Made by a program: the position numbers and the translations under genes | From: an uncultured Bacteroidota bacterium | GTDB lineage: Bacteria > Bacteroidota > Ignavibacteria > UBA10030 > UBA8401 | Reading direction: 5' to 3' | Length of the DNA: 64,000 bases | Assembly (NCBI GenBank): GCA_963717445.1 | Contig: OY970334.1 | Location: 3,987,704 to 4,051,703, forward strand | Notes under the pieces: model-generated | What the model was told of the DNA's origin: nothing | What the model saw: the letters and a program-made list of their open reading frames with translations, nothing else | Databases searched by the model: none | Shown here: piece by piece, positions 1 through 64,000 of the stretch | Numbering within the stretch: position 1 is the first letter of the stretch | Layout: each line of letters starts with the position of its first letter

Positions 1-69
1 ATGCAGGAAGTGAAGTTGATTCTGGAGAACCCCTGGAAACTCGCCGTGTAATTTTCTCTGAAAAAATTC

Positions 70-98
70 TTGCTTTTTCGCCGGTTTTGACGTAAATT
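70..98 (+). promoter_or_regulatory. Putative sigma70 promoter for rplM-rpsI
   Basis: TTGCTT (70-75), 17-nt spacer, TAAATT (93-98) upstream of rplM. Confidence 0.45.
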
Positions 99-140
99 TA
101 AAAGCTGTATAAACTTGAATTTTGAACTGTGGAGGTTGTT

Positions 141-590
141 GTGGCTTTCGGAGATAAAAGCACATATTTTTTTAAACAGAGTGAAATCGAACAAAAGTGG
201 TACCTCGTTGATGCCCAAGGCCAAACTCTTGGGAGGGTTGCAACTCAGGTTGCAAAAGTCCTTCGGGGTAAACACAAACCGATCTTTACTCCAAACGTGG
301 ATACCGGTGATTTTGTCATCGTTGTTAATGCCGAGAAGATCAAAGTGACGGGGAAGCGGACAGATATGAAAGAGTATTTTCATTATACAGGATATCCGGG
401 AGGCGCAGTGTTTGAGAGCTTTAAGGATGTGCTGAAAAAAAATCCTCAAAGGGTGATAGAACATGCCGTCAAAGGGATGCTTCCGCACAATCGTTTGGGA
501 AAACGGATCTTTAAAAAATTAAAAGTCTACACCGGCACCGAACATCCGCACGCGGCTCAGAAGCCCGAAGCACTCGCGGTCAAAAGCTAA
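141..590 (+). CDS. rplM: 50S ribosomal protein L13
   Basis: [43 protein letters not shown] motifs. The ORF track starts at 129; GGAGG at 131-135 favours GTG at 141. Confidence 0.97.
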
Positions 591-624
591 ATACTCAATA
601 CCATTTTGATATCGAAGGACTAGA

Positions 625-1017
625 ATGCCTCAACACAATATCATCGCTGTCGGACGCCGCAAGACCTCGGTAGCTCGTGTGATTCTCAAAGCGGGTTCCG
701 GCACGATTGTCGTGAACAAACAGCCGTTCGAAAAATATTTTCCTCAGGAAATTTACCGAGCGGATATCGTAAAGCCGTTCAGCGTTACAGAGACTGCGGG
801 TAAATACGATGTCGCCGTGACCGTTGAGGGTGGGGGAGCCGCGGGACAAGCCGGTGCGATGCGACTTGGAATCGCGCGGGCGCTTCTCGAAGCGAGCGAT
901 GAATTCCGCACTTCGTTGCGCAGCCACACGCTGCTCACCCGCGACCCGCGAATGGTGGAGCGGAAAAAATACGGACAGAAAAAAGCCCGTAAACGATTTC
1001 AATTTTCAAAACGATAA
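625..1017 (+). CDS. rpsI: 30S ribosomal protein S9
   Basis: [10 protein letters not shown] and the C-terminal [27 protein letters not shown]. Confidence 0.98.
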
Positions 1018-1019
1018 GA

Positions 1020-1167
1020 GAAAGGCCGCGAACAGCGATGTGTTCGCCCTTTTCTGTTACGTTATATCAAGCATACTTTCCGACTTGTACGGAAGTGTCC
1101 CCCTTAGGGGGATCCCGGATGAGGATGACGAAAGTAGAAGACTAAAACTAAACATAGAAGGAATACC
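1020..1167 (+). promoter_or_regulatory. Structured rpsB leader / attenuator candidate
   Basis: Hairpin GCGAACA(1028-34)/TGTTCGC(1041-47) flanked by AAAGG/CCTTTT, in the rpsI-rpsB spacer. rpsB leaders are known S2 autoregulation sites in other bacteria. Confidence 0.35.
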
Positions 1168-1944
1168 ATGCCACGAGTAGAACTCGCCGATCTCCTCGGT
1201 GCGGGTGCCCACTTTGGACACCTCACCCGCCGATGGAATCCCAAGATGAAGCCATATATTTTTATGGAACGCAACGGGATTCACATTATCGACCTCAAAA
1301 AATCTCAGGAACTGCTCGAAGAAGCGTGTACCGCGATTGCGAATATCGCTGCTGAAGGAAAGAAAGTCCTTTTCGTAGGGACAAAAAAGCAGGCGAAGGA
1401 CGTTATTCTTGAAGAAGCAAAGCGCTGCAACCAGTATTACATCAGCGAGCGCTGGCTGGGTGGTGCGCTGACAAATTTCACCACGATCAGGAAGAGCGTG
1501 AAGCGTCTGACGAATATCGAGAAGATGGAATCAGACGGCACGTTCGACAAGATCACAAAGAAAGAAGGGCTTTTTCTCACGAGGGAAAAAGACAAACTGA
1601 GCAAAACGCTTTCCGGCGTTGTCGATATGACGCGGCTCCCCGGCGCTCTGTTCGTTGTCGACGTCAAAAAAGAATCGATCGCGGTGAAGGAAGCAAAACG
1701 GCTCGGAATTCCGGTGTTTGCTATCGTCGATACGAACTGTGATCCTGACGAAATTGACTATATCATCCCCGGGAACGATGATGCGTTGAAAACGGTGCAG
1801 GTGATCACACGTGCGTTTGCAAACGCGATTCTCGAAGGTTTGGAACGGGTGAAAGCTCATCAGCAGGAAGTACCCGAAGAACACGAAAAACAGGAAGAAG
1901 TTGTGACCAAGGAAGAGACGGCTAAGATTGAAGAGAAAGAGTAA
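1168..1944 (+). CDS. rpsB: 30S ribosomal protein S2
   Basis: [37 protein letters not shown] motifs. Confidence 0.98.
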
Positions 1945-1985
1945 CTCCATTTTTATTATTCATAGCAGAGAAAAGAAAACGCAGT

Positions 1986-2849
1986 ATGGCTATCACAAGT
2001 GAAACAGTAAAAAAATTACGCGAAAAAACCGGCGCCGGCATGATGGACTGCAAACGTGCGCTCGAAGCGACCAACGGCGACATGGAGAAAGCGATTGAAT
2101 TTCTCCGGAAGAAGGGGGCGGCGACTGCAGAGAAGCGCGCCGACCGCATTGCGAATCAAGGCATGATTGTGACAAAAGTGGCGAACGGCGGAACGCTCGG
2201 TGTCATCGTTGAAATCAACAGCGAGACTGATTTTGTGGCGCGGAGCCAGGACTTCATTCAATTCGCAAACGATGTGGCGTCAATTATTGAGCGGAAATTG
2301 CCAGCGTCAATCGCGGAGTTGCTTGCCCTTCAGTACACCGACAAACGAACGGTAGCGGACGCCCTATCGGACCTTGTCGGAAAAATCGGCGAGAAAATCG
2401 AAATCAAACGGTTTGATGTTGTTACTGCCAACGGCAGCGTGATTGAAGCGTACACCCACATGGGAAGTAAGATCGGCGTCCTTGTGGAGCTAGCAACCGG
2501 TTCGGGGTCCGACGAAGTAAAGACCATCGCCCGCGATGTTGCCATGCAGACCGCCGCCATGAATCCGAATGTCGTTTCCCGCGAGCACATCGACAAAAAA
2601 ATTATCGAACGCGAGCTCGATATTTACCGGCAACAGGCAAAGAACGAAGGGAAACCCGAGCAGGTTGTCGATCGCATAGCGACGGGGCGGCTCGAAAAAT
2701 ATTTCCAGGAAGTCGTTCTTCTGGAGCAAAGCTTCATCAAAGACGCGAGCAAAAGCATCAAAGAGGTTTTGCAGGAATCCTCCGGAAAGCTCAACGACAA
2801 ACTCACAGTGCGTCAGTTTAAACGGTATCAACTCGGCGAAGAAAAATAA
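1986..2849 (+). CDS. tsf: Elongation factor Ts
   Basis: LREKTGAGMMDCKRAL, EINSETDFVAR, LLEQSFIKD motifs. Confidence 0.98.
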   Translation: MAITSETVKKLREKTGAGMMDCKRALEATNGDMEKAIEFLRKKGAATAEKRADRIANQGMIVTKVANGGTLGVIVEINSETDFVARSQDFIQFANDVASIIERKLPASIAELLALQYTDKRTVADALSDLVGKIGEKIEIKRFDVVTANGSVIEAYTHMGSKIGVLVELATGSGSDEVKTIARDVAMQTAAMNPNVVSREHIDKKIIERELDIYRQQAKNEGKPEQVVDRIATGRLEKYFQEVVLLEQSFIKDASKSIKEVLQESSGKLNDKLTVRQFKRYQLGEEK

Positions 2850-2855
2850 TCGTTG

Positions 2856-2887
2856 AAAGAAAGGTCTCAACCGAGACCTTTCTTTTT
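2856..2887 (+). terminator. Intrinsic terminator after tsf
   Basis: AAAGAAAGGTCTC-AACC-GAGACCTTTCTTT followed by TT. Confidence 0.7.
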
Positions 2888-2903
2888 ATCCAAGAGGAGA
2901 GCT

Positions 2904-3638
2904 ATGCCGAAGCCAATATACAAGCGGATCATGCTGAAACTTAGCGGCGAGTCGCTTATGGGCGAAAAAGAGTACGGGATCGATTCGGACGTTATCGGGC
3001 GGTATGCCGAAGAGATTAAAAGCGTACAAGCACTCGGCGTGCAAATCGGTATCGTCATCGGTGGCGGGAATATTTACCGCGGCATTGAAAATTCGTCCGA
3101 CGGCATCGACAAAGTAACGGGCGACCATATGGGGATGCTCGCGACGGTGATCAACGCGCTTGCGCTTCAAAGCGCGCTCGAACGTCACGGGGTCTTTACA
3201 CGCTGCCAGACTGCAATCAACATGGAACGGATCGCTGAACCGTTCATTCGCCGCCGCGCGATCCGCCATCTGGAAAAGGGCCGCCTTGTGATCTTCGCCG
3301 CAGGAACCGGCAATCCATATTTTACCACGGATACCGCAGCCGTGCTTCGCGCCATTGAAATTGGGGCTGACGTTATCATCAAAGGAACACGAGTCGACGG
3401 CGTGTATGATTCCGACCCGGAAAAAAATCCCTCTGCAAAACATTTTCCGCATATTTCTTACCACGATGTGCTGCGAAAAGATTTGCGCGTTATGGACATG
3501 ACGGCAATAACCCTTTGCCAAGAAAATCATCTGCCGATCGCAATTTTTAATATGAATATTCCGTCCAACCTTCGGCGCCTGGTTCTCGGAGAAAAAGTAG
3601 GGACTGCGGTAAGCGACAACGCGGTTGCTTTGCACTAA
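2904..3638 (+). CDS. pyrH: UMP kinase
   Basis: [36 protein letters not shown]. Start taken at ATG 2904 (ORF track extends to 2853). Confidence 0.97.
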
Positions 3639-3664
3639 TCCAATCATAACCATTGGGTGAGACT

Positions 3665-4222
3665 ATGTTAAAGGAAATTTTAAAGGACGGCGAGACACGG
3701 ATGCACAAAGCCGTGGATGTTGTGCGTACAGAATTGACAAAAATAAGAACCGGTAAAGCGACGACAGCTCTTCTCGATGCAGTCAAAGTAGACTATTATG
3801 GGACGCCGACGCCGTTGAATCAAGTCGGAAGCGTGAGCGTGCCGGATGTTCATCTTATCACAATTACGCCATGGGACAAAGCGATGCTCGTGCATATTGA
3901 AAAAGCAATTCTCGCTTCAAACCTTGGGCTGAACCCGAGCACGGACGGAACTGTTGTGCGTGTGCCCATTCCCCCCCTCAACGAAGAACGCCGCAAAGAG
4001 CTTGTCAAGCTCGTCAAAAAATTCGGTGAGGAAGGGAAAGTCGCTATCCGCAACATTCGCCGCGATACGAACGAGCACTTGAAAAAGGCTGAAAAAGATG
4101 AACACTTTTCCGAGGATGAACGGAAACGGGGAGAACAGGAAACGCAGAAATACACCGACCATTATATCAAAGAAATCGAAAACCTTCTGGCTGTCAAGGA
4201 AAAAGAAATTATGGAAGTGTAG
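3665..4222 (+). CDS. frr: Ribosome recycling factor
   Basis: IRTGKA, VDYYGTPTPLNQV, PPLNEERRKELVK, VAIRNIRRD. Confidence 0.97.
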   Translation: MLKEILKDGETRMHKAVDVVRTELTKIRTGKATTALLDAVKVDYYGTPTPLNQVGSVSVPDVHLITITPWDKAMLVHIEKAILASNLGLNPSTDGTVVRVPIPPLNEERRKELVKLVKKFGEEGKVAIRNIRRDTNEHLKKAEKDEHFSEDERKRGEQETQKYTDHYIKEIENLLAVKEKEIMEV

Positions 4223-4245
4223 GCCGGATAAAGATTCTTCTACCG

Positions 4246-4274
4246 AAGCCTCATTCTTTCAGTGAGGCTTTTTT
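4246..4274 (+). terminator. Intrinsic terminator after frr
   Basis: AAGCCTCA-N9-TGAGGCTT followed by a T-run. Confidence 0.75.
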
Positions 4275-4291
4275 ATTTAACGGTCACCGGC

Positions 4292-4320
4292 TTGACAATG
4301 GTTCTTCTAAGCAGTATTCT
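4292..4320 (+). promoter_or_regulatory. Putative sigma70 promoter for the pspC operon
   Basis: TTGACA-N17-TATTCT. Confidence 0.6.
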
Positions 4321-4356
4321 TCCGAAGAATTGCTCGAAAAAAACCACGCTCGATCC

Positions 4357-4384
4357 TGTAACATTGTACAAGATCTCTCGTAAT
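4357..4384 (+). promoter_or_regulatory. Putative ECF-sigma promoter upstream of the pspC operon
   Basis: TGTAAC-N16-CGTAAT, resembling AAC...CGT ECF consensus. Confidence 0.45.
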
Positions 4385-4438
4385 ACTCTTTGGAGGCCGG
4401 AATTTTGAAGTCAGTTACGTTAGACGGCTGAGGTATTT

Positions 4439-5104
4439 ATGGAACCGAAACGGTTATTTAAGTCGAGGACAAACAAGGTCATTGCCGGTGTCTGCGGCGG
4501 CCTGGCAGAATATTTCGACGTTGACCCGGTGATCATGCGGGTCCTTTTCGTGCTGCTTGCTTTTTTTGGCGGCTCCGGGTTTATTCTCTACATCGCCTGC
4601 GCGATCATCATGCCGAAGGAGCTGTTCAATCTTGATGGCCCGGCCGCACCGGTACAATCGCGTTCGGCAAACGCACGGAAATTGTTCGGGATCGCCCTTA
4701 TTATTGGCGGCGCAATTGTCCTGTTCTCGAACCTTGGATTCTTTTCTTTTTTCCACGTGTGGGACGTGTCCTGGAGTTTGGTGTTTCCGGTCCTGCTCAT
4801 TTTGTTGGGAATGGCAATTATTTATTATCGGCAAGCCGAAGAAGCGCCTGCAACTGAACAGCCTGCAGATTTCCAGGCCGAGCAAACGCCGCCTCCTGTC
4901 GCGCACATTCGCACATTCAGGCGATCAAGGTCCGATAAAAAACTCGGAGGAGTGTGCGGTGGCCTGGCAAAATATTTTTCCATTGATTCCACGTTATTGA
5001 GATTGTTATATATTATTTTGTGCTTGGCCTCCTTCGGTGCGGGCGTTGTGCTCTATATAACGCTCGTGCTCCTTGTGCCATACGAAAGTCAGTCTAACTT
5101 ATAA
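4439..5104 (+). CDS. PspC-domain membrane protein with two PspC domains
   Basis: RLFKSRTNKVIAGVCGGLAEYF at the N-terminus and RRSRSDKKLGGVCGGLAKYF near the C-terminus, with transmembrane segments between. Confidence 0.85.
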   Translation: MEPKRLFKSRTNKVIAGVCGGLAEYFDVDPVIMRVLFVLLAFFGGSGFILYIACAIIMPKELFNLDGPAAPVQSRSANARKLFGIALIIGGAIVLFSNLGFFSFFHVWDVSWSLVFPVLLILLGMAIIYYRQAEEAPATEQPADFQAEQTPPPVAHIRTFRRSRSDKKLGGVCGGLAKYFSIDSTLLRLLYIILCLASFGAGVVLYITLVLLVPYESQSNL

Positions 5105-5127
5105 GTATCTATCGACAAGGTACACTC

Positions 5128-5637
5128 ATGGAACAGCACAATTTCAATCGGTTTCCCATTATAGGGTTAGTACTCGTCCTGTTGGGCGTTGCTTTCTTGT
5201 TGAATCAAATGAGCGTCATTCATATCGGTGGATGGGCGCTCGTGTGGCTCGGGCTTCTTGTCTACGGAGGCGCGGTGGTTATCCGTTCAATCGTCAGCAA
5301 CGACCGGAGCAAAGTGTTCTTTGGGACATTATGCTTCCTTAGCGGCATTTTATTTTTTTTGCGGAAAGGCGGCTTCATTCACGGCTCATTCTCAATTTAT
5401 TTTCCTGCGTTCATTATCATCGTAGGGCTGGCATTTTTCATGTTGTTCGTCTTCAACGCGAAAGATTGGCATTTGCTGATCCCGTCGATTATTTTTCTCG
5501 GTCTTGGCGCCGCACTGATGCTGACCCACCTTGGCTATTGGTACAGCAGAGACGTCTGGCGGTCCATCGCTTCCTACTGGCCGTTGATTCTGATTCTGAT
5601 CGGTGCGACGATGTTATTACGGAGACGGAAAACGTAA
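5128..5637 (+). CDS. LiaF/LiaI-like multi-TM envelope-stress membrane protein
   Basis: GLVLVLLGVAFLL...YWPLILILIG hydrophobic repeats; directly follows the pspC gene. Confidence 0.7.
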   Translation: MEQHNFNRFPIIGLVLVLLGVAFLLNQMSVIHIGGWALVWLGLLVYGGAVVIRSIVSNDRSKVFFGTLCFLSGILFFLRKGGFIHGSFSIYFPAFIIIVGLAFFMLFVFNAKDWHLLIPSIIFLGLGAALMLTHLGYWYSRDVWRSIASYWPLILILIGATMLLRRRKT

Positions 5638-5673
5638 TAGAAGTTTGGAAGGATGAGTGGAGGCGAAGGCTCC

Positions 5674-8475
5674 TCAGTGCGCCTCAAGCCAGTTGTTGCC
5701 GGTGCCGATTTCAACTTCAATAGGCACGTTAAGTTTCAACGCGTTCTTCATGTTGTCTTCGACAAGTCTTCTTACCGCGGTCTCTTCTTTTTTGACTACC
5801 TCGAACACTAATTCATCGTGAACCTGCAGAAGCATTTTACTCCGCAGGTTTTTCTTTTGCAGGCCGTCGTAAATTTTGATCATTGCAAGTTTGATCATGT
5901 CGGCGGCCGTTCCCTGGATCGGCATGTTGATCGCCTGGCGCTCGGCATTAGACCGCAGGTTTGCATTTTTGCTGTGAATGTCCGGCAGATAGCGGCGCCT
6001 GTCAAGGAGCGTTGTTACAAAACCGTCATTCCGAACTTTTGCGATGGTGTCGGCGATATACCTGTTGACTTTGGGAAACCGCTCGAAGTATTTTGCAATA
6101 ATTTCTTTCGCTTCGGCTTGACTGATTTCTAAGCGAGATGCTAAGCCGAACGCACCGATGCCGTACATAATTCCGAAATTTACTTCTTTTGCCTTACGAC
6201 GCATATCCCGTGTGACATCGTTTGCGGCAACTCCGAAAACTTTGGCGGCCGTCGTGGAGTGAATGTCCTCTCCCGACGCAAATGCCTCGAGTAATCCCTC
6301 ATCCCCGGAAATATGCGCCATGATGCGTAGCTCTATCTGAGAATAATCCGCCGACATGATCTCCATTTCTTTTCCTCCGGGAATGAACGCGCGGCGTATC
6401 TCCCTGCCGATTTCAGACCGGATCGGAATGTTCTGCAAATTCGGGTCGCTGCTCGAAAGCCTTCCGGTTGCCGCCACCGTTTGATTAAACGAGGTGTGGA
6501 CACGTCCCGTTGCCGCGTGAACAAGTTTCGGCAGCGCATCGACGTACGTAGACTTGAGCTTTGAAAGCTGGCGATAGTCGAGCATCCTCTCTACGATCGG
6601 ATGCTCCTTCCGTAACGTTTCGAGGACCGACACATCAGTCGAAAAACCGGTTTTCGTTTTACGAACGGTTGGCAATTTTAGCTTATCAAAAAGAATGACG
6701 GAAAGCTGCTGGGTGGAATTGATATTGAACTTCTCGCCGGCGTCGGCATAGATCTGCGCCACCAGGTTGTCGAGCTGCCTCTCGAGTTCTTTGGACATCC
6801 CGGAAAGGAAGTTGACGTCGATTTTTACCCCTGTGAATTCCATATCTGCAAGCACGCCGATGAGGGGAAATTCTACTTCGCTGCATAGCGACTTCATTCC
6901 CTGCGCCGCGAGCTTGTCATGCAGAATGTTCGTTAGCTGAAAAGTGACGTCGGCGTCTTCGGCCGAGTAATTTCCGACATTGATCATGGGGACATCCCGG
7001 ATATCTTTTTTCTCTTTTCCGGTACCGATCAGCTCGTCGAAGGAAACCATTTTATAGTTTAAGTACTCTTTCGCGAGAACGTCGAGATTGTGTTGGCCTT
7101 CAGAGCGGAGCACGTAACTGGCGACCATCGTGTCGAAACCCACGCCTTTTGTCCAGATGCCTTTTCGCGAAAAGACGAGCATATCATATTTTATGTTCTG
7201 CCCGTATTTTTTAATCTTCTCATTTTCAAAAACCGGCTTGATATCGGCGATAATTTTTTTCAAAGCGAATGATTTTTCCTTCGAGTTCTTCGGGTGGGTT
7301 TTTGCCGGCTCGAACAGGGTACCGTTACCGGAAGGTTCTTCGCGCTCAATTTCTACCGGTAGATAGTATGCTTTGTTTGCCCCGAAACAGAACGATATTC
7401 CGACGATTTGCGCCCGCAGTGCGTCGGTGGAAGTCGTCTCCGTGTCGAAAACAAACTCTTTTGCTTTTTTCAGCTCCGAAATCAGGCGTAAATATTTTGC
7501 GTCGGAATCGACGATGATGTACTCGTGCACGGAGGTTGTAATGTCGCGGAGATTGAGAATCTGCGGGTCAAAGCTGACATCGGCATCAGGCCTTGCTTCG
7601 TCCTCCTGTAATCGCCGGGCGAGGCTCCGGAATTCCAGTTTGGTGTATAATTGAAGTAGTGCGTGAATATTTTTTTCTGCTGATTTAAGCTTATGGAAAT
7701 CGATCACCACAGGGGCATGAATTTCAATCGTGACGAGCTTTTTTGATAACAAGGCCATTTCTTTGTGGGAGCGCAATTTTTCCTGCAATCCTTTTTGAGG
7801 AATTTCGTCGATATGAGTAAGAAGATTTTCAATCGTCCCATATTTTTTTATCAAGGGCTCGGCAGTTTTCGGTCCGACCCCGGCAACGCCCGGCACATTG
7901 TCCGACTGATCGCCGATTAACCCGAGGATTTCGATGACCTGTTCCGGCGGCACACCGAATTTTTCCATGACTCCCGTTTCATCGACAATCTCATCGTCAT
8001 TTCCACCTTTCCCCGGGCGATACAGTTTCACGCTGGGGGAGACGAGCTGCATGAAATCCTTATCGCTGGTGACAAGGAATGTTTCGACATTTTCCTTTTC
8101 GGCGCGTTTGGCAAGCGTACCGATCACATCGTCTGCTTCGAAGCCGGGGAGTTCTACGACAGGAACATTAAACGCCCGGACGACATCCTTTAGCGTATCC
8201 ATCATCGCAGACATATCTTCCGGCATTTTTTGGCGTGTCGCTTTGTATTCAGGATAGGCTTTGTGGCGGAAGGTAGGCTCGATGGTGTCAAAAACGACCG
8301 CGATATAATCCGGTTTTTTTTCGTCCAGGATTTTATTCAGGTAATTCACAAAACCGAAAATAGCGCTGGTATTCTCTCCTTTTGAATTGATCAGGGGGTT
8401 CCTGATAAAGGCGAAGTACGAGCGGTAGGCAAGGGCCATTCCGTCGAGAAGATACATCGTCGGCTTTTGTTTCAT
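5674..8475 (-). CDS. polA: DNA polymerase I
   Basis: YLLDGMALAYRSY (5'-3' exo), FDTETT (3'-5' exo), SADYSQIELR, KEVNFGIMYG, LLQVHDELV. True start MKQKP at 8475; the ORF-track extension to 8721 crosses an intergenic repeat. Confidence 0.98.
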   Translation of the reverse strand: MKQKPTMYLLDGMALAYRSYFAFIRNPLINSKGENTSAIFGFVNYLNKILDEKKPDYIAVVFDTIEPTFRHKAYPEYKATRQKMPEDMSAMMDTLKDVVRAFNVPVVELPGFEADDVIGTLAKRAEKENVETFLVTSDKDFMQLVSPSVKLYRPGKGGNDDEIVDETGVMEKFGVPPEQVIEILGLIGDQSDNVPGVAGVGPKTAEPLIKKYGTIENLLTHIDEIPQKGLQEKLRSHKEMALLSKKLVTIEIHAPVVIDFHKLKSAEKNIHALLQLYTKLEFRSLARRLQEDEARPDADVSFDPQILNLRDITTSVHEYIIVDSDAKYLRLISELKKAKEFVFDTETTSTDALRAQIVGISFCFGANKAYYLPVEIEREEPSGNGTLFEPAKTHPKNSKEKSFALKKIIADIKPVFENEKIKKYGQNIKYDMLVFSRKGIWTKGVGFDTMVASYVLRSEGQHNLDVLAKEYLNYKMVSFDELIGTGKEKKDIRDVPMINVGNYSAEDADVTFQLTNILHDKLAAQGMKSLCSEVEFPLIGVLADMEFTGVKIDVNFLSGMSKELERQLDNLVAQIYADAGEKFNINSTQQLSVILFDKLKLPTVRKTKTGFSTDVSVLETLRKEHPIVERMLDYRQLSKLKSTYVDALPKLVHAATGRVHTSFNQTVAATGRLSSSDPNLQNIPIRSEIGREIRRAFIPGGKEMEIMSADYSQIELRIMAHISGDEGLLEAFASGEDIHSTTAAKVFGVAANDVTRDMRRKAKEVNFGIMYGIGAFGLASRLEISQAEAKEIIAKYFERFPKVNRYIADTIAKVRNDGFVTTLLDRRRYLPDIHSKNANLRSNAERQAINMPIQGTAADMIKLAMIKIYDGLQKKNLRSKMLLQVHDELVFEVVKKEETAVRRLVEDNMKNALKLNVPIEVEIGTGNNWLEAH

Positions 8476-8561
8476 TGTGAAAGTCCGGCAAGAAGTTGGG
8501 TCGGAGAAAATATACCCAAAGAGAACTCCAATTGCAAAATGAGATATTTGAAAAATTGTTT

Positions 8562-8630
8562 CTCGCCAAGCCGCAAAGGCGCGAAGGTTTTGTTTTTGAA
8601 TGATTTTGCAACTTTGCGTCTTTGCGTGAG
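8562..8630. repeat. Imperfect intergenic palindrome (CGCAAAGGCGCGAAG...CTTTGCGTCTTTGCG type)
   Basis: Self-complementary arms between the divergent polA and DMT genes; a similar half-motif occurs at about 60845-60870. Confidence 0.6.
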
Positions 8631-8734
8631 CCGTACTTTTGGAATTATTCAGAAGTCTCAAAATAGTAATGTGGCAGAATTTTTGGAAAAGCCGGCGTCC
8701 TTCAGTATATTCTAAAGTCAAAAAACCAATACTG

Positions 8735-9595
8735 ATGATTTATTTTCTGATCTTCATCCAAGTTCTGCTCTCAAGCGGAACTCATCTTGTTGCAAAAGCG
8801 GTCGTGGCCGGCGTTGAGCCGATAGCGTTGACGTTTCTGCGAACTTGCGTTTCGGGTGTCGCGCTCGCTGCGATCTTTGTCATTAAAGAAAAAAGAATAA
8901 AAATCCTTAAGGAAGATTATTGGAAAATGCTATGGCTGTCATTTGTTGTTATTCCGATGAACCAATTCTTGTTCCTTTATGCGATCAAGTTCACTTCGGC
9001 GGCAAACGCTGCATTACTCTATGGAACCACGCCGGTGCTCGTCCTTGTGCTCTCGCATTTCATGCTTGGCGAGAAGTTGACAAAACAAAGGATCGCCGGG
9101 GTTCTGCTTGCTTTTTGCGGTGTCGTGATGATTATTTTTGAGCGCGGCATCAGTTTTTCTTCCGAGTACACGTATGGCAACATTATCATGTTTGTCGCGG
9201 TGATAGGATGGTCATTATACACGATTCAAGGGAAGCCGATGGTGGTTAAGTACGGTGCTTTTCACGTTGCTTCCCTCTCGATGATCGGCGGGATGGTGAT
9301 TTTTCTCCCCCTTGGAATTTATGGAGTGAGCCGGTTCGATATGTCAACGCTAACAGTTACTCGTTGGGAAGGAATCCTCTATCTTGGGCTTGGGACTTCC
9401 GTCGCATCGTACTTTCTATGGTATTATGCGATCGGAAAAATGGAAACGACAAAGGTCGCGATATTTGCAAATGCCCAGCCCGTCGTGACGAGCGTTCTAT
9501 CATATTACTTTCTTCACCAATCAATCACTAAACATTTTATCGCCGGAGGAATTCTCACCCTTTTTGGGGTAGTTCTTACAGAGTTGGGGGAATGA
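8735..9595 (+). CDS. DMT/EamA family transporter
   Basis: About 10 TM segments, two EamA repeats, SAANAALLYGTTP. Start taken at ATG 8735. Confidence 0.9.
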   Translation: MIYFLIFIQVLLSSGTHLVAKAVVAGVEPIALTFLRTCVSGVALAAIFVIKEKRIKILKEDYWKMLWLSFVVIPMNQFLFLYAIKFTSAANAALLYGTTPVLVLVLSHFMLGEKLTKQRIAGVLLAFCGVVMIIFERGISFSSEYTYGNIIMFVAVIGWSLYTIQGKPMVVKYGAFHVASLSMIGGMVIFLPLGIYGVSRFDMSTLTVTRWEGILYLGLGTSVASYFLWYYAIGKMETTKVAIFANAQPVVTSVLSYYFLHQSITKHFIAGGILTLFGVVLTELGE

Positions 9596-9598
9596 CGA

Positions 9599-9749
9599 GT
9601 AGTGTCCTAATTTGCCGGCCAAGTCATGGTGAGCGAAGTCTCACGAAGTGATGCCTTCTGCAGAACCATGACAAACAACTGAACGTCCTTCGACTTCGCT
9701 CAGGACGACTATTGAATATTTTCTTTCAAAAACCAAATTAGGACACTAC
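9599..9749. mobile_element. MITE-like element, 151 bp
   Basis: Perfect 16-bp terminal inverted repeats GTAGTGTCCTAATTTG (9599-9614) / CAAATTAGGACACTAC (9734-9749), flanked on both sides by CGA; no ORF. Confidence 0.7.
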
Positions 9750-9905
9750 CGAATGACCGAATGTATTTACGGGTCGACGTTTGGTTTACTTCTTTCCATG
9801 TTAACAATCACTTCCAGCGTTCCCTTCAAATTTTCCCTTGACTTTATTTCATTGATTAGTATATTCTATATAGATAGGGTTACTTTGCCATAATTTTGAG
9901 GAGTA

Positions 9906-12374
9906 ATGTCTAGACAGGCTAATTATTTACTATTCTTTTTCTTCACTATTTTTTCCCCATGGAATTCAAATTGGGCTGTACTAGAAGCCCAATCTCATGA
10001 GCCGGTAGTCCCAATTCAAGCTTCTATTCTAGCTTCAACATCGCCAGAATCAGCTGCCTTGCTACTTTCGGATTCCAAGGATACTGTTTCTTCAGCGTTG
10101 CCGATTGCCCGGAATAATCAAAAGATTGTTAAAAACGGTTCGGACTCGACCGCGAGCATTGCAACGGACACGGCAGATGAAGGGGATGGAGAGGTAATTG
10201 CCGTTCGCCTGGAATCAGCCAGGCAGCATTATCTTTCAGCGTTGCAGGCGCAGGCGATTCGCGATTCGGTTCTCTCTGCCGATGAATTTGAACAGGCAAT
10301 CGGAATCCTCAACGAGATTAGCTATTATCCCGACATCGAGAATAATCAAGAATACAACGACCTCAGCCGTAGCGTCGTAGAAGACTACGAAAAATATATT
10401 GCGAGCATTGATGAGCTTGGACCTGAGAGCTCTGTTTTTGCTTTGCGCGAAAAGCTAAACCTCGACATTGAGAATATTGATATCTCAAAAATCAAAATAC
10501 CGAATGTTCCCATTCCCGAAACGACAATTCCGATGAAAATGAACGACCTCGTTGAAAAGAACATTTTGTTTTTTATCGACAAAGGCCGGGAACATTTCGA
10601 GCGATGGCTCTATCTTTCGGGGAAATATTTTCCCGCTATTTCCCGGATTTTTACCCAAGAAGGCGTGCCGAAAGAAATGATGTATCTCGCTATGATGGAA
10701 AGCGGTTTGAATCCGTCGGCCAGGTCATGGGCGAAAGCCGTCGGAATGTGGCAATTCATGAAAGGGACAGGGGCATTATACGGCCTAAGAGGGAATTACT
10801 GGTATGATGAGAGGCGCGATTACGAAAAATCGACCCGCGCAGCAGCTCGTTATTTGAAGGACCTTCACGACGAATACAACGATTGGCAACTTGCCATCGC
10901 TGCATATAATTCAGGAGGCGGAAGAATAAATAGGGGAATTCGCAGAAGCCACGGGAGCGATTATTGGTCAATGCGCCGTTATTTGCCGCGTGAGACGAGA
11001 AATTACGTGCCTCAATATATCGCCGTTTCGCTGATGGCGATGAACCCGGAAGCATACGGATTCAAGAATGTGCCGCGGGCTGACAGCCTTTCGTACGAGT
11101 ATGTCACCGTCGATGATTGTGTCGATCTGGATGTTTTGGCGGATTGTGCCGGCACAACTGCAGAAACGCTGAGGGAATTGAATCCTGAATTAATCCAATG
11201 GTGCACTCCCCCAAATTACCGGGGCTATAAATTGAGGATTCCGGTAGGTTCGTCCAAGACATTTGCGAAGAAATACGCCCTCATTCCGGACGATCAAAAA
11301 CGTCAGTGGGCTGAACACAAAATACGCCGCGGAGATACTCCCGGCGGGATTGCGCGGAAGTATGGCGTCGCGACATCTGTCCTTCTTGAGGTCAATAAAC
11401 TCACAAGAAGGAGCAGGCTGAGAATCGGGAATTATCTTATTATTCCCATTTCGAAAAAGAGATTGCTTGCCGAGAATGCGCAGCCGGTTGAGCAGCAAGA
11501 ATCAGAGCCGGTTCAGAAGCCGAGTGCTGTTGCTCACCGATTTCATCGGCGGCAAACCGTTGTGCCCCCCGGTCGCGATAAGATAGCGTATGTGGTGAAA
11601 AAAGGGGAAACGCTCGGACACATCGCCGAATGGTTCGATGTAAGGGCCAGCGATTTGCGAAACTGGAACAATATCCCATACGGAAGATCCATTCAGATTG
11701 GCCAAACAGTGAATGTATGGGTCCCGTCAGAGAAATTGGGACAGTACACAAAAATTGCTGCAATGAGTTTCGATCAGAAGAACTCGCTTAAAACCCTGCC
11801 GTCGGCGAAGGTTCAAGCGAATATAGAGGGTGGGGACAAGGCGGACGAAAGCAATCATTGGGTCCAGCATATCGTGAAAAAGGGGGAAACGCTTGAGAAA
11901 ATTGCCAGCGACTACAATGTAGCCATTGCGGATTTAAAGAGCTGGAACAAAATACGCCGGAGCAAGATTTTCGCAGGCAAAACACTTGAGGTATATGTTG
12001 AATCGCCTGCAAGTCCTTCCATGGAAACCCCAACAATACAGAAGCCTGCGACGGTAAAAGTAGCGCCTATCAAAGAGAAGACCGTTCGACACAGGGTAAA
12101 GAAAGGAGAGACGCTTGAGAAGATCGCCGGCATCTATAATGTATCGATAGCAGATATCAAGAAATGGAACAGGCTTTCTACCTCCCGCGTCGTAACGGGA
12201 AAGAGACTTAAAATTCGACTCACCTCGGACAACGTCGACTATTATCGCGTTCGCTCCGGCGATACGTTGTGGGATATATCAAAAAAATTCGGCGTGTCGG
12301 TTGATGACATTCAGCGCTGGAATGACATGGCCGACAATATCCGGGTCGGTGATAAACTTATTATTTACCACTGA
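9906..12374 (+). CDS. LysM-repeat lytic transglycosylase (MltD-like)
   Basis: SLT motifs [26 protein letters not shown]; five clear LysM repeats plus one degenerate. Confidence 0.93.
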
Positions 12375-12554
12375 CACTGTTACGGTAGTATTGTTCTTTT
12401 GTTAATTTATAATTCCCTCCTTGCTTCTTTTTCAAGATGCATGTATATTCCTGCTAAGAAATACGTGCATCGAGCGCGTCTGTCCATCACCCGCAAAGTT
12501 CACCGTTTCCAGTAATTTCTTTACGAGAGATTCACCATCACCTTTTGATACTCC

Positions 12555-14816
12555 TTGCATACTTCATCCCATCGAAATATCATTGCTTCGATCCTCGTCT
12601 TGCCTCTTCTTTTGTTGTTTACAGATCGGAGTTCTTCTCAAACCGAGTCCGATCGTCCTGCATCTGTTCCCGTGTCGTTGAGAAAAGCCGCCGATGATGA
12701 TGCGACAAAATATACCTCCGTCGGCAACGTTCGCATGACCATCACGAATTTCGGAACCCTCGGTACGAATTTCAATAATTGGCCTGCCCAGCCTTCATGT
12801 GAATATCCTAAAGGGTCGAGGATTGAGAACCTTGCCTTAGGAGGGTTATGGATTGGCGGCATCATACGCCAAGTAGGTGTTCCGACTGTTTCAACGGCTT
12901 GTGCGGATGGAGGGAATCCGTTACTCCTGGGAGCCGGTTTTGAATTCACAACCGAACCGGGGTCGCAGATCACTCAGCGCTCTTCGTTGTCCGGCGATAC
13001 TTATTATAGCGTCAATGCAGTGAGTCATCAGGATTTTGTGATGGACTTTACGGACCGATACACGCGCGATCCGGAGACGGGTGATTCTATACCGAACCAT
13101 ACGCCGATTGGACTGACAGTTCACCTGGAATCATACGCATGGAACTTTCCCTTCTCAGACTTTTTCGTAATTCTAAATTACACTATAAAGAACATTGGTA
13201 CCGATACGATAGACGGAATGTACGTCGGGGTGCGGAATGAAGGTGTCGTGCGCAATATGAATCTCTCCGGCTATCAAGCGAGCTCCGCCTTTTTTAGCAG
13301 CGGCAAGGGCTACATTGACAGCTTGCGGTTGGCATATACGTTCGATGTCAATGGTCAGCCGTATGGTCCTCCGGCGAACAGTTATTTTGGATTTAAGCTG
13401 CTCGGCACGAATCCGTTCCCTCTCAAACGTGATTCAACAGGAGCTTTTGGCGCTTTTTCCTTGGACTCGCTTGGCGACCTCTATAAAGACACGTATTACA
13501 ACGGATGGAAATATAATAACACGAGTTCTGGAACTGAGGCATATTTTTACCCCGATGTCGACAATAATCCGGGCGATCCCCCGCGTGGAAAATATCAGAG
13601 AATGTCGACCATGGAGGCGAGGAACTATATTCAATCGCTTGGTACGCCGCAGGGGACTCCAGTATTATCGGATGGTGTCACTCCCGGAATTGCACCATCG
13701 AATACTGTTGATCTTCTTTCTGTCGGACCTTTTCCTTCCCTCGCTCCAGGAGACACTCTTAATGTAGTCTTTGCAGTCGTTTGCGCAAAAAAAAGCGGAA
13801 CCGCTCTGCCGAGTGAAGACTACGACCCCAAGATAGGTCCGACATTACGAAAAACCCTCTATACGAACGCCGGCTGGGCACAACAGTGCTACAATGGCGA
13901 AGACCTGAACGGCAACAACAGACTCGATCCCGGCGAAGACATTATCGGGGATGGAAAACTTCACCGCTATATTCTTCCTCAACCGCCGCGCCAACCGCGT
14001 GTGCGCGCCGTAGTAGAGAACCAGCAGGCGATTATCTATTGGGACAGGACACAGGCAGAAGAAAGTTTCGACCCGATCTCTAAACAATATGATTTTGAGG
14101 GATATAGGATTTACCGTTCCCCCGCCGGAGCGGACATCAAAGATCCTACAGATTTCATTCTCTCGATGGACCTCGTTGGCGACTTTGACCGCGCAGACGA
14201 TAATATCGGCTATAACACCGGGTTTGGCGCAATCAAGCTTACCACTCCCAAAATGTTTCCCGGGGATACGGTCCAATATTGGTATCGTTTTCCTCCAATA
14301 TCAGATAATATTACAAGCTTGAACGGTTGGCAGTATTTGTACGGAGTTTCGGCGTACAGCCAGCCTGACTCAGCGGAAGGATTGCCAAGCCTTGAAAGTG
14401 CGAAGGTCATTGTTCGGGTCATTCCTGGAACGCCGCCGACCTCGGACAAATCTGTAGCCATCGGCGTCTATCCAAACCCGTACTACGCAGGAGCATCGTG
14501 GGATGGTTCCGGGGAGCGCGATCGTAAAATTTATTTTTATAATCTGCCTGCACATGCCGACATTAAGATATACACATTGAGCGGAGATCTCGTTACCGAA
14601 ATCATCCATGATGCCTCAACGTACGACGGATCGGATATCAAGTGGTTTCAGAATTTTTCCGGACTCGGCGTTTCCCCTCAGTTCGCCGGTGGCGAACATG
14701 CATGGGACCTGATTTCCAAGTATGACCAGGCGATTGCGACGGGACTGTATCTTTTTACCGTGAAGGACCTCTCGACAGGAACAATAAAAAGAGGAAAATT
14801 TGTCGTGATAAAATGA
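12555..14816 (+). CDS. Secreted hypothetical protein with FN3-like region and FlgD/T9SS-type C-terminal Ig domain
   Basis: Signal peptide; DLNGNNRLDPGED Ca-binding-like loop; FEGYRIYRS; VYPNPY...KIYTLSGDLV...WDL...GLYLF...GKFVVIK. Confidence 0.75.
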   Translation: MHTSSHRNIIASILVLPLLLLFTDRSSSQTESDRPASVPVSLRKAADDDATKYTSVGNVRMTITNFGTLGTNFNNWPAQPSCEYPKGSRIENLALGGLWIGGIIRQVGVPTVSTACADGGNPLLLGAGFEFTTEPGSQITQRSSLSGDTYYSVNAVSHQDFVMDFTDRYTRDPETGDSIPNHTPIGLTVHLESYAWNFPFSDFFVILNYTIKNIGTDTIDGMYVGVRNEGVVRNMNLSGYQASSAFFSSGKGYIDSLRLAYTFDVNGQPYGPPANSYFGFKLLGTNPFPLKRDSTGAFGAFSLDSLGDLYKDTYYNGWKYNNTSSGTEAYFYPDVDNNPGDPPRGKYQRMSTMEARNYIQSLGTPQGTPVLSDGVTPGIAPSNTVDLLSVGPFPSLAPGDTLNVVFAVVCAKKSGTALPSEDYDPKIGPTLRKTLYTNAGWAQQCYNGEDLNGNNRLDPGEDIIGDGKLHRYILPQPPRQPRVRAVVENQQAIIYWDRTQAEESFDPISKQYDFEGYRIYRSPAGADIKDPTDFILSMDLVGDFDRADDNIGYNTGFGAIKLTTPKMFPGDTVQYWYRFPPISDNITSLNGWQYLYGVSAYSQPDSAEGLPSLESAKVIVRVIPGTPPTSDKSVAIGVYPNPYYAGASWDGSGERDRKIYFYNLPAHADIKIYTLSGDLVTEIIHDASTYDGSDIKWFQNFSGLGVSPQFAGGEHAWDLISKYDQAIATGLYLFTVKDLSTGTIKRGKFVVIK

Positions 14817-14820
14817 ATAT

Positions 14821-14853
14821 AGCCATCCGAAGGTTTCAAACCTTCGGATGGCT
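14821..14853. repeat. Perfect 33-bp palindrome (REP-like / terminator)
   Basis: AGCCATCCGAAGGTTT-C-AAACCTTCGGATGGCT; related hairpin CCTTTCCGAAGG-TAT-CCTTCGGAAAGG at 60732-60758. Confidence 0.75.
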
Positions 14854-14918
14854 GATGCTAAAAGAATTTAACTTCATTCAAATAATCTACTAATTTTCAG
14901 CAAGGAGAGGAGAGCATT

Positions 14919-17225
14919 ATGAAGAAAGTTCTACTTATTGTCTTGGTGACCGCCATATACATTGCCAGCGCTTTTGCGGGAGGTCAGTCGGTTAAGCACT
15001 CGTCCCGCCGTCATATCTCAAGTTTTCAATCTACTCCATATCCGCTTGTAACCATACATGACATACAGTTTGTGTCTCCCGATTCGCTGAAGATTGCCGA
15101 TTCCTTGGGATACAACACGGGAGCTCGATGGACATTGCAAACCTCACCATATAATAATGATACTGTTACGGTGGTTGTGCTTGTGACTGTACCTGCGAGA
15201 ATTATAAGCTACACCAACGACGGTCTGACGCTCGCTGTTGTCGACACAGGAGTCGGCGGCACTCAACCGTGGGGCGGCGTTCTTGTCCGGTATCCTAATA
15301 CAAACGACAGCACTGATTTCGACGCTGACGGTTACTATGATGTCGAGCAAGGGGATATCATAGAAATGACAGGCGTGATCGGAGAGTTCCCCCTAAGTCA
15401 GATGAACAGTCTCACACAATTTGCGCCGGTTCCGCATATCCCGGTTCAAATTCTTTCATCGGGCAACCCGGTGCCCCCTCCCGTCCATCTTACGATCAGT
15501 GATTTCAACCTCGGCCTAAATCCCGGTGGCAAAATCATATTCTCAATCGGTGAGCAATGGGAATCGCAGTACATTTATTTGACAAACGTGACGGTGGTGG
15601 GAAACGTGAACACGGCTCGCGGCACATTCTTTTTTACTGACGGCACAAATCAACTGTCGGACTACGACTGGTCGTATCATTTTACCTTGAGTCCGAGTGA
15701 TCAGGCTCAACCGACAACTCCGGCAGATACTAGCTACAAAGTTCCTCCGGCTGGAACCCAGATCGATACGATCAAGGGTTATGTCGCGACATCGTCGGGG
15801 GGAGAATCAGCGCGCGGCTATCGTATATGTCCAATGTGGCCCGGGGATATTGTGTATAATACAAAAGCTCCTCCAGGAATAGCCACAGAAAGGCGTTACC
15901 CTGTTGTCGTTGCCAAAGACAGCACGCCTCTCATCACTGTGAAGGCATACCAAGCGACCAATCCTTTGGCGACAACATATCCTCTCGATACGGTGCAATT
16001 ACTCTATAGTGTAAACAATGCGAGTTGGCAGGCTGTTGGTATGACGGCGCCCCAAGCAGCCGTAGACTCGAACTACCAGGCACGAATTCCGACTCAACCG
16101 GCTGGGACTGTTGTACGTTATTTCGCCAGAGTTATCGATAAAAACGCCGATACCTCGATTCTGGGGAATGGTGAAACTCTGACTCAGCACGACACATCAA
16201 GCGGGTTTTTCTTTTACAAGGTTCTCGATCGATCCACTCAATCCTTGTTATCCATTCATGACATTCAGTACACACCGTATGTAAACGGTCGCAGCCCGTA
16301 CGTTGGGGCAATAGATTCCACCGGAGGTATTGTCACGGCAGATACTGCAAGCTTGCTTTTGTCTCCGCTAAGCACAGGGGGAACAAACGCATGGTATATT
16401 CAGAGCACGAATCAGCCATTTAGCGGGCTGTGGGTAACCGGGCCGGATTCGTTACTAACGCCTCTTAAAAACGGTGACAGCGTTATTGTTGCGGGAGAGG
16501 TGACAGAAAGCGCTGACGTGACACAACTAGAGTTAGTGACCTCGGTTCGCATTATCTCTCACAATAATCCTTTGCCCGTCCCTGTAAAATTGCAAACTTC
16601 TTTATTCGGTCCTGCAGTGAGCAATGGAAATTTGGGTGCTGAACCGTATGAAGGAATGTTGGTCGAGTTCGATTCGTGCACGGTAGATCAGACCTATCCA
16701 ATTTTTGTCGATCCCACACTTTTTGAAGCCTCCAATAGCTCTGCTCCGATTCTTGTAAGGAGAGATGGCCGGAATACATATTCAAACGTTCCGGCTGATT
16801 CATCCGTTGGAGACATCATTCTGAGCACGGGTAACAAGATCGCAAAACTCACCGGCATTATCTATTATGACAACAACAATTACATGGTTGTGCCGAGGAC
16901 GAACGCCGATTATAGCGGAGTTGTGGTGACTTCAGTGGCAGAGCATTTGTCGATATTACCCGATCATTTTGAGATGGATCAAAATTATCCGAATCCATTC
17001 AACCCCTCAACGACAATTCGCTATTCGGTCCCGACTGCTGGTAAGGTGTTAATGAAAATATACAACGTACTCGGTCAGGAAGTTGCGACGCTCGTCAACA
17101 CCCAGCAATCGGCCGGCACATACAACGTCACATTTAATGCCTCGAGACTTGCCAGCGGAATGTATTTTTATAGAATCTCTTCCGGCAGTTTTGTGCAGGT
17201 TAAAAAAATGCTGCTGGTAAAATAA
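14919..17225 (+). CDS. Secreted protein with two OB-fold-like repeats and a Por/T9SS C-terminal sorting domain
   Basis: Internal repeat TIHDIQF / SIHDIQY; GDxIxxxGxxxE...TQ; EPYEGMLV; DQNYPNPFNPSTTIRY...LASGMYFYR...KKMLLVK. Confidence 0.8.
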   Translation: MKKVLLIVLVTAIYIASAFAGGQSVKHSSRRHISSFQSTPYPLVTIHDIQFVSPDSLKIADSLGYNTGARWTLQTSPYNNDTVTVVVLVTVPARIISYTNDGLTLAVVDTGVGGTQPWGGVLVRYPNTNDSTDFDADGYYDVEQGDIIEMTGVIGEFPLSQMNSLTQFAPVPHIPVQILSSGNPVPPPVHLTISDFNLGLNPGGKIIFSIGEQWESQYIYLTNVTVVGNVNTARGTFFFTDGTNQLSDYDWSYHFTLSPSDQAQPTTPADTSYKVPPAGTQIDTIKGYVATSSGGESARGYRICPMWPGDIVYNTKAPPGIATERRYPVVVAKDSTPLITVKAYQATNPLATTYPLDTVQLLYSVNNASWQAVGMTAPQAAVDSNYQARIPTQPAGTVVRYFARVIDKNADTSILGNGETLTQHDTSSGFFFYKVLDRSTQSLLSIHDIQYTPYVNGRSPYVGAIDSTGGIVTADTASLLLSPLSTGGTNAWYIQSTNQPFSGLWVTGPDSLLTPLKNGDSVIVAGEVTESADVTQLELVTSVRIISHNNPLPVPVKLQTSLFGPAVSNGNLGAEPYEGMLVEFDSCTVDQTYPIFVDPTLFEASNSSAPILVRRDGRNTYSNVPADSSVGDIILSTGNKIAKLTGIIYYDNNNYMVVPRTNADYSGVVVTSVAEHLSILPDHFEMDQNYPNPFNPSTTIRYSVPTAGKVLMKIYNVLGQEVATLVNTQQSAGTYNVTFNASRLASGMYFYRISSGSFVQVKKMLLVK

Positions 17226-17230
17226 GAACC

Positions 17231-17277
17231 GACCCCATCCTTTCCCTCCCCTGTAAGGGGAGAGTAGGGAGGGGTGG
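17231..17277. repeat. Intergenic palindrome (CCCTCCCC...GGGAGGGG type)
   Basis: CCCTCCCCTGTAAGGGGAGAGTAGGGAGGGG immediately after the 17225 stop. Confidence 0.5.
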
Positions 17278-17347
17278 CATTCCGTTAATTCACGATCTTC
17301 ACTGGGCGATATCATTGTAACAGGCCAGGTGGACGAAGAAAAAAGAA

Positions 17348-19145
17348 ATGAAACTCTATTTTTTCCACGCCATACTCTTCACGGCATTTGTCCTTTTGTT
17401 TGGAAGCTGCACCAAAGAATTCACTAACGAACCAAAGCCAAACGTTCCCCCTTCGACACGGCTATGGCTAACTCCGGATACCGTTCTTCTCGAGACCATA
17501 TCACGTCAGCATGTTTACTGGTATGGTGAGGACCCGGACGGCATGGTTGAGGGTTATCTTCTTGCTGTAGGGAATTTTAAACCACCTCCAAAGAGTATCC
17601 CTTCTCCCGACACGATGACGTATACGTGGGTTACGATCACCGATACTTTGATTGCGCTTCCGTTGCGTGCCATACGCGACACCTTCACGGTGGTCGTTCG
17701 GGCGGTTGATAACACATTCAAGCAGCCGGCGATATTGCCGGAGGGGGCGATCATCCGGATGATGCCGACACCGTACCTGGGATAAGGACACGAACGGCGT
17801 ATATGATGCAGGAGATGTTGCGCTGAGTAGTATTCAGCGCGCTGCGGACCCCAAGGGAGCCATCCTTCCTTTCCCCATTCGCAACACACCGCCAACGGTG
17901 CAATTTGCAGCTAATCCCGTGGACTCGTCGACAATACAACAGCCCGAAACTACATACACGGTTGCTACTTTTTCCTGGGTCGGGCATGATGCTGATGGCG
18001 ACAACACGATAGTCTCGTATCGCATTGCTTTGAATGACACGACTTCTCCGTCAAGCTGGATGACACTTAACAACAATGCGAAACTTGTAACAATAGCGGT
18101 TCCTCGATCAGTCAGCGATCCTGCTCCCGACAACGGGACGGTCAGTGCCTCCGTTTACACCGGAATATTTCCGGGGCTGCAATACCAGGGGACAATTTCC
18201 GGTCTGAAGCTGAATGCTCAAAATGTTTTGTACGTGCAGGATAAGGATGTTGCGGGGGAGTATAGCAAGGCCGCCCGCATGCCTTCTTCGTCGACTGGAT
18301 ATTGGTTTGTGAAAAAACCGAAAGGGAGAATGCTGGTTGTTAAGGATTACAATCAACCCGATTCAACCACTGCCCTGCAAGTGTATCATACAGTTTTTTC
18401 CGACCCGAGCATTGCCGGAGGCGCATTTGGGAATTTCGATGTCTTCAACGTCGGTTACGGTTTGTCATCATCCGATAAATTGAATCAGACACCGGATTCG
18501 ACGTATGGAAGTTTTGTCCCGGCGAATATCAATCCTGCCTTTATTCTCACTCTCCAGTTATACAGCCTTGTGTACTGGTTCAGCGACCTGTATCCGAGCT
18601 ACACACCGGCACAGATCGGATTATTTAATTTTACGCAACGCGGCGGGAAAGTAATTTTTTCGACAACGTTTCCTGAAAACATTTCTTTCCCGGATATCAG
18701 CGCGCTGAACGACTTTGCACCTATCGACAGCGTAACGACGGACCCCAATTCAACTTCAACTGTCCCCACGAACGCAGATAATCGCGTGCCGTTTGGCACG
18801 ATGCTTCAACCGTTTGATTCGACGAGCGGTTACCCGGCTCTAACGTTCGGACCGCGTCCAGCCGGCGGTGGGCAATTTGTCACCCCGTCTCCGAGTTGGC
18901 GCCGCATCTATAAGCGAATCGATGCTCAATATATCTATCAGATGGATTCTGTGTATACGGATAGTTCTTCGACTCCGCCGCAGTTGAAGAAAGAGCGGTT
19001 CTTGGGCTCTCCTCCAATCGCTGTGATCGACAATGCGAAAACGTTTGTTCTTGTCGCGGTACCTGTTCATTTGTTAAACGGAAATACCGCTGCTCTCACG
19101 GCGTTTTTCCGCAAAGTGATTGTTGACCAATTTGGACTCCAATGA
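17348..19145 (+). pseudogene. Lipoprotein split by a +1 frameshift (about 598 aa if repaired)
   Basis: Lipobox LLFGS-C. Removing one C from TACCTGG (17774-80) joins ORF 17348-17785 to ORF 17898-19145 through YWDKDTNGVYDAGD...FPIRNTPPTVQF. Confidence 0.75.
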
Positions 19146-19203
19146 TGTCAGCCTTCGCGAAACATACTCAATATCCGATCGGAAATTTTCTGTCTCCGTG
19201 GAA

Positions 19204-19275
19204 CTCTGTGCATCTCTGCGTGTCTCTGTGTAATGAAAACAGAATTCCACAGAGACACACGGGGATGGCGCAGAG
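19204..19275. repeat. Intergenic palindrome (CTCTGTG...CACAGAG type)
   Basis: TGTCTCTGTG (19221-30) / CACAGAGACA (19248-57) perfect arms with further outer pairing. Confidence 0.65.
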
Positions 19276-19351
19276 GGGCACGAAGAAGAATTCTGTAACC
19301 AGACTTTTCGGCGGCATGCCGAGTATCGCGCATAAAATGCTTCCTGCGGAA

Positions 19352-22186
19352 ATGTCGCTCCATCGAATGCGCAATTGCATTCCTCTCTCTTTTCTCCTCA
19401 TTCTTATATTTTCTCTCCCTCTCCTTGCCCAATCGACTGGTTCAATTGCGGGAAAGATTGTCGACTCAAAAACAGGCGAGGGATTGCCGAGCGTGAACGT
19501 GCTTGTGAAAGGAACGTATTATGGAGCCTCGAGCGATGTTGACGGGAAATTTACGATTGCAAAAGTCAATCCGGGCGTGTACGATGTTTCCATCACCCTA
19601 CTCGGTTATAAAGCCGTCGAGTATACGGGTATAAAGGTAGAAACAGGGAAGACTGTTTCTCTCGACGTCAAACTGGAGGAGACCGAACTGACGCTCGGTA
19701 AGGAAGTCGTTATCATCGGTGAGAAGCCGTTGTTCGACATCGAACAAACGTCGAGCTCTCGTACCGTAAGCAGCAATGATATTAAGGTGACAGCATTGCA
19801 GACGGTGCAGGACATCGTAGGACTTCAAACCGGTGTTGTACAGAGCGACAACCAGATCCATATACGCGGAAGCCGGGGATATGAAAATGCTTACCTTGTC
19901 GATGGAGTTCCGGTCCAGGATATTCTCGGCGGAACGGGATTTGGACTTCAAATCAGTCCGGATGCAATTCAGGACATGGAGGTAATTACCGGCGGATACA
20001 ACGCCGAATATGGTCAGGCCACTTCGGGAGTTATCAGCATCACAACAAAGGACGGATCGACAACGTACCACGGAGGCGTTTCATACAAAACCGATCGAAT
20101 CTGGGGGAATTCGCTCGCGAACTTCAACACCGATATTATGAGTGCTACTCTAGACGGTCCCGTTCCGTTTGCAGCGGCAGTGCTTCCAGGGCAAATGACC
20201 TTCTTCAGCACTTTCAATGGAAATGTCTCCGACGGCTACACGCGATGGGTGCAAGTGATAGGGAGCAATGGGACCCCTGTTGGATACGAATCGGTAGCAC
20301 CGCGTCAACTTATCTCGTCGATTTTCTACGGCTCGAGGTTCGCACCGCGGGATGCCAACGATTATTCGTGGACAGGGAAATTGACATGGAAACCTCAGGC
20401 AACCGAGAAACTCACCTATTCCTATAATGAGTCCGTTACAATTGACCAGAACTCCTCGACGATTCAAACGGCGCTGGAGTATCAAGAGCCGTCTCCGGGT
20501 TACCAATACGACTTTAAAAATATCTTAGATAGTGCAAATACGTTCACTCAAATCAATATCCAGCAGACGGTGTCATGGACCCACACCCTTAATCAAAAAG
20601 CCTTTTACGAGATCCGTCTGAGCCGATACACTGCTCACGTTCGCGGTGACGCCAACGGAAAAGATTATACACAATACAACGAACCAAAAGATATCGTGAC
20701 GTATCCAATTCAGTATTACAATCTGGGAAAAGACACTGTGGGCGTTATTCCCGGCGACGGATTTTATGACACCGGCGGACCGTTTGAATGGCGCGACCAT
20801 TATATCAGCGATTACAGTGTGAAGATGGATTTCACAAATAATTTCACGGAAAAGAACAAATTCAAAACGGGAATTGAATCTCATTTCCAAAACCTCCAAA
20901 TGATCGACATCACCGACCCGTGGATCAAACCGCTGGGCTTGAACAACGACATTTACAATGTCAGCCCGGCGTCGGGCGATCTGTACGCGCAGGACAACAT
21001 CATTATCCACGGTATGATCTTGAATTTCGGGTTACGGTTTGACTATTGGTTTCCAGGAAAATATGTCGACAACGCGGTCAACAATCCCAACGTTCCTCTA
21101 GCATCGGACGCTATCCGTCAACAATATATTGCAAGCACATTCTCATTTTTCGGGAGGCGGTGGAAAGGGCGTATCAGTCCGAGGCTGGGGATTTCTCATC
21201 CGGTGTCGGATAACCAGACGCTCTTTTTCTCGTACGGCCATTTTTCAAAATTGCCCCAGCCGACGTACGTCTATTCGGATCTTACGTCGAGCAGTGCTCA
21301 ATCGACCGAACAGACGATCGGGAACCCTAACCTGAATCCGGAGACAACGGTTGCATACGAACTCGGACTCCGTAATCAGATTACCGAGGATGATGTGTTG
21401 ACGGTGACCGCTTACTACAAGGATATTTTTGATTACATTACTGCGCGAACTGTCCAGGCAACGAGCGTTCGCTTTTCAAGCGGCACGTACACGACCTACA
21501 TCAATTCGGATTACGCGCGGACGCGAGGAGTTGAAATTGAGTATGATAAACGGATCTCGAATAACTTCAATTCTACGTTATCCGGTTCGTATTCCATTGC
21601 AACCGGAAAAAGCTCCGTCGCGAATGAAGCATTGTATGATCTCGTCACAAGCGGTGTTGAACCGACGATCAAAGAAAGCTATATGCCGTGGGATCGCCCG
21701 TTTCAAGCTTCGCTCAATCTCAACTATAAGGTTCCGAAAAACGAGCCTCTCTTCGGATTCGCTCCCGGAGTGCTCGATGATTATTCCATGTTTGTCCGGT
21801 TCTTTTACGAGTCGGGTATGCGCTACACGCCCCTCCTTCCAGCCGGTTATGATGATACAGGCCGGGAGCTTTACGTTACCGATTACAATAATATTGACGG
21901 TGCCGTCGGGCAAAATTGGTTCTACGTTAATCTCAATTTCGACAAGAATATCGAGTATGCAGGGTTGAATATGACGCTGAGTTTTGAAGTAGAAAATCTT
22001 TTCAATAATAAAAATTCTCAAATCATCAATGCAGTGACCGGCCGTGCTTATGAATATGGGGATAACACAACGGGAAACGATCCCCGGTATCCCGAGTTGC
22101 AGGGGCCGATCTCGCCGTATCCATACGATCCGTCAAGGTATCTCGCTCCGCGGACTGCCAAAGTCGGGTTCGGGATACAGTTTTAG
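19352..22186 (+). CDS. TonB-dependent receptor with N-terminal carboxypeptidase-regulatory-like domain
   Basis: TGSIAGKIVDSKTGEGLPSVNV; plug HIRGSR...YLVDGVP...GGYNAEYG; NPNLNPETTVAYELG; C-terminal Phe. Start uncertain (19337-19367). Confidence 0.9.
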   Translation: MSLHRMRNCIPLSFLLILIFSLPLLAQSTGSIAGKIVDSKTGEGLPSVNVLVKGTYYGASSDVDGKFTIAKVNPGVYDVSITLLGYKAVEYTGIKVETGKTVSLDVKLEETELTLGKEVVIIGEKPLFDIEQTSSSRTVSSNDIKVTALQTVQDIVGLQTGVVQSDNQIHIRGSRGYENAYLVDGVPVQDILGGTGFGLQISPDAIQDMEVITGGYNAEYGQATSGVISITTKDGSTTYHGGVSYKTDRIWGNSLANFNTDIMSATLDGPVPFAAAVLPGQMTFFSTFNGNVSDGYTRWVQVIGSNGTPVGYESVAPRQLISSIFYGSRFAPRDANDYSWTGKLTWKPQATEKLTYSYNESVTIDQNSSTIQTALEYQEPSPGYQYDFKNILDSANTFTQINIQQTVSWTHTLNQKAFYEIRLSRYTAHVRGDANGKDYTQYNEPKDIVTYPIQYYNLGKDTVGVIPGDGFYDTGGPFEWRDHYISDYSVKMDFTNNFTEKNKFKTGIESHFQNLQMIDITDPWIKPLGLNNDIYNVSPASGDLYAQDNIIIHGMILNFGLRFDYWFPGKYVDNAVNNPNVPLASDAIRQQYIASTFSFFGRRWKGRISPRLGISHPVSDNQTLFFSYGHFSKLPQPTYVYSDLTSSSAQSTEQTIGNPNLNPETTVAYELGLRNQITEDDVLTVTAYYKDIFDYITARTVQATSVRFSSGTYTTYINSDYARTRGVEIEYDKRISNNFNSTLSGSYSIATGKSSVANEALYDLVTSGVEPTIKESYMPWDRPFQASLNLNYKVPKNEPLFGFAPGVLDDYSMFVRFFYESGMRYTPLLPAGYDDTGRELYVTDYNNIDGAVGQNWFYVNLNFDKNIEYAGLNMTLSFEVENLFNNKNSQIINAVTGRAYEYGDNTTGNDPRYPELQGPISPYPYDPSRYLAPRTAKVGFGIQF

Positions 22187-22198
22187 GAAGAGGGAACA

Positions 22199-23290
22199 AC
22201 GATACATTTTCAGCGTCGAAAATATTTTTCTAAAATACCGGCACTCGCTGCGTTCCTGATCTTGCTTTCGGGTTCTGCCGTTGCCCAGCTTGTACCGAAT
22301 TTGGGCGGGCAACGCGTCGGGATCTCTGCATATCAATTTTTGAAGATCGGGGCCGACTCTCGCGGATCATCCATGGGAGAAGCATACGTTGCTGTGGTCA
22401 ACGACGTTTCGGCGTTATTCTGGAACCCCGGCGCATTGGTAAACTCTGAATCGAACCCCTCGATAGTTCGGGATACTTCTATGACCGCCGATCAGGTGTC
22501 CTACCATGGTCAAACAATGTTTTCCCACACAGAGTGGCTTGTCGGTGTGGAGCATGAATTCTTCGGAGCGAGCTATTTTCTCACAAACAGCGATGCCGTC
22601 GGCATTGCGGTCACGTCGCTCCATACCGATCCCATGAGTGTGACGACGGAATATCAACCGACAGGGACGGGCAATTATTTCACGTACGGCGATGTCGCAG
22701 TTGCGGGGACATATTCACGAAAAATGACCGATCAGTTTAGTTTCGGCGCAACGGTTCGATACGTTCGGGAAACAATCGACGTACTTCACATGGACGGCGT
22801 CCTGATCGATCTGGGCACGTTCTATTACTTGGGCATCGGCACTTCAAGATTTGCGGTCGTGGTGTCCAATTTCGGAGGGAACGTTCAGCCGTCAGGAAGT
22901 GTCACGAGGGTAGACGGAACGACGGTAAGCAATTTTCAATCGTTTTCCCCGCCGACAATGTTTCGGCTTGGATACGCCGTTGAGCCGTGGCTTGACGATC
23001 AAAACCGGCTGACAGTCTCGTTGCAACTCAACCACCCAAACGACAACGCTGAGAACATCTCTTTGGGAGCCGAGTACGCTTATGAAAGAATGTTCTTCGT
23101 CCGATTCGGTGCGAAGAGAACGATTGGTGAATCGCTTTTGGGTACCCCATCGTCATCGGCCGAGAATTACTCCGCTGGTGCGGGAGTGCTCATCCCTCTC
23201 GGAGTTACGACTGCTTCCCTTGATTATGCGTTCGCCAACTACGATGACCTGGGGATGGTTAACAGAATAACTGTTGCTATTACTTATTGA
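22199..23290 (+). CDS. PorV/PorQ-family outer-membrane protein
   Basis: FLKIGADSRGSSMGEAYVA...ALFWNP motif. The signal peptide extends upstream of TTG 22262 to an ACG at 22199. Confidence 0.8.
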   Translation, partial: TIHFQRRKYFSKIPALAAFLILLSGSAVAQLVPNLGGQRVGISAYQFLKIGADSRGSSMGEAYVAVVNDVSALFWNPGALVNSESNPSIVRDTSMTADQVSYHGQTMFSHTEWLVGVEHEFFGASYFLTNSDAVGIAVTSLHTDPMSVTTEYQPTGTGNYFTYGDVAVAGTYSRKMTDQFSFGATVRYVRETIDVLHMDGVLIDLGTFYYLGIGTSRFAVVVSNFGGNVQPSGSVTRVDGTTVSNFQSFSPPTMFRLGYAVEPWLDDQNRLTVSLQLNHPNDNAENISLGAEYAYERMFFVRFGAKRTIGESLLGTPSSSAENYSAGAGVLIPLGVTTASLDYAFANYDDLGMVNRITVAITY

Positions 23291-23294
23291 CATC

Positions 23295-24383
23295 ATGATG
23301 AAGTTCAAAGTTTCCGGTTTCATTCTTTGTCTGTTTATTGCAATGGGCGGTTGTCAATCGCCATACGACATCAACGATTTGCCGTCTGCGACTAATTTTC
23401 ATTTTTCCGGTGACACAACCTACATTCAAACAGGGTCGTGGGGAGGCTTCAACAAGCCTAATGGAATTCTCTATGGTAGAGACGAATTGTTTTACGTGAT
23501 GGATACCTATAACAATCGTATTGTTATGCTAAACCAGGCTGGGCTTGAATTGAGCGAACTGCATATTCTGCAACCTCTCGCGGCTGCTCAAGATACGCGG
23601 CTCGATTTGATCGTGGGTGCGTCGGCTATCGATCCCGTAATACAAGATACGATCGCAATCATTGTTCGCGTCAAACTTGCACCGGCTTTGGGAGTTCTTT
23701 CTCAGGCAGAAATTGACACTATTTGGAGGGAAAGCGCCAGACCTCAGAGAAAATTTGTCGGCGTGGGCATCATCCCGAACGACGAATATCTTGTAGCTCG
23801 CGACGGTCCTGATAACAGCAGCCCGGTTGACCCGGACGCGCGCGTTCTCCGGTTTCGGTACGTTCATGAAAATCAAACCGTGCGGCGCGACTCTTTTCTC
23901 ACAGTGCTGGGCGATTTGCAGACGGGTATAGGAAGCTCGATCACTTCGATTAATCATCCGACCGGTCTTGCAACATTTCCCGGGAAAGCAGATTTTGTGA
24001 TCATTCAAAAATCCGACGGAGTGCAGTACACGGCTTTATGGATGGTTTATTCCCAGACCGTCGATTTCGAAGGATGGCTTCCAAAGTTTGACCCTGCCAA
24101 CGGTCAAGGGAGTATTGATTTTATACTCCCGAATCGATTTTTGGAACCGGAAGGCGTTGCTATCGATCCATCCCGAAGCGATGTTTTTATTACCGACTCG
24201 CAACAGGACAGCGTCGTGCGGTTTAACTCTCGAGGTTTTTTTCAGACTTCGTCGTTTGGCGGCCGCTCTCCGCAAATTGTTCTGGGGCACCCGCACGGGA
24301 TTGCCGTTGCTCAAAGCATCCTTTATGTCTGCGACACCGACCACAATCGTATTGTTATCTACAGCCTATCGACGAGCTTCTGA
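23295..24383 (+). CDS. NHL-repeat beta-propeller lipoprotein
   Basis: Lipobox AMGG-C; FNKPNG, INHPTG, FLEPEG, LGHPHG repeats; DTxNxRI. Confidence 0.75.
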   Translation: MMKFKVSGFILCLFIAMGGCQSPYDINDLPSATNFHFSGDTTYIQTGSWGGFNKPNGILYGRDELFYVMDTYNNRIVMLNQAGLELSELHILQPLAAAQDTRLDLIVGASAIDPVIQDTIAIIVRVKLAPALGVLSQAEIDTIWRESARPQRKFVGVGIIPNDEYLVARDGPDNSSPVDPDARVLRFRYVHENQTVRRDSFLTVLGDLQTGIGSSITSINHPTGLATFPGKADFVIIQKSDGVQYTALWMVYSQTVDFEGWLPKFDPANGQGSIDFILPNRFLEPEGVAIDPSRSDVFITDSQQDSVVRFNSRGFFQTSSFGGRSPQIVLGHPHGIAVAQSILYVCDTDHNRIVIYSLSTSF

Positions 24384-24390
24384 GCTCGTC

Positions 24391-24999
24391 TTACCTCTGT
24401 GTATTGTTGTTGATCTGATACCGTTCCATTTCAAAAAGATTCTCAATCGTCGTATAATAATTTCCCCCCATCCTAGCAATCGGTTTCAAACCATGTTGGT
24501 TAATGGCTCCCGCGGAATACAATTCGTCCTTTATGTGAAATTGCACCACTTCTCCGATAATAATGTCCGCAGGCTCATTCCCCATTTCAATATGCCGGTA
24601 TAACATACACTCGAGATTCACCGGCGATTCTGCAATTCGCGGCGTACCGATGCTTTTGCTTGGAATAAGGGTGAGATTCGAATGCTCAATCTCAGGTGGA
24701 AAATCTGCCGATGAAATTTTTAGCGCTTGGAGAAATTTTTCGGTGACGATATTTACCACAAATTCCTTTGTGCGCAAAATATTCTCCGCTGTATGTTTCA
24801 TTGCCCCCTTTTTTCGTTCTGCCGAAATCATCACGAGGGGAGGCGAAGAGGTGATGGCATTAAAAAAGCTATAGGGAGCGGCATTCACGCTCTTGTGCTC
24901 GCTCAACGATGTAATGAACGCAATGGGGCGGGGCACGACAGCGCTGACGAGGAGGTTGTACGCTTCCCGTGGTGAGAGGTTTTTCGGGTCAAAAACCAT
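24391..24999 (-). CDS. Flavin reductase-like FMN-binding protein (DIM6/NTAB family)
   Basis: VVPRPIAFITS, NAAPYSFF, PRIAESPVNLEC, ARMGGNYY. Confidence 0.9.
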   Translation of the reverse strand: MVFDPKNLSPREAYNLLVSAVVPRPIAFITSLSEHKSVNAAPYSFFNAITSSPPLVMISAERKKGAMKHTAENILRTKEFVVNIVTEKFLQALKISSADFPPEIEHSNLTLIPSKSIGTPRIAESPVNLECMLYRHIEMGNEPADIIIGEVVQFHIKDELYSAGAINQHGLKPIARMGGNYYTTIENLFEMERYQINNNTQR

Positions 25000-25293
25000 G
25001 AGATTTTTCCTTCAGAAATGAATCAAATCGGCCGGTGCTTTGTGCGACCGGACGGTGATCGAATATTCGGTCGAACCGAGTGACGCAGGCATTCCACGCG
25101 AGCCCATCGTATCGCTCTCCACAAGGTAAAAAAAAAGTTGAGAGATTAAAAGAGGAAGTTTTTGTATATTTCGCAAGGCTTATGGACATGAACCGTATCA
25201 TCGTTGACCCCGCTTCAACCTTTATGATATCCTTTTACCGTCCTATCGCAATGTCTAACTCACGACCATCGATATTTCCCAGAATAGTGCATT

Positions 25294-27003
25294 ATGAAAA
25301 AAGAATATACGCTGTACACCGTTCCGGACATCACGTCCGTTCAAGATATGATTGTCAAATCTGCGGCAAAGTTCGGCGACAAAATTGCGCTTGAAGACCT
25401 CAAAGAAACACCGATTCCAAAAGTCACTTACCGTTCGCTTCTTAAAGATATCCTGAAATTTGGAGTTGCTCTGCAGAACCTCGGCTTGAAAGAACGGAGT
25501 CATATTGCCGTCATTGGAGAGAACCGTGTCCAGTGGGGTATCGCATACCTTACAGCAATGTGTTTTAACCAAGTGGTTGTTCCGATAGATAGAAACTTGC
25601 CGATCAACGAAGTATTGAACATTATCCACGAAGCGGACGTTGCTGCAATTATTTTTTCAGAGACGTTTGATTCCGTGCTCCGGGAGCGAAGGGCGTCGTT
25701 AAAAAAACTCAAACAATATATCGGCATGGATTTACCGGCGGCGAAAGAAGGGTTTTATTCGATGAGGGAGCTCATCGAATCGAACACCGGTTGCCGCATA
25801 GAAGATCTACCGAAAATTATTCCGGGCGAGGAAGCGGAAATTATTTTCACGTCCGGGTCGCTGGGACGTGCCAAAGGTGTGATGCTCAGTCAGAAGAACA
25901 TTGCCTCGAACCTCGTTGCCATGGTAAGGATGTTTTTCATCTCTCCTGAAGATAGATTCCTCTCGGTGCTTCCGATGCACCATACGTATGAGTGCACGTG
26001 CGGTTTTCTGTGTCCTCTCTACATGGGCGCATCGGCACACTACGCGCGCTCTTTAAAGACGGTCGTCGAAGATCTGCAATCGGTAAAGGCAACGATGCTC
26101 TTGGGCGTTCCGCTCCTGTTCGACAAAATGTTCAAACGAATTTACAGAACTATCCACGAAAAGAAAATTACGGCGATCATAATTCCTCCGTTGATCAAAG
26201 TAAGCGATCTTGCAGAGCGGGTTGGATGGAAAAGTTTTAAGAAGATCGTTTTTAAGGAGATCCATAGCCGATTCGGGGGTTCGATACGCTGTTTTGTTGC
26301 CGGTGGAGCTGCGCAGGACCCCATTGTAGCAAAAGGCTTGCGTGAGTTCGGTTTCAATTTTGTTCAAGGGTACGGACTTACCGAAGCGTCCCCGCTTCTG
26401 GCGTTGAACCGGCTGGATATGTTCAAAGACGATGCCGCCGGTTTGCCGCTCGCCTCCGTGGAATTGATCATTCATCAGCCTGACGGGGAGGGGGTTGGTG
26501 AAGTGTGGGCGAAGGGAGAAAACATTATGATAGGTTATTACAAGAATGACTCGGCGACAAAGGATGCATTTGAAGACAGTTGGTTCAAAACCGGGGATTT
26601 GGGTCGGATCGACGAGGACGGATTCCTCCATATTTGCGGAAGGAAGAAAAATGTCATCATCTCGAAGAGCGGGAAGAATGTTTTTCCCGAAGAGATTGAA
26701 GACGTTCTCAATCGCAGCCCGTTTGTGCTGGAGTCTTACGTGTACGGTGAAGAGGACGCGAAACTGAATGAAATTATTGCAGCGCAAATTGTTGTGGACG
26801 CCGAAGCGTTCATCGAGCTTTCAGAATTGAAGGGGGTCAAGATTACGCCCGAGCTGCTTCACGAAGTCATTGCCGGCGAAGTGAAGAAAACAAATTTGGA
26901 GCTGCCGGGCTACAAGCAGATAAAGAAATTTAAGATCCGCGACCAGGAATTTGAGAAAACGACAACACAAAAGATAAAGCGGTACCTTGTCGGGAAAAAT
27001 TAA
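25294..27003 (+). CDS. Long-chain fatty acid-CoA ligase (AMP-binding)
   Basis: IIFTSGSLGRAKG, LPMHHTYE, QGYGLTE, WFKTGDLG, GRKKNVI. Confidence 0.92.
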   Translation: MKKEYTLYTVPDITSVQDMIVKSAAKFGDKIALEDLKETPIPKVTYRSLLKDILKFGVALQNLGLKERSHIAVIGENRVQWGIAYLTAMCFNQVVVPIDRNLPINEVLNIIHEADVAAIIFSETFDSVLRERRASLKKLKQYIGMDLPAAKEGFYSMRELIESNTGCRIEDLPKIIPGEEAEIIFTSGSLGRAKGVMLSQKNIASNLVAMVRMFFISPEDRFLSVLPMHHTYECTCGFLCPLYMGASAHYARSLKTVVEDLQSVKATMLLGVPLLFDKMFKRIYRTIHEKKITAIIIPPLIKVSDLAERVGWKSFKKIVFKEIHSRFGGSIRCFVAGGAAQDPIVAKGLREFGFNFVQGYGLTEASPLLALNRLDMFKDDAAGLPLASVELIIHQPDGEGVGEVWAKGENIMIGYYKNDSATKDAFEDSWFKTGDLGRIDEDGFLHICGRKKNVIISKSGKNVFPEEIEDVLNRSPFVLESYVYGEEDAKLNEIIAAQIVVDAEAFIELSELKGVKITPELLHEVIAGEVKKTNLELPGYKQIKKFKIRDQEFEKTTTQKIKRYLVGKN

Positions 27004-27054
27004 GCTGCAATGAAATGAAGCAGGGTGGATATTTGAAAGAGTCAAGACAAAGGG

Positions 27055-28089
27055 CTAAAAACGAACTGCAAAATCTATTCCTCCACCGCCGGCATTGATC
27101 GCCGGTTCAAGGCTAAGCTCGACCGCTTTCCGGTCATCGGGTCTTCCGGAATAGAGTTCAGAGGAATTGGAGCTTGCGGCTATGCTTCCAAAAGAATATC
27201 CTAAGGCAACGCCAAGCGGCAAATCACTGTACCAATGCATTCCCTTGCTGACGAGGCTTTCTCCTACAGCGCCCAATGCAACGTAACTTATCGGCCGCAG
27301 CCACGTCTCCTCCGGAAAATTTTCATTCAACACCGTGAGCGACGCGGCTGCTGTAGCGATGTGTCCCGACGGAAAAGAATAATATTTCGGCTGATTGTGC
27401 TGATAAGCGAAAAGACTCGGGAAGGGGCGTACAGCTCCTCGTTGGCTCGTCGCAGCTATCGGGCTTTCCCTTCCTGAAATGTGCTTCAGCGCTTGAACGA
27501 CCGCTCCTGTTGCAAGGATCGCTTCTGTCATTTGGCTGGCTGTGCGAAGTGCGCGCGAGTCCCCTAATATAAATCCGTAAACCGCGTAGGTTCCGATGAA
27601 ACCGAATTCATATCTTCCATCCCCCGCATCGACAAAATCGCTGTTCCAAGTCCGGAGCTGCGGAGACCTTCTGGCATAAATGCTCATGTCATGATATGTG
27701 CTATTGTCGACAATATACAGAGCACCGGTTAAGCCGACTATCCCTCCAATCGTCGGAAGGCTTGTGCTGCTAAAAGTATTCTTGGCGAACAATACCCAAT
27801 CGCTTGGGAGTTTTGTGAACATGGTGTACCATTTCAAAGGAGAGTTTTCTTCAGCGCTTACAGGTCCATCTTCCTGGGGTGAATGTTCATAATACTCCAG
27901 GACCTCAGTGGAAAATTCTTCTTCATGCACGAGGCTATTGAGTCCGGCGGCGTTAGCCGTATCAATTCCGTACAATTCGTTGTCTGAATTTTGCAGCGGA
28001 TTCCCTAAGGAAAGTGTACCGGTGAACGACGCAATTGTCAACGAGGCCATAAGCAACCTTCGGACAAATGAATAGGCGCTTCCGTGCAT
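27055..28089 (-). CDS. PAP2-family phosphatase-like protein (paralogue 1)
   Basis: KHISGRESP, FPSGH, HWYSD motifs; signal peptide. Confidence 0.8.
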   Translation of the reverse strand: MHGSAYSFVRRLLMASLTIASFTGTLSLGNPLQNSDNELYGIDTANAAGLNSLVHEEEFSTEVLEYYEHSPQEDGPVSAEENSPLKWYTMFTKLPSDWVLFAKNTFSSTSLPTIGGIVGLTGALYIVDNSTYHDMSIYARRSPQLRTWNSDFVDAGDGRYEFGFIGTYAVYGFILGDSRALRTASQMTEAILATGAVVQALKHISGRESPIAATSQRGAVRPFPSLFAYQHNQPKYYSFPSGHIATAAASLTVLNENFPEETWLRPISYVALGAVGESLVSKGMHWYSDLPLGVALGYSFGSIAASSNSSELYSGRPDDRKAVELSLEPAINAGGGGIDFAVRF

Positions 28090-28100
28090 TGATCTTCTCC

Positions 28101-29072
28101 TTAATGTAAATTGAGGCTCATCGTAATACCTGCACCGTCCGGCATGAGGGTCGGTTGAACGGTCAACGAGTGAGAATCATCATTTCCGAAATGTGCCACA
28201 TCATATCCAACCGGGTGTGCTGCAATCATACCGAAGGTATAACCAAGAGCTAAGCCGAGCGGATAATCGCTGTACCAATGAATTCCGATATTCACCATGC
28301 TCACACCGATAGCCGCAACAATGGTATAGCCGACAGGCCGAATCCAGGTCATCTCCGGATAATTCTCTGCAATGACAACGACAGTTGAGATCGACGTGCA
28401 AAGATGGCCGGTAGGAAATGCGTCAAAATTAGGTGTGTTTTTCGCGTAAGTAAATTGATTCGGGAAAAATCGCCACATACCGGTGGGAGCTGTCGCAGTG
28501 TACGGACTTTCTCTGCCTGTCACATGCTTTATGAGCTGGACAACCGCTCCTCCTGCAAGAAGCGCCTGGACAGTTTCGCTGGCAGTCCTCAACGAGCGAT
28601 TGTCGTCAACAGCCAGGCCGTACACCGCATAGGCTGCAGCGAGACCTAGCTGGGCGTCGCCCTGCCCAACATCGGTAAAAAAGCCGCTCCAATAATCGAG
28701 CGTTGAAGAATTTTTTGTCCATAGCTTTTGAGTTTGGTACGTTGGATGATCGACGGCCATAAGAACGCCAGTCATCGCGGCAATCACTGAATATTGCACA
28801 ATTTTGTCGTTGCGAAACGTTATATCATAATACTTTACCCAATCGCCAGGGACATTTGTCACCATCGCGTACCACAGAGGCCTTCCCTCAGGGTTTTGAG
28901 GGAATGGTTGAAGGGAGTTCGTGGTATCGGAGTGCGAAGATGTGCTATCGGAATTTTCAACGGGAATTCTGGAAGGTTGACCAGCCGACGAAATCGAAAA
29001 TAGAATAGCCGAAGATATAGCCATCGCCGTCGTGTATAAGGAGAAACTCGACCTGGATCCTTTTTCTGTCAA
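28101..29072 (-). CDS. PAP2-family phosphatase-like protein (paralogue 2)
   Basis: KHVTGRESP, FPTGH, HWYSD motifs. Confidence 0.8.
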   Translation of the reverse strand: MTEKGSRSSFSLYTTAMAISSAILFSISSAGQPSRIPVENSDSTSSHSDTTNSLQPFPQNPEGRPLWYAMVTNVPGDWVKYYDITFRNDKIVQYSVIAAMTGVLMAVDHPTYQTQKLWTKNSSTLDYWSGFFTDVGQGDAQLGLAAAYAVYGLAVDDNRSLRTASETVQALLAGGAVVQLIKHVTGRESPYTATAPTGMWRFFPNQFTYAKNTPNFDAFPTGHLCTSISTVVVIAENYPEMTWIRPVGYTIVAAIGVSMVNIGIHWYSDYPLGLALGYTFGMIAAHPVGYDVAHFGNDDSHSLTVQPTLMPDGAGITMSLNLH

Positions 29073-29276
29073 CGTGAAATGAACCGTTTATTTTCTTTGC
29101 AAATAGCGGAGGGTGGCTTTGTATATACGTGCTAATGATACAAAAAAGGAATTTAGTACACAACATTTAATGGCGGAGGGTAGTGGTTCAACAAGAAGGG
29201 TAAAAATACCAAAGGCGGCAGAATATTGCCGCCCTTAGTGTGTAAACCTTGAAATATAAAGCTTAAGACCTAAAAC

Positions 29277-30215
29277 TTATACCGTCACTTGCCGGCAATT
29301 GATTTTTTCAATCTGCAATTTCAGGTCACGTAAATCCTGTAGCATTTCGGGACGCCGGATTCTCAGTTGGATCCCTTCGGGCTGGAATCCGTCAAAATCC
29401 GGTACGTTCTCAAAGTGGAAGTTGAAAGATGACGGCGGATCATCCTTGTCTTCAACTTCGACCGTCAATGTGGTGTTCGCTCCTTTTCTCAGAACTTCAA
29501 CTTCAACCTTGTCTCCTGCATCAACGTCTTCCAGGGCATCGGACAAGTCGCGCAGATCTTCGACCGGGTTTTTGTTGACTTTCGTTATCACATCGCCCGC
29601 TTTAAATCCCGCTTTTGCACCGGCGCTCTTCTTTTCCACTTCTTCGACCAATAGGCCTCTTCCATGCGGGGCGCCAAAATACTCGCCGAGTTGTTCATTC
29701 AATTCCGAGAGTTGAAGGCCCCACGTCCTCGATGCCCCGAAGATCCCCATGTGCGGAAACATCGGTGGAGCAAAAGAGAATCCTTCGCTGTGATTGCTTC
29801 GATGAGATTTTCCGACTGAAATAGTGAGGGACTTTTTTTCGTTGTTCCGAATTACTACAATCGAAGTTCTTGTGCCTGGTTTAGATTTCTGAACTGCGCG
29901 CAACAGGTCGTCGGCATCGTCAATAGTTTTATTGTTGAATTCAACGATAACGTCTCCTTCCTTCACACCGGCAGAATCTGCGGGACTGTCGTCGACGACG
30001 TCGCTCACGTAAGCGCCTTGGTCGTCCTTAAGGCCTTTTTTCTTTTCGAGTTTCGATGTAATATCCTGAATCGCAACGCCAAGCCATCCTCCTCTTTCAT
30101 GGGTGTTGAAAGTGACGACTTGTACATTTCCGTTTTTCTCTCCAGCGGTTGTGCGTGTGCTAAAGAAAGCGGCAGTGCACAACAATAACGCAAGTGTGAG
30201 TATCGTTGTTTTCAT
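29277..30215 (-). CDS. Secreted tandem-PDZ protein with no protease domain
   Basis: GWLGV...DDSPADSAGVKEGDVI and GLLVEEV...AGAKAGFKAGDVI; start MKTTIL at 30215 after AAGGAG. Confidence 0.85.
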   Translation of the reverse strand: MKTTILTLALLLCTAAFFSTRTTAGEKNGNVQVVTFNTHERGGWLGVAIQDITSKLEKKKGLKDDQGAYVSDVVDDSPADSAGVKEGDVIVEFNNKTIDDADDLLRAVQKSKPGTRTSIVVIRNNEKKSLTISVGKSHRSNHSEGFSFAPPMFPHMGIFGASRTWGLQLSELNEQLGEYFGAPHGRGLLVEEVEKKSAGAKAGFKAGDVITKVNKNPVEDLRDLSDALEDVDAGDKVEVEVLRKGANTTLTVEVEDKDDPPSSFNFHFENVPDFDGFQPEGIQLRIRRPEMLQDLRDLKLQIEKINCRQVTV

Positions 30216-30276
30216 GATACGCTCCTTATGAAATTTGTAATATGAAAAATTTGCATGGCCCATCGTTCAAAGTATA

Positions 30277-30303
30277 TAGACGATGGAACGTTCGGTTTGT
30301 TCC
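30277..30303 (-). promoter_or_regulatory. Putative ECF (sigmaE-like) promoter for the PDZ gene
   Basis: Minus strand GGAAC-N16-CGTCTA. Confidence 0.55.
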
Positions 30304-30418
30304 CGTTGGAATATTCACAATTCGCAAATTCGGATTCATTGTTCGGGCTTGTCAAAAAAACAAAAGGCCGACAATACGCCGGCCTTTGCAGAATGTTTGA
30401 TTCTAATCTTTTTGTTCA

Positions 30419-31528
30419 CTAATCCCCGAAGCAGACTCCCAGATCACGTCCGGTCAAAATCGTATCACAGTCGGTGGGAACAGTTTTCATGCGGTGCGTT
30501 GCCTCGGCAAGGGGGACGTATCGGACTGTGGGGGGGTCGAGCGCCACCATGACCCCCGATTTTCCTTCTTCCAATGCCCGCACTGCCGCGGCGCCGAAAC
30601 GGAGTGACAGCAGCCTATCGAATGTCGTCGGAGTTCCGCCGCGCAGTAAGTGCCCGAGCACGACGACACGCGTTTCTTTTCCGGTCAGTTCCTGAATTTG
30701 ATGAGCGACAGTTTCGCCTATTCCACCCAGCCGCTCCGCCCGCCCAAGTTCTTTTCCAATGACTGAAGTTTTGCCTCCAACAGGTTTTGCCCCTTCGGCG
30801 ACGACAACGATTGAAAAATAACGGTGCTCTCTATCGCGGTCCTTAACTTTTTCGGCCACCTTGGCAATATCATAAGGGATTTCCGGAATTAAGATCACAT
30901 CGGCTGTTCCCGAGACTCCGCTGTTCAGCGCAATCCATCCGGCGTAACGTCCCATGACTTCGACGACCATTACCCGTTGATGCGCTTGTGCCGTGGAATG
31001 AAGCCTGTCGATGCATTCTGTGGCGAATGAAACTGCCGTGTCAAATCCAAACGTGATCACAGTTTTGTCAAGGTCGTTGTCGATTGTTTTCGGGACGCCG
31101 ATGACGCGCAACCCCTTTTTTTCAAATTCATTGGCGATAGTAAGCGAGCCGTCGCCGCCTACTGCAATCAGGGCGTCGATTTTATTTTTCTTGAACGCCC
31201 TCATAATTTCATCCGAACGGTCTTTTTCAAACCATGTACCGTCTTTTCTTTGTGTCGGATATTTGAGAGGATTTCCTTTATTTGTCGTTCCTAAAATAGT
31301 GCCGCCAAGATTCGTAATTCCGCGAACTCTATCGTGCGTCAGCCGAATCACGCCTCCTTCTGGATACCGTTCGGGAAGAAACAATCCGTTATAGCCGTCG
31401 CGGATACCGTACACTTCCCAGCCGCGCTTCTCCGCGGAAACGGCGACGGCACGAATAACGGCGTTAAGCCCGGGTGCGTCGCCGCCGCCGGTATTGATTG
31501 CGATCCGTTTGATCCTAGTTTTGCTCAT
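30419..31528 (-). CDS. pfkA: 6-phosphofructokinase, PfkA family (GGDGS plus PKTIDND type)
   Basis: GGGDAPGLNA, GGTILGT, GGDGS, GVPKTIDND, EVMGR, LGHLLRGG. Confidence 0.93.
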   Translation of the reverse strand: MSKTRIKRIAINTGGGDAPGLNAVIRAVAVSAEKRGWEVYGIRDGYNGLFLPERYPEGGVIRLTHDRVRGITNLGGTILGTTNKGNPLKYPTQRKDGTWFEKDRSDEIMRAFKKNKIDALIAVGGDGSLTIANEFEKKGLRVIGVPKTIDNDLDKTVITFGFDTAVSFATECIDRLHSTAQAHQRVMVVEVMGRYAGWIALNSGVSGTADVILIPEIPYDIAKVAEKVKDRDREHRYFSIVVVAEGAKPVGGKTSVIGKELGRAERLGGIGETVAHQIQELTGKETRVVVLGHLLRGGTPTTFDRLLSLRFGAAAVRALEEGKSGVMVALDPPTVRYVPLAEATHRMKTVPTDCDTILTGRDLGVCFGD

Positions 31529-31938
31529 GATGCATTCTCCGGGGAAAAATAAGTCTTGTTCCTGCCATAGTTCTATTTACTTCGCTTTAGTCTTCGTAAG
31601 CTTTTACCGATTGCTGACTCGTGAGAATGTAGAAATAGGTTCCTGCAATTGCAACGATAAACATGAGACCGCTGGATAATGGTGCGTTGTAGAATTGTGG
31701 AACGGATTTCTATTCGTTCGGACATTTTTGTGACAGTAGGAACGCTCGAAAGGCCGTTCCAGCGGCAACATGCCGCCGCTGATCCCATTCAACCTTGAAT
31801 TTCTTTCCCACTTTCTTTACATTCTTCCACCACGTTTTCAAGCGAAAGAGATGATATTCATTGTTGATGACGATGTTGCTTCGATTACTTCTGCGTGATT
31901 TTTCTTTCACACCAAACAGAAACCGGATGGATTTAATC

Positions 31939-32865
31939 ATGAGAAAAGCTTTACCGATTATTGTTGTTTGCTGCCTCCTCATCGTTTCATCGTGCGGGAA
32001 AAAGGAAGAACAAACGCATACGAAAGTAATCGGGGTAACGTTGCTTACCCGGGGGCATGTGTTTTACAAAGACCTTGAAGAGGGGCTTCGCACCGAAGCC
32101 GCCAAGGATAATTACGAGTTGATCGTTACCGCAGCTGAATTCGATCTCGGGAAACAAATTGCTCAGATTGAAGATTTTGTCGCGCGCAAGGTTGACGCTA
32201 TTATTGTATGTCCCGTCGACTCAAAGGGTGTCGGCAGCGGCATTAAAAAGGCGAATGACGCGAACATACCGGTGTTTACCGCGGACATCGCAGCATTCGA
32301 GGGAAATGTTGTGAGTCATATCGCTTCAGATAACGAGCTTGGGGGGAGACGAGCGGGAGAGTATCTTGCCAAGCTTCTGGACGGCAAAGGAAAAGTGGCG
32401 ATCATCGACCAGCCGATCCTCACCTCGGTGCTTGACCGCGTCGCAGGGTTTAAGAGTGCGATTGAAAAATTTCCCGACATTAAAATTGTTGCCGATGTGA
32501 ACGGCGACGGTGTTCGCGACAGGTCGCTGCAGGCTGCCTCCGATATTTTACAAGCTCACCCGGATTTGGGAGGGATATTCGGCATCAACGACGAGTCTGC
32601 GTTGGGGGCACTCGACGCCGTTGAGGAATTTAAGCGGATGAACGTTATGATCGTCGGTTATGATGCGACGCCGCCGGCGGTGGATGCGATCCTTAAGGAT
32701 TCTCCGCTGAAAGCCGACGTGATCCAATATCCGAAGAAGATCGGTGCGGCAACGATTGCTGCCATAAAAGATTACTTTTCAGGAGTCGATGTTCAAAAGC
32801 GTTATGCCGTTGAAGTCGGCATCGTCGATAAAGAAGCTCTGCAGAAGTCAACCTCTCCGGAATGA
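31939..32865 (+). CDS. Sugar ABC substrate-binding lipoprotein (RbsB-like)
   Basis: Lipobox VSS-C; DAIIVCPVD, HIASDN, IFGINDESALGA, VGYD. Confidence 0.88.
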   Translation: MRKALPIIVVCCLLIVSSCGKKEEQTHTKVIGVTLLTRGHVFYKDLEEGLRTEAAKDNYELIVTAAEFDLGKQIAQIEDFVARKVDAIIVCPVDSKGVGSGIKKANDANIPVFTADIAAFEGNVVSHIASDNELGGRRAGEYLAKLLDGKGKVAIIDQPILTSVLDRVAGFKSAIEKFPDIKIVADVNGDGVRDRSLQAASDILQAHPDLGGIFGINDESALGALDAVEEFKRMNVMIVGYDATPPAVDAILKDSPLKADVIQYPKKIGAATIAAIKDYFSGVDVQKRYAVEVGIVDKEALQKSTSPE

Positions 32866-33752
32866 TGGCCACACTCTTGCGTTTGAACGGTATCTCCAAA
32901 CAGTATCCCGGCGTTCGGGCATTAGACGGCGTTGCACTTGAGTTAAACGCCGGAGAAGTTCACTGTCTAGTCGGTGAAAACGGTGCCGGCAAATCGACGC
33001 TTATGAAAATTCTCTCCGGCGCGCTTTCTAAAAACAGCGGAGACATTTTGATCGACGGAGAGAAGGCGGAAATTCAATCGCCGTCCGATGCGTTGAAGTG
33101 CGGGATAGGAATCATTTATCAAGACTTCAAACTTGTTCCGGAATTATCGGTCGCCGAAAATATCTTTCTCGGCAAAGAGCCGACACGAACCTCGATCCCG
33201 TTCATCGACTATGCAGCGATGCATGCGCATGCGCGGACTCAATTGGCACAGCTCGGTGAAGAACTCGTCACGACCGTTCCGGTCCGCACCCTGAGTGTTG
33301 CCCAGCAGCAAGTAGTTGAAATTGCCAAGGCGATCTCTCAAAAGGTGCGCATACTCGCGCTCGATGAACCTTCGGCGGCGCTAACAGAACGGGAGCTTCT
33401 CAACCTCTTTGCCATCATACGGCGATTGACATCGGAAGGTGTCGGTGTCATCTACATCTCGCATCGATTAGAGGAAATTTTCGAAATCGGGGACCGCGTG
33501 ACGGTATTGCGCGACGGAAAGGTTGTGAACACCTGTCGCGTTGCGGATGCCGATAGAAAAAGCCTCATCCGATGGATGGTCGGACGCGAGTTAGAGGACG
33601 AGTATCCGAATCTCGAGATGGCACGGGGTGAGGAGGTTTTTCGGGCTGAGGACATCAATGCAGGTTTCCTTCGCGGCATAAATTTTTCGTTGCACCGCGG
33701 AGAAATCCTCGGCTTGGAGCTGTTCTTATCGGCGTGCTGCGCAACGGATTAA
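32862..33752 (+). pseudogene. Sugar ABC ATP-binding protein (RbsA-like), C-terminally truncated
   Basis: GENGAGKST, LSVAQQQ, LALDEP in NBD1; homology stops at GEILGL, at the start of the second NBD. Confidence 0.85.
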
Positions 33753-33844
33753 ACCTTCTCGATGTTAATTCGTAAGTGCAACAAGTGGTCGTCGGTTTTG
33801 TTATTTTGATCACGGTAATGATGGATCAAGCAAGAAAGAAATAA
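33713..33844 (+). pseudogene. 3' remnant of a sugar ABC permease (RbsC-like)
   Basis: Translates LGAVLIGVLRNGLNLLDVNS*VQQVVVGFVILITVMMDQARKK*, with an internal TAA at 33773. Confidence 0.8.
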
Positions 33845-33877
33845 CATTCACGAGGACAGAAATCTGAAAACTTCCCC

Positions 33878-34649
33878 TATCCTGATTCTGAAAGGCCCGG
33901 GATATAAAGAAGGATTCATGATGTAAAATCTATTGGACGTGATGAAACAAATGTGGCTTGACCATTCATGGTCAGGCTACGAGAGTCGAAATCAAATGTA
34001 ATGATGCCCTTTAGGGCATTAAAAAGGGGGGAATATGTCTCAAACGTATTACAAGCTTTGGATCCATCTTATTTGGAGCACAAAGGATCGTCAGCCTATC
34101 ATGCAAAAAGAATTCAGGTGGAAGATTTTCAACCATATTAACCAAAAAGCGAAAGAGGAAGGTTATCATCTTGATGCAATTAATGGCGCTGCTGACCACG
34201 TTCATTGTTTGATGTCAATCCGGCCCAAATATTCGATTAGCGAGATTGTTAACAAACTCAAAGGTGAATCGTCTCATTGGATCAACCATGAAGGAATCAT
34301 ACCGACGCGGTTTGTATGGCAGGGAGGGTTTGCGGCCTTTTCGGTAAGTGAATCTCAGCTTGGCAAAGTTCGAGCATATATCCATAATCAGGAAAGGCAT
34401 CATCAAAGAATGCCTTTCGAAGTTGAGGTGAAGAAATTCTTGAAACTATATCATGCAATATCGGAAAGGGCATGAATGCCCTTTCTATCTTGACTGCATC
34501 ACCGTATCCCGACCCTGAAGGGCCCGGATACGAATTAGAATTGCCGGTGTAAAATTTGTCGAAGGAGATAAAACAAATATTGCCTGACCATTCATGGCCA
34601 GGCTACGAGAGTCGAAATCAAATGTAATGATGCCCTTCAGGGCATTAAA
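33878..34649. repeat. Two ~145-bp direct-repeat blocks of REP-like palindromes flanking tnpA
   Basis: 33956-34023 matches 34582-34649 at 65/68 nt; looser similarity extends to 33878 / 34505. Perfect hairpin GAAAGGGCAT-GA-ATGCCCTTTC at 34464-34485. Confidence 0.8.
34035..34475 (+). CDS. tnpA: IS200/IS605-family Y1 (HuH) transposase
   Basis: HLIWSTKDR, DHVH (HuH), KGESS, WQGGFAAFSVS, YIHNQERHH. Confidence 0.9.
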   Translation: MSQTYYKLWIHLIWSTKDRQPIMQKEFRWKIFNHINQKAKEEGYHLDAINGAADHVHCLMSIRPKYSISEIVNKLKGESSHWINHEGIIPTRFVWQGGFAAFSVSESQLGKVRAYIHNQERHHQRMPFEVEVKKFLKLYHAISERA

Positions 34650-34698
34650 CGTATAGGGAATCTTGGTTTTGCAAAATTCCCATAATAAAGGAGCCGCT

Positions 34699-37600
34699 AT
34701 GAAGAACTTTCTCTCTTGTATTGCCGTTATGATTTTCCCGTTCGTACTCATATCACAGACTAACGTCGATAAAGTTACGAGTGCACTCGACTCAATGTCG
34801 ACTTTCTCAGTGAACGATTGGAAAATGAGTCCCGACCTCAAGAACGGAGAGATCAAAGGAGATCCCACACAACATGGGTTTGACGATTCACAATGGCAAA
34901 CGTTAAAAATCGCTCAGTCGGTGTATCCCGATTCGTGCTGGTTGCGGAGAGAAATAGTCCTCCCTGAATATATTTTAGGGAAAAGGGTCGGGGGAACGAT
35001 ACGGCTCCTCGTTTCGGTCGACGATTACGGATACATGTGGATCAACGGAGAGAGTAGGGGATATTTTCCATGGGATGGAACTTTTGTCTTGACGAATGAT
35101 GCCAAGCCGGGCGAAAGATTTCTTATTGCGATCCGGGCCATTAATACCGGAGGCGCACTCAGGCTTTTGCGCGCGGACCTTGAGACGGCAAGCACCGATA
35201 CAATTCGACAGATGATAAAAGATTTCTCATTAAGTCTCCGCGTTGGACAGACACTGTTGAGCTTCGACACGAAGCAATCAACAGCGTACGGTAATAACGT
35301 TCAGGATTTTGGGATTGATAAATCAACAATCGACAAGGGAGAGAAGAACAAGCTCAACGAGTTGCTTCAGGAGCAGGCAGCCCGTCTTGATCTTGATGCG
35401 CTCCGCTCAGCCATGATGGAAAAGTTTGTGGCATCGTTGAATGACGTTCGTTCGGCATTGAAGCCGGTCGCCGAATTTGCAAAACGATTTACGCTCTCTT
35501 TCGACGCGAACGCGCATATCGACGCCGCATGGCTCTGGCGCGACAAAGAGACGGTTGAAGTTTGCAAGAACACGTTTACTTCTGTCCTGAATATGATGGA
35601 CGCCCGGCCTGATTTCTCCTACACACAAAGTGCGGCGGTGTACTACGATTGGATGGAACAAAAATATCCCGATGTGTTCAAGAGGATTAAACAGCGCGTG
35701 AGAGACGGAAGGTGGGAAGTTGTCGGTGGAATGTGGATTGAGCCGGACTGCAATTTGCCGAGCGGCGAATCGTGGATGCATCAGTTACTCATCTCAAAAA
35801 AATATTTCCAGAAGGAGCTGGGAGTCGACGTAAAGATCGGATGGAATCCCGATTCGTTCGGCTATAACTGGAATATGCCGGAGTTTTATCAAAACGCCGG
35901 CATCGACGCTTTTATCACGCAGAAGCTCGGGTGGAACGATACGAACATTTTCCCCTATCGTGTCTTTTGGTGGGAAGGGCCTGACGGTTCGCGCATTCTG
36001 ACCTATTTTCCGTACGACTATGTCAACGAAATCTCCAACCCTTTTCAGCTCGCGAATTGGATGCGGCAGTTTGAAGCGAACACCGGTTTTACAAGGATGA
36101 TGGTCCTTTTCGGTGTAGGAGATCATGGCGGCGGCCCGACAATTGAAATGTTAGACCGCATCGAACATCTGAAGCATCTCGATATTTACCCGAACGTAGA
36201 GTACTGCACGGCGACTCAGTATCTTGATTGGCTGAAGAAACAAGACCCGGCTGAGATTCCCACATGGAAAGACGAGCTCTACCTCGAGTATCACCGTGGC
36301 ACGTACACCACTCAAGCAAAAATGAAACAATTTAACCGCCAAAATGAAGAGCTGTTGACGAATGCCGAAAAATTCTCAACGTTGGCAACATTATACGGAA
36401 ACGTGTACGATCAGCAGCAACTCGATAATGCCTGGAAAGACGTTCTCTTTAATCAATTCCATGATATCCTTCCCGGTTCAGGTATTAGAGAAAACTATAT
36501 CGATGCGACGGAAAAGCACAAAGATGCTGAAAAAAGCGGTTCGTTTGTACTGCAGAAGTCCCTTGCAACCATTGCATCGACCGTCGGCACTTCAAGACTA
36601 ACGAAGGGAACGCCGGTTATAGTGTTCAACCCGTTGTCGTGGGAGCGAACGGATGTTGCAACAGTAAAGCTGCCGGAAGGGGACACGAGTCAATATGCTG
36701 TTTTTGAAACGAACGGTAAGGAAATTCCATCACAGATTGTCGAGAAAGGATTGCTGGAGAGAAACGTAATTTTTATCGCTCAGAATGTTCCTTCTTTCGG
36801 CTTCGAAACGTTCGAGCTGCGGAAACAAAAAGCAACGGCAGGGACAATGACTCCCGACAATTCCTCGCTTACGATTGAAAACGAATATTTTCGCGTCAAG
36901 GTCGGTCGCGACTCCGGCTGGGTGGAAAGCATTGTGAATAAGGTCACCGGACAAGAATTTTTGGACGGCAATGGCAACAAACTGCAACTCCTTGAAGATA
37001 AACCGAAGCGATGGGATGCATGGAATCTCGGCCTGACGGGGAAAGAATATCCGCTAACGCTTCGCCGAATAGACGTTGTCGAGCATGGCCCGGTACGCAC
37101 CGTGATTCGCGTTGTACATGATTGTCTCGGTCCGAGTTTCCGGCGCGATTATCCGACGCCCGATTTTCCCAGCTCATTCTTCACGCAAGATATTATTCTC
37201 TACCACGGAATTTACAGAGTAGATTTCAAAACCGATGTGGATTGGTGGGAAGAACATACGATGCTTAAAGTAGCGTTTCCCGTCACGGTAAGGGATTCCG
37301 TTGCTACGTATGAAATTCCTTACGGTTCAATCCGGCGTTCGACGCTGATGCGCAACAACTGGGAAAGGGCGAGAGTTGAGGTTCCGGCAGAACGCTGGGC
37401 GGACATGTCGGAAGACAGGTTCGGCGTGAGTTTGTTGAACAAGTCGAAATATGGTTATGACATCAAGGGGAATACGATGCGGTTATCTCTGCTCCGTTCT
37501 CCGTTGTGGCCGGACCCCACCGCCGACCGCGGGAAGCATTCCATTGAGTACAGCTTGTATCCCCATCCCGGAACATGGAAAGAGGCAAACACAGAAGCAG

Positions 37601-37932
37601 CCGGTTATGAGTTCAACTATCCTCTGATCGTCGTGACGACGGGTGTGCATAAAGGAAGACTTCCTACATCAGGATCACTCGTGCAGCTCAACCCTGCAAA
37701 CCTTGTTCTCACCGTGCTAAAAAAAGCAGAGGATTCCGATGCATGGATTGTTCAGTGGTATGAAACACAAGGAGAAGATGCGCAAGCCGTATTGTGGCTG
37801 CCTCGAGTTCCGAAGAAAGTCGTGAAGTCAAACTTCATGGAAGAAGATGGCGCGCCTGTCGAGTTTGACGGGAACACCGTGAGAGTGAAAACGAAAAAGA
37901 ATTCTGTGATGACATTGAAAGTGACGTTCTAA
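34699..37932 (+). CDS. Secreted GH38 alpha-mannosidase
   Basis: AHIDAAWLW, GWNPDSFG, GVGDHGGG, ELYLEYHRGTY, NQFHDILPGS; signal peptide. Confidence 0.92.
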   Translation: MKNFLSCIAVMIFPFVLISQTNVDKVTSALDSMSTFSVNDWKMSPDLKNGEIKGDPTQHGFDDSQWQTLKIAQSVYPDSCWLRREIVLPEYILGKRVGGTIRLLVSVDDYGYMWINGESRGYFPWDGTFVLTNDAKPGERFLIAIRAINTGGALRLLRADLETASTDTIRQMIKDFSLSLRVGQTLLSFDTKQSTAYGNNVQDFGIDKSTIDKGEKNKLNELLQEQAARLDLDALRSAMMEKFVASLNDVRSALKPVAEFAKRFTLSFDANAHIDAAWLWRDKETVEVCKNTFTSVLNMMDARPDFSYTQSAAVYYDWMEQKYPDVFKRIKQRVRDGRWEVVGGMWIEPDCNLPSGESWMHQLLISKKYFQKELGVDVKIGWNPDSFGYNWNMPEFYQNAGIDAFITQKLGWNDTNIFPYRVFWWEGPDGSRILTYFPYDYVNEISNPFQLANWMRQFEANTGFTRMMVLFGVGDHGGGPTIEMLDRIEHLKHLDIYPNVEYCTATQYLDWLKKQDPAEIPTWKDELYLEYHRGTYTTQAKMKQFNRQNEELLTNAEKFSTLATLYGNVYDQQQLDNAWKDVLFNQFHDILPGSGIRENYIDATEKHKDAEKSGSFVLQKSLATIASTVGTSRLTKGTPVIVFNPLSWERTDVATVKLPEGDTSQYAVFETNGKEIPSQIVEKGLLERNVIFIAQNVPSFGFETFELRKQKATAGTMTPDNSSLTIENEYFRVKVGRDSGWVESIVNKVTGQEFLDGNGNKLQLLEDKPKRWDAWNLGLTGKEYPLTLRRIDVVEHGPVRTVIRVVHDCLGPSFRRDYPTPDFPSSFFTQDIILYHGIYRVDFKTDVDWWEEHTMLKVAFPVTVRDSVATYEIPYGSIRRSTLMRNNWERARVEVPAERWADMSEDRFGVSLLNKSKYGYDIKGNTMRLSLLRSPLWPDPTADRGKHSIEYSLYPHPGTWKEANTEAAGYEFNYPLIVVTTGVHKGRLPTSGSLVQLNPANLVLTVLKKAEDSDAWIVQWYETQGEDAQAVLWLPRVPKKVVKSNFMEEDGAPVEFDGNTVRVKTKKNSVMTLKVTF

Positions 37933-38100
37933 CATAGTGTTCCCGCAAATTGTCTGAACAATGCTCGTGCAAAGTGCAATAAAAAATTGTTATGAGCGAA
38001 CACAACGCATTTGCGAGAGATCGTTTCTTAAACCCTGAGATCAATTAGAAGCTATCTCAAAAACGCTTGATTATGTCCTTCTGAAGGAATACTGACAGAT

Positions 38101-38156
38101 CATTGTCATTCTGAACCCCGTCGCTTTTCAGACGGGGTGAAGAATCCATGACAATG
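38101..38156. repeat. Intergenic palindrome (GTCATTCTGAA...GAAGAATC type)
   Basis: CATTGTCAT/ATGACAATG outer arms and ACCCCGTC/GACGGGGT inner arms. Confidence 0.6.
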
Positions 38157-38259
38157 ACATACCTTGACTCTACTAGGCTTCCATGTCATGGATGCTCCGC
38201 TCAGCATGACATTTACGGCTGCTTTCTGCATGAAAACCATTTTTGAGATGGCTTCTAGT

Positions 38260-39093
38260 ATGAAGATCACCGATATCCATGGATCGGTTGAATTGCGGAA
38301 CGGGGTGAAGATGCCGTATTTCGGCCTGGGAGTATTTCAGACGGCGGACGGTGCAGAGGTCATCCGGGCTGTTCACGATGCTTTACGAGCACAGTACCGT
38401 CATATTGATACAGCTTCTCTATACAGAAACGAAAAGGGAGTAGGCAAGGCAATTGCGGAGTGCGGAATTCCCCGTAACGAGATTTTCGTGACCAGCAAAG
38501 TCTGGAATTCCGACCAGAGTTATGAAAGCACGCTTCGTGCCTTTGATAAGAGTCTTAGGCTGTTGCAGTTCGACTATCTCGACTTATACCTAGTGCATTG
38601 GCCGGTAAAGGGAAAATACATCGAGACATGGAAAGCGCTTGAAAAACTTTATCAGCAAAAAGTCGTCCGCGCAATTGGTGTGAGCAATTTTCTCACTCAT
38701 CATCTTGAAGACTTGCTTAACCACTGCCGCGAAAGTCCGATGGTCAATCAAATGGAGTTCCATCCGTATCTTGTCCAGCAAGACTTGATTGATTATTGCA
38801 GCGAAAGAAATATTCAATATGAAGCGTGGAGCCCGTTGATGCAAGGGAAAATTCTCGGCGTAGCCGAGATGAAACCTATTGCGGCAAAATATAAGAAGGA
38901 TGTTGCGCAACTTGTGCTTCGGTGGAATCTGCAGAAAGGCGTCATCACGATTCCTAAATCAGTGCACAAGGAACGTATTGTTTCAAATGCACAAATTTTC
39001 GATTTCGAAATTACTCCTGCCGACATAAAGGCTATTGATAGCCTTGACCGGCATGAACGGGTTGGCGCCGATCCGGACACGTTTGATTTTTAA
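38260..39093 (+). CDS. Aldo/keto reductase
   Basis: GLGVFQ, IDTASLY, FVTSKVWN, DLYLVHWP, IGVSNF, IPKS. Start probably ATG 38260. Confidence 0.93.
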   Translation: MKITDIHGSVELRNGVKMPYFGLGVFQTADGAEVIRAVHDALRAQYRHIDTASLYRNEKGVGKAIAECGIPRNEIFVTSKVWNSDQSYESTLRAFDKSLRLLQFDYLDLYLVHWPVKGKYIETWKALEKLYQQKVVRAIGVSNFLTHHLEDLLNHCRESPMVNQMEFHPYLVQQDLIDYCSERNIQYEAWSPLMQGKILGVAEMKPIAAKYKKDVAQLVLRWNLQKGVITIPKSVHKERIVSNAQIFDFEITPADIKAIDSLDRHERVGADPDTFDF

Positions 39094-39289
39094 GAATAGC
39101 GCATCGTTGCAAAACGAATCCAACTCTACCTGTGTTGGAATTAAGCAAAGCATTGTCTGCCTAAATTACATTTTTTGATACACATCAACTTTGCAGGATC
39201 GTCCCGGCTCGAAATGGCCACTATCCAAAAATTTCCTGCAGCGAGGTTAATTTTTCTCTATTTAATCAAAGCTTTATTCTAACCGGGTT

Positions 39290-39330
39290 GGGGTCGTAGC
39301 TCAGTTTGGTTAGAGCGCCTGCCTGTCACG
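39290..39330 (+). repeat. attL: displaced 5' fragment of tRNA-Asp
   Basis: GGGGTCGTAGCTCAGTTTGGTTAGAGCGCCTGCCTGTCACG, identity ending one base past the anticodon loop. Confidence 0.92.
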
Positions 39331-39392
39331 GTCGTGCCGAGGCTTCAAATTTCTTAGCATTCCTAAGCATTCTTGCAAATTTTCCCTTCAAG

Positions 39393-39416
39393 CGTCTAAC
39401 TTTTCTTCTAACACTT
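39393..39416 (+). repeat. Candidate integrase arm-type sites, left end
   Basis: CGTCTAACTTTT plus CTTCTAACACTT in tandem; the same 12-mer occurs twice at 57041-57064. Confidence 0.65.
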
Positions 39417-39479
39417 TCCCTAAAAAGAAGCTTCGCCAATCTTTCACCGAAAAACCATAAACATTAATTCGGAGGAAAT

Positions 39480-40484
39480 ATGGGAAGCCTTATTCGTCAC
39501 AAGTCAGGGGTCTACTACAGTATCACATCCTTAAACGGCAAGAGAGTCTGGCGATCCTTGCGTACAAAAAACCGCATGGAGGCGTACAAGAAATATCTTT
39601 CCGAGATCAAACCTGAAGTCAAGAAACCGAAGTCGCTCTCATTAACCGATGCCCAAGACCAATACTTGGACTATGTGAAAACTAACTTCTCGCCGAAAAC
39701 GGTTAGCATTTATCAAAACGTCTTTAAACTCTTCGATAGCTTTATTGGCGAAATGGATTTGCATGATATATCGACCCGCGATGTAGACATGTACAAGGCC
39801 AGCCGGATAAAAGATGTTTCAGCCAATACAGTCAATCATGACTTGCGAAGCCTGAAAGCATTCTTCAACCGTTTACTTGTTTGGAAGATGATCGAATCAA
39901 ACCCATGTAATGGAATAAAGACGATCAGAGTCGTCGATACGATCAGGCCATATCTTTCCAAAGAGGATCTCACAAAATTGCTCGCGTACACCAAGGGGAC
40001 TCAATTGCATGACATTATTTTGTTGGCTGCAATGACGGGTTTGAGGAGGGGAGAACTGCTTGGTCTGGCATGGGAGGATGTGGATTTGAAGCAAGGGACG
40101 CTTTTAGTCCATAGCACAATCGGCCACACAACGAAAGGGGGAAAGATCAGGCTCATTCCGATGAATTCAGCAGTCAGGGAGTTATTTGAGAGATTGCCGA
40201 AAAACGAGGGACCGATTTTTATAGGGGAGCGGGGAGGATGGAAGAAGGGAGATTTTGTTGGCAGGAGTTTCAAGAAGGCCATACGGGGTTGTGGATTGGA
40301 TCCGAAGCTTCATTTTCACTCACTCCGGCACACCTTTGCAAGCTTGCTTGTAAAAGAGGGAGTATCGCTTTATCATGTGCAGAGGCTCTTAGGGCATTCA
40401 TCCTCACGTGTCACGGAAATCTATGCACATCTGGGGACGACTGAGTTAAGCGGCTCGGTAGAAAAATTGGCAATGGCAGGCTAA
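39480..40484 (+). CDS. Tyrosine recombinase / integrase 1
   Basis: GLRRGE, TKGGK, HSLRH, LGH, EIY catalytic set intact; short N-terminal arm-binding-like region; GGAGG RBS. Confidence 0.93.
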   Translation: MGSLIRHKSGVYYSITSLNGKRVWRSLRTKNRMEAYKKYLSEIKPEVKKPKSLSLTDAQDQYLDYVKTNFSPKTVSIYQNVFKLFDSFIGEMDLHDISTRDVDMYKASRIKDVSANTVNHDLRSLKAFFNRLLVWKMIESNPCNGIKTIRVVDTIRPYLSKEDLTKLLAYTKGTQLHDIILLAAMTGLRRGELLGLAWEDVDLKQGTLLVHSTIGHTTKGGKIRLIPMNSAVRELFERLPKNEGPIFIGERGGWKKGDFVGRSFKKAIRGCGLDPKLHFHSLRHTFASLLVKEGVSLYHVQRLLGHSSSRVTEIYAHLGTTELSGSVEKLAMAG

Positions 40485-40613
40485 TTCGCTATTCTAAAAG
40501 CCCATATTTTCATTGTGAAATGGTATGTAACATGAAATAACATATCGTTTGCCATTCATACATATTTTGCTATATTTGTTACATATCAATTTTCTCAATA
40601 TTATCACATACAT

Positions 40614-41690
40614 ATGAAATTCAATTCTGATCAACCGTTTGAATTACCCCTTCTTCCACCGGCCTTAAACTTCAAGCATGAGGAATTTTTTGATATTCTA
40701 ATGAAGACGAGAACCGAGTTAGGCGAGTTAAACGGATATTCGTACACGCTTCCCAATCCAATATTGCTGCTTTCTCCCGCCGTACTCAAGGAGTCTGTTG
40801 CAAGTTCGAATATCGAAAATATCAACACAACGATGGAGGAGGCTTTACAAGCTCAACTCTTTCCAGATGCAGAACAGAAAAAGCCCGATAAAGAAGTGCT
40901 CCGGTACAGAGACGCCATCCAGTGGGGGTTTGAAAACCTCAAGAAAATCCCGATCTCGACTCGGTTGATTCTTGGGATTGAAAAAAAACTGATGCCGGAT
41001 AGAATAGAAGGATACAGGAGGACTCAGAATAAAATTACAAACGTCACGACAGGGAAAGCTCTCTATACTCCACCGACCGCTAACGAACTTCCCAGGCTGT
41101 TAGGCAACTGGGAGAATTTTGTCAATGCTGAAGACGATAACATCGACCCGCTTGTTAAATGTGCAATCGCTCACTACCAATTTGAAGCAATCCACCCATT
41201 TAGCGATGGCAATGGTCGAACGGGGAGAATCCTAATAGTATTGTTTCTAATTCAGCGGAAGCTTCTCTCATTGCCGATTCTCTATGTCAGCGGATACATC
41301 AACAAAAACCGAAACGAGTACTATCGGCTTTTGCGCGAAGTAAGCACAGAAGGAAAATGGCATGAGTGGATTCTCTTTATGCTAAAAGGCTACCACCTGC
41401 AAGCAAAAGGGACAAAGGAAGTCATTCTCCGGATTACAGAAATGCTTGAAGAAATGAAGGTGCTTCTCCGGACAAAGCACAGAAAAATCTATTCATCGGA
41501 CTTAGCAGAAGCGTTGTTTGCATATCCGATTGTTACGCCAATTAACCTTGGCAAAAGGTTAGACGTGAACTACCGAACGGCAAGCCGTTACCTTGTGGAA
41601 CTTGAGAAGGGGAAGGTTCTTAGTGAAAGTTACATTGGGAAGTATCATCTCTATTCAAACAAGCGATTGTTGAAAATGCTCAGATCGTAA
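40614..41690 (+). CDS. Fic-domain protein with inhibitory motif and C-terminal HTH
   Basis: HPFSDGNGRTGR; N-terminal SSNIEN matches (S/T)xxxE(G/N); VNYRTASRYLVEL helix-turn-helix. Confidence 0.92.
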   Translation: MKFNSDQPFELPLLPPALNFKHEEFFDILMKTRTELGELNGYSYTLPNPILLLSPAVLKESVASSNIENINTTMEEALQAQLFPDAEQKKPDKEVLRYRDAIQWGFENLKKIPISTRLILGIEKKLMPDRIEGYRRTQNKITNVTTGKALYTPPTANELPRLLGNWENFVNAEDDNIDPLVKCAIAHYQFEAIHPFSDGNGRTGRILIVLFLIQRKLLSLPILYVSGYINKNRNEYYRLLREVSTEGKWHEWILFMLKGYHLQAKGTKEVILRITEMLEEMKVLLRTKHRKIYSSDLAEALFAYPIVTPINLGKRLDVNYRTASRYLVELEKGKVLSESYIGKYHLYSNKRLLKMLRS

Positions 41691-41793
41691 AGTGTGTTTT
41701 GTATTGGGCGCATTACGATTACTGCAATACGCTGGAGTTAAAGAAGCTTCTATAATTATTGTATAACTATGGCACATATAATTTAATTTGCCA

Positions 41794-41880
41794 TCTTCTT
41801 CACGGGTAACGGAAATCTATGCTCATCTTGGAACTACGGAATTGAGCGGTTCGGTAGAAAAATTGGCGATGGCAGGATGA
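41794..41880 (+). pseudogene. Second, synonymously recoded copy of the last 28 codons of integrase 1
   Basis: Encodes SSSRVTEIYAHLGTTELSGSVEKLAMAG*, identical to 40398-40484 in protein, with 15 nt differences. Confidence 0.9.
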
Positions 41881-41910
41881 CGCTTTTATATCTCATGCAG
41901 AGGCACAGCA

Positions 41911-42123
41911 ATGAATATCAGGATTAGGATCGAGAAACTTGAATTGCCCAGGCGAAAATTGCGAGAGGAAGAAGCACGGCTGGAAGAAGAAGCAAGAAAA
42001 GCAGGATTTAGTCTCGATGAATATAAAGAAATCAAAAAACAAATTGCCGCATTGTCCCCTGAGGAGCTAATAGAACTGGCGGGGATGACACTCACGAAAG
42101 AACTTGAATCCGAGAACGAGTGA
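41911..42123 (+). CDS. Small hypothetical coiled-coil protein
   Basis: GAGG RBS; N-terminus MNIRIRIEKLE resembles the ORFs at 55124 and 55462. Confidence 0.6.
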   Translation: MNIRIRIEKLELPRRKLREEEARLEEEARKAGFSLDEYKEIKKQIAALSPEELIELAGMTLTKELESENE

Positions 42124-42169
42124 GTGAATATTTACATTTACCAAGATTCCGGAGGACGCCAGTGGCAAA

Positions 42170-42226
42170 TTTTCGTTTGCCTACGCTCTTTCGGTGACCT
42201 TGAGCGACTTGTTAGGGCGCCACGTT
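42170..42226 (-). other. Truncated integron attC site (left half only)
   Basis: Minus strand AACGTGGCGCCCTAAC-AAGTCGCTCAAGG directly after the ATPase stop; no matching GTTRRRY arm seen. Confidence 0.65.
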
Positions 42227-42431
42227 AGAAAGCCTTACCTTGAGTGATATTTAAGCCGTCCCGGTAGATCATCGGAATTTTATAGCTAATGCCGAATTCC
42301 TCAAGAAAGCCTATGTCCACAAGGAGTCTAATCTTGGTTCGTAACTCCTCGTCTTGGGATTGACCTGCCCCCCAAAAACCGATCCACTCTGAAGTTAGAA
42401 AATTTTATATTGTGGATCAACGGAGGCAGCA

Positions 42432-42710
42432 ATGAGCAGAAAAAAGCATACAGCGGAGGAGATCATCAACAAACTGCGAGAAGCAGAGGTCTTGCAGGCT
42501 AAGGGGATGTCGATCGAGGAAGTGATGCGACAGCTTGGAATAAGCGATGCAACGTATTACAAGTGGCGGAGGGAGTATGGAGGCCTACGGGTTGATCAGG
42601 CAAAGCGATTGAAGGAGCTAGAACAGGAGAACAGCCGATTGCGGAGGGTCGTGGCGGATCTGACGATTGATAACTCGATCTTGAAGGAAGCCTCACGGGG
42701 AAACTTTTAA
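42432..42710 (+). CDS. IS3 transposase OrfA
   Basis: HTH region (ISDATYYKWRREYGG) and leucine zipper LKELEQENSRLRRVVADL. Confidence 0.93.
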   Translation: MSRKKHTAEEIINKLREAEVLQAKGMSIEEVMRQLGISDATYYKWRREYGGLRVDQAKRLKELEQENSRLRRVVADLTIDNSILKEASRGNF

Positions 42711-42754
42711 GCCCGGTCAAACGGCGCCGGGCAGCGGAAGAGATCCAGGAAGAA

Positions 42755-43552
42755 ATGATCGTATCAGAGCGACGAGTATGCCGTGTATTGGGACAAGCAC
42801 GATCAACGCAGCGACAAGAGCACAGAGCCAGCGAAGAAGAAGAACGCCTTACACAGCGCATCACAGAGCTGGCATGTCAATATGGGCGTTATGGCTATCG
42901 TCGGGTAACCTTGTTACTGAGGACTGAAGGATGGCGTGTGAACCACAAGCGAGTCGAACGGATATGGCGTCAGGAAGGCCTGAAAGTGCCCAAAAGGCAG
43001 CGCAAGCGACGACGTCTATGGCTCAATGATGGATCCTATATCCGACTGAGACCAGAACACAAGGATCACGTCTGGAGTTATGATTTTGTTGCAGACAGAA
43101 CGAGTAATGGAAAACCGTTAAGGATGCTCAACGTGATCGACGAGTACACCAGAGAATGCCTGGCGATCAGGATTGACCGGAAGCTTACCTCGAACGATGT
43201 TGTGGAGGCTTTAGCAGAATTATTTGTGACGAGGGGAACCCCGGCACATATCCGCTCGGACAATGGACCGGAGTTTATTGCAGAGGCAGTACGAACATGG
43301 CTTCAACGGCTCGGTGTGGATCCACTCTTTATCGAACCGGGAAGTCCTTGGGAGAACGGATACATCGAATCATTCAACGGAAAGTTAAGAGACGAGTTGC
43401 TTAATGGAGAGATCTTTGATACAATTACGGAGGCAAAGGTTGTGACGGAACGATGGAGGAACTACTACAACAAAATCAGACCACACAGTTCGTTAGGCTA
43501 CAAACCACCGGCACCGGAAACATTTTATTCACTTCAGGTTGCCAATGCCTGA
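42755..43552 (+). CDS. IS3 transposase OrfB (DDE)
   Basis: WSYDF, RSDNGPEF, PWENGYIESFNGKLRDE, RPHSSLGY. Confidence 0.95.
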   Translation: MIVSERRVCRVLGQARSTQRQEHRASEEEERLTQRITELACQYGRYGYRRVTLLLRTEGWRVNHKRVERIWRQEGLKVPKRQRKRRRLWLNDGSYIRLRPEHKDHVWSYDFVADRTSNGKPLRMLNVIDEYTRECLAIRIDRKLTSNDVVEALAELFVTRGTPAHIRSDNGPEFIAEAVRTWLQRLGVDPLFIEPGSPWENGYIESFNGKLRDELLNGEIFDTITEAKVVTERWRNYYNKIRPHSSLGYKPPAPETFYSLQVANA

Positions 43553-44969
43553 AAAAATTAACTAACTTAACATTGGCACATAAACTGGGGGCAGGTCACG
43601 ATAGAGTAGCGGAATCATATTCAGATTTTTTGTCGCGGAAGGCTTGAATGAGATATGCGCTCTCGCCTGCTTCCGCAAGAAGAGTGTCTTCGACACGTTC
43701 TTGGCTTAGCGAGGTTAGTCCTCTCTTAATCGAGTCAGCCTGAAAGATTGACTCACCCACTTTCAGGGCGCGTGGATCGCGTTCTTCTTTGCGAATTTGA
43801 ATGTCTCGAGCTTTCTTAAGTAGATCGATTAAATTGCGAGGGGGCTTGACACCGTTACCATCACGAATTCGGGATAAGATCCAGGTCCACGTCAAAGGTT
43901 TTTTTTCTCCAACGTCGATTTGTTCAGGGAAGAAAAATGCGAAGATTTCTTTCTTAGTTCTTCCGCCAAGGTTTGCCTCATTGATGACTTTCGAGTTATT
44001 CATTATTCGACGCATCAAAAGGTCGAAGAGGTCCTCGTCGTTCCAAGTCACGGCTATTCTTCGGGCATTTACGTGGGTGAGGTTTACGAAGCCGCCTTCT
44101 ATTATTTTTCTAAACAAATCGTTCCTCACAAACAGCTTAAGGCGGATGTTCTCGAATTCGAGCAAATCGAGGTATGTTCTGAATAACGCACGAAGAGCTG
44201 GTTTTTCAGTATTTGGGAATCCTTGGAATGCTTCATCAAGTCTATCAATTACGACCCATGCTTTTAGTTCAATCTGAGCAAGAACTTGATTGAGAAGGAG
44301 AAATGCTTCATAATGGTCAACGACAGGATGCGGTGAGTCACGGGGAGGAGCCTCTTCTCCAAACTCTACTTTTGGTACCAGGATAGGCATTCCTTGTGGA
44401 CTAATCGTCATTTTTAATTCGACGGACTTTGGAGTGATTAATCTCTGAACAACATTAACCAATTTGGAGAAAACGGTGTTGGGTGTATCATCAACTGTGC
44501 GTAAATCAATTTTCTTGAGAAGATCGTCCAACTCGATCATTTCGTCAGAGTAAGATCCTTCATAAACCTGTAGAATCCAATTGCCAACAAGTGAGATGAT
44601 GTAAGCTTTCCAGATTGTCAAGTATTGCCCTTCATCAAGAACTTTCGTTTGTGCAAGGCGTTGGAAAACTGGATTGCCCGAAGGATTGAATCCGGTGATT
44701 ATCTCGGTGTCTTCAAGAGAGGCGATTGATCTGTATGTGCTTTGGAGGATTTTATAGAGTGACGTTTTACCGGTTCCTTTGTCGCCGGCTATAATGTCGC
44801 CTTTGTCTCCAATTAAAGAGCGAAAGGTATCGGTTTCCACGAAGTACTCTTGGAGGCCAGTGTCAAATTCAGCGACTGAACTTCCGAGGTTCAGGTCCTT
44901 CAGTATTTCTAATGGTGTCATTTTGATCTCCTCGTTCTAATGCATTATGTGTTGTGACGAAACGTGGCG

Positions 44970-45035
44970 ACCTAACGAACCCGAGCTAAACTGCAGCGAC
45001 GGCTGGTTCCCTTCGCTTTAGAGACTCATTAGCCC
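44970..45035 (-). other. Integron attC site (degenerate, ~66 bp)
   Basis: Minus strand GGGCTAATGAG...TTTAGCTCGGGTTCGTTAGGTC, ending in a perfect GTTRRRY; shares CGACGGCTGG with the attC at 45750. Confidence 0.65.
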
Positions 45036-45039
45036 GTGC

Positions 45040-45717
45040 TCAGATTGTTGCTTTAATAACGCGTTTTCGTTCTTCCTCAAGCGACGCTATCTGGTCCGCG
45101 CTGAATGGCTCGTACATTTTTACATCTTGATGAGTGATTAGGTTCTCCACAAGCCAGTGTCCAGCGGAAGTTATATTTTTGTGTATCTTCAACTCCCATT
45201 TCATTTCTGTTGTAGTGCCACTCGCTGTTGTCTTTCTTGTTTGAAGGCAGGTCATTATGCTGCCAACAGCAGTGCTAAGATAATCATATAGATCGGGCCC
45301 AAGAAATATGGAGGCGAGAAAAAGATTTTGGCGAGTTTCAAGAACTTTGTGCCAAAATCTATTGATTTCGTCCTTTGGAGTCGCCGTTGTCCACGACCAA
45401 CAATCTTGGTATTCGAAATAGAGCCCATAGACGGAATGATAGTGCGCAAGTTTTTTAGCGGCTGATTGTTTGGCAATTTCAAGCCTGAATCTGCTTCTCA
45501 ACTCTTCATCGCGGAAAGCTACATCGAGCTTGCGAGAAAAGGATTCAACTGATTTCTTCGATATTTCGTCCGCAATGCCTTCGACTCTTCTGAGAAAGTA
45601 ACGCAGGATAAGCCAAACGGCAATTCCTAAGGTAGTGAGAAGTAGCCCAATTGATGGCGCAAACATGCGAGCGACTTCTCGGACAGTTTTTAAGTAAAGG
45701 TCAATTTCTGTCGGCAT
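45040..45717 (-). CDS. Cassette-borne hypothetical membrane protein
   Basis: One N-terminal TM helix, GAGGAG RBS, bounded by attC sites. Confidence 0.7.
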   Translation of the reverse strand: MPTEIDLYLKTVREVARMFAPSIGLLLTTLGIAVWLILRYFLRRVEGIADEISKKSVESFSRKLDVAFRDEELRSRFRLEIAKQSAAKKLAHYHSVYGLYFEYQDCWSWTTATPKDEINRFWHKVLETRQNLFLASIFLGPDLYDYLSTAVGSIMTCLQTRKTTASGTTTEMKWELKIHKNITSAGHWLVENLITHQDVKMYEPFSADQIASLEEERKRVIKATI

Positions 45718-45749
45718 CTTGTTATTGACTCCTCAATAGTTGGTCTGCG

Positions 45750-45899
45750 CCCTAACGACCGGAGCTGAGCTGCGGCGGCGAACAGCCGCCAGGTAGTTCG
45801 TTGCGTGGATGTTCCACTCAGTTGTTCCTAAGACCGTCCAACACCGAGCGGCAAAATCGTCGACGGCTGGGTTCCGTCAGCTTGAGCGGCTGTTTAGGG
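45750..45899 (-). other. Integron attC site (~150 bp)
   Basis: Minus strand GCCCTAAACAGCCGCTCAAGCTGACGG...CCGCCGCAGCTCAGCTCCGGTCGTTAGGGC; outer arms GCGCCCTAA/TTAGGGCGC. Confidence 0.85.
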
Positions 45900-45916
45900 C
45901 GCAGCACGAATATGAG

Positions 45917-46615
45917 CTATTTGAATTCATATGGCTCTTCCGTTAGATGCGCTTCATTTTGTTTGCAATAAATGATACCAATATCACTCAGTAAGAATTG
46001 CATAGTCTTTGGATCCATTGCAACAAGTCCGCGTGATGCGAGCTCACGGATAGCGATGATGAACTCTGGATATTCAGGATTGAATGCTCCAATTGTGAAA
46101 GTCCATCGTTTTGAGAAGTCATCAAAGGCTTTTTGGTATTTCCAGAGAGTGGAAAGAATTTTATTTATAATTTTGGACAGATTTGCAGGCAAAGGTGCTA
46201 CTCCAAGCGGTAGAACTACGTCAGGTGCAGGTGCTGGCGTCGGAAAGGTTGCTTGACCTTGTTTAGATCTAAACTTCCACTGTCCAAATGAAATCTCTTC
46301 AAGGTTTTTAATATATTCCGCCAGATGTTGCAGTGCCGCTGACAGGTGCTTCCGAAACATGAGGACTAAAAACACAACAACGAATGGCCAAGCATATGCG
46401 ATGAGAAGGTCTTTGATCGTGATCCAACTATCAGGCAATTGTATTTGTTGGGTTGTGTTCGTACACTCTCGCGGGACTTGAATCGTTATCGTGTTTACAT
46501 TCTGAGGCTGTAAAGAAGTACCCTTGGTTTTAACAATAGCACTGTCCTTTTTAACAGTTCGAAGCACTTTTTTCACGCTCGTGGAAGGACAATTTGTTTG
46601 TTGGTCTGACGTCAT
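45917..46615 (-). CDS. Cassette-borne hypothetical membrane protein
   Basis: Central TM (YAWPFVVVFLVLMF), proline-rich linker, helical C-terminal domain; GAGGAGG RBS. Confidence 0.7.
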   Translation of the reverse strand: MTSDQQTNCPSTSVKKVLRTVKKDSAIVKTKGTSLQPQNVNTITIQVPRECTNTTQQIQLPDSWITIKDLLIAYAWPFVVVFLVLMFRKHLSAALQHLAEYIKNLEEISFGQWKFRSKQGQATFPTPAPAPDVVLPLGVAPLPANLSKIINKILSTLWKYQKAFDDFSKRWTFTIGAFNPEYPEFIIAIRELASRGLVAMDPKTMQFLLSDIGIIYCKQNEAHLTEEPYEFK

Positions 46616-46673
46616 TTGCTGTTCCTCCTCGTGTGAAAATATTCAGAGTTTTTGAGTTAAGTAGATGTGAAAT

Positions 46674-46705
46674 GTGCTGCGCCCTAACTAAGATTAGATT
46701 GTATG
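46674..46705 (-). other. First cassette junction / attI-like site
   Basis: Minus strand AATCTAATCTTA-GTTAGGGCGCAGCAC; no attC hairpin upstream of the GTT. Confidence 0.45.
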
Positions 46706-47024
46706 TAGCAATAACACGTTGCCTTTTAGTATGAATGATAGACTTCTCCCCACAGGATAATGTAAGAATCGTGGGAGTATGCGGTAGGTTTAAGATTGCC
46801 CCCGCTCTATCTCTGGTACAAAACTACACGATTTTGTAAGCAAACGCAACCTTATCCAACATTTGATTGAATTGCATATCCGCGATTTTTCCTCTATCTT
46901 TTCGTAGATTTCTTGAGGCGGAGACCTTATTTGAATCCATTCCCTTCGAATCAATTGACGAAATCCCATAATTCAAGGCATTCAAAAGTAAACAGACCGG
47001 TTCTTTTCTTATCAACATACAATC

Positions 47025-50000
47025 GTGAAAAATAAGAGTGCGATGAAACAGGTTGTCATCGAAAACCCGATTCTAAATTCCCCATTCAAGGAGCCGGCCC
47101 GCCATTTCCGATTCTCGGACGAAGGTATCACTAACGAGATTGTTGAAGGTCGCAGGATTAGTTCCTACTTCATCCCGATAGCCAAACCCCGAAAAAAAGG
47201 CGGGAATCAACTTACCTTCGATACTGAATGGACTGAAGATCGCATTGAAGAGAACAAGTTCATCAATCAAGTGCGAGAGCGGGTTGCACAATGGAGAAAT
47301 CAAGGGTATCCGTCTTCGAGCATTACCAAGACCACAAAGCAATTGCTTGAATATTGGCAACACGAGGATCGTACTCGGAAACTCTTCTTCTGTCAAATTG
47401 AAGCTGTAGAGACTGCCATCTATCTAACCGAGGTAGCCAAAAAATACGGTGATACCTGGATCGACAATAAGATTCATGCCGCCAATCTCGAAGCGAATCC
47501 GTTGCTCTACAGGGTCGCCTTTAAGATGGCTACCGGTTCCGGCAAAACTGTTGTCATGGCCATGATCATTGCATGGCAAGCGCTCAACAAGATTGCGAAC
47601 TCTCAGGACTCGCTTTTTTCCGATTCGTTCTTGATTGTCACACCGGGCATTACAATTCGTGATCGACTGCGCGTGCTGCTACCGAACGATCCGCAAAATT
47701 ACTACAAAGCGATGGACATAGTTCCGCCGGATTTGCTTGAGGAACTTGGTAAAGCTAAAATCATCATTACAAACTTTCATGCGTTTGGGCGGCGAGAAAA
47801 AGTTGCTGCTGGCAAACTTACAAAGAGCATTCTGAGTAAAGGTGACACATCCGTTTTTACTGAGACGCCCGACCAAATGGTCCGACGTGTCTGTCGAGAG
47901 CTTGGCAGCAAAAAAAACATCGTTGTAATCAACGATGAAGCACATCACTGCTACAGACGAAAAGCAGACGGTGAGGAAGAAATGCTTAAAGGTGATGAAC
48001 GCAAGGAAGCCGAGAAGCGTGAAGAGGAAGCGAGGATTTGGATTTCAGGACTTGAGGCTGTCAAAGCGAAACTTGGCCTCAAGGTTGTCTACGATCTTTC
48101 GGCTACTCCGTTCTTTTTGCGTGGATCAGGTTACCCAGAAGGGACGTTGTTCCCCTGGGTGGTATCAGATTTCTCGTTGATCGATGCAATAGAGTGCGGT
48201 ATCGTCAAGGTTCCTCGTGTCCCGGTTTCTGATGATTCGATGGTGGGGGATCAACCAACGTACCGCGATCTTTGGCTTCGCATCCGAGAACATTTGCCCA
48301 AAAAGGGACGTAAAACTCAGGCGCTTGAGGGAGAGCCCAATCTCCCAGTGGAACTCGAAGGTGCACTCCAGAGCCTATATCTCAACTACGAGAAGTACTA
48401 CAGAAAGTGGGAGCAAAACACTGAGGCTCGTTCACGTGGCCTTACCCCTCCGGTCTTCATCGTAGTCTGCAACAACACCAACGTTTCAAAGATGGTGTAC
48501 GACTATATTGCCGGATGGGAAAAAGAACTCCAAGACGAAGAAAGGATTGTAGTTCCTGGTAAACTCTCCCTCTTCAATAACGAAGAAAATGGAAAATGGA
48601 GTGCAAGACCGAACACGATCCTTGTGGACAGCCAGCAATTGGAATCGGGGGAAGCGATGAGTGATGATTTCAAGAAAATTGCTGCTGCCGAGATAGAAGA
48701 GTTCAAAGCAGAGTATCGCCTTCGTTTTCCAGGCCGGGACGTTGACATCCTAACGGACGAAGATCTACTTCGTGAGGTCATGAACACGGTGGGCAAACTT
48801 GGTAAACTTGGTGAGCAGATCAAATGCGTGGTAAGCGTGTCGATGCTAACCGAAGGGTGGGATGCAAATACTGTCACCCACATCCTTGGTGTGCGTGCCT
48901 TCGGTACACAACTGTTATGTGAACAGGTTGTCGGGAGAGGACTGCGCCGCATGAGCTATGCTGCAAATGAAAAGGGACACTTCATGCCCGAATACGCTGA
49001 GGTATATGGCGTACCGTTCTCCTTCATTCCCTCGGCAGGATCGGCTGTCGATCCAAGGCCCGGCCCAATGCCAACAAGAGTTCGTGCGCTTGAAGACCGA
49101 GTGGCCTGCGAGATTACGTTCCCTCGTCTTACTGGTTACCGATATGAACTGCCCGCTGAAAAACTTACGGCAAAGTTTACAGATGCTTCTCGAATGGCAT
49201 TATCAACTGCTGACATCCCAACCAAGACGGAGAATGCACCAATCGTTGGAGAAACGAGTATTCACACTCTCGACAAACTGAAACTGCGACGTGAGCAGGA
49301 AGTGATATTCCTGCTTTCTAAGTTTGTCTTAGAACGCTACTTGCGGGATGCTGATGACAATACAAAGCCGTGGCTATTCCCCCAACTGCTCCGCATCGCG
49401 AGAGATTGGCGCAACCAATGTGTTACGCTAAAAGACAACACCTTTGTTCAGCTGCTATTGCTCATCGAGTTCGCTAACCAAGCTGCTCAAAAAATCTATC
49501 ATGCAATTGTCAACGCAGATGAAGGCGGGAAGCGACTGATGCCGATTCTGCGACCATTCGATACTATCGGTTCCACTCGTTATGTTGACTTCGATACAAC
49601 TCGTTCCACGTATCGAACTCGTGAGGACCGGTGCCATGTGAACGATGTTGTTCTGCACAGTGGGTGGGAGGGGAAGATGGCGCAGACGCTTGAGGACATG
49701 GAAGATGTTTTCTGCTACGTTAAGAACCAGAATCTCGGGTTCACGATTCCATACACATTGGATTCCGAGGAGCACAACTACGTCCCCGACTTCATCGTGA
49801 AAGTAAATGATGGTCATGGGAAAGAAGACCTATTGAACCTTGTTATTGAGGTAACCGGTGAGAAGAAGAAGGACAAACAGGTGAAGGTATCAACTGCAAA
49901 GACACTTTGGATTCCTGCAGTGAATAATCACAGCGGTTTTGGACGATGGGACTTCTTGGAGATTGAAGATCCCTGGGATGCAGCTCATTCAATCATTGAC

Positions 50001-50258
50001 TTCCTGAGACAGAGAGGTGATTCACAAGCTATCATACAGAAAACCTCCGATGTATCGGGGGGTGAGGCATGTATCCGTAATACAAGGATTGCTGTATGGA
50101 CGATCATCAGCCTAATTAAGCTCGGATCTTCAGACGCTGACATAATCAAAGCATATCCTTCCCTGGATATGGTTGATCTTCAATCTGCTCGGTTTTACTT
50201 TGACCGGCACACTGATGAAATTGAGCAATCAATCAAGCAGCACGAGGAGGCAGATTAG
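47025..50258 (+). CDS. res: Type III restriction endonuclease Res (BPTD_3080-like) with C-terminal DUF433 fusion
   Basis: MATGSGKT, NDEAHH, SATP, MLTEGWD, QVVGRGLRR, PDF...IEVTG; then in frame SGGEACIRNTRIAVWTII...IIKAYPSL (DUF433-like). Confidence 0.88.
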   Translation: MKNKSAMKQVVIENPILNSPFKEPARHFRFSDEGITNEIVEGRRISSYFIPIAKPRKKGGNQLTFDTEWTEDRIEENKFINQVRERVAQWRNQGYPSSSITKTTKQLLEYWQHEDRTRKLFFCQIEAVETAIYLTEVAKKYGDTWIDNKIHAANLEANPLLYRVAFKMATGSGKTVVMAMIIAWQALNKIANSQDSLFSDSFLIVTPGITIRDRLRVLLPNDPQNYYKAMDIVPPDLLEELGKAKIIITNFHAFGRREKVAAGKLTKSILSKGDTSVFTETPDQMVRRVCRELGSKKNIVVINDEAHHCYRRKADGEEEMLKGDERKEAEKREEEARIWISGLEAVKAKLGLKVVYDLSATPFFLRGSGYPEGTLFPWVVSDFSLIDAIECGIVKVPRVPVSDDSMVGDQPTYRDLWLRIREHLPKKGRKTQALEGEPNLPVELEGALQSLYLNYEKYYRKWEQNTEARSRGLTPPVFIVVCNNTNVSKMVYDYIAGWEKELQDEERIVVPGKLSLFNNEENGKWSARPNTILVDSQQLESGEAMSDDFKKIAAAEIEEFKAEYRLRFPGRDVDILTDEDLLREVMNTVGKLGKLGEQIKCVVSVSMLTEGWDANTVTHILGVRAFGTQLLCEQVVGRGLRRMSYAANEKGHFMPEYAEVYGVPFSFIPSAGSAVDPRPGPMPTRVRALEDRVACEITFPRLTGYRYELPAEKLTAKFTDASRMALSTADIPTKTENAPIVGETSIHTLDKLKLRREQEVIFLLSKFVLERYLRDADDNTKPWLFPQLLRIARDWRNQCVTLKDNTFVQLLLLIEFANQAAQKIYHAIVNADEGGKRLMPILRPFDTIGSTRYVDFDTTRSTYRTREDRCHVNDVVLHSGWEGKMAQTLEDMEDVFCYVKNQNLGFTIPYTLDSEEHNYVPDFIVKVNDGHGKEDLLNLVIEVTGEKKKDKQVKVSTAKTLWIPAVNNHSGFGRWDFLEIEDPWDAAHSIIDFLRQRGDSQAIIQKTSDVSGGEACIRNTRIAVWTIISLIKLGSSDADIIKAYPSLDMVDLQSARFYFDRHTDEIEQSIKQHEEAD

Positions 50259-50594
50259 TTGGCCAAACTATACACCAATGAGAATTTCCCTCAGCCTTCA
50301 GTTGATGAACTTCGCAGATTAGGATATGACGTACTCACTTCGCATGAGGCTGGAAACTCAAATCAGCGAATCCCGGACCCCGATGTTCTTAATTATGCAA
50401 CTGAAAAAGAAAGAGTACTAATTACCTTCAACCGGAAACACTTCATAGCTTTGCACAAATCAAATGGTGTGCACTCCGGTATCGTAGTATGCACCGTGGA
50501 CAACGATTTCGTGGCGTTGGCGCAAAGGATAGACGTGGAACTTAAACAGAACGGTAACCCTGCTGGTATGCTGATCAAAGTCAACAGGCATTGA
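50259..50594 (+). CDS. DUF5615 PIN-like protein (putative toxin)
   Basis: LYTNENFP...LRRLGYDV...DPDVLNYA...RVLITFNRKHF...HSGI; TTG start right after the res stop, GAGGAGG RBS. Confidence 0.85.
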   Translation: MAKLYTNENFPQPSVDELRRLGYDVLTSHEAGNSNQRIPDPDVLNYATEKERVLITFNRKHFIALHKSNGVHSGIVVCTVDNDFVALAQRIDVELKQNGNPAGMLIKVNRH

Positions 50595-50618
50595 AGGTCT
50601 CGTCAATAGGACAAACCG

Positions 50619-53420
50619 ATGGCAAAACAAAAAAAGAAAAAAAGGGATGCGAAGATCGTCTACTCAACCCCCGTAGAGCACATGAAGCATCGTGACAAAA
50701 GGGTGAACATTCCCACAGAAGAGTTGCGGGACTTCGTAGCTGAAGATGAGAAGGCGCCCCAAAAGATGTTGTACCCCCGTGATCCGTCGCTCGACCCACA
50801 GCTGGTGTGGAAGGGAAAAGACGAGCAGGACTCAAAGCCTTTAGAAGTTCCCATTGTGCCTATCTACATTCAGGAGAAAATTCACCCTCAGGCGATTGTT
50901 GAGGATTTAAGGGCTCAAGCTCGAAAGGAAAAACCAGAAGATCAGGTTGGTTTATTTGATGACTTCAACGGCATTAACTTCGAGGAAATGATCGATTTCT
51001 ACCAACACGAGCAAAATTGGACAAATCGTGCGATTCTCGGTGACTCACTACTTGTTATGACCTCTCTCTCCGAAAAGGAAGGGCTGAAAGGAAAAGTACA
51101 GAGCATTTACTTTGATCCACCGTACGGTATTAAGTTTGGTTCCAACTGGCAGGTGTCCACCAGGCGGAAAGATGTAAAGGACGGTAAAGTGGAGGACACA
51201 ACGCGGCAACCAGAACAAATCAAAGCATTTCGTGACACATGGGAGAACCACATACACTCTTACCTTGCGTATCTTCGGGATAGACTCGTCGTCTGTCGAG
51301 ATTTGTTGACGGAAAGCGGAAGCCTCTTCGTTCAGATCGGAGAGGAAAACGTGCATCTTGTCAGATCAGTTCTTGACGAAGTGTTTGGGGCCGAGAATTT
51401 CTGCAGTCAAATTGCTTTTAGAACTGCAACAAGCCAGCCAACCACTTTGATTTCATGTGTCTACGATTTTGTTCTTTGGTATGGCAAAGTCAAAAGAGAT
51501 GTAAAATACCGCACGCTAAATCGAGAACGCGAGTACTTTGAGAAAATATCGACCTTTGGCTGGATTGAATTGCAGAACGGACAAGAAAGAACTCTCTCTG
51601 CCAAAGAAAAGAGAGGCGAAATCGCATTACCAGAAGGGGGCAAGCTTTTTAAGGACGCAGATATTACACTCGTGCGTAAACCCGACAAACCATACCAACA
51701 TCCGAGATTCAAAGGGAAGGAATTTCCGCTTTCACTTCAGCTTCGATATGTAGATGGCATTGAGAGGCTTGTTGCAGACGATAGAGTCGTTGTTGTAAAT
51801 GATCGCCTTTGCGGAAAACGATATGAGAGTGACATCCCTTACGTGAAGTATAATTCTGTTTGGGACGATACTATGCAAGGGACTTTCGAGCTGACAAAAG
51901 ACCCAAAAAAATATGTAGTGCAAACAGCACCGAAGGTGATACAGCGTTGTCTTCTTATGACCACTGAACCCGGGGACCTTGTGCTTGATCCGACCTGCGG
52001 TAGTGGCACAACCGCATTTGTCGCCGAACAATGGGGACGGCGGTGGATTACCATTGATACGTCGCGGGTAGCTCTCGCGCTGGCTCGCACGCGTCTCATG
52101 GGAGCGAAATTCCCTTATTACCTTCTCTCAGACTCAGCGGATGGAGCCCAAAAAGAGGCAGAAATTACGGGTAAAATCCCCTCAAGCATAGTTCCAAAAA
52201 GAGAAAATGACATCAAAAAAGGGTTCGTGTATCGACGAATCCCTCACATCTCGCTCAAGTCTATTACAAACGACAGACAGATCGACGCTATTTATGCGAA
52301 GCGACAAGGGAATCTTGACGCAATTCGTGCCGAGTTAAACACGTCTCTCAAGCAGTCATGGGAGGACTGGCAAGTACCAGGAGAAGCAGACCAAACATGG
52401 CCACACAAGACTAAGCAATTCCACGCAGAGTGGTGGAAGCTGTACCGTGAACGGCGGAAAGAGATTGATGACCTTATAGCACGTCATTCTGATACCGAGT
52501 TGCTGTACGATCAGCCGTACGAGGACAATAAGCGCATTAGGGTGACCGGTCCGTTTACTGTCGAATCACTTTCCCCTCACCGGGTACTCTCAACCGCAGA
52601 CGATGATCGCGATGGAAAATTCTCTGAACAAGAAGCAATGCAGCAACAAGACTTCGTCTCGATGATCCTTGATAATCTCCGGAAAGCGGGTGTTCAGAAT
52701 ACAGTAAGAAAAGAGCGACTCAAATTTGATCGACTCGATTCGTTTGCGGGGGTCTGGCTCCATGGTTCGGGTGAGTATTCGGAGAATGGCAAGAGGAAGC
52801 GAGTAGTCATATCTATCGGTCCTGAACATGGAACGGTCGGACCACAACTCATCAAAGAAGCAGCTAAGGAGGCGGTATTGGGGGTTGGTTTTGACTTGCT
52901 CATTGTCTGTGGCTTTGCCTTCGATCCCCACGTTTCCGAAGAGGCGAAACGGTACGGCAAGCTCACTGTCCTCATCGCCCGAATGAATCCCGACCTTGCA
53001 ATGGGTGATGAACTGCTCAAGAAGACTGGAGCAGGCAACCTCTTCATGGTGTTCGGTGAGCCGGACATGGAAGTGAAAAAGCAAAAGGATGGTAAGATCA
53101 TCGTCACTATCAAAGGTCTTGATGTCTACGATCCAACCACAGGTCAGATCCGCTCAAGTACTACAGACGACATTGCATGCTGGTTCATCGATACGAACTA
53201 CAACGGCGAGAGCTTCTTCGTGCGTCATGCTTACTTCACTGGTGCGGATGAGCCATACGAAAAACTCAAGCGAGCCCTCCGAGCCGAGATCGACGAGGCC
53301 GCATGGTCTGCCCTCTACTCCACCAAGAGCCGTCCCTTTGATACACCGATCACAGGAAAGATTGCCGTGAAGGTAATAAATCACTTCGGTGATGAGGTGT
53401 TGAAGGTCTATGATTTGTAA
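50619..53420 (+). CDS. mod: Type III DNA methyltransferase Mod (beta-class motif order)
   Basis: YFDPPY (motif IV), a variable central region, then VLDPTCGSGTT (motif I). Confidence 0.9.
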   Translation: MAKQKKKKRDAKIVYSTPVEHMKHRDKRVNIPTEELRDFVAEDEKAPQKMLYPRDPSLDPQLVWKGKDEQDSKPLEVPIVPIYIQEKIHPQAIVEDLRAQARKEKPEDQVGLFDDFNGINFEEMIDFYQHEQNWTNRAILGDSLLVMTSLSEKEGLKGKVQSIYFDPPYGIKFGSNWQVSTRRKDVKDGKVEDTTRQPEQIKAFRDTWENHIHSYLAYLRDRLVVCRDLLTESGSLFVQIGEENVHLVRSVLDEVFGAENFCSQIAFRTATSQPTTLISCVYDFVLWYGKVKRDVKYRTLNREREYFEKISTFGWIELQNGQERTLSAKEKRGEIALPEGGKLFKDADITLVRKPDKPYQHPRFKGKEFPLSLQLRYVDGIERLVADDRVVVVNDRLCGKRYESDIPYVKYNSVWDDTMQGTFELTKDPKKYVVQTAPKVIQRCLLMTTEPGDLVLDPTCGSGTTAFVAEQWGRRWITIDTSRVALALARTRLMGAKFPYYLLSDSADGAQKEAEITGKIPSSIVPKRENDIKKGFVYRRIPHISLKSITNDRQIDAIYAKRQGNLDAIRAELNTSLKQSWEDWQVPGEADQTWPHKTKQFHAEWWKLYRERRKEIDDLIARHSDTELLYDQPYEDNKRIRVTGPFTVESLSPHRVLSTADDDRDGKFSEQEAMQQQDFVSMILDNLRKAGVQNTVRKERLKFDRLDSFAGVWLHGSGEYSENGKRKRVVISIGPEHGTVGPQLIKEAAKEAVLGVGFDLLIVCGFAFDPHVSEEAKRYGKLTVLIARMNPDLAMGDELLKKTGAGNLFMVFGEPDMEVKKQKDGKIIVTIKGLDVYDPTTGQIRSSTTDDIACWFIDTNYNGESFFVRHAYFTGADEPYEKLKRALRAEIDEAAWSALYSTKSRPFDTPITGKIAVKVINHFGDEVLKVYDL

Positions 53421-53514
53421 AGGAAATTTTTTTTATGCACATGCCAACTTGAAATCTGATGCAAGCTGTGACCCATTAATAATTTTTCCCTAACGTTCAG
53501 ATATTGCCCAAGCG

Positions 53515-54645
53515 ATGAGGCGAGAGTCGATTAAAACGACCATCTTGAAAACGCCGCCAAGAATCTCTCGATTCAATTACTGGAACTTCCTCGACATCAA
53601 TCCACTCCTCCGCCAAAAATTTTACGAAAGGGATTATGATCTAACTGAATTCCGTTGGATGTTTGACAAGAACCTCTCTCAGCGGTATAAGGAGTCTTAT
53701 GAATCGGGAAACACCGAGGCACTCTTTGAATATGCTGAAATCAATCGCTTCTTCCTTCATCAACAGTGGGTTCGAGATAAGCTACAACTATGGCTGTTGA
53801 GGCCAGACAGAAATGTCAAAAAATGGATAAACCGTTTGCTATTCGGTGACAAGTCTGGAAGGCGGAATGAGACCAATCCGGCCGGTCTTCAGAGAATTGT
53901 GGAACGGGACAAGAGAATTTTCATTGATATGATCCGTCTTAGGCAAAAAGGCTATCCGCTAACCGGCTCGTCTTCCTCGAAGAAAGTAGTAGATACTCAA
54001 TCACGTTCGATTTTCTCAAAGCTCGCAAAAAAATATAATGTTGGCGAAGAATCAATTAGAGATGTATATAAGTACTATAATAAATTCTACAAGGAACAAG
54101 CCAAACTTATCGACAAGGAAACCGACCGTGCACTAAGGAGAATGATAAATAAGTTCTATGGAAGATTTCCTTTCAATCGTTATAAATACACTCCCAGATT
54201 TATACTGAGAGATTCCCTTCAAAAACAAACGAAGAAAATAAAACGGACTAAAAGCGAGATTTATCTGGAATGTCGGAGGCTATTGAAAATCTACAAGGAT
54301 CCGAGACTGTCGAAGGCACAAATAGAATACAATTTTGAGACATCAATACTTCAAAATGATTTTCATCGTTGGTGGCGAGGTACGATCAGCCGTTACTACC
54401 CCTGGGGGTTCACTGAAGAAGGATTTATTCGGTTTCTGCGAGACTGCAAAATTATACTCGAAGGTAACAGATACTTTCTCCCATACCAATGGGCTATTCA
54501 GAACCTCGTTGAAGTGATATACCGGATGTCTTCTAACCCCACTGAGGAAGAATTCATCAATGAATTGGAGGATATGAATATTAATGGCTTTTTTGATGTA
54601 ATGGGCTTGTTGCCGAAAGTCAACAAGATGAGATTGGGTCGATGA
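53515..54645 (+). CDS. Hypothetical basic protein with a possible HTH
   Basis: Long AT-rich ORF; IFSKLAKKYNVGEESIRDVY is HTH-like. Confidence 0.6.
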   Translation: MRRESIKTTILKTPPRISRFNYWNFLDINPLLRQKFYERDYDLTEFRWMFDKNLSQRYKESYESGNTEALFEYAEINRFFLHQQWVRDKLQLWLLRPDRNVKKWINRLLFGDKSGRRNETNPAGLQRIVERDKRIFIDMIRLRQKGYPLTGSSSSKKVVDTQSRSIFSKLAKKYNVGEESIRDVYKYYNKFYKEQAKLIDKETDRALRRMINKFYGRFPFNRYKYTPRFILRDSLQKQTKKIKRTKSEIYLECRRLLKIYKDPRLSKAQIEYNFETSILQNDFHRWWRGTISRYYPWGFTEEGFIRFLRDCKIILEGNRYFLPYQWAIQNLVEVIYRMSSNPTEEEFINELEDMNINGFFDVMGLLPKVNKMRLGR

Positions 54646-54694
54646 ACGCCATGAATTAAACCCAATGCGAAGTTCGTAATAAATGTTTAGGATT

Positions 54695-54765
54695 AGAGGT
54701 CAGCCTTCGGTATATCCGGACTTTCGCTCTAACAAAACCGTGTTGACGCTCGAAGGCTGACATCT
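54695..54765. repeat. 15-bp inverted repeat upstream of the small-gene operon
   Basis: AGAGGTCAGCCTTCG (54695-54709) / CGAAGGCTGACATCT (54751-54765), 14/15 match. Confidence 0.7.
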
Positions 54766-54860
54766 TTGAGTCCAAAGTCATCACGGTTTTTGTTTTTTAA
54801 GGCAATGATAAGGCGTCTCAAATAGATCAAATAAATGGTCTTAGAAAGCTGTAACCACTA

Positions 54861-55115
54861 ATGGAAGAACCCCTTAGCAAGAACGCAAATAAAGATGGTC
54901 AAGAGAGCAAAAATCTGCGACCGATTAGGATCCGGTCCGTTAAAGATGCTCGTCGGCTGCTGGCAAGAATCCTAAGGCAATTACAATTGGGTGAAATTTC
55001 GGAGTCGAAAGCAAAGACAATCTCTTATGTTGCAAATAGCTATGCGAAGTTGTTTGAGGTCTCTGAACTGGAAGAACGGGTCGCAGAACTCGAAAAGAGA
55101 ACGACGGCAAAATAG
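54861..55115 (+). CDS. Small helical protein resembling the C-terminal region of DUF5681-type terminase-small-subunit-like proteins
   Basis: IRSVKDARRLLARILRQLQLGEISESKAKTISYVANSYAKLFEVSELEERVAELE pattern, recognised by eye. Confidence 0.55.
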   Translation: MEEPLSKNANKDGQESKNLRPIRIRSVKDARRLLARILRQLQLGEISESKAKTISYVANSYAKLFEVSELEERVAELEKRTTAK

Positions 55116-55123
55116 ATCGATAA

Positions 55124-55465
55124 ATGGTTATGAGGATTGAAGAAAGAATTCGGAGGTTAGAACAAAAGCTTGGATTAGACAAAAGCATCGAGACAGACGT
55201 GGTAACTCTCTTATATGGGTGTGATGAATCACATGGACCTCAATTGGAAGCTGAAGGATGCGTAAGGGAGGGGGATTCGTGGGTGCGGTACGTAGAACCA
55301 AGTGAGAAATGGGCGAAAAGGCAAGAAGCGAAGGGACGTCGCATAAGGACCAGAATTATGTATCGAATTAATACTCCGAGCACCGAAACAGAGGACATCG
55401 TCGAAAAGGCCCAAACCAAGAAATTAAGTTCCTTAGTTAAAAATCGTTCAGCGGTTGCAGGATGA
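55124..55465 (+). CDS. Small hypothetical protein
   Basis: Operonic; N-terminal RIEERIRRLE; ATGA overlap with the next gene. Confidence 0.65.
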   Translation: MVMRIEERIRRLEQKLGLDKSIETDVVTLLYGCDESHGPQLEAEGCVREGDSWVRYVEPSEKWAKRQEAKGRRIRTRIMYRINTPSTETEDIVEKAQTKKLSSLVKNRSAVAG

Positions 55466-55722
55466 GTCTCAAGATACGAATCAAAGATTTGGAAAAAAAG
55501 AAGAACCCAACGGATCAAGGCCCAAAAAGTCACGTCATCATCTTCACTCCAGGTGTTGATAACGTTGATGCGCTGGTTGCCGAATATCGAAAAAAAGATA
55601 GCGAAAGCTTCCTCTTTGTCATCCCGCGATTCATGCGAAGGACAGAATTATCCGATATGAGTGCTCAAAGCGGAAATAATAACGATTCGAAACAGAATGG
55701 ATCCCAGTTAGGACGACCGTGA
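55462..55722 (+). CDS. Small hypothetical protein
   Basis: N-terminal MSLKIRIKDLE; GTGA overlap with integrase 2. Confidence 0.65.
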   Translation: MSLKIRIKDLEKKKNPTDQGPKSHVIIFTPGVDNVDALVAEYRKKDSESFLFVIPRFMRRTELSDMSAQSGNNNDSKQNGSQLGRP

Positions 55723-56975
55723 ATCCGAGTTTTTTGATACCGGAAGACATATTGTTGGAACCTCGGCTCCTCCAAGTGTACTGTTACTTGTTGAGGATGG
55801 TTTGTAATGAGCCGACGAAAATTCGTAAAGACGGGGTTATGGTGGAATTGAGGAGGCTGGAAGTAGCAATTTTAGGAAGAGACATCTCCCACGATCTTGC
55901 TTTACCGATGAGTGACATCGAACCGCTTTTGAACAAATTGGTCGAGGTAGAGCGAATCATAGTTGACAGAAAGGACGACCTTATGAAAATACGATTCATG
56001 AAATTGCTCTTCCCGCGGTCGAGTGATAGTTCAAACGATGAAAGCCTCCGGGGGGATGTCAGCGACTATTGGCTCGACGATTTCAAAACCGACTACCAGG
56101 AATATGTACAGACGAACCTTTCCCAAAAGTCACTTGATAATGCAAAAAGAGTGATGAAATTATTCTGCAATTTCGTTGGGAAAAAGAAGTTGGGCTACAT
56201 CAGGTCATCAGATGCGGAGGACTTCAAACAAATGCGCAAGAATCAAAAATCTCGCGTTTCAGATGCTACTATCAACATGGATATTAGAACCCTTAAGGCC
56301 GCATTCCAATTCGCAGTGGATGTAGGGAAACTTCATGAAAATCCATTCCGAGCTGTAAAGCAAATTCGATGTCCGCGAAAGCAAATGGCAACTTTCAGTC
56401 ATACAGAGTTTAAGCATTTGACTGGTCATATCAAAGAGCCCTGGCTGCTGGACATAGTCAGATTTGACGTGAATACTGGACTCCGACGAGGAGAAATTGT
56501 AAACCTACGTTGGAAGGATGTTGATCTGGCGAACAAACGCATGTTGATTCAATCATCAGCAGAGTACCAAGTGAAGCATGGAAAGTTTCGCCAAGTCCCT
56601 CTCAATAAGGCAGCATTGGGAATAGTCAAAAGACAAAGTAAGGAAACTGAGTGGGTGTTCTCTGACAGCAATGGGTATAAGTTTGTCGATGAATTTGTTT
56701 CGAAGAAATTCAAAGGGTATGTGAGGCTCTGCAAGCTTTCGGAGGAATTACATTTTCATTCTCTTCGGGCAACGTTTGCAACTTGGGCAATTGCGGCGGG
56801 AATGTCGATCTATGCTGTGAAGGCGATCTTGGGCCATGCGTCAGTGAAGACATCGGAAACCTATGCTTCATACGAAATGGACGCACTTCAGAAGGAAGTC
56901 GAAAAGATTGTTTTGGTCGAAGAAGCAGAGGAATTCAAAGCACCGCTGAAGCTTGTAGGCAAAAAACGATCTTAG
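55719..56975 (+). CDS. Tyrosine recombinase 2 with ~110-aa N-terminal winged-helix-like extension
   Basis: GLRRGE, VKHGK, HSLRA, LGH, ETY intact; core region resembles integrase 1. Confidence 0.9.
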   Translation: MNPSFLIPEDILLEPRLLQVYCYLLRMVCNEPTKIRKDGVMVELRRLEVAILGRDISHDLALPMSDIEPLLNKLVEVERIIVDRKDDLMKIRFMKLLFPRSSDSSNDESLRGDVSDYWLDDFKTDYQEYVQTNLSQKSLDNAKRVMKLFCNFVGKKKLGYIRSSDAEDFKQMRKNQKSRVSDATINMDIRTLKAAFQFAVDVGKLHENPFRAVKQIRCPRKQMATFSHTEFKHLTGHIKEPWLLDIVRFDVNTGLRRGEIVNLRWKDVDLANKRMLIQSSAEYQVKHGKFRQVPLNKAALGIVKRQSKETEWVFSDSNGYKFVDEFVSKKFKGYVRLCKLSEELHFHSLRATFATWAIAAGMSIYAVKAILGHASVKTSETYASYEMDALQKEVEKIVLVEEAEEFKAPLKLVGKKRS

Positions 56976-56991
56976 GAGTACAAAAATGCTA

Positions 56992-57020
56992 TTGCAGAAC
57001 GCAAACAATTTTCTTATATT
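56992..57020 (+). promoter_or_regulatory. Element-encoded putative promoter for tRNA-Asp
   Basis: TTGCAG-N17-TATATT inside the element, about 115 nt upstream of the tRNA. Confidence 0.5.
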
Positions 57021-57040
57021 GATTTCGAAGACTTGGGAAG

Positions 57041-57064
57041 CTTCTAACACTTCTTCTAACACTT
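57041..57064 (+). repeat. Candidate integrase arm-type sites, right end
   Basis: CTTCTAACACTT twice in perfect tandem. Confidence 0.7.
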
Positions 57065-57135
57065 TTTCACGTTGGAGGAGAGAAGAAAAACGCTGAATGG
57101 TGTCGGAAATGCTGAAAAGTCTAAGAAATATGCAC

Positions 57136-57210
57136 GGGGTCGTAGCTCAGTTTGGTTAGAGCGCCTGCCTGTCACGCAGGAAGTCGCGAGTTCGAGTCTC
57201 GTCGGCCCCG
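57136..57210 (+). tRNA. trnD: tRNA-Asp (GTC)
   Basis: Acceptor stem GGGGTCG/CGGCCCC, anticodon stem CCTGC/GCAGG with GTC, T-arm GCGAG-TTCGAGT-CTCGT; CCA not encoded. Confidence 0.97.
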
Positions 57211-57536
57211 CAGAAAATGGAAATACAGTGCGGCTAATGTTGGTCGCCCGCCATCTTTCAGGCGGGTCGGCCCCGCAGAAAATGGAAATACAGTGCGGCT
57301 AATGTTGGTCGCCCGCCATCTTTCAGGCGGGTCGGCCCCGCAGAAAATGGAAATACAGTGCGGCTAATGTTGGTCGCCCGCCATCTTTCAGGCGGGTCGG
57401 CCCCGCACAAAATGGAAATGGAGTGCGGCTATTCTCGCTCGCCCGCCATCTTTCAGGCGGGTCGGCCCCGCACAAAATGGGAATGCCTCGCGGCTATTCT
57501 CGCTTGCCCTCCATCTTTCAAAGGGGTCGGACCCGC
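57201..57536 (+). repeat. 65-bp tandem repeat, five copies plus a partial, each starting with the last 10 nt of tRNA-Asp
   Basis: Units start at 57201, 57266, 57331 (identical), 57396, 57461 (progressively diverged), 57526 (partial). Confidence 0.95.
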
Positions 57537-58038
57537 TAGGGCTTATCAGCAAGATCGAAAAATTTTGCCCCGCCCGTAAGAAAATCATTGGAATGGTTGC
57601 CCGCTGCGTCCGACATCCGGAGACTCTTATGTTCCTCTCGAAATCAATATCAGAATGCGAGATTCAATTGGTCCATTTCAAACCGAGCTGACCGGCATAA
57701 GCGGCAAAACTTCACTCACAAATGATTGCATTCTCGCGATGTCTCAATTCGAACAAAGAATTTTCCAATCCTCTTAGCGGAAACTCTTGCAAAAATCTCG
57801 CCATTACATTTGAAGTTTTATCCTGGAATGTGCATAACCAAAATGACAAACGCCCGAAATGAGCATCAGAAGGCGCTGCCGCTTAAACCATATCTTAACA
57901 TCTTTTGTCTAATGTCTTTCTACAATATCTGACAAACGCATGGAATTATCACTTGAAAACTCGCAAAAGGGAACAAACAATTCTCCATTATCAGATTATT
58001 ATAATAGACATCGAATCGCCGCTAATCATCTTTCTGTA

Positions 58039-59412
58039 ATGAATGTCATTGAATCAAAGGGTAGAATCAAACGATTGCTTTTACTTGTTACCATCTTTGT
58101 ACTTATACCCGTTTGCGCCTTTTCCCAAAATGATTATAGATCCGATTCAAACCAATTTTTCACACTCGAACAATGCATTCAGTATGCGTTTCAACACCAG
58201 CCTGCTCTGAATCAGGCCCTGGTTCAGACTTCCATCGTCAAGGCAACCATTGCAATAAACCTTTCCGGCTGGTTCCCGCAATTGAATCTTTCCGGCAACG
58301 TGCTCCATTACAGTCAATTACCTACAACGCTTGTTCCGAACTCCGTACCGGGAGGAGCACCGGTTCCAACACACACCGGCGTTACCAACACTGCAATCCC
58401 CCAATTATCTGCTTCGCAGACAATATTTGAACCGCAGCTTTTCTATGCAGTAGCGAGCGCACCGTTGTACACCAAGCAGGCTGAGCAAATCACCGATAGC
58501 GTGAAAATATCCGTCGTCTCGTCTGTCAGTAAATCATTCTACGGTCTCTTACTTACGCTTGAAGAGATCGATGTGCTGAAAGAAGATACCGCACGCCTCG
58601 GCAGAAATATTACCGACGCATACCACCAGTATGTGGGAGGGATTGTCGATGAAACAGATTTTGAACAAGCAGTGATCACTCTCAATAATTCAAAGGCTCA
58701 ACTGAAGCAGCAGGTCGAGAACGTCGTGCCGGAATATGCCGCCTTGAAGCAGCTTATGGGATATCCGCCGGAAAAAAACTTTAGCGTATCGTTCGATACG
58801 GCGCAAATGATGAAGGAGATATATTCCGACACGACGAAGCAATTGCTGTACGAGAACCGGATAGAATATCAACAGCTTCAAACAGTAAAACAACTACAGC
58901 ATCAAGAAACCGTGTACAACGAACTTTCATTTCTTCCTTCTCTCTCCGTTTTTTATGATTATTATTATGAATACGAAAGTCCCACTTCTTCAAATCTTCT
59001 TAGAACCGCTTACCCGTACTCTTATTTTGGAGTGTCTCTGAATTTTCCGATATTTACAGGATTTGCCCGTGTTCAAAGCTTGCAGAGGTCGGAGCTTCAG
59101 GAGCAGATTGTGAATTGGGATGAGATCAATTTGAAATCGCAGATCTACACGGAGTACACGTCGGCGTTGGCCAACTATAAAAGCAACCTGTATAACTTGC
59201 GCTTGCTGGGAGATAATAAATCGCGGGCACAAGATGTTTACCGTGTCGTCTCGCTCCAGTACAACCAGGGAGTGGTTGCCTATCTCAATCTCCTTGTGGC
59301 CGAATCGAATCTCATCACTGCGGAGATAGGATATATCGACGCTCTCTTCCAGCTTTTGTCGAGCAAAATAGATTTGGAAAAAGCGATGGGTGAAATTCCT
59401 CCTCATTATTAA
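58039..59412 (+). CDS. TolC-family outer-membrane efflux protein
   Basis: TLEQCIQYAF, two efflux-repeat halves, YNQGVVAYLNLLVAE. Start uncertain (57940-58039). Confidence 0.88.
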   Translation: MNVIESKGRIKRLLLLVTIFVLIPVCAFSQNDYRSDSNQFFTLEQCIQYAFQHQPALNQALVQTSIVKATIAINLSGWFPQLNLSGNVLHYSQLPTTLVPNSVPGGAPVPTHTGVTNTAIPQLSASQTIFEPQLFYAVASAPLYTKQAEQITDSVKISVVSSVSKSFYGLLLTLEEIDVLKEDTARLGRNITDAYHQYVGGIVDETDFEQAVITLNNSKAQLKQQVENVVPEYAALKQLMGYPPEKNFSVSFDTAQMMKEIYSDTTKQLLYENRIEYQQLQTVKQLQHQETVYNELSFLPSLSVFYDYYYEYESPTSSNLLRTAYPYSYFGVSLNFPIFTGFARVQSLQRSELQEQIVNWDEINLKSQIYTEYTSALANYKSNLYNLRLLGDNKSRAQDVYRVVSLQYNQGVVAYLNLLVAESNLITAEIGYIDALFQLLSSKIDLEKAMGEIPPHY

Positions 59413-59433
59413 TGCACTTTAACGGATAGTATT

Positions 59434-60642
59434 ATGATTGTGAAAAGAACATTTCTTAGCATAGTATTCATCGGTTGCCTGATTCTTTGTTCATGCAAAC
59501 AACCGCAGCCGCCGCCTCCACCGCCCGTGCCGGTGGATTTGTTTGCCGTCAAGGCGCTGCCTGTTACGTATTACGACAGGTACACAGCGACAACGGTAGC
59601 ACTAAACCAAGTAAACCTGCTTCCCGAAGTGCAGGGCTATATTACCGGGATATTTTTTAAGGAGGGGAGCCACGTCAAGAAGGGACAGAAGTTATACGAT
59701 ATTGACAGGCGTATCTACGAAGACAACTACAATTCGGCTGCCGCCAATGTGAAAGTCGCGGAGGGGAATCTCAAGCTGGCCCGGCAGGATGCCAACCGCT
59801 ATCTCTATTTGAATAACAATAAAGCCGTTGCAAAGCAGATTTATGACCATGCGGCGATCGCGTTGGAAAATGCACAAAATTCATATCAGTCGGCAATAGA
59901 GGGTTTAAAAATTGCTAAGACGAATTTGGCGTACTCCATCATTACCGCTCCATTCGACGGAACGATAGGATTCAGCCAGGTGAAGCTCGGAGATTTGGTA
60001 ACGGTAGGCCAGACGGTCCTCATTACCATCTCTACCGATGACCCGATGGCGGTTGATTTCCTCATCAACGAAAAACAGTTGGCCTTTTTTGACAACCTTC
60101 AAAGAATCGGAAATCAATCGGTGGATTCACTGTTCACGCTCATATTGCCCAACAATGCTCTCTATTCATTTACAGGAACATTATCCGTCATCGACCGGGC
60201 AGTAGATCCTCAGACAGGTGCCGTCAGAATCAGACTTCTTTTTCCAAATCCGCAATATTCGCTGCGAGTAGGGATGAGTTGTGTTGTGCGGGTCCATAAT
60301 CAGGATTCGACCCCTCAGTTGGTGATACCGAATAAAGCCGTCGTTGAAGAGATGGGCGAGTATTTTGTCTACGTGGCGAAGGATACGATGATGAATACCG
60401 GTGACAGAGGCAGAGATCTCCCGGCGGCCGGAGGGACCCGTCTATTAGCATTCCAAAAGAAAGTTCACCTTGGAGCAATCCTTGGTCCCAATGTAATTAT
60501 AAAAGACGGAATTGAAGAGGGGGACATCATTGTCTCAGACGGAATACAATCATTACATAACGGCTCGTCCATAGCGCCTTCGGGGGACCGCTCGCCGGCA
60601 CAAACGGGAAAAGGGACCGGAAGCAGACAAAATTCGCAATAG
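59434..60642 (+). CDS. RND efflux membrane-fusion protein (lipoprotein)
   Basis: Lipobox LCS-C; PEVQGYI, ITAPFDGTIG, VDPQTG. Confidence 0.92.
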   Translation: MIVKRTFLSIVFIGCLILCSCKQPQPPPPPPVPVDLFAVKALPVTYYDRYTATTVALNQVNLLPEVQGYITGIFFKEGSHVKKGQKLYDIDRRIYEDNYNSAAANVKVAEGNLKLARQDANRYLYLNNNKAVAKQIYDHAAIALENAQNSYQSAIEGLKIAKTNLAYSIITAPFDGTIGFSQVKLGDLVTVGQTVLITISTDDPMAVDFLINEKQLAFFDNLQRIGNQSVDSLFTLILPNNALYSFTGTLSVIDRAVDPQTGAVRIRLLFPNPQYSLRVGMSCVVRVHNQDSTPQLVIPNKAVVEEMGEYFVYVAKDTMMNTGDRGRDLPAAGGTRLLAFQKKVHLGAILGPNVIIKDGIEEGDIIVSDGIQSLHNGSSIAPSGDRSPAQTGKGTGSRQNSQ

Positions 60643-60913
60643 ATTCTCGCGTGAACTACAATGAAATCCTTTCTGATTGTGCAACTCATATTACACAAGA
60701 CAGCAATGACGGCGCCACTCACGAAGTGATGCCTTTCCGAAGGTATCCTTCGGAAAGGAACCCATTGGGTCGGCAAAAGGCACTGAGGCGCTAAGAAGCG
60801 CAGCGATATATGGGCTTAACAAAAAGAAGTTTTTTAAAAATTTCCTTGGCGTCTTTGCGCTTTTGCGGCAAAATTTTTCATTCCAGCGTGGCATCACTGA
60901 GTAACAATAAATT

Positions 60914-63900
60914 ATGATTGCTAATATCTTTATCAAAAGACCGGTCACTGCTATCGTCATCTCGATCATATTAGTGATCACCGGCATCATTTGTATTTTT
61001 AACTCGCCCGTTGAGCAGTATCCTCAGATTACTCCCCCCGTCGTACAGGTCAACGGTCAATTTACAGGAGCGGATGCGCTGACGGTTGAACAAACCGTAG
61101 CCACGCCTATCGAACAACAAGTCAACGGTACTCCGGGCATGGAGTACATGCAGAGCAATAATACCAATAACGGCTTGATGTCCATGAACGTAACGTTCGG
61201 CATCGGAACCGATATCGATATTGCTACGCTTGATGTCCAAAACCGCGTCAGCATTGCCACGCCGTTATTACCCGCAGCGGTGAGCCGTCTTGGCCTCACC
61301 GTACGAGCGCTCAATCCCAGCTTGCTCATGATGGTTGCCGTCTACGCACCGCAAGGAACGCACGACATCACATTCCTCGACAATTATACGAACATCTTCG
61401 TGCAGGATGCGTTACTTCGTGTGCCCGGCGTAGGCAGCATCAGCAGATATACGGATGATTTCAGCATGCGAATCTGGATGGACCCGGAGAAAATGGCGAG
61501 TTACAATTTAACGCCTACCGATGTCATTTCCGCATTGAATGCTCAAAATGTACAGGTGGCCGCGGGTTCGGCAGGTGTACCGCCTCAACAAAAGACGCAG
61601 ACATTTGAATTAGGAATTCTTGTCAACGGACGCCTGAGCAAGGTTTCGGAGTTTGAAAACGTGATCGTTAAGACAAATCCGGCCACCGGGGAATTGGTAT
61701 ATCTCAAAGACGTGGCAAGGGTGGAGCTGGGCAAGTTCACTTTTTCGAGCAATTCATTTGTCGATGGGCACCGGGCTTCCTGCCTTCTTATTTACCAGGC
61801 ACCGGGGAGCAACGCACTTAAAACGGCAAACGGGGTTTATAACGTACTCGCTCAATTGAAAAAATCTTTTCCGACGGATGTTGACTACAGCGTACCGTTT
61901 GAATCAGTGACTGTCGTCAGAGTTTCCATGAGCGAAGTTGTCGTCACACTTCTTCTAGCGCTGGGCCTTGTCGCTCTCGTCGTCTATTTGTTCCTTCAAA
62001 ATCTGCGCACCACAATTATTCCCGTGCTTGCCATCCCCGTATCGATCTTGGGCACATTCTGCTTTTTCATCCCGCTGGGGTTTACGATTAACACGCTCAC
62101 GATGTTCGGCTTCGTGCTGGCGATCGGCATCGTGGTGGACGATGCTATTATTGTCGTGGAGGCGGTGCAGCATTATATGGATGAGCATCACCTGTCGGCG
62201 AAAGAGGCTACATACCAGGCCATGAAAGATATCTCGGCGCCCGTTGTGGCGATAGCGCTGATCCTTGCGGCAGTATTTGTTCCTGTGGGATTTATCCCCG
62301 GTATTGTAGGACGTTTGTACCAACAGTTCGCCATCACCATTGCAATCTCCGTCTTGCTTTCTGCTTTTATCGCTTTATCCTTAACACCGGCACTCTGCAG
62401 TCTTCTTCTTAAGCCGTCACAGAAAGATGCAAACCGCCGAGGAGCAGGCCGGTTATTCGCCGGGTTTAATAATTGGTTTGAGAAGCTGACGGATAAATAC
62501 TCCGATGGCGTCAAACGCAGCATCGCGAGGTCACGGTATGTTGTCGTTCTGCTTCTTTGTGTTTGTATCGGAGCGGTACTCTTATTTCAGAACAAGTCTA
62601 CAGGGTTCATACCTTCTGAAGATGACGGAAATCTTTATATAACGTTTCAATTACCTCCCGCATCTTCTACAGCCCAATCCGTCGCGGTGATGACCAAGCT
62701 GATGTCGGTCATAGCATCCACCCCCGGTGTAGGGCATTACGCGGCGTTGTCCGGCTTGAATGTTGTGACCAATGCAACGAATTCAAATTGCGGCACCATT
62801 TATTGCCAGCTCAAACCATGGGATGAACGTTCCGATTCACGCCAGCAAGTGCCGGGCATCATACATGTCATGCAGCAGCGCATAGCCGACGCCGGTCTTA
62901 CGAACGCCAATGTCCAGGTCATTCAGCCTTCACCAATTCCGGGTGTGGGGTCGGTGGTCGGTTTCAGTTTTCAGATAGAGCAGCGCAATACCAATGATGA
63001 TATTCACGCATTTGAAAAGGTTGTCAATAAATTTGTGGAAGAGGCAAACAAGAATCCGGCGATCTCCGGTGCATACAGTTTTTATTCTGCCCACACACCG
63101 AATTACAATCTTACAGTCGATCGGGAAAAATGTGAAAAGCTGGGAGTGAATATTGCGGACGTTTTTACAACAATCCAGGCATATATGGGGAGTATCTATG
63201 TCAACGATTTCACGACATACAACCGTACGTTTCATGTAGTCATACAGGCAGATACGATGTCCCGTGCGAACGTATCGAACATCGACAAATACTACGTTCG
63301 TAACCAAGCCGGGGCTATGGTCCCTCTCGGCACTCTGATTAGTTACCAGCCGACTGAAGCCGCACCGCTGATATCGCATTTTAATATTTTCCGCTCTGCC
63401 GAAATTGAGGGAACGTCTCCCAGCGGGTACAGCAGCACCGAAACGCTGGATGCCCTGAAAGATGTGGCGCAGAAGGTGTTGCCGGAGGGATATGCTTACG
63501 AATATTCAGGATTGAGCTACGAGGAAATCAAGGAAGGTTCAAAGACAATCTATATCTTCGTCTTCTCGATCACGTTCGTTTTTCTTTTTCTCGCAGCGCT
63601 CTACGAAAGCTGGTCGGTTCCTTTCTCAGTCTTGCTGGCAGTGCCGATCGGTGCTTTTGGAGCCATCCTTATGCTCACATTCCTCCCAAGCATTTCGGAC
63701 AATGTCTATGCGCAAATAGGACTTATTACGCTCATTGGACTTGCCGCGAAGAACGCGATTCTTATCGTGGAATTTGCCAAAGTGCGTGTCGACCGGGGAG
63801 AAGAGCTTATCCAATCTACCATGGAAGCAGTGCGGCTGCGCTTACGGCCAATTGTTATGACCTCCATGGCATTTATCCTTGGTGTTTTGCCGCTTGTTTT

Positions 63901-64000
63901 TGCGACGGGAGCCGGCGCAATCGCACGCAGAACGATAGGGTTTACCGTCCTCGGAGGCATGCTGGCAGCTACGTCGCTCGCTATTTTCATAGTCCCGGTA
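60914..64000 (+). CDS. RND efflux permease (AcrB/HAE1-like), truncated by the window edge
   Basis: Manually read from ATG 60914: MIANIFIKRPV, EQYPQITPP, GIVVDDAIIVVE, GLAAKNAILIVEF, RLRPIVMTS. Not in the ORF track because no stop falls inside the window. Confidence 0.92.
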   Translation, partial: MIANIFIKRPVTAIVISIILVITGIICIFNSPVEQYPQITPPVVQVNGQFTGADALTVEQTVATPIEQQVNGTPGMEYMQSNNTNNGLMSMNVTFGIGTDIDIATLDVQNRVSIATPLLPAAVSRLGLTVRALNPSLLMMVAVYAPQGTHDITFLDNYTNIFVQDALLRVPGVGSISRYTDDFSMRIWMDPEKMASYNLTPTDVISALNAQNVQVAAGSAGVPPQQKTQTFELGILVNGRLSKVSEFENVIVKTNPATGELVYLKDVARVELGKFTFSSNSFVDGHRASCLLIYQAPGSNALKTANGVYNVLAQLKKSFPTDVDYSVPFESVTVVRVSMSEVVVTLLLALGLVALVVYLFLQNLRTTIIPVLAIPVSILGTFCFFIPLGFTINTLTMFGFVLAIGIVVDDAIIVVEAVQHYMDEHHLSAKEATYQAMKDISAPVVAIALILAAVFVPVGFIPGIVGRLYQQFAITIAISVLLSAFIALSLTPALCSLLLKPSQKDANRRGAGRLFAGFNNWFEKLTDKYSDGVKRSIARSRYVVVLLLCVCIGAVLLFQNKSTGFIPSEDDGNLYITFQLPPASSTAQSVAVMTKLMSVIASTPGVGHYAALSGLNVVTNATNSNCGTIYCQLKPWDERSDSRQQVPGIIHVMQQRIADAGLTNANVQVIQPSPIPGVGSVVGFSFQIEQRNTNDDIHAFEKVVNKFVEEANKNPAISGAYSFYSAHTPNYNLTVDREKCEKLGVNIADVFTTIQAYMGSIYVNDFTTYNRTFHVVIQADTMSRANVSNIDKYYVRNQAGAMVPLGTLISYQPTEAAPLISHFNIFRSAEIEGTSPSGYSSTETLDALKDVAQKVLPEGYAYEYSGLSYEEIKEGSKTIYIFVFSITFVFLFLAALYESWSVPFSVLLAVPIGAFGAILMLTFLPSISDNVYAQIGLITLIGLAAKNAILIVEFAKVRVDRGEELIQSTMEAVRLRLRPIVMTSMAFILGVLPLVFATGAGAIARRTIGFTVLGGMLAATSLAIFIVPV

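Follow-up and report, generated by a model that had tools for sequence, protein, structure and literature searches.

A probable composite tyrosine-recombinase island inserted in reversed orientation in a tRNA-Asp gene of an Ignavibacteria-like bacterium

An island at 39331-57135 of the window, the 64-kb stretch of DNA analysed here, is likely to be a composite insertion made in reversed orientation by a tyrosine recombinase in a tRNA-Asp gene, with the tRNA now transcribed from within the island. The host would be a soil bacterium of an Ignavibacteria-like (Bacteroidota) group and the element a non-phage, non-conjugative integrative island with defence cargo. Site-specific recombination would have taken place in the anticodon-loop region of tRNA-Asp(GTC) with the orientation of the target reversed. 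The attP would hold tRNA nt 1-40 in place of the 3' half, so that the host's own 5' half would be stranded at the left end (39290-39330) and the tRNA at the right end would be a hybrid, its 5' half from the island and its 3' half from the host. Such 5'-half arrangements are rare yet already described. In this case there is an integrase gene at each end, and what is less expected is that such a pair of integrases recurs flanking attP.

The tRNA gene and its displaced 5' fragment

The only tRNA that ARAGORN detected in the window is tRNA-Asp(GTC), at 57136-57211 on the plus strand with its anticodon at position 36, and Rfam placed it at 57136-57210 (68.8 bits). A repeat search of the window revealed an exact 41-nt direct repeat (D3), in which the displaced tRNA 5' fragment at 39290-39330 (attL core, plus strand) is identical to 57136-57176 (attR core), with the 17.8 kb island between the two copies. 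The repeat corresponds to tRNA nt 1-41, running from the 5' end to one base beyond the 7-nt anticodon loop (nt 34-40), as an earlier sequence-only reading had described. The order that it gave, with the fragment upstream and the intact, reconstituted gene at the downstream end, is likewise borne out by ARAGORN and the repeat coordinates. Chance recurrence of an exact 41-mer is negligible, and a search with a 16-nt core and up to three mismatches matched only these two places in the 64 kb. Beyond the right end, and outside the island, a 65-nt unit is repeated in tandem 5.2 times in the host flank at 57201-57536 (plus strand; period 65 with 93% matches in Tandem Repeats Finder). Every unit opens with the tRNA's last 12 nt and has a T-arm-like hairpin at its end.

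Related loci show that this junction is a feature of the family. Homologues of the left-hand integrase, Int1 (43-85% identity), from seven lineages have a tRNA-Asp 5' fragment of 40-41 nt lying 123-149 nt upstream of the start codon and on the integrase strand; the relatives with this fragment are L001, L081, L084, L089, L093 and L095. Alignment of the seven lineages showed att identity over 40 nt, stopping exactly after the anticodon loop, CTGTCAC, which forms the last bases of the conserved part of the attL core (nt 1-40). Position 41 reads G, G, A, G, T, A and T across the lineages, so that the window's match at this position is incidental. In distant members of this integrase family the fragment left behind is a 3' one, beginning at nt 29-35. 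Both observations agree with the earlier proposal of a crossover in the anticodon loop; the crossover within tRNA-Asp would fall at the loop or to its left. The element lies on the 5' side of tRNA-Asp and the 5' half of the gene, together with all DNA upstream of it, is island-derived; the reconstituted tRNA-Asp combines island nt 1-40 with the host 3' half. The acceptor pair 6-67 is G-C in L089 and C-G elsewhere, from which the island 5' half and the host 3' half appear to covary in that locus.

Homologues of the right-hand integrase, Int2 (35-74% identity), precede an intact tRNA at six loci, and both genes share a strand; the target is tRNA-Asp in L092, L182/L183, L091 and L179/L180 and tRNA-Arg in L097. 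L089 contains a complete island with both junctions on a single contig, in the order host M1 peptidase, promoter-like motif, 40-nt fragment, Int1, IS3, Int2, cargo, P arm and intact tRNA-Asp, its Int1 being truncated. In L084 the P arm and tRNA nt 1-13 are missing from the right end, and many copies of the island are decaying. An AKR gene directly adjacent to tRNA-Asp had been predicted for relatives and is not seen in L001, the closest syntenic locus. There AKR is separated from the island by two extra genes as well as older tRNA fragments, because of which such contiguity is unexpected even under a correct model. It weighs against the integration model that scans of genomes and metagenomes for the predicted empty attB gave no island-free locus from a close relative. 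Nor did an attP or circular junction turn up, and a pattern search of viral contigs for attP was empty.

Integrases, arms and cargo

Int1 (39480-40484, plus strand, 334 aa; Pfam Phage_integrase 2e-32) has the R..HxxR..H..Y motifs in its translation and a short N-terminal extension outside the Pfam coverage; XerA, XerD and Tn1549 Int are the closest solved structures. Int2 (55719-56975, plus strand, 418 aa; Phage_integrase 3e-30) is 35% identical to Int1 by BLASTP and has an N-terminal extension of ~118 aa. Its catalytic motifs are also visible in the translation and its best match among solved structures is XerA. Both genes are full length. Against NCBIfam both score best with XerA/XerC/XerD models, far below the family cut-offs. 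Int1, Int2 or both would carry out the recombination, and the island may still be mobile. A remnant of the 3' end of an Int1-like gene at 41794-41876 (plus strand) is 84% identical to 40398-40480 (repeat D2). It is followed by a 70-aa ORF (41911-42123, plus strand) of the kind found directly after Int1 in relatives (L081-L083), and the remnant with this ORF (41794-42047) matches the Int1 3' end and 70-aa ORF of L081 at 72%. The remnant appears to mark the place where two units fused.

The P' arm (39331-39479, plus strand) contains two arm-type direct repeats, GTCTAAC / TTCTAACAC, at 39394-39414 (repeat D5), the columns of which are invariant in the seven-lineage alignment, as well as a GGAGG ribosome-binding site. 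A motif scan also found a promoter-like TTG-N21-TAACTTTT at 39373-39404, with a counterpart in L001 at 7201-7232. In the P arm (56982-57135, plus strand) a promoter-like TTG-N20-TATATTGA at 56992-57022 is followed on its 3' side by a pair of arm-type repeats with the sequence TTCTAACAC (57042-57050 and 57054-57062) and then by a 73-nt leader to tRNA +1. The repeats beside Int1 and beside Int2 share the same motif in the same orientation.

Since all the DNA upstream of the hybrid tRNA is the island's, transcription of the tRNA must begin within the island. A TTGCAG-N17-TATATT promoter had been proposed at 56992-57020, and the string is present. A generic sigma-70 scan made no promoter call there (8/12 positions, under the threshold), and the motif at 56992-57022 fits the -33/-7 type of Bacteroidota/Ignavibacteria (TTG-N19/20-TAnnTTTG-like) better than sigma-70. 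Every right arm (7/7) has exactly one TTG-N17-21-TAnnTT at -144 to -99 and two CTAACA[C/G] repeats 12 nt apart at -92 to -66, the pair in the window being CTAACAC and following the motif. Five independent lineages, including one with tRNA-Arg as its target, keep this layout; by shuffling, the chance of the motif is 0.02-0.17 per arm and the product over the five lineages ~1e-6. A perfect motif of the same type, TTG-N20-TATATTTG, lies upstream of the native tRNA-Asp in L084 and another perfect one upstream of the old fragment in L001. The window motif departs from TAnnTTTG at the last two positions and is ~115 nt from the tRNA, compared with ~20 nt for the native promoter in L084. A further caveat is that int2 coding sequence overlaps at its 3' end the -33 element in L179 and the whole motif in L091, so part of the motif's conservation could reflect coding constraint. 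Of the earlier claim that the element replaces both the 5' half and the promoter, the first part stands, and for the second this motif, conserved in every right arm, is the putative promoter. It would be the most likely start, giving a leader of ~105 nt with two integrase arm sites that RNase P would cut off. The suggestion that the host's original tRNA promoter now points into Int1 is not supported for the window, where 39000-39289 contains no such motif and does not resemble the sequences upstream of tRNA-Asp in relatives; a host-promoter-like motif facing Int1 is present in the relative L088/L089.

The cargo begins with a SoFic-type Fic/DOC defence protein (40614-41690, plus strand; Pfam Fic_N, Fic, SoFic-like_C; PADLOC SoFic 1e-108), versions of which, 91-94% identical in amino acids, lie beside the Int1 genes of L001 and L095. 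An IS3-family insertion sequence follows (42360-43598, plus strand; Pfam HTH_Tnp_1, rve/rve_3; orfA 42432-42710, orfB 42755-43552); its depth is 30-50x against ~6x for its neighbours and contigs end at ~42360 and ~43598, so that it is present in several copies in the metagenome. Three minus-strand genes (43596-46615) encode a 441-aa PDC-M28C-like ATPase (PADLOC PDC-M28C 3e-22) and the products of ORFs 45040-45717 and 45917-46615, which are separated by a high-copy MITE-like element (inverted repeat I13, depth ~200x); this minus-strand cargo matches phrog_14159, a family of unknown function. A type III-like restriction-modification module (47025-53420, plus strand; PADLOC MTase_III 3e-284, REase_III 1.5e-8) is made up of a Res helicase-endonuclease that carries DUF433 at its C terminus (47025-50258; Pfam ResIII, RE_endonuc, DUF433), a DUF5615 protein (50259-50594) and a Mod methyltransferase (50619-53420; N6_N4_Mtase), all on the plus strand and, with SoFic and the ATPase, making up the defence-related cargo. 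Directly upstream of Int2 (53515-55722, plus strand) are a 376-aa ORF and small ORFs of 84, 113 and 86 aa, for which profile searches gave no family matches. Counterparts of the 84-aa ORF in L092 and L182/L183 are 75-76% identical to it, whereas the other two match only weakly, the 113-aa ORF in L182/L183 alone and the 86-aa ORF in L092 alone; the small ORFs appear to belong to a conserved right-end module. Pfam, PADLOC and PHROG searches of the island genes gave no named phage-function matches and no conjugation domains.

Origin and present state of the island

Rather than being one pristine element, the island was probably put together from two or more units. In complete units of the family two divergent recombinases would flank attP, with Int1 after the core and Int2 before the P arm. 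In the window an older left part, Int1-SoFic, which is common to L001, would have been fused to a newer right part starting at the remnant of a second Int1, and an IS3 element inserted. A different history, in which Int1-type (left) and Int2-type (right) elements sharing tRNA-Asp as target fused by accident, the internal att was deleted and the two integrases have no joint function, is considered distinctly unlikely. Fusion and decay are indeed shown by the remnant and IS3, the left part is common to L001 and the right part to L092/L182 but never both together, L084 has Int1 only, no Int1 is seen on the L097 contig, and tandem arrays at tDNAs are known, with 125 in Islander (PMC4383910). However, both integrases occur in all four units with two visible ends (the window, L089, L091 and L179), which are divergent lineages (Int1 43-55%, Int2 35-47% identity), and none of the four has an internal att copy. 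The shared motif and orientation of the repeats in the two arms also speaks against it, the right end of L084 is visibly deleted, and the remnant is itself of an Int1-type gene, from which the right-hand unit also ran Int1 to Int2.

A reversed-orientation composite island whose own arm drives the tRNA must also be set against an ancient, immobile and vertically inherited fossil, in which the tRNA is redundant or transcribed by read-through from int2 and the right-arm motif is not its promoter, though it might drive Int1 across attP in a circular form. This we regard as rather unlikely. The Int1-SoFic segment is 83% identical to L001 and the flanking host genes 80%, a similar divergence because of which the left end may be an old vertically inherited fossil; IS3, the integrase remnant, the truncated Int1 of L089 and the pseudo-tRNA of L084 are signs of decay, L084 retains a second, native tRNA-Asp upstream, and in L091 the tRNA begins only 28 nt after the int2 stop codon, which makes co-transcription plausible there. 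On the other side are the full-length window integrases with their catalytic motifs, att copies identical over 41 nt, and the L089 acceptor-stem covariation, which argues for selection on a working hybrid tRNA. The 230-nt block of P arm and tRNA (56982-57211) is moreover 94% identical to L092 despite different host flanks and int2 genes only 72% identical in nucleotides, which suggests recent spread or strong constraint. Misassembly of an empty tRNA-Asp locus and a separate circle or plasmid over the 41-nt repeat is highly improbable. In its favour, k=31 Logan unitigs from the source metagenome X1 stop within the repeat and alone cannot separate the integrated form from attB plus circle, and depth is even at ~6x across flank and island; but 41 nt is shorter than any read, and standard assemblers therefore resolve such a repeat. 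In addition, the attL junction lies inside contigs of L001, L081, L089, L093 and L095, and the attR junction inside those of L089, L092 and L182, with both on one contig in L089.

Comparison with known systems

Comparable islands are known. A 2002 study reportedly described a tyrosine-integrase island in a tRNA gene whose displaced 5' part lies upstream of the regenerated copy, as in the window; such islands must provide the 5' part and upstream signals, because the 5' part is displaced. The present family differs in its setting of Ignavibacteria/Bacteroidota-like metagenome bacteria, its new integrase clade and its two integrases per complete unit. In Islander 159 of 3919 islands have a 5' fragment (PMC4383910), and 5'-distal recombination in tRNA genes was termed 'considerably less frequent' (PMC6563490). 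The crossover sublocation is that of the usual-orientation anticodon-loop ('A') integrases, and Int1, like these, follows closely after the core and is on the same strand as the tRNA. Distant family members of the usual orientation have 3' fragments from nt 29-35 to the end (L115, L122, L151/L152 and L163), and others lie directly after an intact tRNA (L101, L103, L104, L106, L108, L112 and L116). The attP of the Int1 clade holds the 5' half and anticodon loop, whereas that of usual 'A' integrases holds the loop and 3' half; lacking the 3' strand of the anticodon stem, the Int1-clade core is asymmetric.

The dusA-specific integrases (DAIs) insert in the 5' end of their target and substitute their own sequence, with putative -35/-10 elements upstream after integration (PMC4482086). 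The window element also replaces the 5' end of its target and the upstream sequence, but DAIs use a protein-coding target in Proteobacteria and a single integrase of another subfamily, and their excision was demonstrated by PCR. Pipolins are integrative islands of ~20 kb in tRNA genes and reservoirs of defence systems, many with two tyrosine recombinases (IntSXT and IntP2), one thought primary and one secondary (PMC11551731). They resemble the window island as tRNA-integrated defence islands with two tyrosine recombinases and differ in integrating at the 3' end in 99.8% of cases and in their integrase families. The piPolB polymerase that defines them is absent from the window island. In XerC/XerD and in TnpA/TnpB of Tn554 two divergent tyrosine recombinases act on one asymmetric core. 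The likeness of Int1 and Int2 to these lies in two divergent recombinases, known here from their genes, which stand at opposite ends of the element and not side by side.

Junctions at tRNA-Asp in the window and in relatives

The gene for tRNA-Asp(GTC) at 57136-57211 (Rfam 68.8 bits) is the single tRNA gene in the window, and its nt 1-41 are repeated exactly, on the same strand as the gene, at 39290-39330. The repeat takes in the acceptor 5' strand, the D arm, the anticodon-stem 5' strand and the 7-nt loop plus one base, with the anticodon at position 36. This bears out the sequence-only reading, which had described a duplicated 41 bp running from the tRNA 5' end through the anticodon loop, the fragment being upstream and the intact gene downstream. 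No third copy of the 16-nt core of the repeat was present in the window with up to three mismatches allowed. As in the Islander definition, one replicon contains a full tRNA gene and a cognate end fragment that point the same way; here the fragment is a 5' one, upstream of the tDNA by 17,846 nt, and the 17.8-kb interval (range 2-200 kb) contains two Phage_integrase genes with catalytic motifs. The block of att identity is bounded at the anticodon stem-loop, which places the island with the anticodon-loop (sublocation A) group of integrases.

The same anatomy was found in contigs of relatives from genome and metagenome data. In seven lineages of Int1, the recombinase at the left end of the island (the window, L001, L081-83, L084-87/L114, L088/L089, L093/L094 and L095/L096, their Int1 being 50-85% identical to that of the window), a 40-41-nt tRNA-Asp 5' fragment lies 123-149 nt before the Int1 start codon on the same strand. 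Alignment of the seven revealed that att identity ends right after the anticodon loop CTGTCAC (nt 40), the following base being variable. Homologues of Int2, the recombinase at the right end, are followed on the same strand by an intact tRNA in L092 (70%), L182/L183 (74%), L091 (41%), L179/L180 (35%) and L097 (41%); the target is tRNA-Asp in all but L097, where it is tRNA-Arg(TCT), and in L091 the tRNA begins 28 nt past the int2 stop codon. A complete island occupies the single contig L089, in the order host M1 peptidase, promoter-like motif, 40-nt fragment, truncated Int1, IS3, Int2, cargo including AbiEii, right arm and intact tRNA-Asp. L091 and L179 are unitigs of 11.6-11.7 kb bounded by the att repeats, which start in Int1, stop a few bases into the tRNA and carry type I and type III-like restriction-modification genes. 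The left end in L081 and the right end in L182/L183 come from the same samples, on contigs that do not overlap. L088 was considered as a tandem junction with a second Int2 at 3-1193, and this was ruled out when Pfam identified the host M1 peptidase there.

A scan of metagenome contigs with an Int2 profile yielded mostly distant Int1-like relatives, including some of the usual orientation. In usual-orientation members of the integrase family (~30-38% identity) the integrase gene either lies right after an intact tRNA (L101, L103, L104, L106, L108, L112 and L116) or has left 3' fragments from nt 29-35 (L115, L122, L151/L152 and L163), and therefore the family uses the anticodon-loop sublocation. 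The crossover within the anticodon loop that had been proposed for the island fits both these 3' fragments and the limit of identity in the seven lineages. From sequence comparison, the Int1 clade appears to differ from its usual-orientation relatives only in which half of the tRNA attP carries.

Genes for GH38 and an aldo-keto reductase (AKR) form the left host flank, and 65-nt tandem repeats, an outer-membrane efflux protein (OEP) gene and an HlyD-family gene the right; the best matches to the host genes were in Ignavibacteriota/Bacteroidota MAGs. Elements related to the island sit at tRNA-Asp with different host flanks. When an empty site was sought in genome contigs with the AKR protein, only L001 was syntenic (GH38 and AKR ~80% identical to the window) and it was also occupied; the other loci had no tRNA-Asp near AKR. 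In L001 AKR is separated from the 41-nt fragment by two additional genes and by degenerate tRNA fragments of greater age, with a native promoter-like motif preceding a 16-nt fragment. In the window AKR and the fragment are 196 nt apart, and this spacer shows neither a -33/-7 promoter motif nor similarity to the regions upstream of tRNA-Asp in relatives. The left junction of the window has therefore been remodelled, and an empty site in which AKR, intact tRNA-Asp and the 65-nt repeats are contiguous is not to be expected, so that this contiguity is an unsuitable test of the island. An exact-protein look-up with the downstream OEP gene returned no record. Att joints, the products of excision, were absent from Logan contigs of four runs, in which unitigs stop inside the 41-nt repeat. 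In viral contigs the attP pattern had no match and the Int2 profile found only distant integrases, so the element is not phage-like.

Other features were observed around tRNA-Asp genes. Upstream of the 40-41-nt fragment, L001 (7027-7117), L081 (5057-5189) and L093 (791-806) have older and degenerate pieces of the tRNA-Asp 5' part, which appear to be left from previous integration events; in those of L001 and L081 the D loop is interrupted after nt 16 by a small GC-rich hairpin (cccgcc...gcggg). Directly after tRNA-Asp in the window, at 57201-57536, a 65-nt unit is present in 5.2 tandem copies, the first three identical. Its first 12 nt are the last 12 of the tRNA (GTCGGCCCCGCA) and its end is a hairpin resembling a T arm (CGCCCGCC-ATCTTTCA-GGCGGG), so that it mimics the T arm and acceptor 3' strand. 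Analogous arrays of different sequence follow tRNA-Asp in L092 (11905-12122, ~76-nt unit) and L084 (9278-9400). Small GIY-YIG ORFs (88-89 aa), single or in tandem beside tRNA-Asp, occur within tRNA-Asp-like sequence (L084 9419-9712 and 12713-12792, L086 109-1024, L089 11413-11708) and appear to be a small mobile element of their own that targets this gene. In L084 the last codons of such an ORF enter a tRNA 3' half with the T arm swapped for a different hairpin, followed by a copy of the tRNA 3' end and its terminator. L084 also contains a 2.9-kb island with Int1 as its only integrase. At the right end of this island (12700-12792) the P arm and tRNA nt 1-13 are missing, so that what remains is a pseudo-tRNA; 600 nt upstream of the island's left end an intact tRNA-Asp has been retained, with a perfect motif of the -33/-7 promoter type. 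An intact tRNA-Asp in L182 (11789-13006, and in L183) is flanked to the left by a reverse-oriented element (Int2, P arm) and to the right by an Int1-like integrase (337 aa) of the usual orientation with two CTGTTAG arm repeats, so both halves of that tRNA may be element-derived. No 3' fragment was found in L182 within 4.5 kb downstream.

The island arms and a promoter-like element

A left arm of 149 nt separates the 5' fragment from Int1 and a right arm of about 150-160 nt (56976-57135) separates Int2 from tRNA-Asp. The former has two direct repeats, GTCTAAC and TTCTAACAC (39394-39414). The latter contains the sequence TATATTGA and repeats of CTAACAC, with TTCTAACAC present twice (57042-57062) in the same orientation as the repeats beside Int1. 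In alignments of left and of right arms the repeat columns are invariant across lineages. From 56982 to 57211, that is right arm plus tRNA, the window and L092 are 94% identical, whereas nucleotide identity drops to 72% in the adjacent int2 genes and the host flanks differ.

The island had been suggested to supply the promoter of the tRNA, and the sequence TTGCAG-N17-TATATT named for this role is indeed found at 56992-57020. The pattern TTG-N17-21-TAnnTT has exactly one match in each of seven right arms, always at -144 to -99 relative to tRNA +1, and downstream of it, at -92 to -66, are two CTAACA[C/G] repeats 12 nt apart; this layout holds in L097 too, despite its tRNA-Arg target. By shuffling, the chance of the motif is 0.02-0.17 per arm, the product over five independent lineages being ~1e-6 with positional agreement not counted. 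A generic sigma-70 and terminator scan of both island ends gave nothing and did not call the right-arm motif. Bacteroidota sigma-A promoters have TTG at -33 and TAnnTTTG at -7. The native tRNA-Asp of L084 is preceded by a near-perfect motif of this type, TTG-N20-TATATTTG, and in L001 TTG-N19-TATATTTA lies upstream of the old tRNA fragment. The generic sigma-70 model was set aside for the right arm, since the native tRNA-Asp promoters of relatives match the -33/-7 type. Conservation in seven of seven right arms thus supports the site as a putative promoter-like element, of the -33/-7 rather than the sigma-70 type.

The observations of the sequence-only reading were accordingly confirmed and its interpretation was largely supported, with a correction of promoter type and one exception: that the host's original tRNA promoter now points into Int1 is not demonstrable in the window, where the 196-nt spacer is free of the motif. 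A host promoter-like motif facing Int1 is seen in L088/L089. The sole motif on the left side of the window lies in the island arm (39373-39404), overlapping the arm repeats; it is kept in L001 and looks like the promoter of Int1 itself. Acceptor pair 6-67 of the tRNA is G-C in L089 and C-G in all other lineages, so the 5' strand supplied by the island matches the 3' strand of that host, which favours a working hybrid tRNA.

Recombinases, cargo and composite history

Int1 (39480-40484, 334 aa) and Int2 (55719-56975, 418 aa) share 35% identity across their core-binding and catalytic domains (BLASTP), and both keep the R..HxxR..H..Y motifs. For each, the top three NCBIfam models are XerA, XerC and XerD, with scores far below the family cut-offs, and the nearest solved structure is XerA, XerD also matching Int1. 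The two co-occur in all four units with both ends visible (the window, L089, L091 and L179), and in each Int1 is on the left, Int2 is towards the right and an internal att copy is absent.

After Int1 comes a Fic protein of the SoFic type (PADLOC 1e-108). It is followed by 83 nt left over from the 3' end of a second Int1-like gene (41794-41876, 84% identity with the Int1 end), then a 70-aa ORF, an IS3-family element, and three genes on the minus strand, one of which encodes a PDC-M28C-like ATPase (PADLOC). Further right lies a type III-like restriction-modification module (PADLOC MTase_III 3e-284, REase_III), consisting of Res fused to DUF433, a DUF5615 protein and the methyltransferase Mod, and then a 376-aa ORF without a family match and, before Int2, three small ORFs (54861-55722) that are candidates for directionality factors. 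The DUF433 domain is at the Res C terminus and the DUF5615 (PIN-like) ORF begins at the res stop codon (47025-50594); from their domains these are probably a toxin-antitoxin-like pair set between res and mod inside the restriction-modification operon. Two MITE-like elements of ~180-210 nt were also noted in the window, at 38044-38258 and 45736-45913, with terminal inverted repeats I1 (38046-38068/38235-38257) and I13 (45736-45755/45894-45913) and a depth in the source metagenome of ~200x against ~6x for the surrounding sequence.

Known anti-phage systems (PADLOC SoFic, MTase_III, REase_III and PDC-M28C) dominate the cargo, as in a defence island; that of relatives includes restriction-modification systems of types I and III, MmeI-like enzymes, GmrSD, AbiEii, AbiC and TIR proteins. 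The island would be a prophage if it carried virion, packaging or lysis genes, none of which was found in it with Pfam and PHROG, and a conjugative or mobilisable element if it carried relaxase, coupling protein or type IV secretion domains, none of which was found with Pfam, several ORFs matching no family.

Different parts of the island resemble different relatives. Int1-SoFic is common to the window and L001 at 83% nucleotide identity, which approximates the divergence of the host genes; from the integrase remnant onwards the window resembles L081, where the 70-aa ORF directly follows Int1, and the right end resembles L092 and L182. The SoFic proteins of the window (40614-41690) and L095 (11131-12205) are 94% identical and the adjacent Int1 proteins only 54%, and therefore modules have been exchanged between elements. 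In the window a copy of the Int1 3' end stands on either side of SoFic (40398-40480 and 41794-41876), a bracketing which suggests exchange through recombination within int. The simplest history would be successive integrations at the same tRNA, then deletion across an internal junction and insertion of IS3.

A model for integration and comparison with known systems

The repeat, gene content, junction anatomy, arm repeats and conserved motif can be brought together in a model in which attP consists of the P arm (beside Int2), tRNA nt 1-40 and the P' arm (beside Int1), and would recombine with attB inside the anticodon loop. Integration would leave the host 5' half stranded at the left and form a hybrid tRNA at the right, its transcription starting at ~57029 and its ~105-nt leader being cut off by RNase P. 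Int1 might conceivably be the arm-binding integrase, because an inverted CTAACA[C/G] repeat adjoins the usual-orientation Int1-like gene right of the tRNA in L182.

A wider and rather unlikely proposal is that reverse-oriented islands form a distinct family in Ignavibacteria/Bacteroidota in which the divergent recombinases flanking attP are an obligate pair, the P-arm promoter does double duty and the arm sites couple occupancy to expression. If the pair is obligate, each integrase could serve one half of the asymmetric core, a division proposed because attP retains only the 5' strand of the anticodon stem; alternatively, one recombinase could integrate and the other excise. Under double duty the P-arm promoter would serve the hybrid tRNA in the integrated state, and in the circular form transcription from it would cross attP into Int1; arm sites just downstream of this promoter would link integrase occupancy to expression of both tRNA and int.

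A mobile element that integrates on the 5' side of a tRNA must itself take charge of expressing an essential gene of its host. The consequence would be mutual dependence, with host tRNA-Asp at the island locus transcribed from element DNA. The compact, conserved P arm, with its promoter-like motif and arm sites, makes this take-over directly testable in a poorly studied phylum, and the recurring integrase pair could show how an asymmetric tRNA-derived core is recombined. In soil bacteria of the Bacteroidota group the islands are vehicles for defence systems, restriction-modification and SoFic among them, and island finders that expect 3' fragments would miss or mis-delimit such elements.

Reversal of target orientation was reportedly described by Zhao and Williams in 2002, as cited in PMC6563490. 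Known islands with a 5' tDNA fragment are few, 159 of 3919 in Islander (PMC4383910). The dusA-specific integrases are like the island in replacing the 5' end of the target gene, and appear to supply promoter elements (PMC4482086). Pipolins are tRNA-borne defence islands, often with two tyrosine recombinases (PMC11551731); the island resembles them in these respects but differs in site, 99.8% of pipolins being at the 3' end as opposed to the 5' side used here. Less expected from these precedents are a conserved pair of integrases flanking attP and a P-arm layout that is kept across different target tRNAs.

Follow-up and report, generated by a model that had tools for sequence, protein, structure and literature searches.

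Phage 21 and the element e14 integrate inside a coding gene, icd of Escherichia coli, and carry a diverged replacement for its 3' end. Elements of this type have an integrase of their own and defined att ends, and they recur at the same site. The window considered here (the whole stretch of DNA analyzed, 64,000 nucleotides; Table 1) likewise has two 3' ends of one kind of gene, in this case for a tyrosine recombinase, placed around intervening DNA and differing mostly at synonymous positions; in both situations this is so because each copy evolved as a working gene end. However, the stretch between the two ends in the window has neither its own integrase nor defined att ends, one of its junctions falls at a random point within a hairpin, and the upstream copy is native to its gene.

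Another precedent is the evolution of composite islands by tandem site-specific accretion followed by decay or deletion, a described route (PMC5704250, citing Pavlovic et al. 2004) exemplified by the ICESt1/CIME elements of Streptococcus thermophilus. The window resembles these in several respects: Two related elements share the same tRNA att site, one element keeps its integrase whereas the other has lost it, the outer att sites bound the composite, and the interior of the island contains relics of recombination genes. The differences are that the internal att copy, which defines a CIME or a tandem, is gone from the window island, that its att repeat is the 5' rather than the 3' part of the tRNA, and that islands of the window type are small defense islands from uncultured Bacteroidota/Ignavibacteria-like bacteria and show no conjugation genes.

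The gene enclosed by the two integrase ends is comparable to the single-gene anti-phage defense SoFic (PADLOC SoFic; PMC12249575), with which its product shares the Fic_N, Fic, SoFic-like_C architecture and, as predicted from the translation, the catalytic HPFxDGNGRxGR and N-terminal SxxxEN inhibitory motifs. The location in a defense island with a type III restriction-modification system is a further point of likeness. It differs in that the protein falls under the NCBIfam equivalog cut-off; its role in defense is putative.

A tRNA-Asp island with an integrase at its left end

The island spans 17.8 kb, from a 5' fragment of tRNA-Asp (39290) to an intact tRNA-Asp (57136). A repeat search of the window showed 39290-39330 to be a perfect direct repeat of 57136-57176, i.e. 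the first 41 nt of the intact tRNA, and recovered only these two copies of the repeat with no internal third one; Rfam models matched nothing in the window beyond the tRNA. With tRNA-derived direct repeats and an integrase at one end, it is a tRNA-integrated genomic island. The integrase lies 150 nt from attL, and the layout of an att fragment with an adjoining integrase is found in more than eight relatives: The integrase is preceded by the same tRNA-Asp fragment in L001, L002, L015, L016, L058, L060 and L061, and a shorter part of it is kept in L059 and L062. Joints of the attP/attB type were absent from the assembled contigs of four Logan runs, which cannot show rare forms.

The left-end integrase, int_A, has the PF00589 catalytic domain with the R..K..HxxR..H..Y residues of the tyrosine recombinases, the motifs RRGE, HSLRHTF, LLGHSS and EIYAH in its translation, and relatives that are 85-95% identical to it. 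Integron integrase models score far below their cut-off (78.9 versus 265 bits); on these scores, and with the IR2 motif occurring once per island, we rejected an integron-like gene cassette. A second, unrelated and intact tyrosine recombinase, 35% identical to int_A by tblastn, lies at the right end of the island; its presence was counted against the fusion of islands proposed below.

Table 1. Coordinates of features in and around the island (positions are those of the window)
Feature	Position	Strand	Remarks
attL	39290..39330	+	5' part of tRNA-Asp (41 nt) from acceptor stem to anticodon loop; island starts here on the left
int_A, intact tyrosine recombinase, 334 aa	39480..40484	+	PF00589 2e-32, residues 158-318; phrog_1 integrase
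Copy 1, native 3' end of int_A	40398..40484	+	Codons 307-334 and TAA
Spacer and IR1, promoter-like region of Fic gene	40485..40613	+	Core 40525-40608
SoFic-type Fic protein adenylyltransferase, 358 aa	40614..41690	+	Pfam Fic_N, Fic, SoFic-like_C
IR2, truncated hairpin	41749..41793	+	Left arm 41760-41774; right arm reduced to TGCCA(T)
Illegitimate junction of type A and type B blocks	41793..41794	.	Cuts right arm of IR2
Copy 2, probable relic of int_B	41794..41880	+	Codons 307-334 and TGA; not translatable as integrase
orf70, conserved 70-aa gene	41911..42123	+	In type B about 30 nt past the integrase stop
IS3-family insertion sequence	42361..43599	+	Pfam HTH_Tnp_1 and rve; 3-bp GAT target duplication
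IS3 orfA	42432-42710		
IS3 orfB	42755-43552		
Second intact tyrosine recombinase, 418 aa	55719..56975	+	PF00589 2.7e-30; tblastn match, ORF
attR, intact tRNA-Asp(GTC)	57136..57211	+	ARAGORN; Rfam tRNA 68.8 bits

Two integrase ends with one protein sequence and different DNA

The two 87-nt stretches, 40398-40484 (copy 1) and 41794-41880 (copy 2), both encode SSSRVTEIYAHLGTTELSGSVEKLAMAG*, i.e. 28 residues and a stop. They differ at 15 nt, namely 14 synonymous third-codon positions and the second base of the stop (TAA/TGA), and the similarity sets in at 40398/41794, with the first Ser codon past a conserved Gly-His. The pair also came out as a family of its own in the repeat search. Per site, some 14 changes fall on 21.7 synonymous and none on 62.3 non-synonymous sites (pS 0.646, dN 0), and in 200,000 random placements of 14 substitutions an all-synonymous outcome was never obtained. 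The copies are 83% identical and share at most 17 nt without a mismatch, which makes them ill-suited to homologous deletion of the Fic gene. A sequence-only reading of the locus had already described one protein encoded by recoded DNA with an onset of similarity at GH-SSS, and had taken both copies for working integrase ends shaped by purifying selection rather than for a recent duplication; all of this is borne out, with dN at 0 and pS, at 0.65, equal to the divergence between different members of the clade.

The absence of amino-acid change is in itself not special, because no variation is seen in the 28-residue tail within the clade: The same C-terminal peptide occurs in P0002, P0007 (78% identity overall), P0009, L022, L058 and L066, and pS among the clade integrases is 0.47-0.64, which accounts for one protein in recoded DNA. 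Thus, the recoding would be the ordinary synonymous divergence of two integrase lineages that hardly vary in their final 28 residues. The two copies indeed come from different lineages. Copy 1 runs on without interruption into the spacer and IR1, an arrangement also present in L016, L058 and L001, and it has 14-15 differences in 87 nt from L022, L015 and copy 2 (pS 0.60 to L022, over few synonymous sites). Copy 2 has its closest relative in L022, with eight differences in 87 nt (as against 14 between copy 1 and L022) and a TGA stop in both; this also answers the question raised by the earlier reading of which copy matches relatives without Fic, since copy 2 is in addition collinear with them through orf70. 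Against L022, pS is 0.52 in codons 202-306 of int_A (37/71 sites) and 0.37 in copy 2 (8/22), values resting on too few sites to separate them and to assign the body of the integrase to the lineage of copy 1 or of copy 2.

There are in-frame stops 5' of copy 2 and no integrase similarity there in any frame. Its features are those of a pseudogene fragment, most simply what is left of the 3' end of another, defunct integrase gene, int_B, and the annotation is corrected to this effect; copy 2 is a relic without a function of its own. Protein and contig searches failed to turn up a complete type B integrase that matches it almost exactly. When orf70 was used to search for the type B donor, only the same strain (100%) or relatives at no more than 82% identity were recovered, and the donor was not recovered from the Logan runs either: Run X2 has contigs that match 41839-42153 perfectly (100%) yet lacks an integrase like that of L022. 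A 100% match to 41839-42175 is present in the samples of runs X2 and X4.

Two island layouts meet in a truncated hairpin

Two layouts are seen among the relatives. In type A the integrase is followed by the promoter-like IR1, a SoFic-type Fic gene and the long IR2 hairpin, and in type B directly by the conserved orf70. Both occur separately behind the same tRNA-Asp fragment (type A in L001, L002, L016 and L058; type B in L015, L059 and L060-62). The window is collinear with type A over 39290-41793: L001, L002 and L058 match it from the att fragment through Fic, with L058 continuing through IR2 and ending exactly at 41794, and none of the three has a second copy of the integrase end. L016 has the order integrase, IR1, a remnant of the Fic start, and IR2. 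The part of the window from 41794 to 42091 aligns to the type B unit, with copy 2 and orf70 collinear with the integrase 3' end and orf70 of L015, L017, L022, L024, L060 and L066. Homologs of orf70 lie directly 3' of the integrase in L015, L017, L022, L024, L059, L060-62 and L066, and it has no match in Pfam, PHROGs, NCBIfam or PADLOC.

The change from one layout to the other is sharp. Up to 41793/41794 the window is homologous to L058 and L016; from 41794 on, it matches integrase 3' ends, namely those of L022, L015 and L066. The complete IR2 hairpin, TGTATAAYTATGGCA-loop-TGCCATAGTTATACA, is present in L058 and L016, and its truncation in the window is also apparent in the DNA fold z (-8.4 in L058, -6.0 in L016, -1.8 in the window); what lies beyond IR2 in L058 and L016 occurs nowhere in the window. 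In the reconstructed junction the two parents have 1 nt (T) of microhomology in common, and so little shared sequence marks the junction as illegitimate. IR2 was also considered as a recurrent cassette boundary and rejected as such, its motif being found in the window, L016 and L058 only.

The integrase genes of the family are mosaic in general, as seen in a segment-by-segment identity scan against the relatives: In int_A, 39701-39950 is 90-91% identical to both L016 and L015, and copy 1 is closest to L058. The same scan revealed no similarity break at or near 40398. Beyond the integrase, the window and L016 have in common the AKR flank and the P' arm, as well as IR2 (93% over 41752-41794) and the spacer that follows the stop of the integrase (95%).

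Relics of integrases are not confined to the window. L066 has a frameshifted integrase and orf70, followed by a second integrase 3' relic, with a breakpoint different from that of the window, and a second orf70 homolog; in L067-72 the integrase is deleted right up to the stop codon. L066 and L067-72 are independent parallels of such decay. These loci document a family of small defense islands with SoFic, type III restriction-modification and other systems, which integrates into the 5' half of tRNA-Asp and is reshaped mainly by deletions.

Proposed origin of the island as a composite

We consider it fairly probable that copy 2 is the 3' relic of int_B and that two related tRNA-Asp islands have been fused in the window. 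The stretch 39290-41793 would represent a type A element with its att fragment, int_A, IR1, SoFic and IR2, and everything from 41794 on what remains of a type B element. Most likely, this came about via a tandem intermediate and a single deletion: With the A element resident at tRNA-Asp, the B element would have integrated site-specifically into the tRNA reconstituted by A, giving a tandem array, and one illegitimate deletion would then have run from the interior of the right arm of IR2 to codon 306 of int_B. It would have removed the distal cargo of A, the att copy between the two elements and also 92% of int_B, leaving a composite island with a single left integrase and outer att sites. Copy 2 fits such an event as a non-homologously joined relic of the integrase of a second element. 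Neither an internal att copy nor a 5' remnant of int_B survives, which speaks against the tandem; the intermediate is thus not directly seen, and the model needs the internal att to have been deleted. Since the integrase genes of the family are mosaic, other recombination routes are conceivable.

Foremost among these is a one-sided homologous replacement (homology-facilitated illegitimate recombination), in which incoming A DNA entered a resident type B island by a homologous crossover in or upstream of the integrase and an illegitimate one at IR2/int_B codon 307, such that a segment comprising the integrase 3' part, IR1, Fic and partial IR2 displaced the old 3' end. It is the nearest workable form of the sequence-only reading, which saw a module made of a replacement integrase 3' end plus Fic inserted into the integrase gene. 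The final structure would be the same, copy 2 and orf70 belong to the type that lacks Fic, one illegitimate junction with 1 nt of microhomology is in keeping with this route, and the mosaic integrase of the window makes an internal crossover conceivable. Nevertheless, we regard this route as rather unlikely: It takes two crossovers, one of them in DNA of about 80-85% identity, as against one event for the deletion, there is no discontinuity at or near 40398, and the features shared between the window and L016 suggest a resident, vertically inherited type A element across the left block. What stands of the insertion idea is the age of the two ends and the selection on both. A defined module targeting the integrase gene does not, as integrase, IR1 and Fic form an old collinear block in L001, L002 and L058, similarity is unbroken at the supposed insertion point, and the right end of the Fic block is a truncated hairpin; defined recurrent ends and an own or dedicated recombinase are lacking in the inserted segment.

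The stronger version of that idea, a nested mobile cassette of integrase 3' end plus cargo that inserts site-specifically at the GH/SSS codons and makes the place a cargo-swapping hotspot, is highly improbable in our estimate. It would account for repeats that flank a single defense gene and for the restored integrase reading frame, and TGTCACGG in copy 1 equals the last bases of the att repeat and the next base at attL. This last link we treat as chance, as it concerns an 8-mer picked post hoc that lies off the similarity boundary and is absent from copy 2, which has GGTAACGG in its place. There is no recombinase and no defined end within 40485-41793, the right end being the truncated hairpin that continues in L058 and L016, and the type A relatives do without a second copy. 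IR1 with Fic or its remnants occurs elsewhere in L022, L059, L060 and L067, the sole other relic, that of L066, has a different breakpoint, and about 25 relatives offered no case of allelic cargo between two integrase copies. The 1396-bp deletion or circle predicted by the earlier reading left no joints in the Logan contigs of four runs, searched with 39200-42500 and L022, although the absence of the joined or deleted form from these contigs is weak evidence. We give next to no probability to a chimeric assembly, or to a recent tandem duplication with recoding afterwards. Assemblers can be misled by repeats, yet three other public contigs agree with the window at 100% identity over one copy or both. 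One of them is a 4238-nt contig of an NCBI MAG, and the other two are Logan contigs, each from a different run. In addition, 41454-42390 is covered by a single Logan unitig; the two-copy arrangement is not an assembly artefact. As for duplication, 14 synonymous and no non-synonymous changes cannot accumulate in a non-coding relic, the divergence is at the between-lineage level, and copy 2 is closer to L022 than to copy 1.

The second integrase end, in the light of the preferred fusion of two islands, is an ordinary evolutionary scar and not a gene-swapping device, and no new mechanism is indicated. The striking combination of identical protein and recoded DNA is a trivial outcome of bringing together two lineages of one conserved gene, and such pairs are good markers of island fusion. 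That the conserved integrase 3' end could anchor a recurrent exchange of modules of promoter plus defense gene (e.g. IR1-SoFic) is very unlikely; if it did, displaced integrase tails would be the footprints of a recurrent route of cargo exchange. As a side possibility to this very unlikely reading, the event may have been kept for placing orf70 directly behind SoFic as an AS1-like partner.

The SoFic-type gene and neighboring regions

Fic is the sole gene in 40485-41793. Its product matches the PADLOC SoFic profile at 1.1e-108 and scores 311.6 bits with the NCBIfam model ProtAdlyltaseSoFic, which is under the 550-bit cut-off and thus makes it SoFic-like, not an equivalog. The translation shows the HPFSDGNGRTGR motif, conforming to HxFx(D/E)GNGRxxR, and the inhibitory motif SSNIEN within the SoFic domain architecture; the Fic proteins of L001, L002 and L058 are 91-94% identical to it. 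IR1 has the form TTTG-N19-TAtaTTTG with the inverted ATGTAACAT/TGTTACAT, and we take it to be a putative promoter by its match to the Bacteroidetes -33/-7 consensus. It is conserved in seven loci, including the first codons of the downstream ORF (MKFD-), and lies far from the integrase in L022, L059, L060 and L067. A string resembling an integrase stop before IR1 in L059 was rejected as such, being the end of an unrelated 121-aa ORF.

Downstream of orf70, an IS3-family element interrupts the 3' end of an ATPase gene (43596-44921, minus strand), and its start coincides with a jump in contig depth at 42361; excising it in silico restores a 484-aa ORF that ends at 42225. On the other side of the island, L001 has an extra 3.7 kb between AKR and the att fragment; a decayed element was considered for this insert and rejected, as its contents are ordinary chromosomal genes.

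Two integrase 3′ ends of different origin

The SoFic-type Fic gene lies between two integrase 3′ ends: that of int_A, the tyrosine recombinase gene beside the tRNA-Asp fragment (copy 1), and a detached second one (copy 2). As the sequence-only reading had stated, they encode the same protein with different codons: 14 third-codon positions and the stop codon differ while every residue is kept, which amounts to a pS of 0.646 (~21.7 synonymous sites) and a dN of 0 (62.3 sites); random placement of 14 substitutions gave an all-synonymous outcome in 0 of 200,000 trials. In-frame stop codons occur 5′ of copy 2, where no further integrase similarity was found in any frame. The arrangement is real, since an NCBI MAG and two different Logan runs provide contigs that match the window at 100% identity across the copies.

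Features of the island and its ends (window positions)
Feature	Position	Strand	Remarks
tRNA-Asp fragment	39290-39330		41 nt; int_A begins 150 nt to its right
int_A, tyrosine recombinase	39480-40484		334 aa; PF00589 at 2e-32
Copy 1	40398-40484		final 28 codons of int_A and TAA
SoFic-type Fic gene	40614-41690		Pfam Fic_N/Fic/SoFic-like_C; PADLOC SoFic at 1.1e-108
Copy 2	41794-41880		identical 28 residues and TGA
orf70	41911-42123		70-aa ORF
P-loop ATPase gene	42225-44921	minus	PADLOC PDC-M28C-like; final 43 codons broken by IS
IS3-family element	42361-43599		GAT target duplication; interrupts P-loop ATPase gene
Type III restriction-modification-like pair/operon	47025-53420		with DUF433/DUF5615 modules
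Second intact tyrosine recombinase	55719-56975		418 aa; 35% identical to int_A, unrelated
tRNA-Asp(GTC), intact	57136-57211		sole tRNA gene in window

Scans of genome and metagenome contigs, along with protein look-ups, recovered about 25 related loci, all from uncultured Bacteroidota/Ignavibacteria-like bacteria, with integrases 58-95% identical and mostly with the same tRNA-Asp fragment upstream. They show two layouts. In type A, 40 nt of spacer separate the integrase from a conserved, promoter-like region (IR1), which is followed by SoFic and a long hairpin (IR2). Collinearity with the window extends over 39288-41698 in loci L001 and L002 and over 39290-41794 in L058; L016 retains the integrase, both IR1 and IR2, and a piece of the beginning of Fic, the gene itself having been lost. 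None of these type A loci has a second integrase end. In type B (e.g. L015, L017, L022, L024, L059, L060-62 and L066), a homolog of the conserved gene orf70 follows the integrase about 30 nt on. In L022, L059, L060 and L067, IR1 is found farther downstream together with a Fic gene, decayed in some cases; thus, the Fic module is old in the family and not tied to the integrase end.

Window 41794-42091 aligns in one piece with the type B integrase 3′ end and orf70 (75-82% nucleotide identity). Over the 87 nt, copy 2 differs at eight positions from L022, which likewise ends in TGA, versus 15 from copy 1; for copy 1 the count is 14-15 against L022, L015 and copy 2, and 19 against L001 and L016. Copy 1 runs straight into the spacer and IR1 as in the type A relatives, the spacer being 95% identical to that of L016, and no step in the identity of the window to L058 or L001 is seen at 40398. 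Based on the collinearity of the neighbors, the difference counts and the lack of a step at 40398, copy 1 appears to be the original terminus of int_A, the integrase in place, and copy 2 is what is left of another integrase, of type B (int_B), to be annotated as a pseudogene fragment. The earlier expectation that the downstream copy would match Fic-less relatives is thus borne out.

The 28-residue tail is unchanged in the related integrases P0002 (88% identity overall), P0007 (78%) and P0009 and in L022, L058 and L066, with one to four residue differences in other clade members, and pS between any two clade integrases is 0.47-0.64 (e.g. 13 synonymous and no non-synonymous changes between copy 1 and L022). 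Judged from these alignments, the pattern of the two copies is that expected of any two clade members, so that no special recoding is needed; the proposal that they evolved independently under selection was right. The copies are 83% identical and their longest identical run is 17 nt, a poor basis for deletion of Fic by homologous recombination.

The junction at the hairpin and the building of the island

IR2 of L058 and L016 forms a hairpin, TGTATAAYTATGGCA-loop-TGCCATAGTTATACA, whose stem measures 18-22 bp; the DNA fold z-scores are -8.4 and -6.0, respectively, versus -1.8 in the window, where nothing of the right arm remains beyond TGCCA(T) and copy 2 comes next. Homology of L058 and L016 to the window stops exactly at this join, and their sequence beyond IR2 is absent from the entire window. 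When the presumed parents are aligned (join marked by a slash: type A, ...TGCCAT/AGTTATACAG; type B, ...GGGGCATT/CTTCTTC...), one T is common to both at the join. The junction is illegitimate rather than a mobile-unit terminus, one partner having had a conserved structure damaged and the other a gene cut short. The left breakpoint may be explained by the palindrome, since long palindromes are known to be prone to deletion. Through this arrangement orf70, normally behind the integrase, follows SoFic and the broken hairpin in the window. A 47-aa antitoxin, AS1, has been reported to be encoded downstream of the E. coli Sofic (PMC12249575); since type A relatives have SoFic without orf70, this parallel yields no link between SoFic and orf70.

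The data establish an origin from two lineages with an illegitimate joint, to which the simplest route would be tandem accretion followed by deletion. A type A element would have been resident beside AKR, a gene flanking the island; a type B element would then have integrated into the tRNA that the type A element had reconstituted; and a single deletion would have started in IR2 and reached int_B codon 306. L016, with the same AKR flank, has the P′ arm, spacer and IR2 in common with the window. Accretion and subsequent decay is a described route of island evolution (PMC5704250). Further deletions of a similar kind occur in the family. L066 shows a frameshifted integrase with orf70, IS remnants and then, 2 kb downstream on the same contig (3089-3387), a second integrase relic (ending in HLGTTELKESVERLAFAV and a stop) with a second orf70 homolog (47% identical); this relic is independent of that in the window and has a different breakpoint. 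In L067-72 a deletion has removed the integrase as far as its stop codon, and most of Fic is lost in L016 and L059.

The main rival, which we consider less likely, would yield the same final structure: a one-sided homologous event in which incoming type A DNA took the place of a portion of a type B integrase already resident. A complete integrase almost identical to copy 2 was absent from the collections searched, and only few sites could be compared with L022. The sequence-only reading had instead proposed that Fic and a replacement integrase 3′ end form a module inserted into the integrase gene, possibly a cargo-swapping hotspot. Such a site-specific cassette is disfavored: the IR2 hairpin is truncated, the insert has neither a recombinase nor a defined end, type A relatives lack a second copy, and the L066 breakpoint is different. 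No deleted or circular form was seen among the assembled contigs. Fusion of related islands that leaves an integrase relic is a known kind of event, and the window provides a new example.

Attachment sites, cargo and the IR1 block

The tRNA-Asp fragment is a perfect repeat of the first 41 nt of tRNA-Asp(GTC), and such repeats at both ends identify the 17.8 kb between them as an integrated island. The att repeat (39290-39330, 57136-57176) is thus the 5′ part of the gene, with the intact copy at the end far from int_A, a pattern also seen in L001, L002, L015, L016, L058 and L060; therefore, the tRNA 5′ half has to come from the island, together with a promoter-like region upstream of it. In usual tRNA islands it is, conversely, the 3′ end that is duplicated. 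Region 56983-57135 resembles that upstream of the att fragment in L002, and CTAACA-type repeats in both arms (39390-39417, 57038-65) may be arm sites. The 418-aa recombinase sits just inside the right end, oriented toward the intact tRNA-Asp.

Directly after tRNA-Asp (57201-57536), a 65-nt unit is present in 5.2 tandem copies (93% matches), each carrying GTCGGCCCCGCA, the 3′ acceptor end of tRNA-Asp, adjoined by a T-arm-like hairpin, CGCCCGCC-ATCTTTC-AGGCGGG; the units thus make up an array of tRNA 3′-end mimics. Single copies of a similar kind occur behind tRNA-Asp in L003, where a GIY-YIG-like ORF and tRNA-3′-half-like copies with an extra stem in the T arm adjoin the intact gene (9214-9865, 12712-12800) and flank a 2.9-kb mini-island of an integrase and two genes.

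Among the cargo, removal of the IS3-family element restores a 484-aa ATPase ORF; contig depth is about five times higher over the IS, which is therefore multicopy. In L066, orf70 is followed by the right end of a related IS. In the type III restriction-modification-like operon, the Res protein bears DUF433 at its C terminus and a DUF5615 (PIN-like) gene comes next, an arrangement like that of a DUF433/PIN toxin-antitoxin pair built into a restriction system by fusion. The decayed island of L067-L072 (e.g. L067 9830-20198) retains orf70, IR1 and a 39%-identical Fic, along with a PLD/SNF2 helicase-nuclease and an MmeI-type methyltransferase, and is adjoined by a giant surface protein gene.

The IR1 block spans ~85 nt (window 40525-40608; also L016, L022, L058, L059, L060 and L067); its strong conservation takes in the first five codons (MKFD-) of any downstream ORF and persists even at loci with decayed Fic. 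Given its TTTG-N19-TAtaTTTG motif and inverted ATGTAACAT/TGTTACAT, it may combine promoter and operator.

Follow-up and report, generated by a model that had tools for sequence, protein, structure and literature searches.

An eroding integron gene-cassette array, without its integrase gene, in a tRNA-Asp island of an uncultured Bacteroidota bacterium

INTRODUCTION

Clusters of attC sites lacking an integron integrase are known as CALINs; 38% of them have a neighbouring insertion sequence (IS), and IS elements together with integrase loss have been proposed to create them (Cury et al. 2016, PMC4889954). A 64-kb stretch of DNA from an uncultured Bacteroidota bacterium (hereafter the window) raises the question of how such clusters arise and whether they still work. 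At 42170-46705 an initial annotation saw three genes separated by attC-like hairpins, with no integron integrase gene (intI), and supposed that an island had captured a block of cassettes and might still exchange them. Is this an integron, what has become of its integrase, and can its cassettes move?

We find a real integron gene-cassette array that has retained its attI site and a likely promoter, has lost intI and is eroding. Our main reading, to which we give a probability of roughly 0.85, is that a chromosomal-type integron of a Bacteroidota lineage has left its remnant here: an attI/promoter-like block, three cassettes and a truncated last attC.

MATERIALS AND METHODS

The covariance model R1 was built from the attC family described below and run on the 64-kb window with filters off. 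Integron integrases were recognised with the model TIGR02249 (cut-off 265 bits). For the chance test of cassette ends, each window cassette start was set against a collection of 216 distinct family R'' flanks, the comparison covering 12 nt outside the core. L numbers denote loci of other genomes; a slash within a sequence marks the crossover. Features of the window are collected in Table 1.

Table 1. Features of the array and of the island around it (window coordinates)
Feature	Position	Strand	Evidence or remark
Left direct repeat, orphan first 41 nt of tRNA-Asp	39290..39330	+	100% identical to 57136-57176 (family D4)
Tyrosine recombinase by left repeat, not integron integrase	39480..40484	+	Pfam Phage_integrase; TIGR02249 78.9 bits
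Cassette 3	42185..44975	-	Ends complementary 15/16
attC_3, 5' half only	42185..42226	-	BLAST 82-87% identity to family 5' halves over 31-41 nt
IS3-family IS, 1239 bp, inside ATPase gene	42361..43599	+	HTH_Tnp_1 and rve/rve_3 ORFs
Sll1717-family P-loop ATPase gene, 484 aa after IS removal	44921-42224	-	NCBIfam NF047389 152.6 bits
attC_2, internally deleted derivative	44965..45037	-	R1 31.6 bits, E 3.5e-8
Cassette 2	44976..45755	-	Carries g2
g2, 225 aa, one hydrophobic segment, ORFan	45717-45040	-	Within cassette 2
attC_1, full length	45745..45902	-	R1 103.8 bits, E 6.5e-30
Cassette 1, starts TTAGGGCGCAGCAC, ends at G of next GTTAGGG	45756..46687	-	Ends complementary 14/14
g1, 232 aa, one hydrophobic segment	46615-45917	-	Within cassette 1
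attI and promoter-like module, 163 nt	46688..46850	-	About 75% identical to L066 attI-intI spacer
Candidate sigma-A -7 box TAGTTTTG, putative Pc	46819..46826	-	Faces cassettes
Candidate -33 element, TTG within GTTGC	46850-46846	-	Upstream end of module
Tyrosine recombinase by tRNA-Asp, not integron integrase	55719..56975	+	TIGR02249 51.8 bits
tRNA-Asp(GTC), first 41 nt = right direct repeat	57136..57211	+	ARAGORN; Rfam tRNA 68.8 bits

RESULTS

A family of attC sites

The attC family of the window recurs in other genomes. A pattern of the site 3' half was found at 66 genome loci, mostly arrays, and defines a family of about 160 nt with 278 full copies in arrays of Bacteroidota and Ignavibacteriota metagenome-assembled genomes (MAGs) and 355 covariance-model matches. 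Within arrays the sites are spaced at one-gene intervals of 400-1300 bp; their ends are conserved and their centres vary between subfamilies. The consensus cores are GCCTAAC (R'') and GTTAGGC (R'), with TAAC and GTTA invariant in 70 sites. L'' (GCTCAAGCTGACGG) pairs with L' (CCGCAGCTTAGC) in the layout GCT-C-AAGCTG-A-CGG with CCG-CAGCTT-AGC, which leaves a C and an A unpaired (G and T on the bottom strand); no pairing occurs at these two columns (19 and 26) in 70/70 family sites. Because the L-box pairs are invariant, the 70-site alignment holds no covariation support for the L box. IntI adjoins arrays of the family at L066, L107 and L109. The L066 protein scores 463.9 bits with TIGR02249 and is 51% identical to IntI1, and its gene is divergent from the adjoining array. 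Recombination by IntI, as folded bottom strands, is what such sites would undergo; what is seen is this association and turnover of first cassettes at attI.

Three damaged sites in the window

The core of the initial annotation, integron cassettes with genuine attC sites, was correct. R1 found attC_1 and attC_2 as its only significant matches in the window; Rfam gave no attC match there. The best of the sites, attC_1, has the boxes CCCTAAA (R'', 45899-45893) and GTTAGGG (R', 45756-45750). The change from AAC to AAA in its R'' affects a position invariant in the family core, the R box, L box and inner stem all contain non-canonical pairs, the L box has a broken pair and the spacer is shortened; almost every intact family member scores higher, most of them at 140-170 bits. 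Worse preserved is attC_2, with 88 model positions gone, seven non-canonical pairs, a degenerate R'' (GGCTAAT, 45034-45028) and the R' GTTAGGT (44976-44970). In attC_3 the R'' CCCTAAC (42217-42211) is followed by AAGTC GCTCAAGG, and R1 gives only 8 bits (E 0.46); since neither L' nor R' follows this 5' half, the array is truncated at this point. The R' cores listed in the window are GTTAGGG, GTTAGGT and GTTAGGG. Both motifs that had been described as shared by the sites were located on the minus strand at two places each, CGCTCAAG at 42199-42206 and 45881-45888 and CAGCCGTCG at 44997-45005 and 45861-45869, and the other strings quoted were likewise all present where they had been placed.

Folding of bottom strands, suggested as a check for extrahelical bases, gave a divided answer: both bulges appear in L060 and L061, and the window sites as single strands fold no more stably than shuffled sequence. 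The bottom strand of attC_1 does not adopt the L-box structure, its minimum-energy fold being a different one. Such poor folding fits decay, and structure alone would not identify the window sites.

Cassette ends

Because IntI cuts between G and TT, a cassette begins with bases that complement those at its own end. In 163 family cassettes, complementarity between the start and the R'' flank of the same cassette is 94-99% at positions -6 to -1; at the four variable positions, the same-site and shuffled controls reach 30-47%. The end-to-start complementarity reported for two window cassettes stands, and exceeds chance. In cassette 1, GTTAGGGCGCAGCAC (46688-46674, minus strand) and GTGCTGCGCCCTAA (45907-45894) are complementary at every position, and the pair was recovered independently as inverted repeat I21; the ATPase cassette, cassette 3, has GTTAGGTCGCCACGTT (44976-44961) and AACGTGGCGCCCTAAC (42226-42211), with a single mismatch. 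In the chance test the own end of cassette 3 scored 11/12, equalled by 0/216 family flanks, and that of cassette 1, in a register set by hand, also 11/12, equalled by 2/216. Cassette 2 lacks own-end complementarity (3/9, hand count). These cassettes would originally have been inserted by IntI cutting between G and TT.

The attI module and a candidate promoter

Ahead of cassette 1 lies a module that starts with GTTGCGTTTG and ends with AATCTAATCTTAG, the crossover falling after G46688. It matches the attI-intI intergenic region of L066 (BLAST E 1.7e-11 to 4e-14, window 46683-46850 in the alignment), and the homology stops about 20 nt short of the start codon of L066 intI. About 25 metagenome loci carry this module, with both of its ends the same, and the junction AATCTAATCNNAG/TTAGG is common to about 20 platforms. 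By homology, then, an attI appears to stand at the head of the array. Since two parts of a complete integron, attI and the intergenic region next to intI, are retained, the window array is a beheaded integron and more than an attC cluster. A type III-like restriction-modification operon begins 192 nt after the homology stops.

Within the module a conserved block, TTG-N20-TAGTTTTG, faces the cassettes. Of 19 aligned modules, only L077 departs from GTAGTTTTG, having an extra G after it, and the box fits the Bacteroidota -7 consensus TAnnTTTG at -12 to -5 (PMC9723704). Any transcription of the array would start from this putative promoter; the sequencing runs that hold the window sequence are DNA runs only.

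Absence of the integrase gene

As annotated, the array has no integron integrase: the window contains no intI and only two tyrosine recombinases, neither of which reaches the TIGR02249 cut-off, tblastn with IntI1 on the window found nothing beyond these two, and beside the attI module no remnant of an intI pseudogene is left. The suggestion of an IntI elsewhere in the genome fared less well, with no close IntI on the 4,235,171-bp source contig among the 120 best IntI homologues (at least about 57-60% identity to the L066 protein). An integrase-less array remnant of this sort is ordinary, but healthy copies of the same intI-less platform exist in related genomes: there, intI-less copies of the attI module head healthy arrays whose first cassettes turn over.

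Cassette genes and the island

The three window genes are co-oriented on the minus strand. No Pfam or NCBIfam model matches g1, and a homologue 66% identical to it lies at L068, in a cassette whose attC belongs to another family and whose ends are complementary 16/18 (hand count). Among 5.8 billion proteins g2 found only itself, and family scans gave no match. Both may be small membrane-anchored proteins. The ATPase of cassette 3 matches PADLOC PDC-M28C (76.6 bits), and its gene is a candidate for phage defence. Its gene is interrupted by an IS with the hallmarks of IS3, namely two overlapping ORFs (HTH and DDE rve), TG...CA terminal inverted repeats (TGACCTGCCCCC) and a 3-bp target-site duplication, GAT (42358-42360 and 43600-43602); the reading frame is restored once the IS and one of the duplications are taken out. 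Depth in the source soil metagenome (24-64 for the IS, about 6 for its flanks) shows the IS to be multi-copy.

The array does lie inside the island, between two direct repeats of tRNA-Asp. Perfect 41-nt repeats with adjacent tyrosine recombinases are the signature of a predicted tRNA-integrated genomic island, and G+C is 41-46% in 39-47 kb, most of the flanks having 47-51%. The proposed capture of a cassette block by the island is a conjecture: at L065, in a related MAG, a degenerate intI-less copy of the attI region lies beside the same chromosomal flank and a tRNA-Asp fragment, and this copy lacks all three cassette genes of the window.

DISCUSSION

Might the array be an active satellite, its cassettes, or at least cassette 1 (attI x attC_1), still moved by an IntI whose gene lies at another place in the genome or on an arriving mobile element? 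The attI core is intact and agrees with the family (AATCTAATCTTAG/TTAGG), attC_1 is still full length, and identical intI-less platforms carry different first cassettes (L072, L075 and L090; L071 and L102). Module copies without intI head high-scoring attC arrays, and one MAG holds both the IntI-linked L066 and the intI-less L042, with four attC sites of 153-169 bits. IntI donors are probably present as well, since the depth of the attC family in the source soil metagenome is 100-180 times that of this genome. However, attC_1 carries the core change, broken pair and shortened spacer described above, attC_2 and attC_3 are wrecked, and cassette 3 keeps an unrepaired IS; contigs of four soil runs, which drop rare variants, contain no excision or deletion joints. 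With all three sites damaged and no close IntI on the source contig, ongoing exchange, which the initial annotation had thought possible, is therefore unlikely here. Left without a cognate integrase, the sites would be decaying; the last gene is interrupted by an IS, and the array is now most likely a fixed operon-like block.

Slightly less probable again is that intI was never lost in situ, the attI module and array being a mobile unit that IntI inserted, here and at many further loci, at the G/TT of the promoter-proximal end (G/TTGCATTTG). The examined module copies start at GTTGC in all but one case (L042, GTTTGC), and the sequence immediately upstream is of at least six unrelated sorts (intI, terminator hairpins of two types, the restriction-modification operon and others), a terminator often directly abutting the module. 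Insertion by IntI outside att sites, at attG, offers a route for cassettes away from intI (Loot et al., bioRxiv 10.1101/2022.09.11.507474), but the first window cassette abuts a bona fide attI homologue and not a random genomic site. Moreover, the module boundary falls on the candidate TTG element (-33), and functional constraint could by itself account for where conservation starts; the distal end, at which a complete attC followed by TT and target would be expected, is truncated in the window; and recombination inserting module and array together has never been demonstrated.

That these are not integron sites at all, and instead attachment remnants of serial tRNA-Asp integration or REP/MITE-like palindromes, might be read from the likeness of the site 3' half (AGCTCAG...GTTAGGGCGC) to the D-arm of the adjacent tRNA-Asp (AGCTCAGTTTGGTTAGAGCGC), from weak model matches to tRNA pieces (10.3 bits at 39272-39318, 5.3 bits at 57130-57177) and from the location in a tRNA-integrated island, but this is refuted by the recurrence of the unit hundreds of times in one-gene-spaced arrays of other genomes, beside true IntI, and by own-end complementarity, which is specific to G/TT crossover chemistry; the sites are also oriented opposite to the tRNA, and no further tRNA-Asp copy or fragment lies within the island.

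The remnant of a chromosomal-type integron can be set beside known systems. It resembles a CALIN in having two significant attC sites, 780 bp apart, and a half site, no intI within 4 kb or the 64-kb window, and an IS within the array. In addition, a recognisable attI and the spacer next to intI are retained, features that the CALIN definition leaves out of account, and its IS interrupts a cassette gene and does not separate the array from intI. For chromosomal integrons of Xanthomonas, a recent preprint describes loss of integrase activity in some lineages, with stable arrays left (bioRxiv 10.1101/2025.06.18.660453). To that extent the window array is similar, a chromosomal platform without integrase activity, and L065 is similarly dead at the same chromosomal flank. 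In Xanthomonas intI usually persists as a pseudogene downstream of ilvD, whereas in the window it is absent from just before the start codon on, and the setting is a tRNA-Asp island in a Bacteroidota genome.

The superintegron of Vibrio cholerae is a sedentary chromosomal integron with homogeneous long attC sites (VCRs). The parent family of the window array shares its long and highly similar attC sites, its many mostly ORFan cassettes and its divergent intI. It differs in phylum and in its unrelated attC sequence, and also in that the MAGs appear to hold several attI platforms per genome, most of them without an adjacent intI.

The attC family

The initial annotation read three minus-strand genes and the repeats between them as an integron cassette array lacking an integrase. 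Every string it quoted is found in the window where it was reported, and the identification is correct, given the attC family, the cassette signature, the attI homology and the lack of IntI in the window.

A search of a species-representative genome collection was seeded with AGCTCNGGTNCGTTAGGNCGC, 21 nt taken from the site's 3′ half. The seed matched 66 loci, nearly all in metagenome-assembled genomes (MAGs) labelled Bacteroidetes/Bacteroidota, Chitinophagaceae or Ignavibacteriota. Several matches per locus, spaced 400-1300 bp, were common, and the loci contained 278 full-length units of ~160 nt. In an alignment of 70 diverse units an invariant TAAC marks the 5′ end and an invariant GTTA the 3′ end, and the family consensus GCCTAAC / GTTAGGC agrees with RYYYAAC / GTTRRRY; the centre of the units is variable. 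The inner boxes GCTCAAGCTGACGG and CCGCAGCTTAGC pair and leave two bases of the 5′ side unpaired, a C and an A; their bottom-strand counterparts, G and T, are the classic extrahelical pair of attC sites. RNAalifold recovered the L box of the 70 sites and mispaired the R box, and covariation was unusable because nearly all pairs are invariant.

What decides attC identity is the cassette signature. For 163 cassettes with a family site on either side, the start bases after GTTA are complementary to the cassette's own bases before TAAC at 94-99% over positions -6 to -1; in controls that compared a single site's two ends with each other, or used shuffled partners, agreement at the variable positions was only 30-47%. 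Such own-end complementarity is the pattern produced by recombination between G and TT. One array (locus L066) is divergent from the adjoining gene of a 319-aa protein, 51% identical to IntI1, whose TIGR02249 score of 463.9 bits exceeds the cut-off of 265. The repeats are the attC sites of a genuine integron family.

A limited literature search found no published description of this ~160-nt attC family of soil and peat Bacteroidota. It is extremely abundant in the source soil community: in one soil metagenome run, attC-family words at window positions 45768-45961 reach a depth of 654-1078, against ~6 for the genome.

An Rfam scan of 38-58 kb at E ≤ 1 returned the tRNA-Asp and two sub-threshold chance matches (L31-Firmicutes leader and a Drosophila scaRNA), with none at the attC sites or the attI module. 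That the repeats might be att remnants derived from a tRNA, an idea prompted by their likeness to the tRNA-Asp D-arm, was ruled out by the family distribution, the orientation and the lack of internal tRNA copies.

The locus is a CALIN by the published definition (PMC4889954). It also behaves like the stabilised, intI-inactivated arrays of some Xanthomonas species described in bioRxiv 10.1101/2025.06.18.660453. What sets it apart is that attI is retained while even an intI pseudogene is absent, and that it lies inside a tRNA-Asp island.

Features of the array and its surroundings (window positions)
Feature	Position	Strand	Remarks
tRNA-Asp 5′ part, copy 1	39290-39330		41 nt
SoFic-type Fic protein	40614-41690		between repeats; PADLOC 361.8 bits
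Recombinase gene remnant (repeat D2)	41794-41876		83 nt
Charged ORF	41911-42123		70 aa; after recombinase remnant
IS3-family element	42361-43599		1239 bp
ATPase gene (cassette 3)	44921 onwards	minus	repeat-bearing spacers between cassette genes
attC_2	44965-45037	minus	31.6 bits, E 3.5e-8
g2 (cassette 2)	45717-45040	minus	
attC_1	45745-45902	minus	103.8 bits, E 6.5e-30
g1 (cassette 1)	46615-45917	minus	
attI module	46850 to 46688	minus	begins GTTGCGTTTG-N14-GTAGTTTTG, ends AATCTAATCTTAG|TTAGGG
Type III-like restriction-modification module	47025-53420		between repeats
tRNA-Asp 5′ part, copy 2	57136-57176		41 nt

The attI module and the missing integrase

The sequence upstream of cassette 1 is ~75% identical to the spacer that separates intI from the first cassette in L066, a complete integron (E 1.7e-11 to 4e-14). 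In a three-way alignment of the window, L066 and a related MAG contig (L065), conserved blocks extend to GCAAC(C/T). The intI start codon of L066 lies ~20 nt past these blocks, where the window has unrelated sequence.

Within the window module, TAGTTTTG fits the Bacteroidetes sigma-A -7 box TAnnTTTG (PMC9723704); together with the TTG in GTTGC, which lies 20 nt further upstream, it would make a plausible candidate cassette promoter. Just downstream of the candidate -7 box, most attI modules have a conserved inverted pair, GAGGGG...ACCTACCG...CCCTC, whose window version is GCGGGGG...CTCCCAC (46771-46805, minus strand). The pair could be a 5′-leader hairpin or a protein-binding site.

No IntI is encoded in the window, whose pair of tyrosine recombinases reach 78.9 and 51.8 bits against TIGR02249, and a tblastn search of the window for intI remnants with IntI1 matched only the generic C-terminal boxes of these same recombinases. 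The initial annotation had looked to an IntI elsewhere in the genome. None of the 120 best homologues of the L066 IntI is recorded on a contig with the length of the source contig, 4,235,171 bp, which makes a cognate IntI there unlikely within the reach of that search (identity of at least about 57-60%, this contig only).

State of the window sites

A covariance model made from the 70 sites, with a structure of R box, L box and one inner stem, was run over the whole window with filters off. This family-specific model matches two window sites significantly, attC_1 and attC_2; the remaining matches have E 0.09 or worse. The stretch 42124-42220 scores 8 bits, its family likeness being limited to the 5′ 40 nt.

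The 14/14 complementarity reported for the ends of cassette 1 was recovered independently as an inverted repeat (I21), and the 15/16 of the ATPase cassette was confirmed. Counted over the 12 nt outward of the core, both cassettes agree with their own ends at 11 of 12 positions; among family flanks an equally good match occurs in 2/216 for cassette 1 and 0/216 for cassette 3. Own-end complementarity is absent from cassette 2.

The score of attC_1 is below that of nearly all full-length sites of other genomes (mostly 140-170 bits). At the invariant end of its R″ AAC has become AAA, a T-to-C change breaks an L-box pair, the spacer is one base short and the inner stem is damaged. In attC_2, 88 model positions are missing and R″ is degenerate, while attC_3 ends after its 5′ half. 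Bottom strands were folded to look for extrahelical bases: those of L060 and L061 form the inner box and show the bulges, and the bottom strand of attC_1 prefers a different fold. Minimum-energy folds of the window sites, on both strands, are no better than those of shuffled sequence, so that folding alone is uninformative here.

The ATPase gene is interrupted by the IS3-family element, which has an intact GAT target duplication; its removal restores a 484-aa frame ending just before R″. Contigs from soil runs, compared with 41.5-47.3 kb, gave no joints of excised or deleted cassettes; the only joints were inside the IS and the attC repeats and came from other repeat copies. The locus presents the textbook fate of an integron, with the integrase lost, the sites decaying and the cassettes frozen into ordinary genes, and the continuing exchange of cassettes that had been suggested for it is improbable at this copy.

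In the source soil metagenome the IS3-family element is covered 4-10 times as deeply as the genome around it, and an 81%-identical copy lies inside the array region of another MAG (L046). A short contig from another run (X3) covers 42197-42361 and runs 24 nt past the IS boundary; it may be an IS-free allele.

attI modules beyond the window

Metagenome contigs were scanned for the promoter block CAAAACTAC-N13-CAAAYGCAAC, giving 45 loci, about 25 of which bear the module of the window. IntI stands beside the module in only three of the loci examined, two from metagenomes (L107 and L109) and L066 from the genome scan; the other modules have at least six unrelated upstream contexts. All copies but one start GTTGC (L042 starts GTTTGC), and a terminator hairpin often directly abuts the module.

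Three loci (L072, L075 and L090) are identical through the attI core and differ in their first cassettes, and so do two others (L071 and L102). In both sets, whose members come from different samples, the upstream flank and module are identical and divergence begins directly after the AG|TTAG crossover. First cassettes turn over at the population level at attI platforms with no nearby integrase. High-scoring arrays of the modelled attC family follow intI-less platforms; examples are sites of 159.7 bits in L090 and 121.4 bits in L075, and the arrays in L083 and L084. One MAG, MFD01476.bin.1.210, contains on different contigs the IntI-linked platform L066 (5328-6287) and the intI-less platform L042 (~3097-3330), subject to the usual caveat of MAG binning. 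The L042 module lies behind a gene with an apparent T9SS sorting tail; after the module come four attC sites (153-169 bits). A relative of the window also has a healthy-looking intI-less platform (L014).

The simplest way to read these platforms is that one integrase serves them in trans. We propose, with a probability of roughly 0.4, that the attI and promoter module is a self-contained landing pad, present several times per genome in a Bacteroidota clade, and that most copies lack an adjacent integrase and are served in trans by a single IntI encoded elsewhere, forming a multi-platform integron of which the window would be a dead member. As a bolder extension, module and array might be mobile as a unit via recombination at G|TT of the module's promoter end. 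If one integrase does serve several attI platforms, many CALINs would not be debris but functioning components of a distributed integron, and the counting of integron content and cassette flux in genomes and metagenomes would change. The window locus is an entry point to an abundant attC family, its attI site and its candidate cassette promoter, and also to attI modules most of which have no neighbouring integrase yet appear active.

Cassette contents

The products of g1 (232 aa) and g2 (225 aa) match no family, and a single strongly hydrophobic segment is present in each. For g2 no homologue was found in 5.8 billion proteins; for g1 there were three. One (P0002) is 75% identical. Another (L068, on a 956-bp Logan contig) is 66% identical, lies between GTTACGCGCCATAGGCAC and GTGCCTACGGCGCATAAC, which a hand count makes complementary at 16/18 positions, and is followed by a ~140-nt hairpin site with R″ GCGCATAAC and R′ GTTAGGT. 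Homologues elsewhere therefore carry cassette flanks, a point on which the initial annotation had staked its reading. With such flanks the L068 gene is a cassette of a different attC family, and the gene has thus moved between integron types. A weak g1 homologue (L069) had no attC match. The proposed comparison of cassette content with relatives came up empty: tblastn with the three cassette proteins found no cassettes shared with any of the arrays compared, and L065 lacks all three genes.

The ATPase scores 152.6 bits against the Sll1717 P-loop family and 76.6 bits against PDC-M28C, a PADLOC candidate for defence. This agrees with published reports of defence genes being stored in chromosomal integrons (bioRxiv 10.1101/2024.07.02.601686).

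Island context

Two perfect copies of the 5′ part of tRNA-Asp bound the stretch that contains the array. Next to each is a tyrosine recombinase that is not an IntI, and no further tRNA fragment was found within the island. The Fic gene sits between the intact island recombinase gene and the remnant of a second one, 84% identical to the 3′ end of the intact gene; this points to a duplicated recombinase gene in which an insertion or recombination took place. The restriction-modification module starts 192 nt from the expected intI start point and comprises a BPTD_3080-family restriction endonuclease (ATG at 47043; 1207.5 bits; C-terminal DUF433 domain), then a 111-aa ORF and a 933-aa MTase_III (943.8 bits). 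Two ORFs without assigned function also lie between the repeats.

The initial annotation had the island capture a block of cassettes. The related contig L065 is 80% identical to window 57880-60199 (2.3 kb). Beside this same flank it has an attI-like region that lacks intI, together with weak attC matches (12-26 bits) and a 3′ fragment of tRNA-Asp in degenerate form; the restriction-modification and recombinase block is missing from it. An integrase-less integron remnant at this locus is therefore not peculiar to the window, and such a remnant may be older than part of the island; capture is thus unproven.

Directly after the tRNA-Asp come five to six tandem 65-nt units (57201-57525), each beginning with the last 11 nt of the tRNA, GTCGGCCCCGC, and including a GC-rich hairpin, CGCCCGCC...GGCGGG. 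Repeated duplication of an attachment site or of a terminator could account for them. Outside the island, at 34035-34475, is an IS200/IS605-type Y1 transposase gene (Pfam Y1_Tnp, 105 bits).

Follow-up and report, generated by a model that had tools for sequence, protein, structure and literature searches.

The window analysed, a stretch of 64,000 nt from a Bacteroidota genome, carries on its plus strand a three-gene arrangement of a Type III-like restriction-modification (R-M) system, consisting of res, a DUF5615 gene and mod, in which a predicted toxin-antitoxin (TA) pair lies between the restriction and methylation functions. The res reading frame (47025-50258) has a GTG start and encodes 1077 aa. 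It is followed by the gene for the predicted toxin, a 111-aa DUF5615 protein (50259-50594), and by mod (50619-53420), which encodes a Type III-class N6/N4 DNA methyltransferase of 933 aa. A first, sequence-only reading of this DNA had described a Type III R-M operon with a TA-like pair inside it and had placed mod 24 nt past the DUF5615 gene; its start lies at 50619. Pfam, NCBIfam and PADLOC profiles agree with that description, and DUF433, DUF5615 and ResIII were each matched in the Pfam search. The operon probably rides on an integrative island (39480-56975), in which Pfam scans revealed two tyrosine recombinases (39480-40484 and 55719-56975) and, between them, a Fic protein (40614-41690), an IS3-type transposase (42755-43552) and a minus-strand ORC/CDC6-like ATPase (43596-44921). 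The same scans left further island genes without assigned function. Genes of Bacteroidota type, with a T9SS sorting domain and a SusC-like receptor, occur nearby, and the label of the matching MAG likewise points to this phylum. A promoter and terminator scan of 46500-53700 stayed at chance level (9 versus 8.0±2.5 and 11 versus 7.0±2.6), with no internal signal of either kind above it, and the short repeats flanking the cassette are two-copy matches, also at chance level. Among RNA-seq runs, none contained the locus.

The core of Res (47025-49991) combines an SF2 helicase-type ATPase with a putative C-terminal PD-(D/E)xK-like nuclease region and is complete to the usual C-terminus of its family, as judged from homologues. 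The NCBIfam profile for BPTD_3080 restriction endonucleases (NF046055) scores 1207.5 bits over aa 12-989, the cut-off being 800, and Pfam ResIII covers aa 161-362 (E 1.1e-11), while Pfam RE_endonuc reaches 22.8 bits, slightly under its cut-off of 23.4. A Walker A motif (MATGSGKT) and a DEAH box (within VINDEAHH) are present in the translation, and the nuclease motif PD...EVTGEKKK (P921-D922 and E942-V-T-G-E946-K-K-K949) is nearly invariant among 42 homologues. No sequence-level relative of BPTD_3080 Res was found in the PDB. The AF2 model of full-length Res is poor overall (pLDDT 61, pTM 0.42), with pLDDT below 50 at aa 999-1002 and 1007-1013. Mod, a beta-class enzyme, is matched over its full length by PADLOC MTase_III PDLC03632 (E 2.9e-284), and also by Pfam N6_N4_Mtase (E 1.4e-27) and by the EcoP15I Mod structure 4ZCF_A (E 1.2e-12). 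The system resembles the classical Type III enzymes EcoP15I and EcoP1I in having a Mod related to that of EcoP15I and a Res built from an SF2 ATPase and a putative C-terminal nuclease region. However, it differs from them in that res precedes mod, in its Mod of 933 aa, and in a Res that belongs to the separate BPTD_3080 family and carries an extra C-terminal domain as well as neighbouring cargo.

Beyond its core, Res reads without a stop into a further 88 aa (990-1077). These comprise a linker, IIDFLRQRGDSQAI (aa 990-1003, 49992-50033), and an antitoxin-type DUF433 (COG2442) domain, which together with an acidic tail and the TAG stop occupies 50034-50258. Pfam DUF433 (PF04255) matches aa 1004-1058 (E 3.6e-15), and the DUF433 structure 2GA1 in the PDB matches aa 1001-1073 (E 6.9e-13 to 3e-11). 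Between aa 985 and 1004 there are zero stops and zero in-frame ATG, GTG or TTG codons. The continuation of Res into a DUF433-like domain with neither stop nor start, claimed from the letters and open reading frames alone, is borne out. Free-standing DUF433 relatives are 108-115 aa long and have an additional N-terminal segment; by alignment, the fused domain is without their N-terminal helix of about 30-40 aa. As it has no start of its own and is in frame with Res, we regard it as a derived variant and not as a canonical member of the DUF433-DUF5615 TA modules.

The junction is unchanged in an independent MAG contig, JBAWAE010000593, whose 8979 nt of alignment show 99.955% identity and are free of indels. 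It is likewise spanned with zero differences by Logan contigs from runs X1 (49600-50572) and X2 (49855-50037), and a Logan contig from a third run, X3 (50232-50451), spans the boundary between res and the DUF5615 gene, again with zero differences. The antitoxin domain is therefore truly fused to Res, and an error of assembly or sequencing, or an isolated read-through mutation, is refuted by these independent assemblies and by the recurrence of the fusion in 23 distinct homologous loci, leaving it virtually no probability. A stop ahead of DUF433 in close homologues, which the sequence-only reading had named as the mark of such an accident, was not seen; the closest Res homologues (78-89% identity, about 990 aa) are unfused, are without any DUF433 and have other cargo in their res-mod gap. 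The fusion survives this comparison because it is recurrent and under selection.

The DUF5615 start codon (TTG at 50259) directly abuts the res stop (TAG at 50256-50258), as had been noted before. The motif GAGGAGG (50244-50250), 8 nt 5' of the TTG, had been taken for its ribosome binding site, and this part of the claim is doubtful. Because the host genome is that of a Bacteroidota, the motif need not serve in this way; it doubles as codons of the acidic tail (EEA), and its role as a Shine-Dalgarno site is uncertain. Translation of DUF5615 through termination-reinitiation coupling to res is the safer reading. The N-terminus of the protein (MAKLY...) lines up with residue 1 of its homologues.

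The DUF5615 protein (COG4634, within the Mut7-C group of PIN-like domains) matches Pfam DUF5615 (PF18480) with E 7.2e-19 and Mut7-C weakly (E 0.002). There was no other Pfam match and no match in PADLOC, and a PrrC-type domain, that is an ABC ATPase with an anticodon nuclease, is absent by both. Its AF2 model (pLDDT 91.5) has an alternating beta-alpha fold. A Foldseek search of this model against the PDB returned no solved PIN-like match (best E 0.09), the top matches being generic flavodoxin- or CheY-like folds; the Mut7-C group is without a solved structure (Matelska et al., PMC5499597). The nearest relatives, at 59-65% identity, sit in free-standing DUF433+DUF5615 pairs in unrelated contexts. 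Across a 74-member subfamily, which takes in such ordinary free-standing pairs, Y5, E8, T27, D40, N58, R59, F62, H66, H72, G74 and C78 are invariant, and E8, D24 and D40 are invariant or nearly so. The sequence-only reading had cautioned that N and H occupy positions that are usually acidic. The non-acidic N7, N58 and H61 are indeed present, where one fused relative (L041, DEN...FDRDDF) has the canonical acidic D, D and D, but they do not reflect decay of this copy: N7 occurs in 71 of the 74 members and N58 in all 74, while position 61 has D in 43 members and H in the other 31. They are family traits, because they are common to the free-standing pairs. Three acidic residues of canonical DUF5615/PIN sites thus appear to be absent in the subfamily, and the toxin is accordingly termed putative here.

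Further res-DUF433 fusions with DUF5615, for which the sequence-only reading had suggested looking, do exist. A junction-pattern scan together with protein matches yielded 23 distinct Res-DUF433 loci, 22 of which have a DUF5615 gene or its remnant downstream of the fusion. Sixteen of the 23 combine a fused Res, either intact or cut by a contig end alone, with an intact DUF5615 gene directly downstream, and an 8-nt overlap between the end of res and the start of the toxin gene is seen at 15 distinct loci. The layout recurs across many environmental bacteria, and it would tie control of the putative toxin to an intact restriction gene. Among the 120 closest Res clusters, about 4% are fused and about 95% are without DUF5615. 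A scan of genome contigs with a single Res protein gave 10 loci, none of them fused, and served as a cargo survey. A homologue search with the DUF433 tail alone, limited by its word index, returned two free-standing proteins. A representative library searched with the Res tail plus DUF433 gave mostly short gene fragments and contributed a single further clean fusion fragment (P0243) along with two broken ones; tandem DUF433-DUF433 proteins from this library were rejected as not being Res fusions. PLSDB plasmids harbor many BPTD_3080 Res genes and zero DUF433 fusions, two matches with 86% coverage (H7 and H8) having proved to be low-identity Res tails.

Purifying selection acts on both partners, with dN/dS of 0.12-0.34 for the fused DUF433 and 0.07-0.21 for DUF5615. 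The cassette also moves among res alleles by recombination: between loci L027 and L038, dS is 0.57 in Res and 0.05-0.07 in the cassette. Fused cassettes are strongly diverged, at 35-55% identity and with differing toxin subtypes. The linker between DPW[DE]A and GG varies from 23 to 31 aa among fused lineages, and the toxins fall into at least five clades, one of them the canonical acidic type (L041), on a tree that is short and noisy. This divergence suggests repeated fusion or long persistence of the arrangement. The Res-DUF433 fusion may nonetheless have had a single origin, since that tree is short and noisy and recombination is demonstrable. The loci decay in two ways. Where Res is internally deleted and the toxin ORF kept, a DUF433 tail ORF that has a start of its own persists (L034; also L025, in which the toxin C-terminus is replaced); these cases number three, lie on short contigs of low coverage, and have tail ORFs out of frame with the res start, whose expression is assumed. 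Conversely, the toxin is deleted while Res-DUF433 persists in L030, L045 and L046, the R-M genes being intact in one of them (L046).

The res-mod gap of BPTD_3080-family R-M systems is a general hotspot for small cargo. In relatives the gap holds mostly TA pairs, namely HigBA-like, VapBC, MNT-HepT, DUF4258/MqsA-like and UPF0175-DUF3368 modules, and additionally an IS200-like transposase, a GIY-YIG gene and a MITE-like repeat, as well as ABC-type ATPases that resemble embedded defence candidates. The cargo differs among loci L002, L003, L006, L008, L009, L011-L016 and L048, and the gap of L010 is empty. DUF433 is the only gap antitoxin seen fused to Res, and an unfused DUF433-DUF5615 pair, the intermediate to be expected, was found in the gap in 0 of 10 unfused loci, a small sample. 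That relatives hold other TA pairs at this site fits a TA role for the cargo. However, since the pair is one of many gap cargoes, its presence alone is no proof of a designed coupling to restriction.

The explanation that we favor, and think probably correct, is that DUF433 and DUF5615 form a VapBC-like type II TA module whose antitoxin exists solely as the C-terminus of Res, creating addiction to an intact res and operon. A DUF433-DUF5615 (COG2442-COG4634) module would have been captured in the res-mod gap of a Type III-like R-M family that is widespread, and its antitoxin would have shed its own start and N-terminal helix to become a C-terminal domain of Res. With its translation coupled to the end of res, the toxin would be made solely after full-length Res-antitoxin, and binding by the Res tail would hold it inactive. 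Because the antitoxin is the C-terminus of Res, its supply would depend on res being intact and translated to the end. If the operon or island were lost, or res truncated, toxin already made would be uncovered, and such events would be counter-selected. Addiction of this sort is not known from Type III enzymes themselves. The domain layout, the verified junction, the recurrence, the purifying selection, the closeness of this DUF5615 to free-standing pairs, the decay patterns and the other TA cargo of the gap support this reading; the non-canonical site residues, the missing Foldseek match and the small number of Res-deletion cases weigh against it. Antitoxins usually act through lability, and an antitoxin domain on a 1077-aa protein might lack it; the autoregulation exerted by free antitoxins through promoter binding is presumably lost or altered here. 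The analysis shows the architecture with its recurrence, the purifying selection, the exchange of cassettes and the modes of decay; the binding of DUF433 to DUF5615, the toxicity, the relative stability of the partners and the addiction outcome are what we infer. An experimentally established TA system for comparison is VapBC10 of Synechocystis, whose two proteins bind each other in a complex and whose antitoxin is labile to ClpXP (PMC3834315); it is compared here as a PIN-COG2442 pair.

A tentative and on the whole unlikely extension is that the Res-tethered antitoxin acts as a sensor of integrity or attack, whereby loss, truncation, degradation or sequestration of Res would unmask the DUF5615 toxin. 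Envisaged triggers are nonsense mutations, island loss, and anti-restriction factors or proteases of phages. That phage inhibition or cleavage of Res might free the toxin had been hypothesized in the sequence-only reading, and this idea, restriction-coupled abortive infection, seems improbable. Here the Res tail would sequester DUF5615, much as EcoprrI keeps PrrC latent, until a phage anti-restriction factor, proteolysis of Res or host shut-off freed it to kill or arrest the infected cell as a second line of defence. The covalent link between antitoxin and Res is conserved and selected, genes found embedded in defence operons often serve defence themselves (bioRxiv 10.1101/2024.01.29.577857), and the ABC-type ATPase cargo of the gap looks like such candidates, all of which would suit this proposal. 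However, its trigger and sensor surface are hypothetical, the toxin has been lost from L046 while the R-M genes there are intact, and most TA cargoes of the gap are unfused, so that physical coupling to Res is not generally required.

Rather improbable is that a selfish TA module landed after res as a neutral hitch-hiker, a small deletion fused its antitoxin, and the result was tolerated with no effect on R-M. The promiscuity of the gap, with its transposase, GIY-YIG gene and repeat, is in keeping with this, as is the rarity of the fusion among close Res clusters, and cassette recombination of the kind seen between L027 and L038 could spread one accident. Yet the fused domain is under purifying selection, the low identity, varied linkers and toxin subtypes extend over at least five clades, and the unfused DUF433-DUF5615 pair was missing from the gap in the 10 unfused loci, small as that sample is. 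We consider it very doubtful that DUF433 has been exapted as a docking site recruiting DUF5615 as a stable accessory subunit of Res-Mod, for example a second nuclease or a regulator, and not as a toxin to be released. The fusion is conserved, coupled expression would favor near-1:1 production, and the polar E8, D40, R59, H66 and H72 are strongly conserved despite the non-canonical N7/N58/H61. Nevertheless, the closest DUF5615 relatives are free-standing TA pairs elsewhere with the same residues, the fused cassettes include the canonical acidic one, DUF5615 has been deleted in three lineages with R-M intact in one, and some 95% of the 120 closest Res clusters do without it.

The favored reading, a TA module with its antitoxin on Res, can be set beside known systems. 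PrrC is an anticodon nuclease encoded inside the type Ic R-M operon EcoprrI and kept latent by the R-M enzyme. Both cases have a toxic or putatively toxic nuclease gene among R-M genes, and silencing through association with the restriction enzyme is what we propose here by analogy. However, the toxin of the present locus is a small DUF5615 protein unrelated to the ABC-ATPase and anticodon nuclease of PrrC, so that the likeness is purely one of function; here R-M is Type III-like and not type Ic, and silencing would rely on a dedicated antitoxin domain that is covalently part of Res. PrrC-EcoprrI is cited by Payne et al. (2024, bioRxiv 10.1101/2024.01.29.577857) in their report of variable genes 'embedded' in multi-gene defence systems, and Matelska et al. 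(2017, PMC5499597) found PIN-type TA pairs clustering with genes of type I R-M systems. Those reports share with our locus the nesting of variable cargo, often TA or defence genes, between core genes of an immune operon. The systems treated there are Hachiman, BREX, DISARM and type I R-M, in which the genes are separate, whereas here the family is Type III-like and a core gene has one cargo gene joined to it in frame. In single-chain fused TA defence proteins such as CapRel-SJ46 (PMC9712102) an antitoxin domain likewise lies in cis within a larger polypeptide, but there toxin and antitoxin are fused together, while here the antitoxin is on a third protein, Res, and the toxin is separate.

Makarova et al. 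(2009, PMC2701414) were the first to predict the COG2442-COG4634 pairing, and the toxin of M. tuberculosis VapBC45 has been placed in the related PIN_10 cluster (Matelska et al., PMC5499597). Free-standing DUF433-DUF5615 pairs share with our locus the domain families, the order of antitoxin before toxin, tight translational coupling and toxins 59-65% identical to the one described. They differ in that their antitoxin is a separate protein of about 108 aa and not the C-terminus of a 1077-aa Res.

TA modules and R-M systems are often neighbours, but up to 2017 no direct interaction of the two had been demonstrated (Matelska et al., PMC5499597); in the later literature we found no report of a direct physical TA-RM link. 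The Res-DUF433 fusion is a natural in-frame construct, recurrent at 23 loci, and it makes testable whether a toxin is held on the restriction complex and whether anti-restriction attack leads to cell suicide. If the sensor reading were true, a single physical complex would deliver both restriction and abortive killing, and this would be the first direct covalent coupling of TA and R-M. The res-mod gap of BPTD_3080-type systems could moreover be mined for TA and defence genes, in the manner of "guilt by embedding". For the R-M family itself, the fusion might police the integrity of res, a gene that is normally free to decay.

The res gene of the window (47025-50258) encodes 1077 aa. The DUF5615 ORF (111 aa) starts with a TTG at 50259, directly after the TAG of res, and mod (50619-53420) starts 24 nt past the DUF5615 stop, so that ORF reading bears out the layout described in the sequence-only reading, with a DUF433 antitoxin domain fused to Res, a TAG|TTG boundary and mod close behind. 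Over aa 12-989, Res scores 1207.5 bits with the NCBIfam equivalog model "BPTD_3080 family restriction endonuclease" (model cut-off 800 bits); because the model covers Res to aa 989, the Res part is whole, and the final 88 aa come in addition to it. Both of the domains recognized earlier by eye were matched in Pfam searches: DUF433 (E 3.6e-15) at Res aa 1004-1058 and, on the small ORF, DUF5615 (E 7.2e-19). The solved DUF433 protein 2GA1 is a further match of the Res tail (E 6.9e-13). The PADLOC model for Type III methyltransferases aligns along the entire Mod protein (E 2.9e-284), and EcoP15I Mod is a relative. When read through, the Res-DUF433 junction is in frame, with no stop and no ATG, GTG or TTG. 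The NCBI label of this Res protein is only "DUF433 domain-containing protein, partial".

A GAGGAGG motif lies 8 nt 5' of the DUF5615 TTG, and the same bases encode the acidic tail of Res. The window contains a T9SS sorting domain and a SusC-like receptor, a related MAG is labelled Bacteroidota, and the host appears to belong to that phylum. Shine-Dalgarno use is uncommon in Bacteroidota, and for this reason and its coding role the motif was given less weight. The genes res, DUF5615 and mod share one reading frame (47025-53420), probably incidentally, since most other fused loci have an 8-nt overlap that puts the toxin in a different frame from res. Read-through of just the one TAG at 50256 would yield a Res-DUF433-DUF5615 triple fusion. 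An imperfect 14-nt direct repeat at 49870-49883 and 50608-50621 (AGGACAAACAGGTG / AGGACAAACCGATG) flanks the res end and the cassette (linker/DUF433 plus DUF5615), its second copy overlapping the mod start; this two-copy match is likely due to chance.

The junction is unchanged in independent data. An NCBI Bacteroidota MAG contig (JBAWAE010000593) aligns to window positions 47049-56027 at 99.955% identity, with four substitutions and no indel. Logan contigs from two other sequencing runs span the Res/DUF433 junction (49600-50572 and 49855-50037) and one from a third run spans the TAG|TTG boundary (50232-50451), all with zero differences. With the recurrence of such fusions, this refutes an artefact as their explanation.

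Within the best 120 Res clusters, those nearest in sequence (78-89% identity) measure ~990 aa and carry no DUF433 at all, while five, the window's own included, combine ResIII with DUF433; no other Pfam-annotated C-terminal addition was found on Res in these 120. All four foreign fused clusters have a DUF5615 gene directly 3', followed by mod, in some after further cargo. A degenerate DNA junction pattern (W[DE]A, then 63-93 nt, then GGxAx[IV]xxxRI[PA]VW) picked out every known fusion, and no other locus, in the set collected by that stage, and when scanned against a metagenome collection it returned 22 contigs, 21 of which are Res-DUF433 fusions. With the earlier loci added and duplicates removed, 23 distinct fused loci were obtained, and the idea of a one-off event is thereby refuted. 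In sixteen, an intact DUF5615 accompanies a fused Res that is either intact or truncated solely by a contig end; three have lost DUF5615 and retained Res-DUF433 (L030, L045, L046); three have a large internal Res deletion with the DUF433 tail kept (L025, L034, L043); and one (L028, identical to L031) is fully decayed. A DUF5615 gene or recognizable remnant lies 3' of the fused domain in 22/23, L030 having none. Fifteen distinct loci show an 8-nt overlap between the toxin ATG and the res stop; the window (adjacent), L041 (+6) and L025 are arranged differently.

Free-standing DUF433 proteins are 108-115 aa long, with 30-40 residues ahead of a conserved K-T-P-G-x-x-G-G motif. The fused domain is without them, and a short linker, of low confidence in an otherwise poor predicted Res model, connects it to the point where Res normally ends. 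As the domain has no N-terminal segment of its own and is linked to the Res end, the whole res gene would have to be translated for any antitoxin to be produced. Since the start codon of the toxin touches or overlaps the stop codon of res, the simplest reading is that toxin synthesis would be coupled to termination of res translation. The product would be a Res molecule carrying its own bound toxin, and operon loss or a res-truncating mutation would stop the antitoxin supply. While this functional consequence of the fusion is inferred, the architecture itself is well supported as real, recurrent and selected. The sequence-only reading had proposed a phage-triggered abortive back-up by analogy with PrrC-EcoprrI; this is compatible with the architecture, but the data at hand support no trigger.

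The same reading had cautioned that N and H at two usually acidic positions might mark a weak or non-nucleolytic PIN protein. Across a 74-member alignment of the DUF5615 subfamily, Y5, E8, T27, D40, N58, R59, F62, H66, H72, G74 and C78 are invariant, N7 is found in 71/74, and position 61 is D in 43/74 and H in 31/74. The toxin of L041 has canonical acidic motifs (DEN...FDRDDF), while other fused partners have NEN...NRx[DH]F. The flagged residues do depart from the acidic pattern of L041, which leaves it uncertain that the window's protein works by a classical metal-dependent PIN mechanism; they are not decay, however, but subfamily traits common to free-standing pairs. The AF2 model of DUF5615 is confident (pLDDT 91.5, five beta-alpha units) and gave no significant PDB match, in agreement with the Mut7-C/COG4634 group being without a solved structure (PMC5499597). 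DUF433-DUF5615 type pairing was predicted earlier by comparative genomics (PMC2701414), and Synechocystis VapBC10, comparable at the level of a PIN-COG2442 pair, is an experimentally established toxin-antitoxin whose components form a complex and whose antitoxin is sensitive to ClpXP (PMC3834315). The DUF433-DUF5615 pair is a known class, mostly predicted, and annotation pipelines already recognize the Res and Mod families. One free-standing DUF433 protein (P0121; L049 3921-7719) is identical to the window's fused domain over a stretch of 16 residues (ACIRNTRIAVWTIISL) and lies with its DUF5615 partner ~320 nt downstream of an MmeI-family R-M enzyme, a further R-M neighbourhood for this class. 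A representative search also gave proteins of 134-187 aa with two tandem DUF433 domains, unrelated to Res (P0274, P0301, P0314, P0316, P0338, P0341, P0362 and P0363).

Decayed loci form a natural deletion series. In L034 and L025 Res is gutted and the toxin ORF survives, the DUF433-containing tail ORF keeping a start codon; in L046 the toxin is gone and nothing else is altered. This series fits Res-dependent antitoxin supply, although with few cases on short contigs it is suggestive only. A reading in which the pair was exapted to dock an accessory nuclease is disfavoured, as DUF5615 is close to ordinary toxin-antitoxin pairs and the toxin has been lost in lineages keeping Res-DUF433, with R-M genes still intact in L046. 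In L045 (12440-13000) and L046 (3290-3600) a ~100-nt repeat, three tandem copies in the former and one in the latter, stands in place of DUF5615 and keeps the first toxin codons (M-K-I-A-R-L-Y-S-N); it resembles a MITE-like element by which the toxin was deleted. The DUF5615 ORF of L025 (672-1130) lacks its own C-terminus and runs into a second Res C-terminal tail (…GEFGRWAFLEILDPWDAKNEILAALKRKTV), an outcome expected if two res ends had recombined, a chimeric assembly being possible in this short contig (1.17 kb).

Pairwise dN/dS within fused lineages was 0.12-0.34 for linker plus DUF433 (one low-divergence pair 0.54), 0.07-0.21 for DUF5615 (0.44 in the same pair; one pair saturated) and 0.05-0.18 for the last 200 codons of Res. 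Given these low values, selection maintains the extra DUF433 domain. On an identity map of the Res core the fused proteins lie scattered, sharing only 70-78% identity with each other; the nearest relatives of the window's Res and of P0044 are unfused (P0003, 89%, and P0071, 87%, respectively). Between L027 and L038 dS falls about ten-fold, from 0.57 at the Res end to 0.05-0.07 in DUF433 and DUF5615, which indicates a recent cassette transfer between diverged res alleles, and such exchange accounts for part of the scatter. DUF433 identity between fused groups is 33-56%, linker lengths differ, and a neighbour-joining tree with 119 other homologues places the fused-partner toxins in at least five clades, the window's toxin being nearest to those of free-standing pairs (P0124-P0127, 59-65%; other fused partners 55% or less). 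Cassette divergence, linker lengths and toxin clades point to probably more than one fusion event, although a single ancient fusion followed by divergence may also have produced them. A neutral fusion spread by recombination is less likely, in view of the diversity of the fused cassettes and the purifying selection on them.

The res-mod gap is a cargo hotspot in related operons. Among unfused relatives, L002 and L009 hold an HTH/Peptidase_M78 antitoxin and a HigB-like toxin, the toxin's Pfam match being weak (E 9e-4, below cut-off); L009 also carries an IS200-like transposase. L012 has a PIN VapC preceded by a small ORF lacking a Pfam match, L013 has DUF4258 with an MqsA-like zinc-finger protein, and L016 (identified by eye) and L003 (precomputed Pfam matches) have a nucleotidyltransferase with HepT. 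A DUF5131 protein preceded by a ~277-aa gene without Pfam match occupies the gap in L011 (4130-5686) and L008 (9684-11257), a GIY-YIG gene that of L015 and a 173-aa gene with no family assigned that of L014; the gap of L010 is empty. ABC-type ATPases (AAA_15/AAA_21) are found there in L003 (11413-12249) and L043. Plasmid pAQ5 of the cyanobacterium Picosynechococcus PCC 7002 (29469-36153) carries Res, UPF0175, DUF3368 (PIN-like) and Mod in this order, the pair being unfused, and an Abi-family gene lies upstream.

In the window, the R-M operon lies between two tyrosine recombinases (39480-40484 and 55719-56975). Pfam matches also identified a Fic/DOC protein (40614-41690), an IS3-type transposase (42755-43552) and an ORC/CDC6-like ATPase (43596-44921, minus strand); several ORFs without family match lie at 45040-46615 (minus strand) and 53515-54645. 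From this gene content, 39480-56975 is probably an integrative island carrying the operon, and a stabilizing (addiction) role in such an island is plausible.

Toxin-antitoxin cargo in R-M operons in general is already known: PIN pairs occur near type I R-M (PMC5499597), and embedding of toxin-antitoxin and defence genes has been described in Hachiman, BREX, DISARM and type I R-M (bioRxiv 10.1101/2024.01.29.577857). A literature search found no published description of a res-mod hotspot in the BPTD_3080-type R-M family and no published antitoxin domain fused to a restriction subunit. PCC 7002 is cultured and genetically tractable and could suit tests of the role of toxin-antitoxin cargo in this hotspot. 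The unusual point is that Res has absorbed one of the cargo genes, that for the DUF433 antitoxin, and the fusion offers a clean experimental handle on the coupling of toxin-antitoxin and R-M systems.
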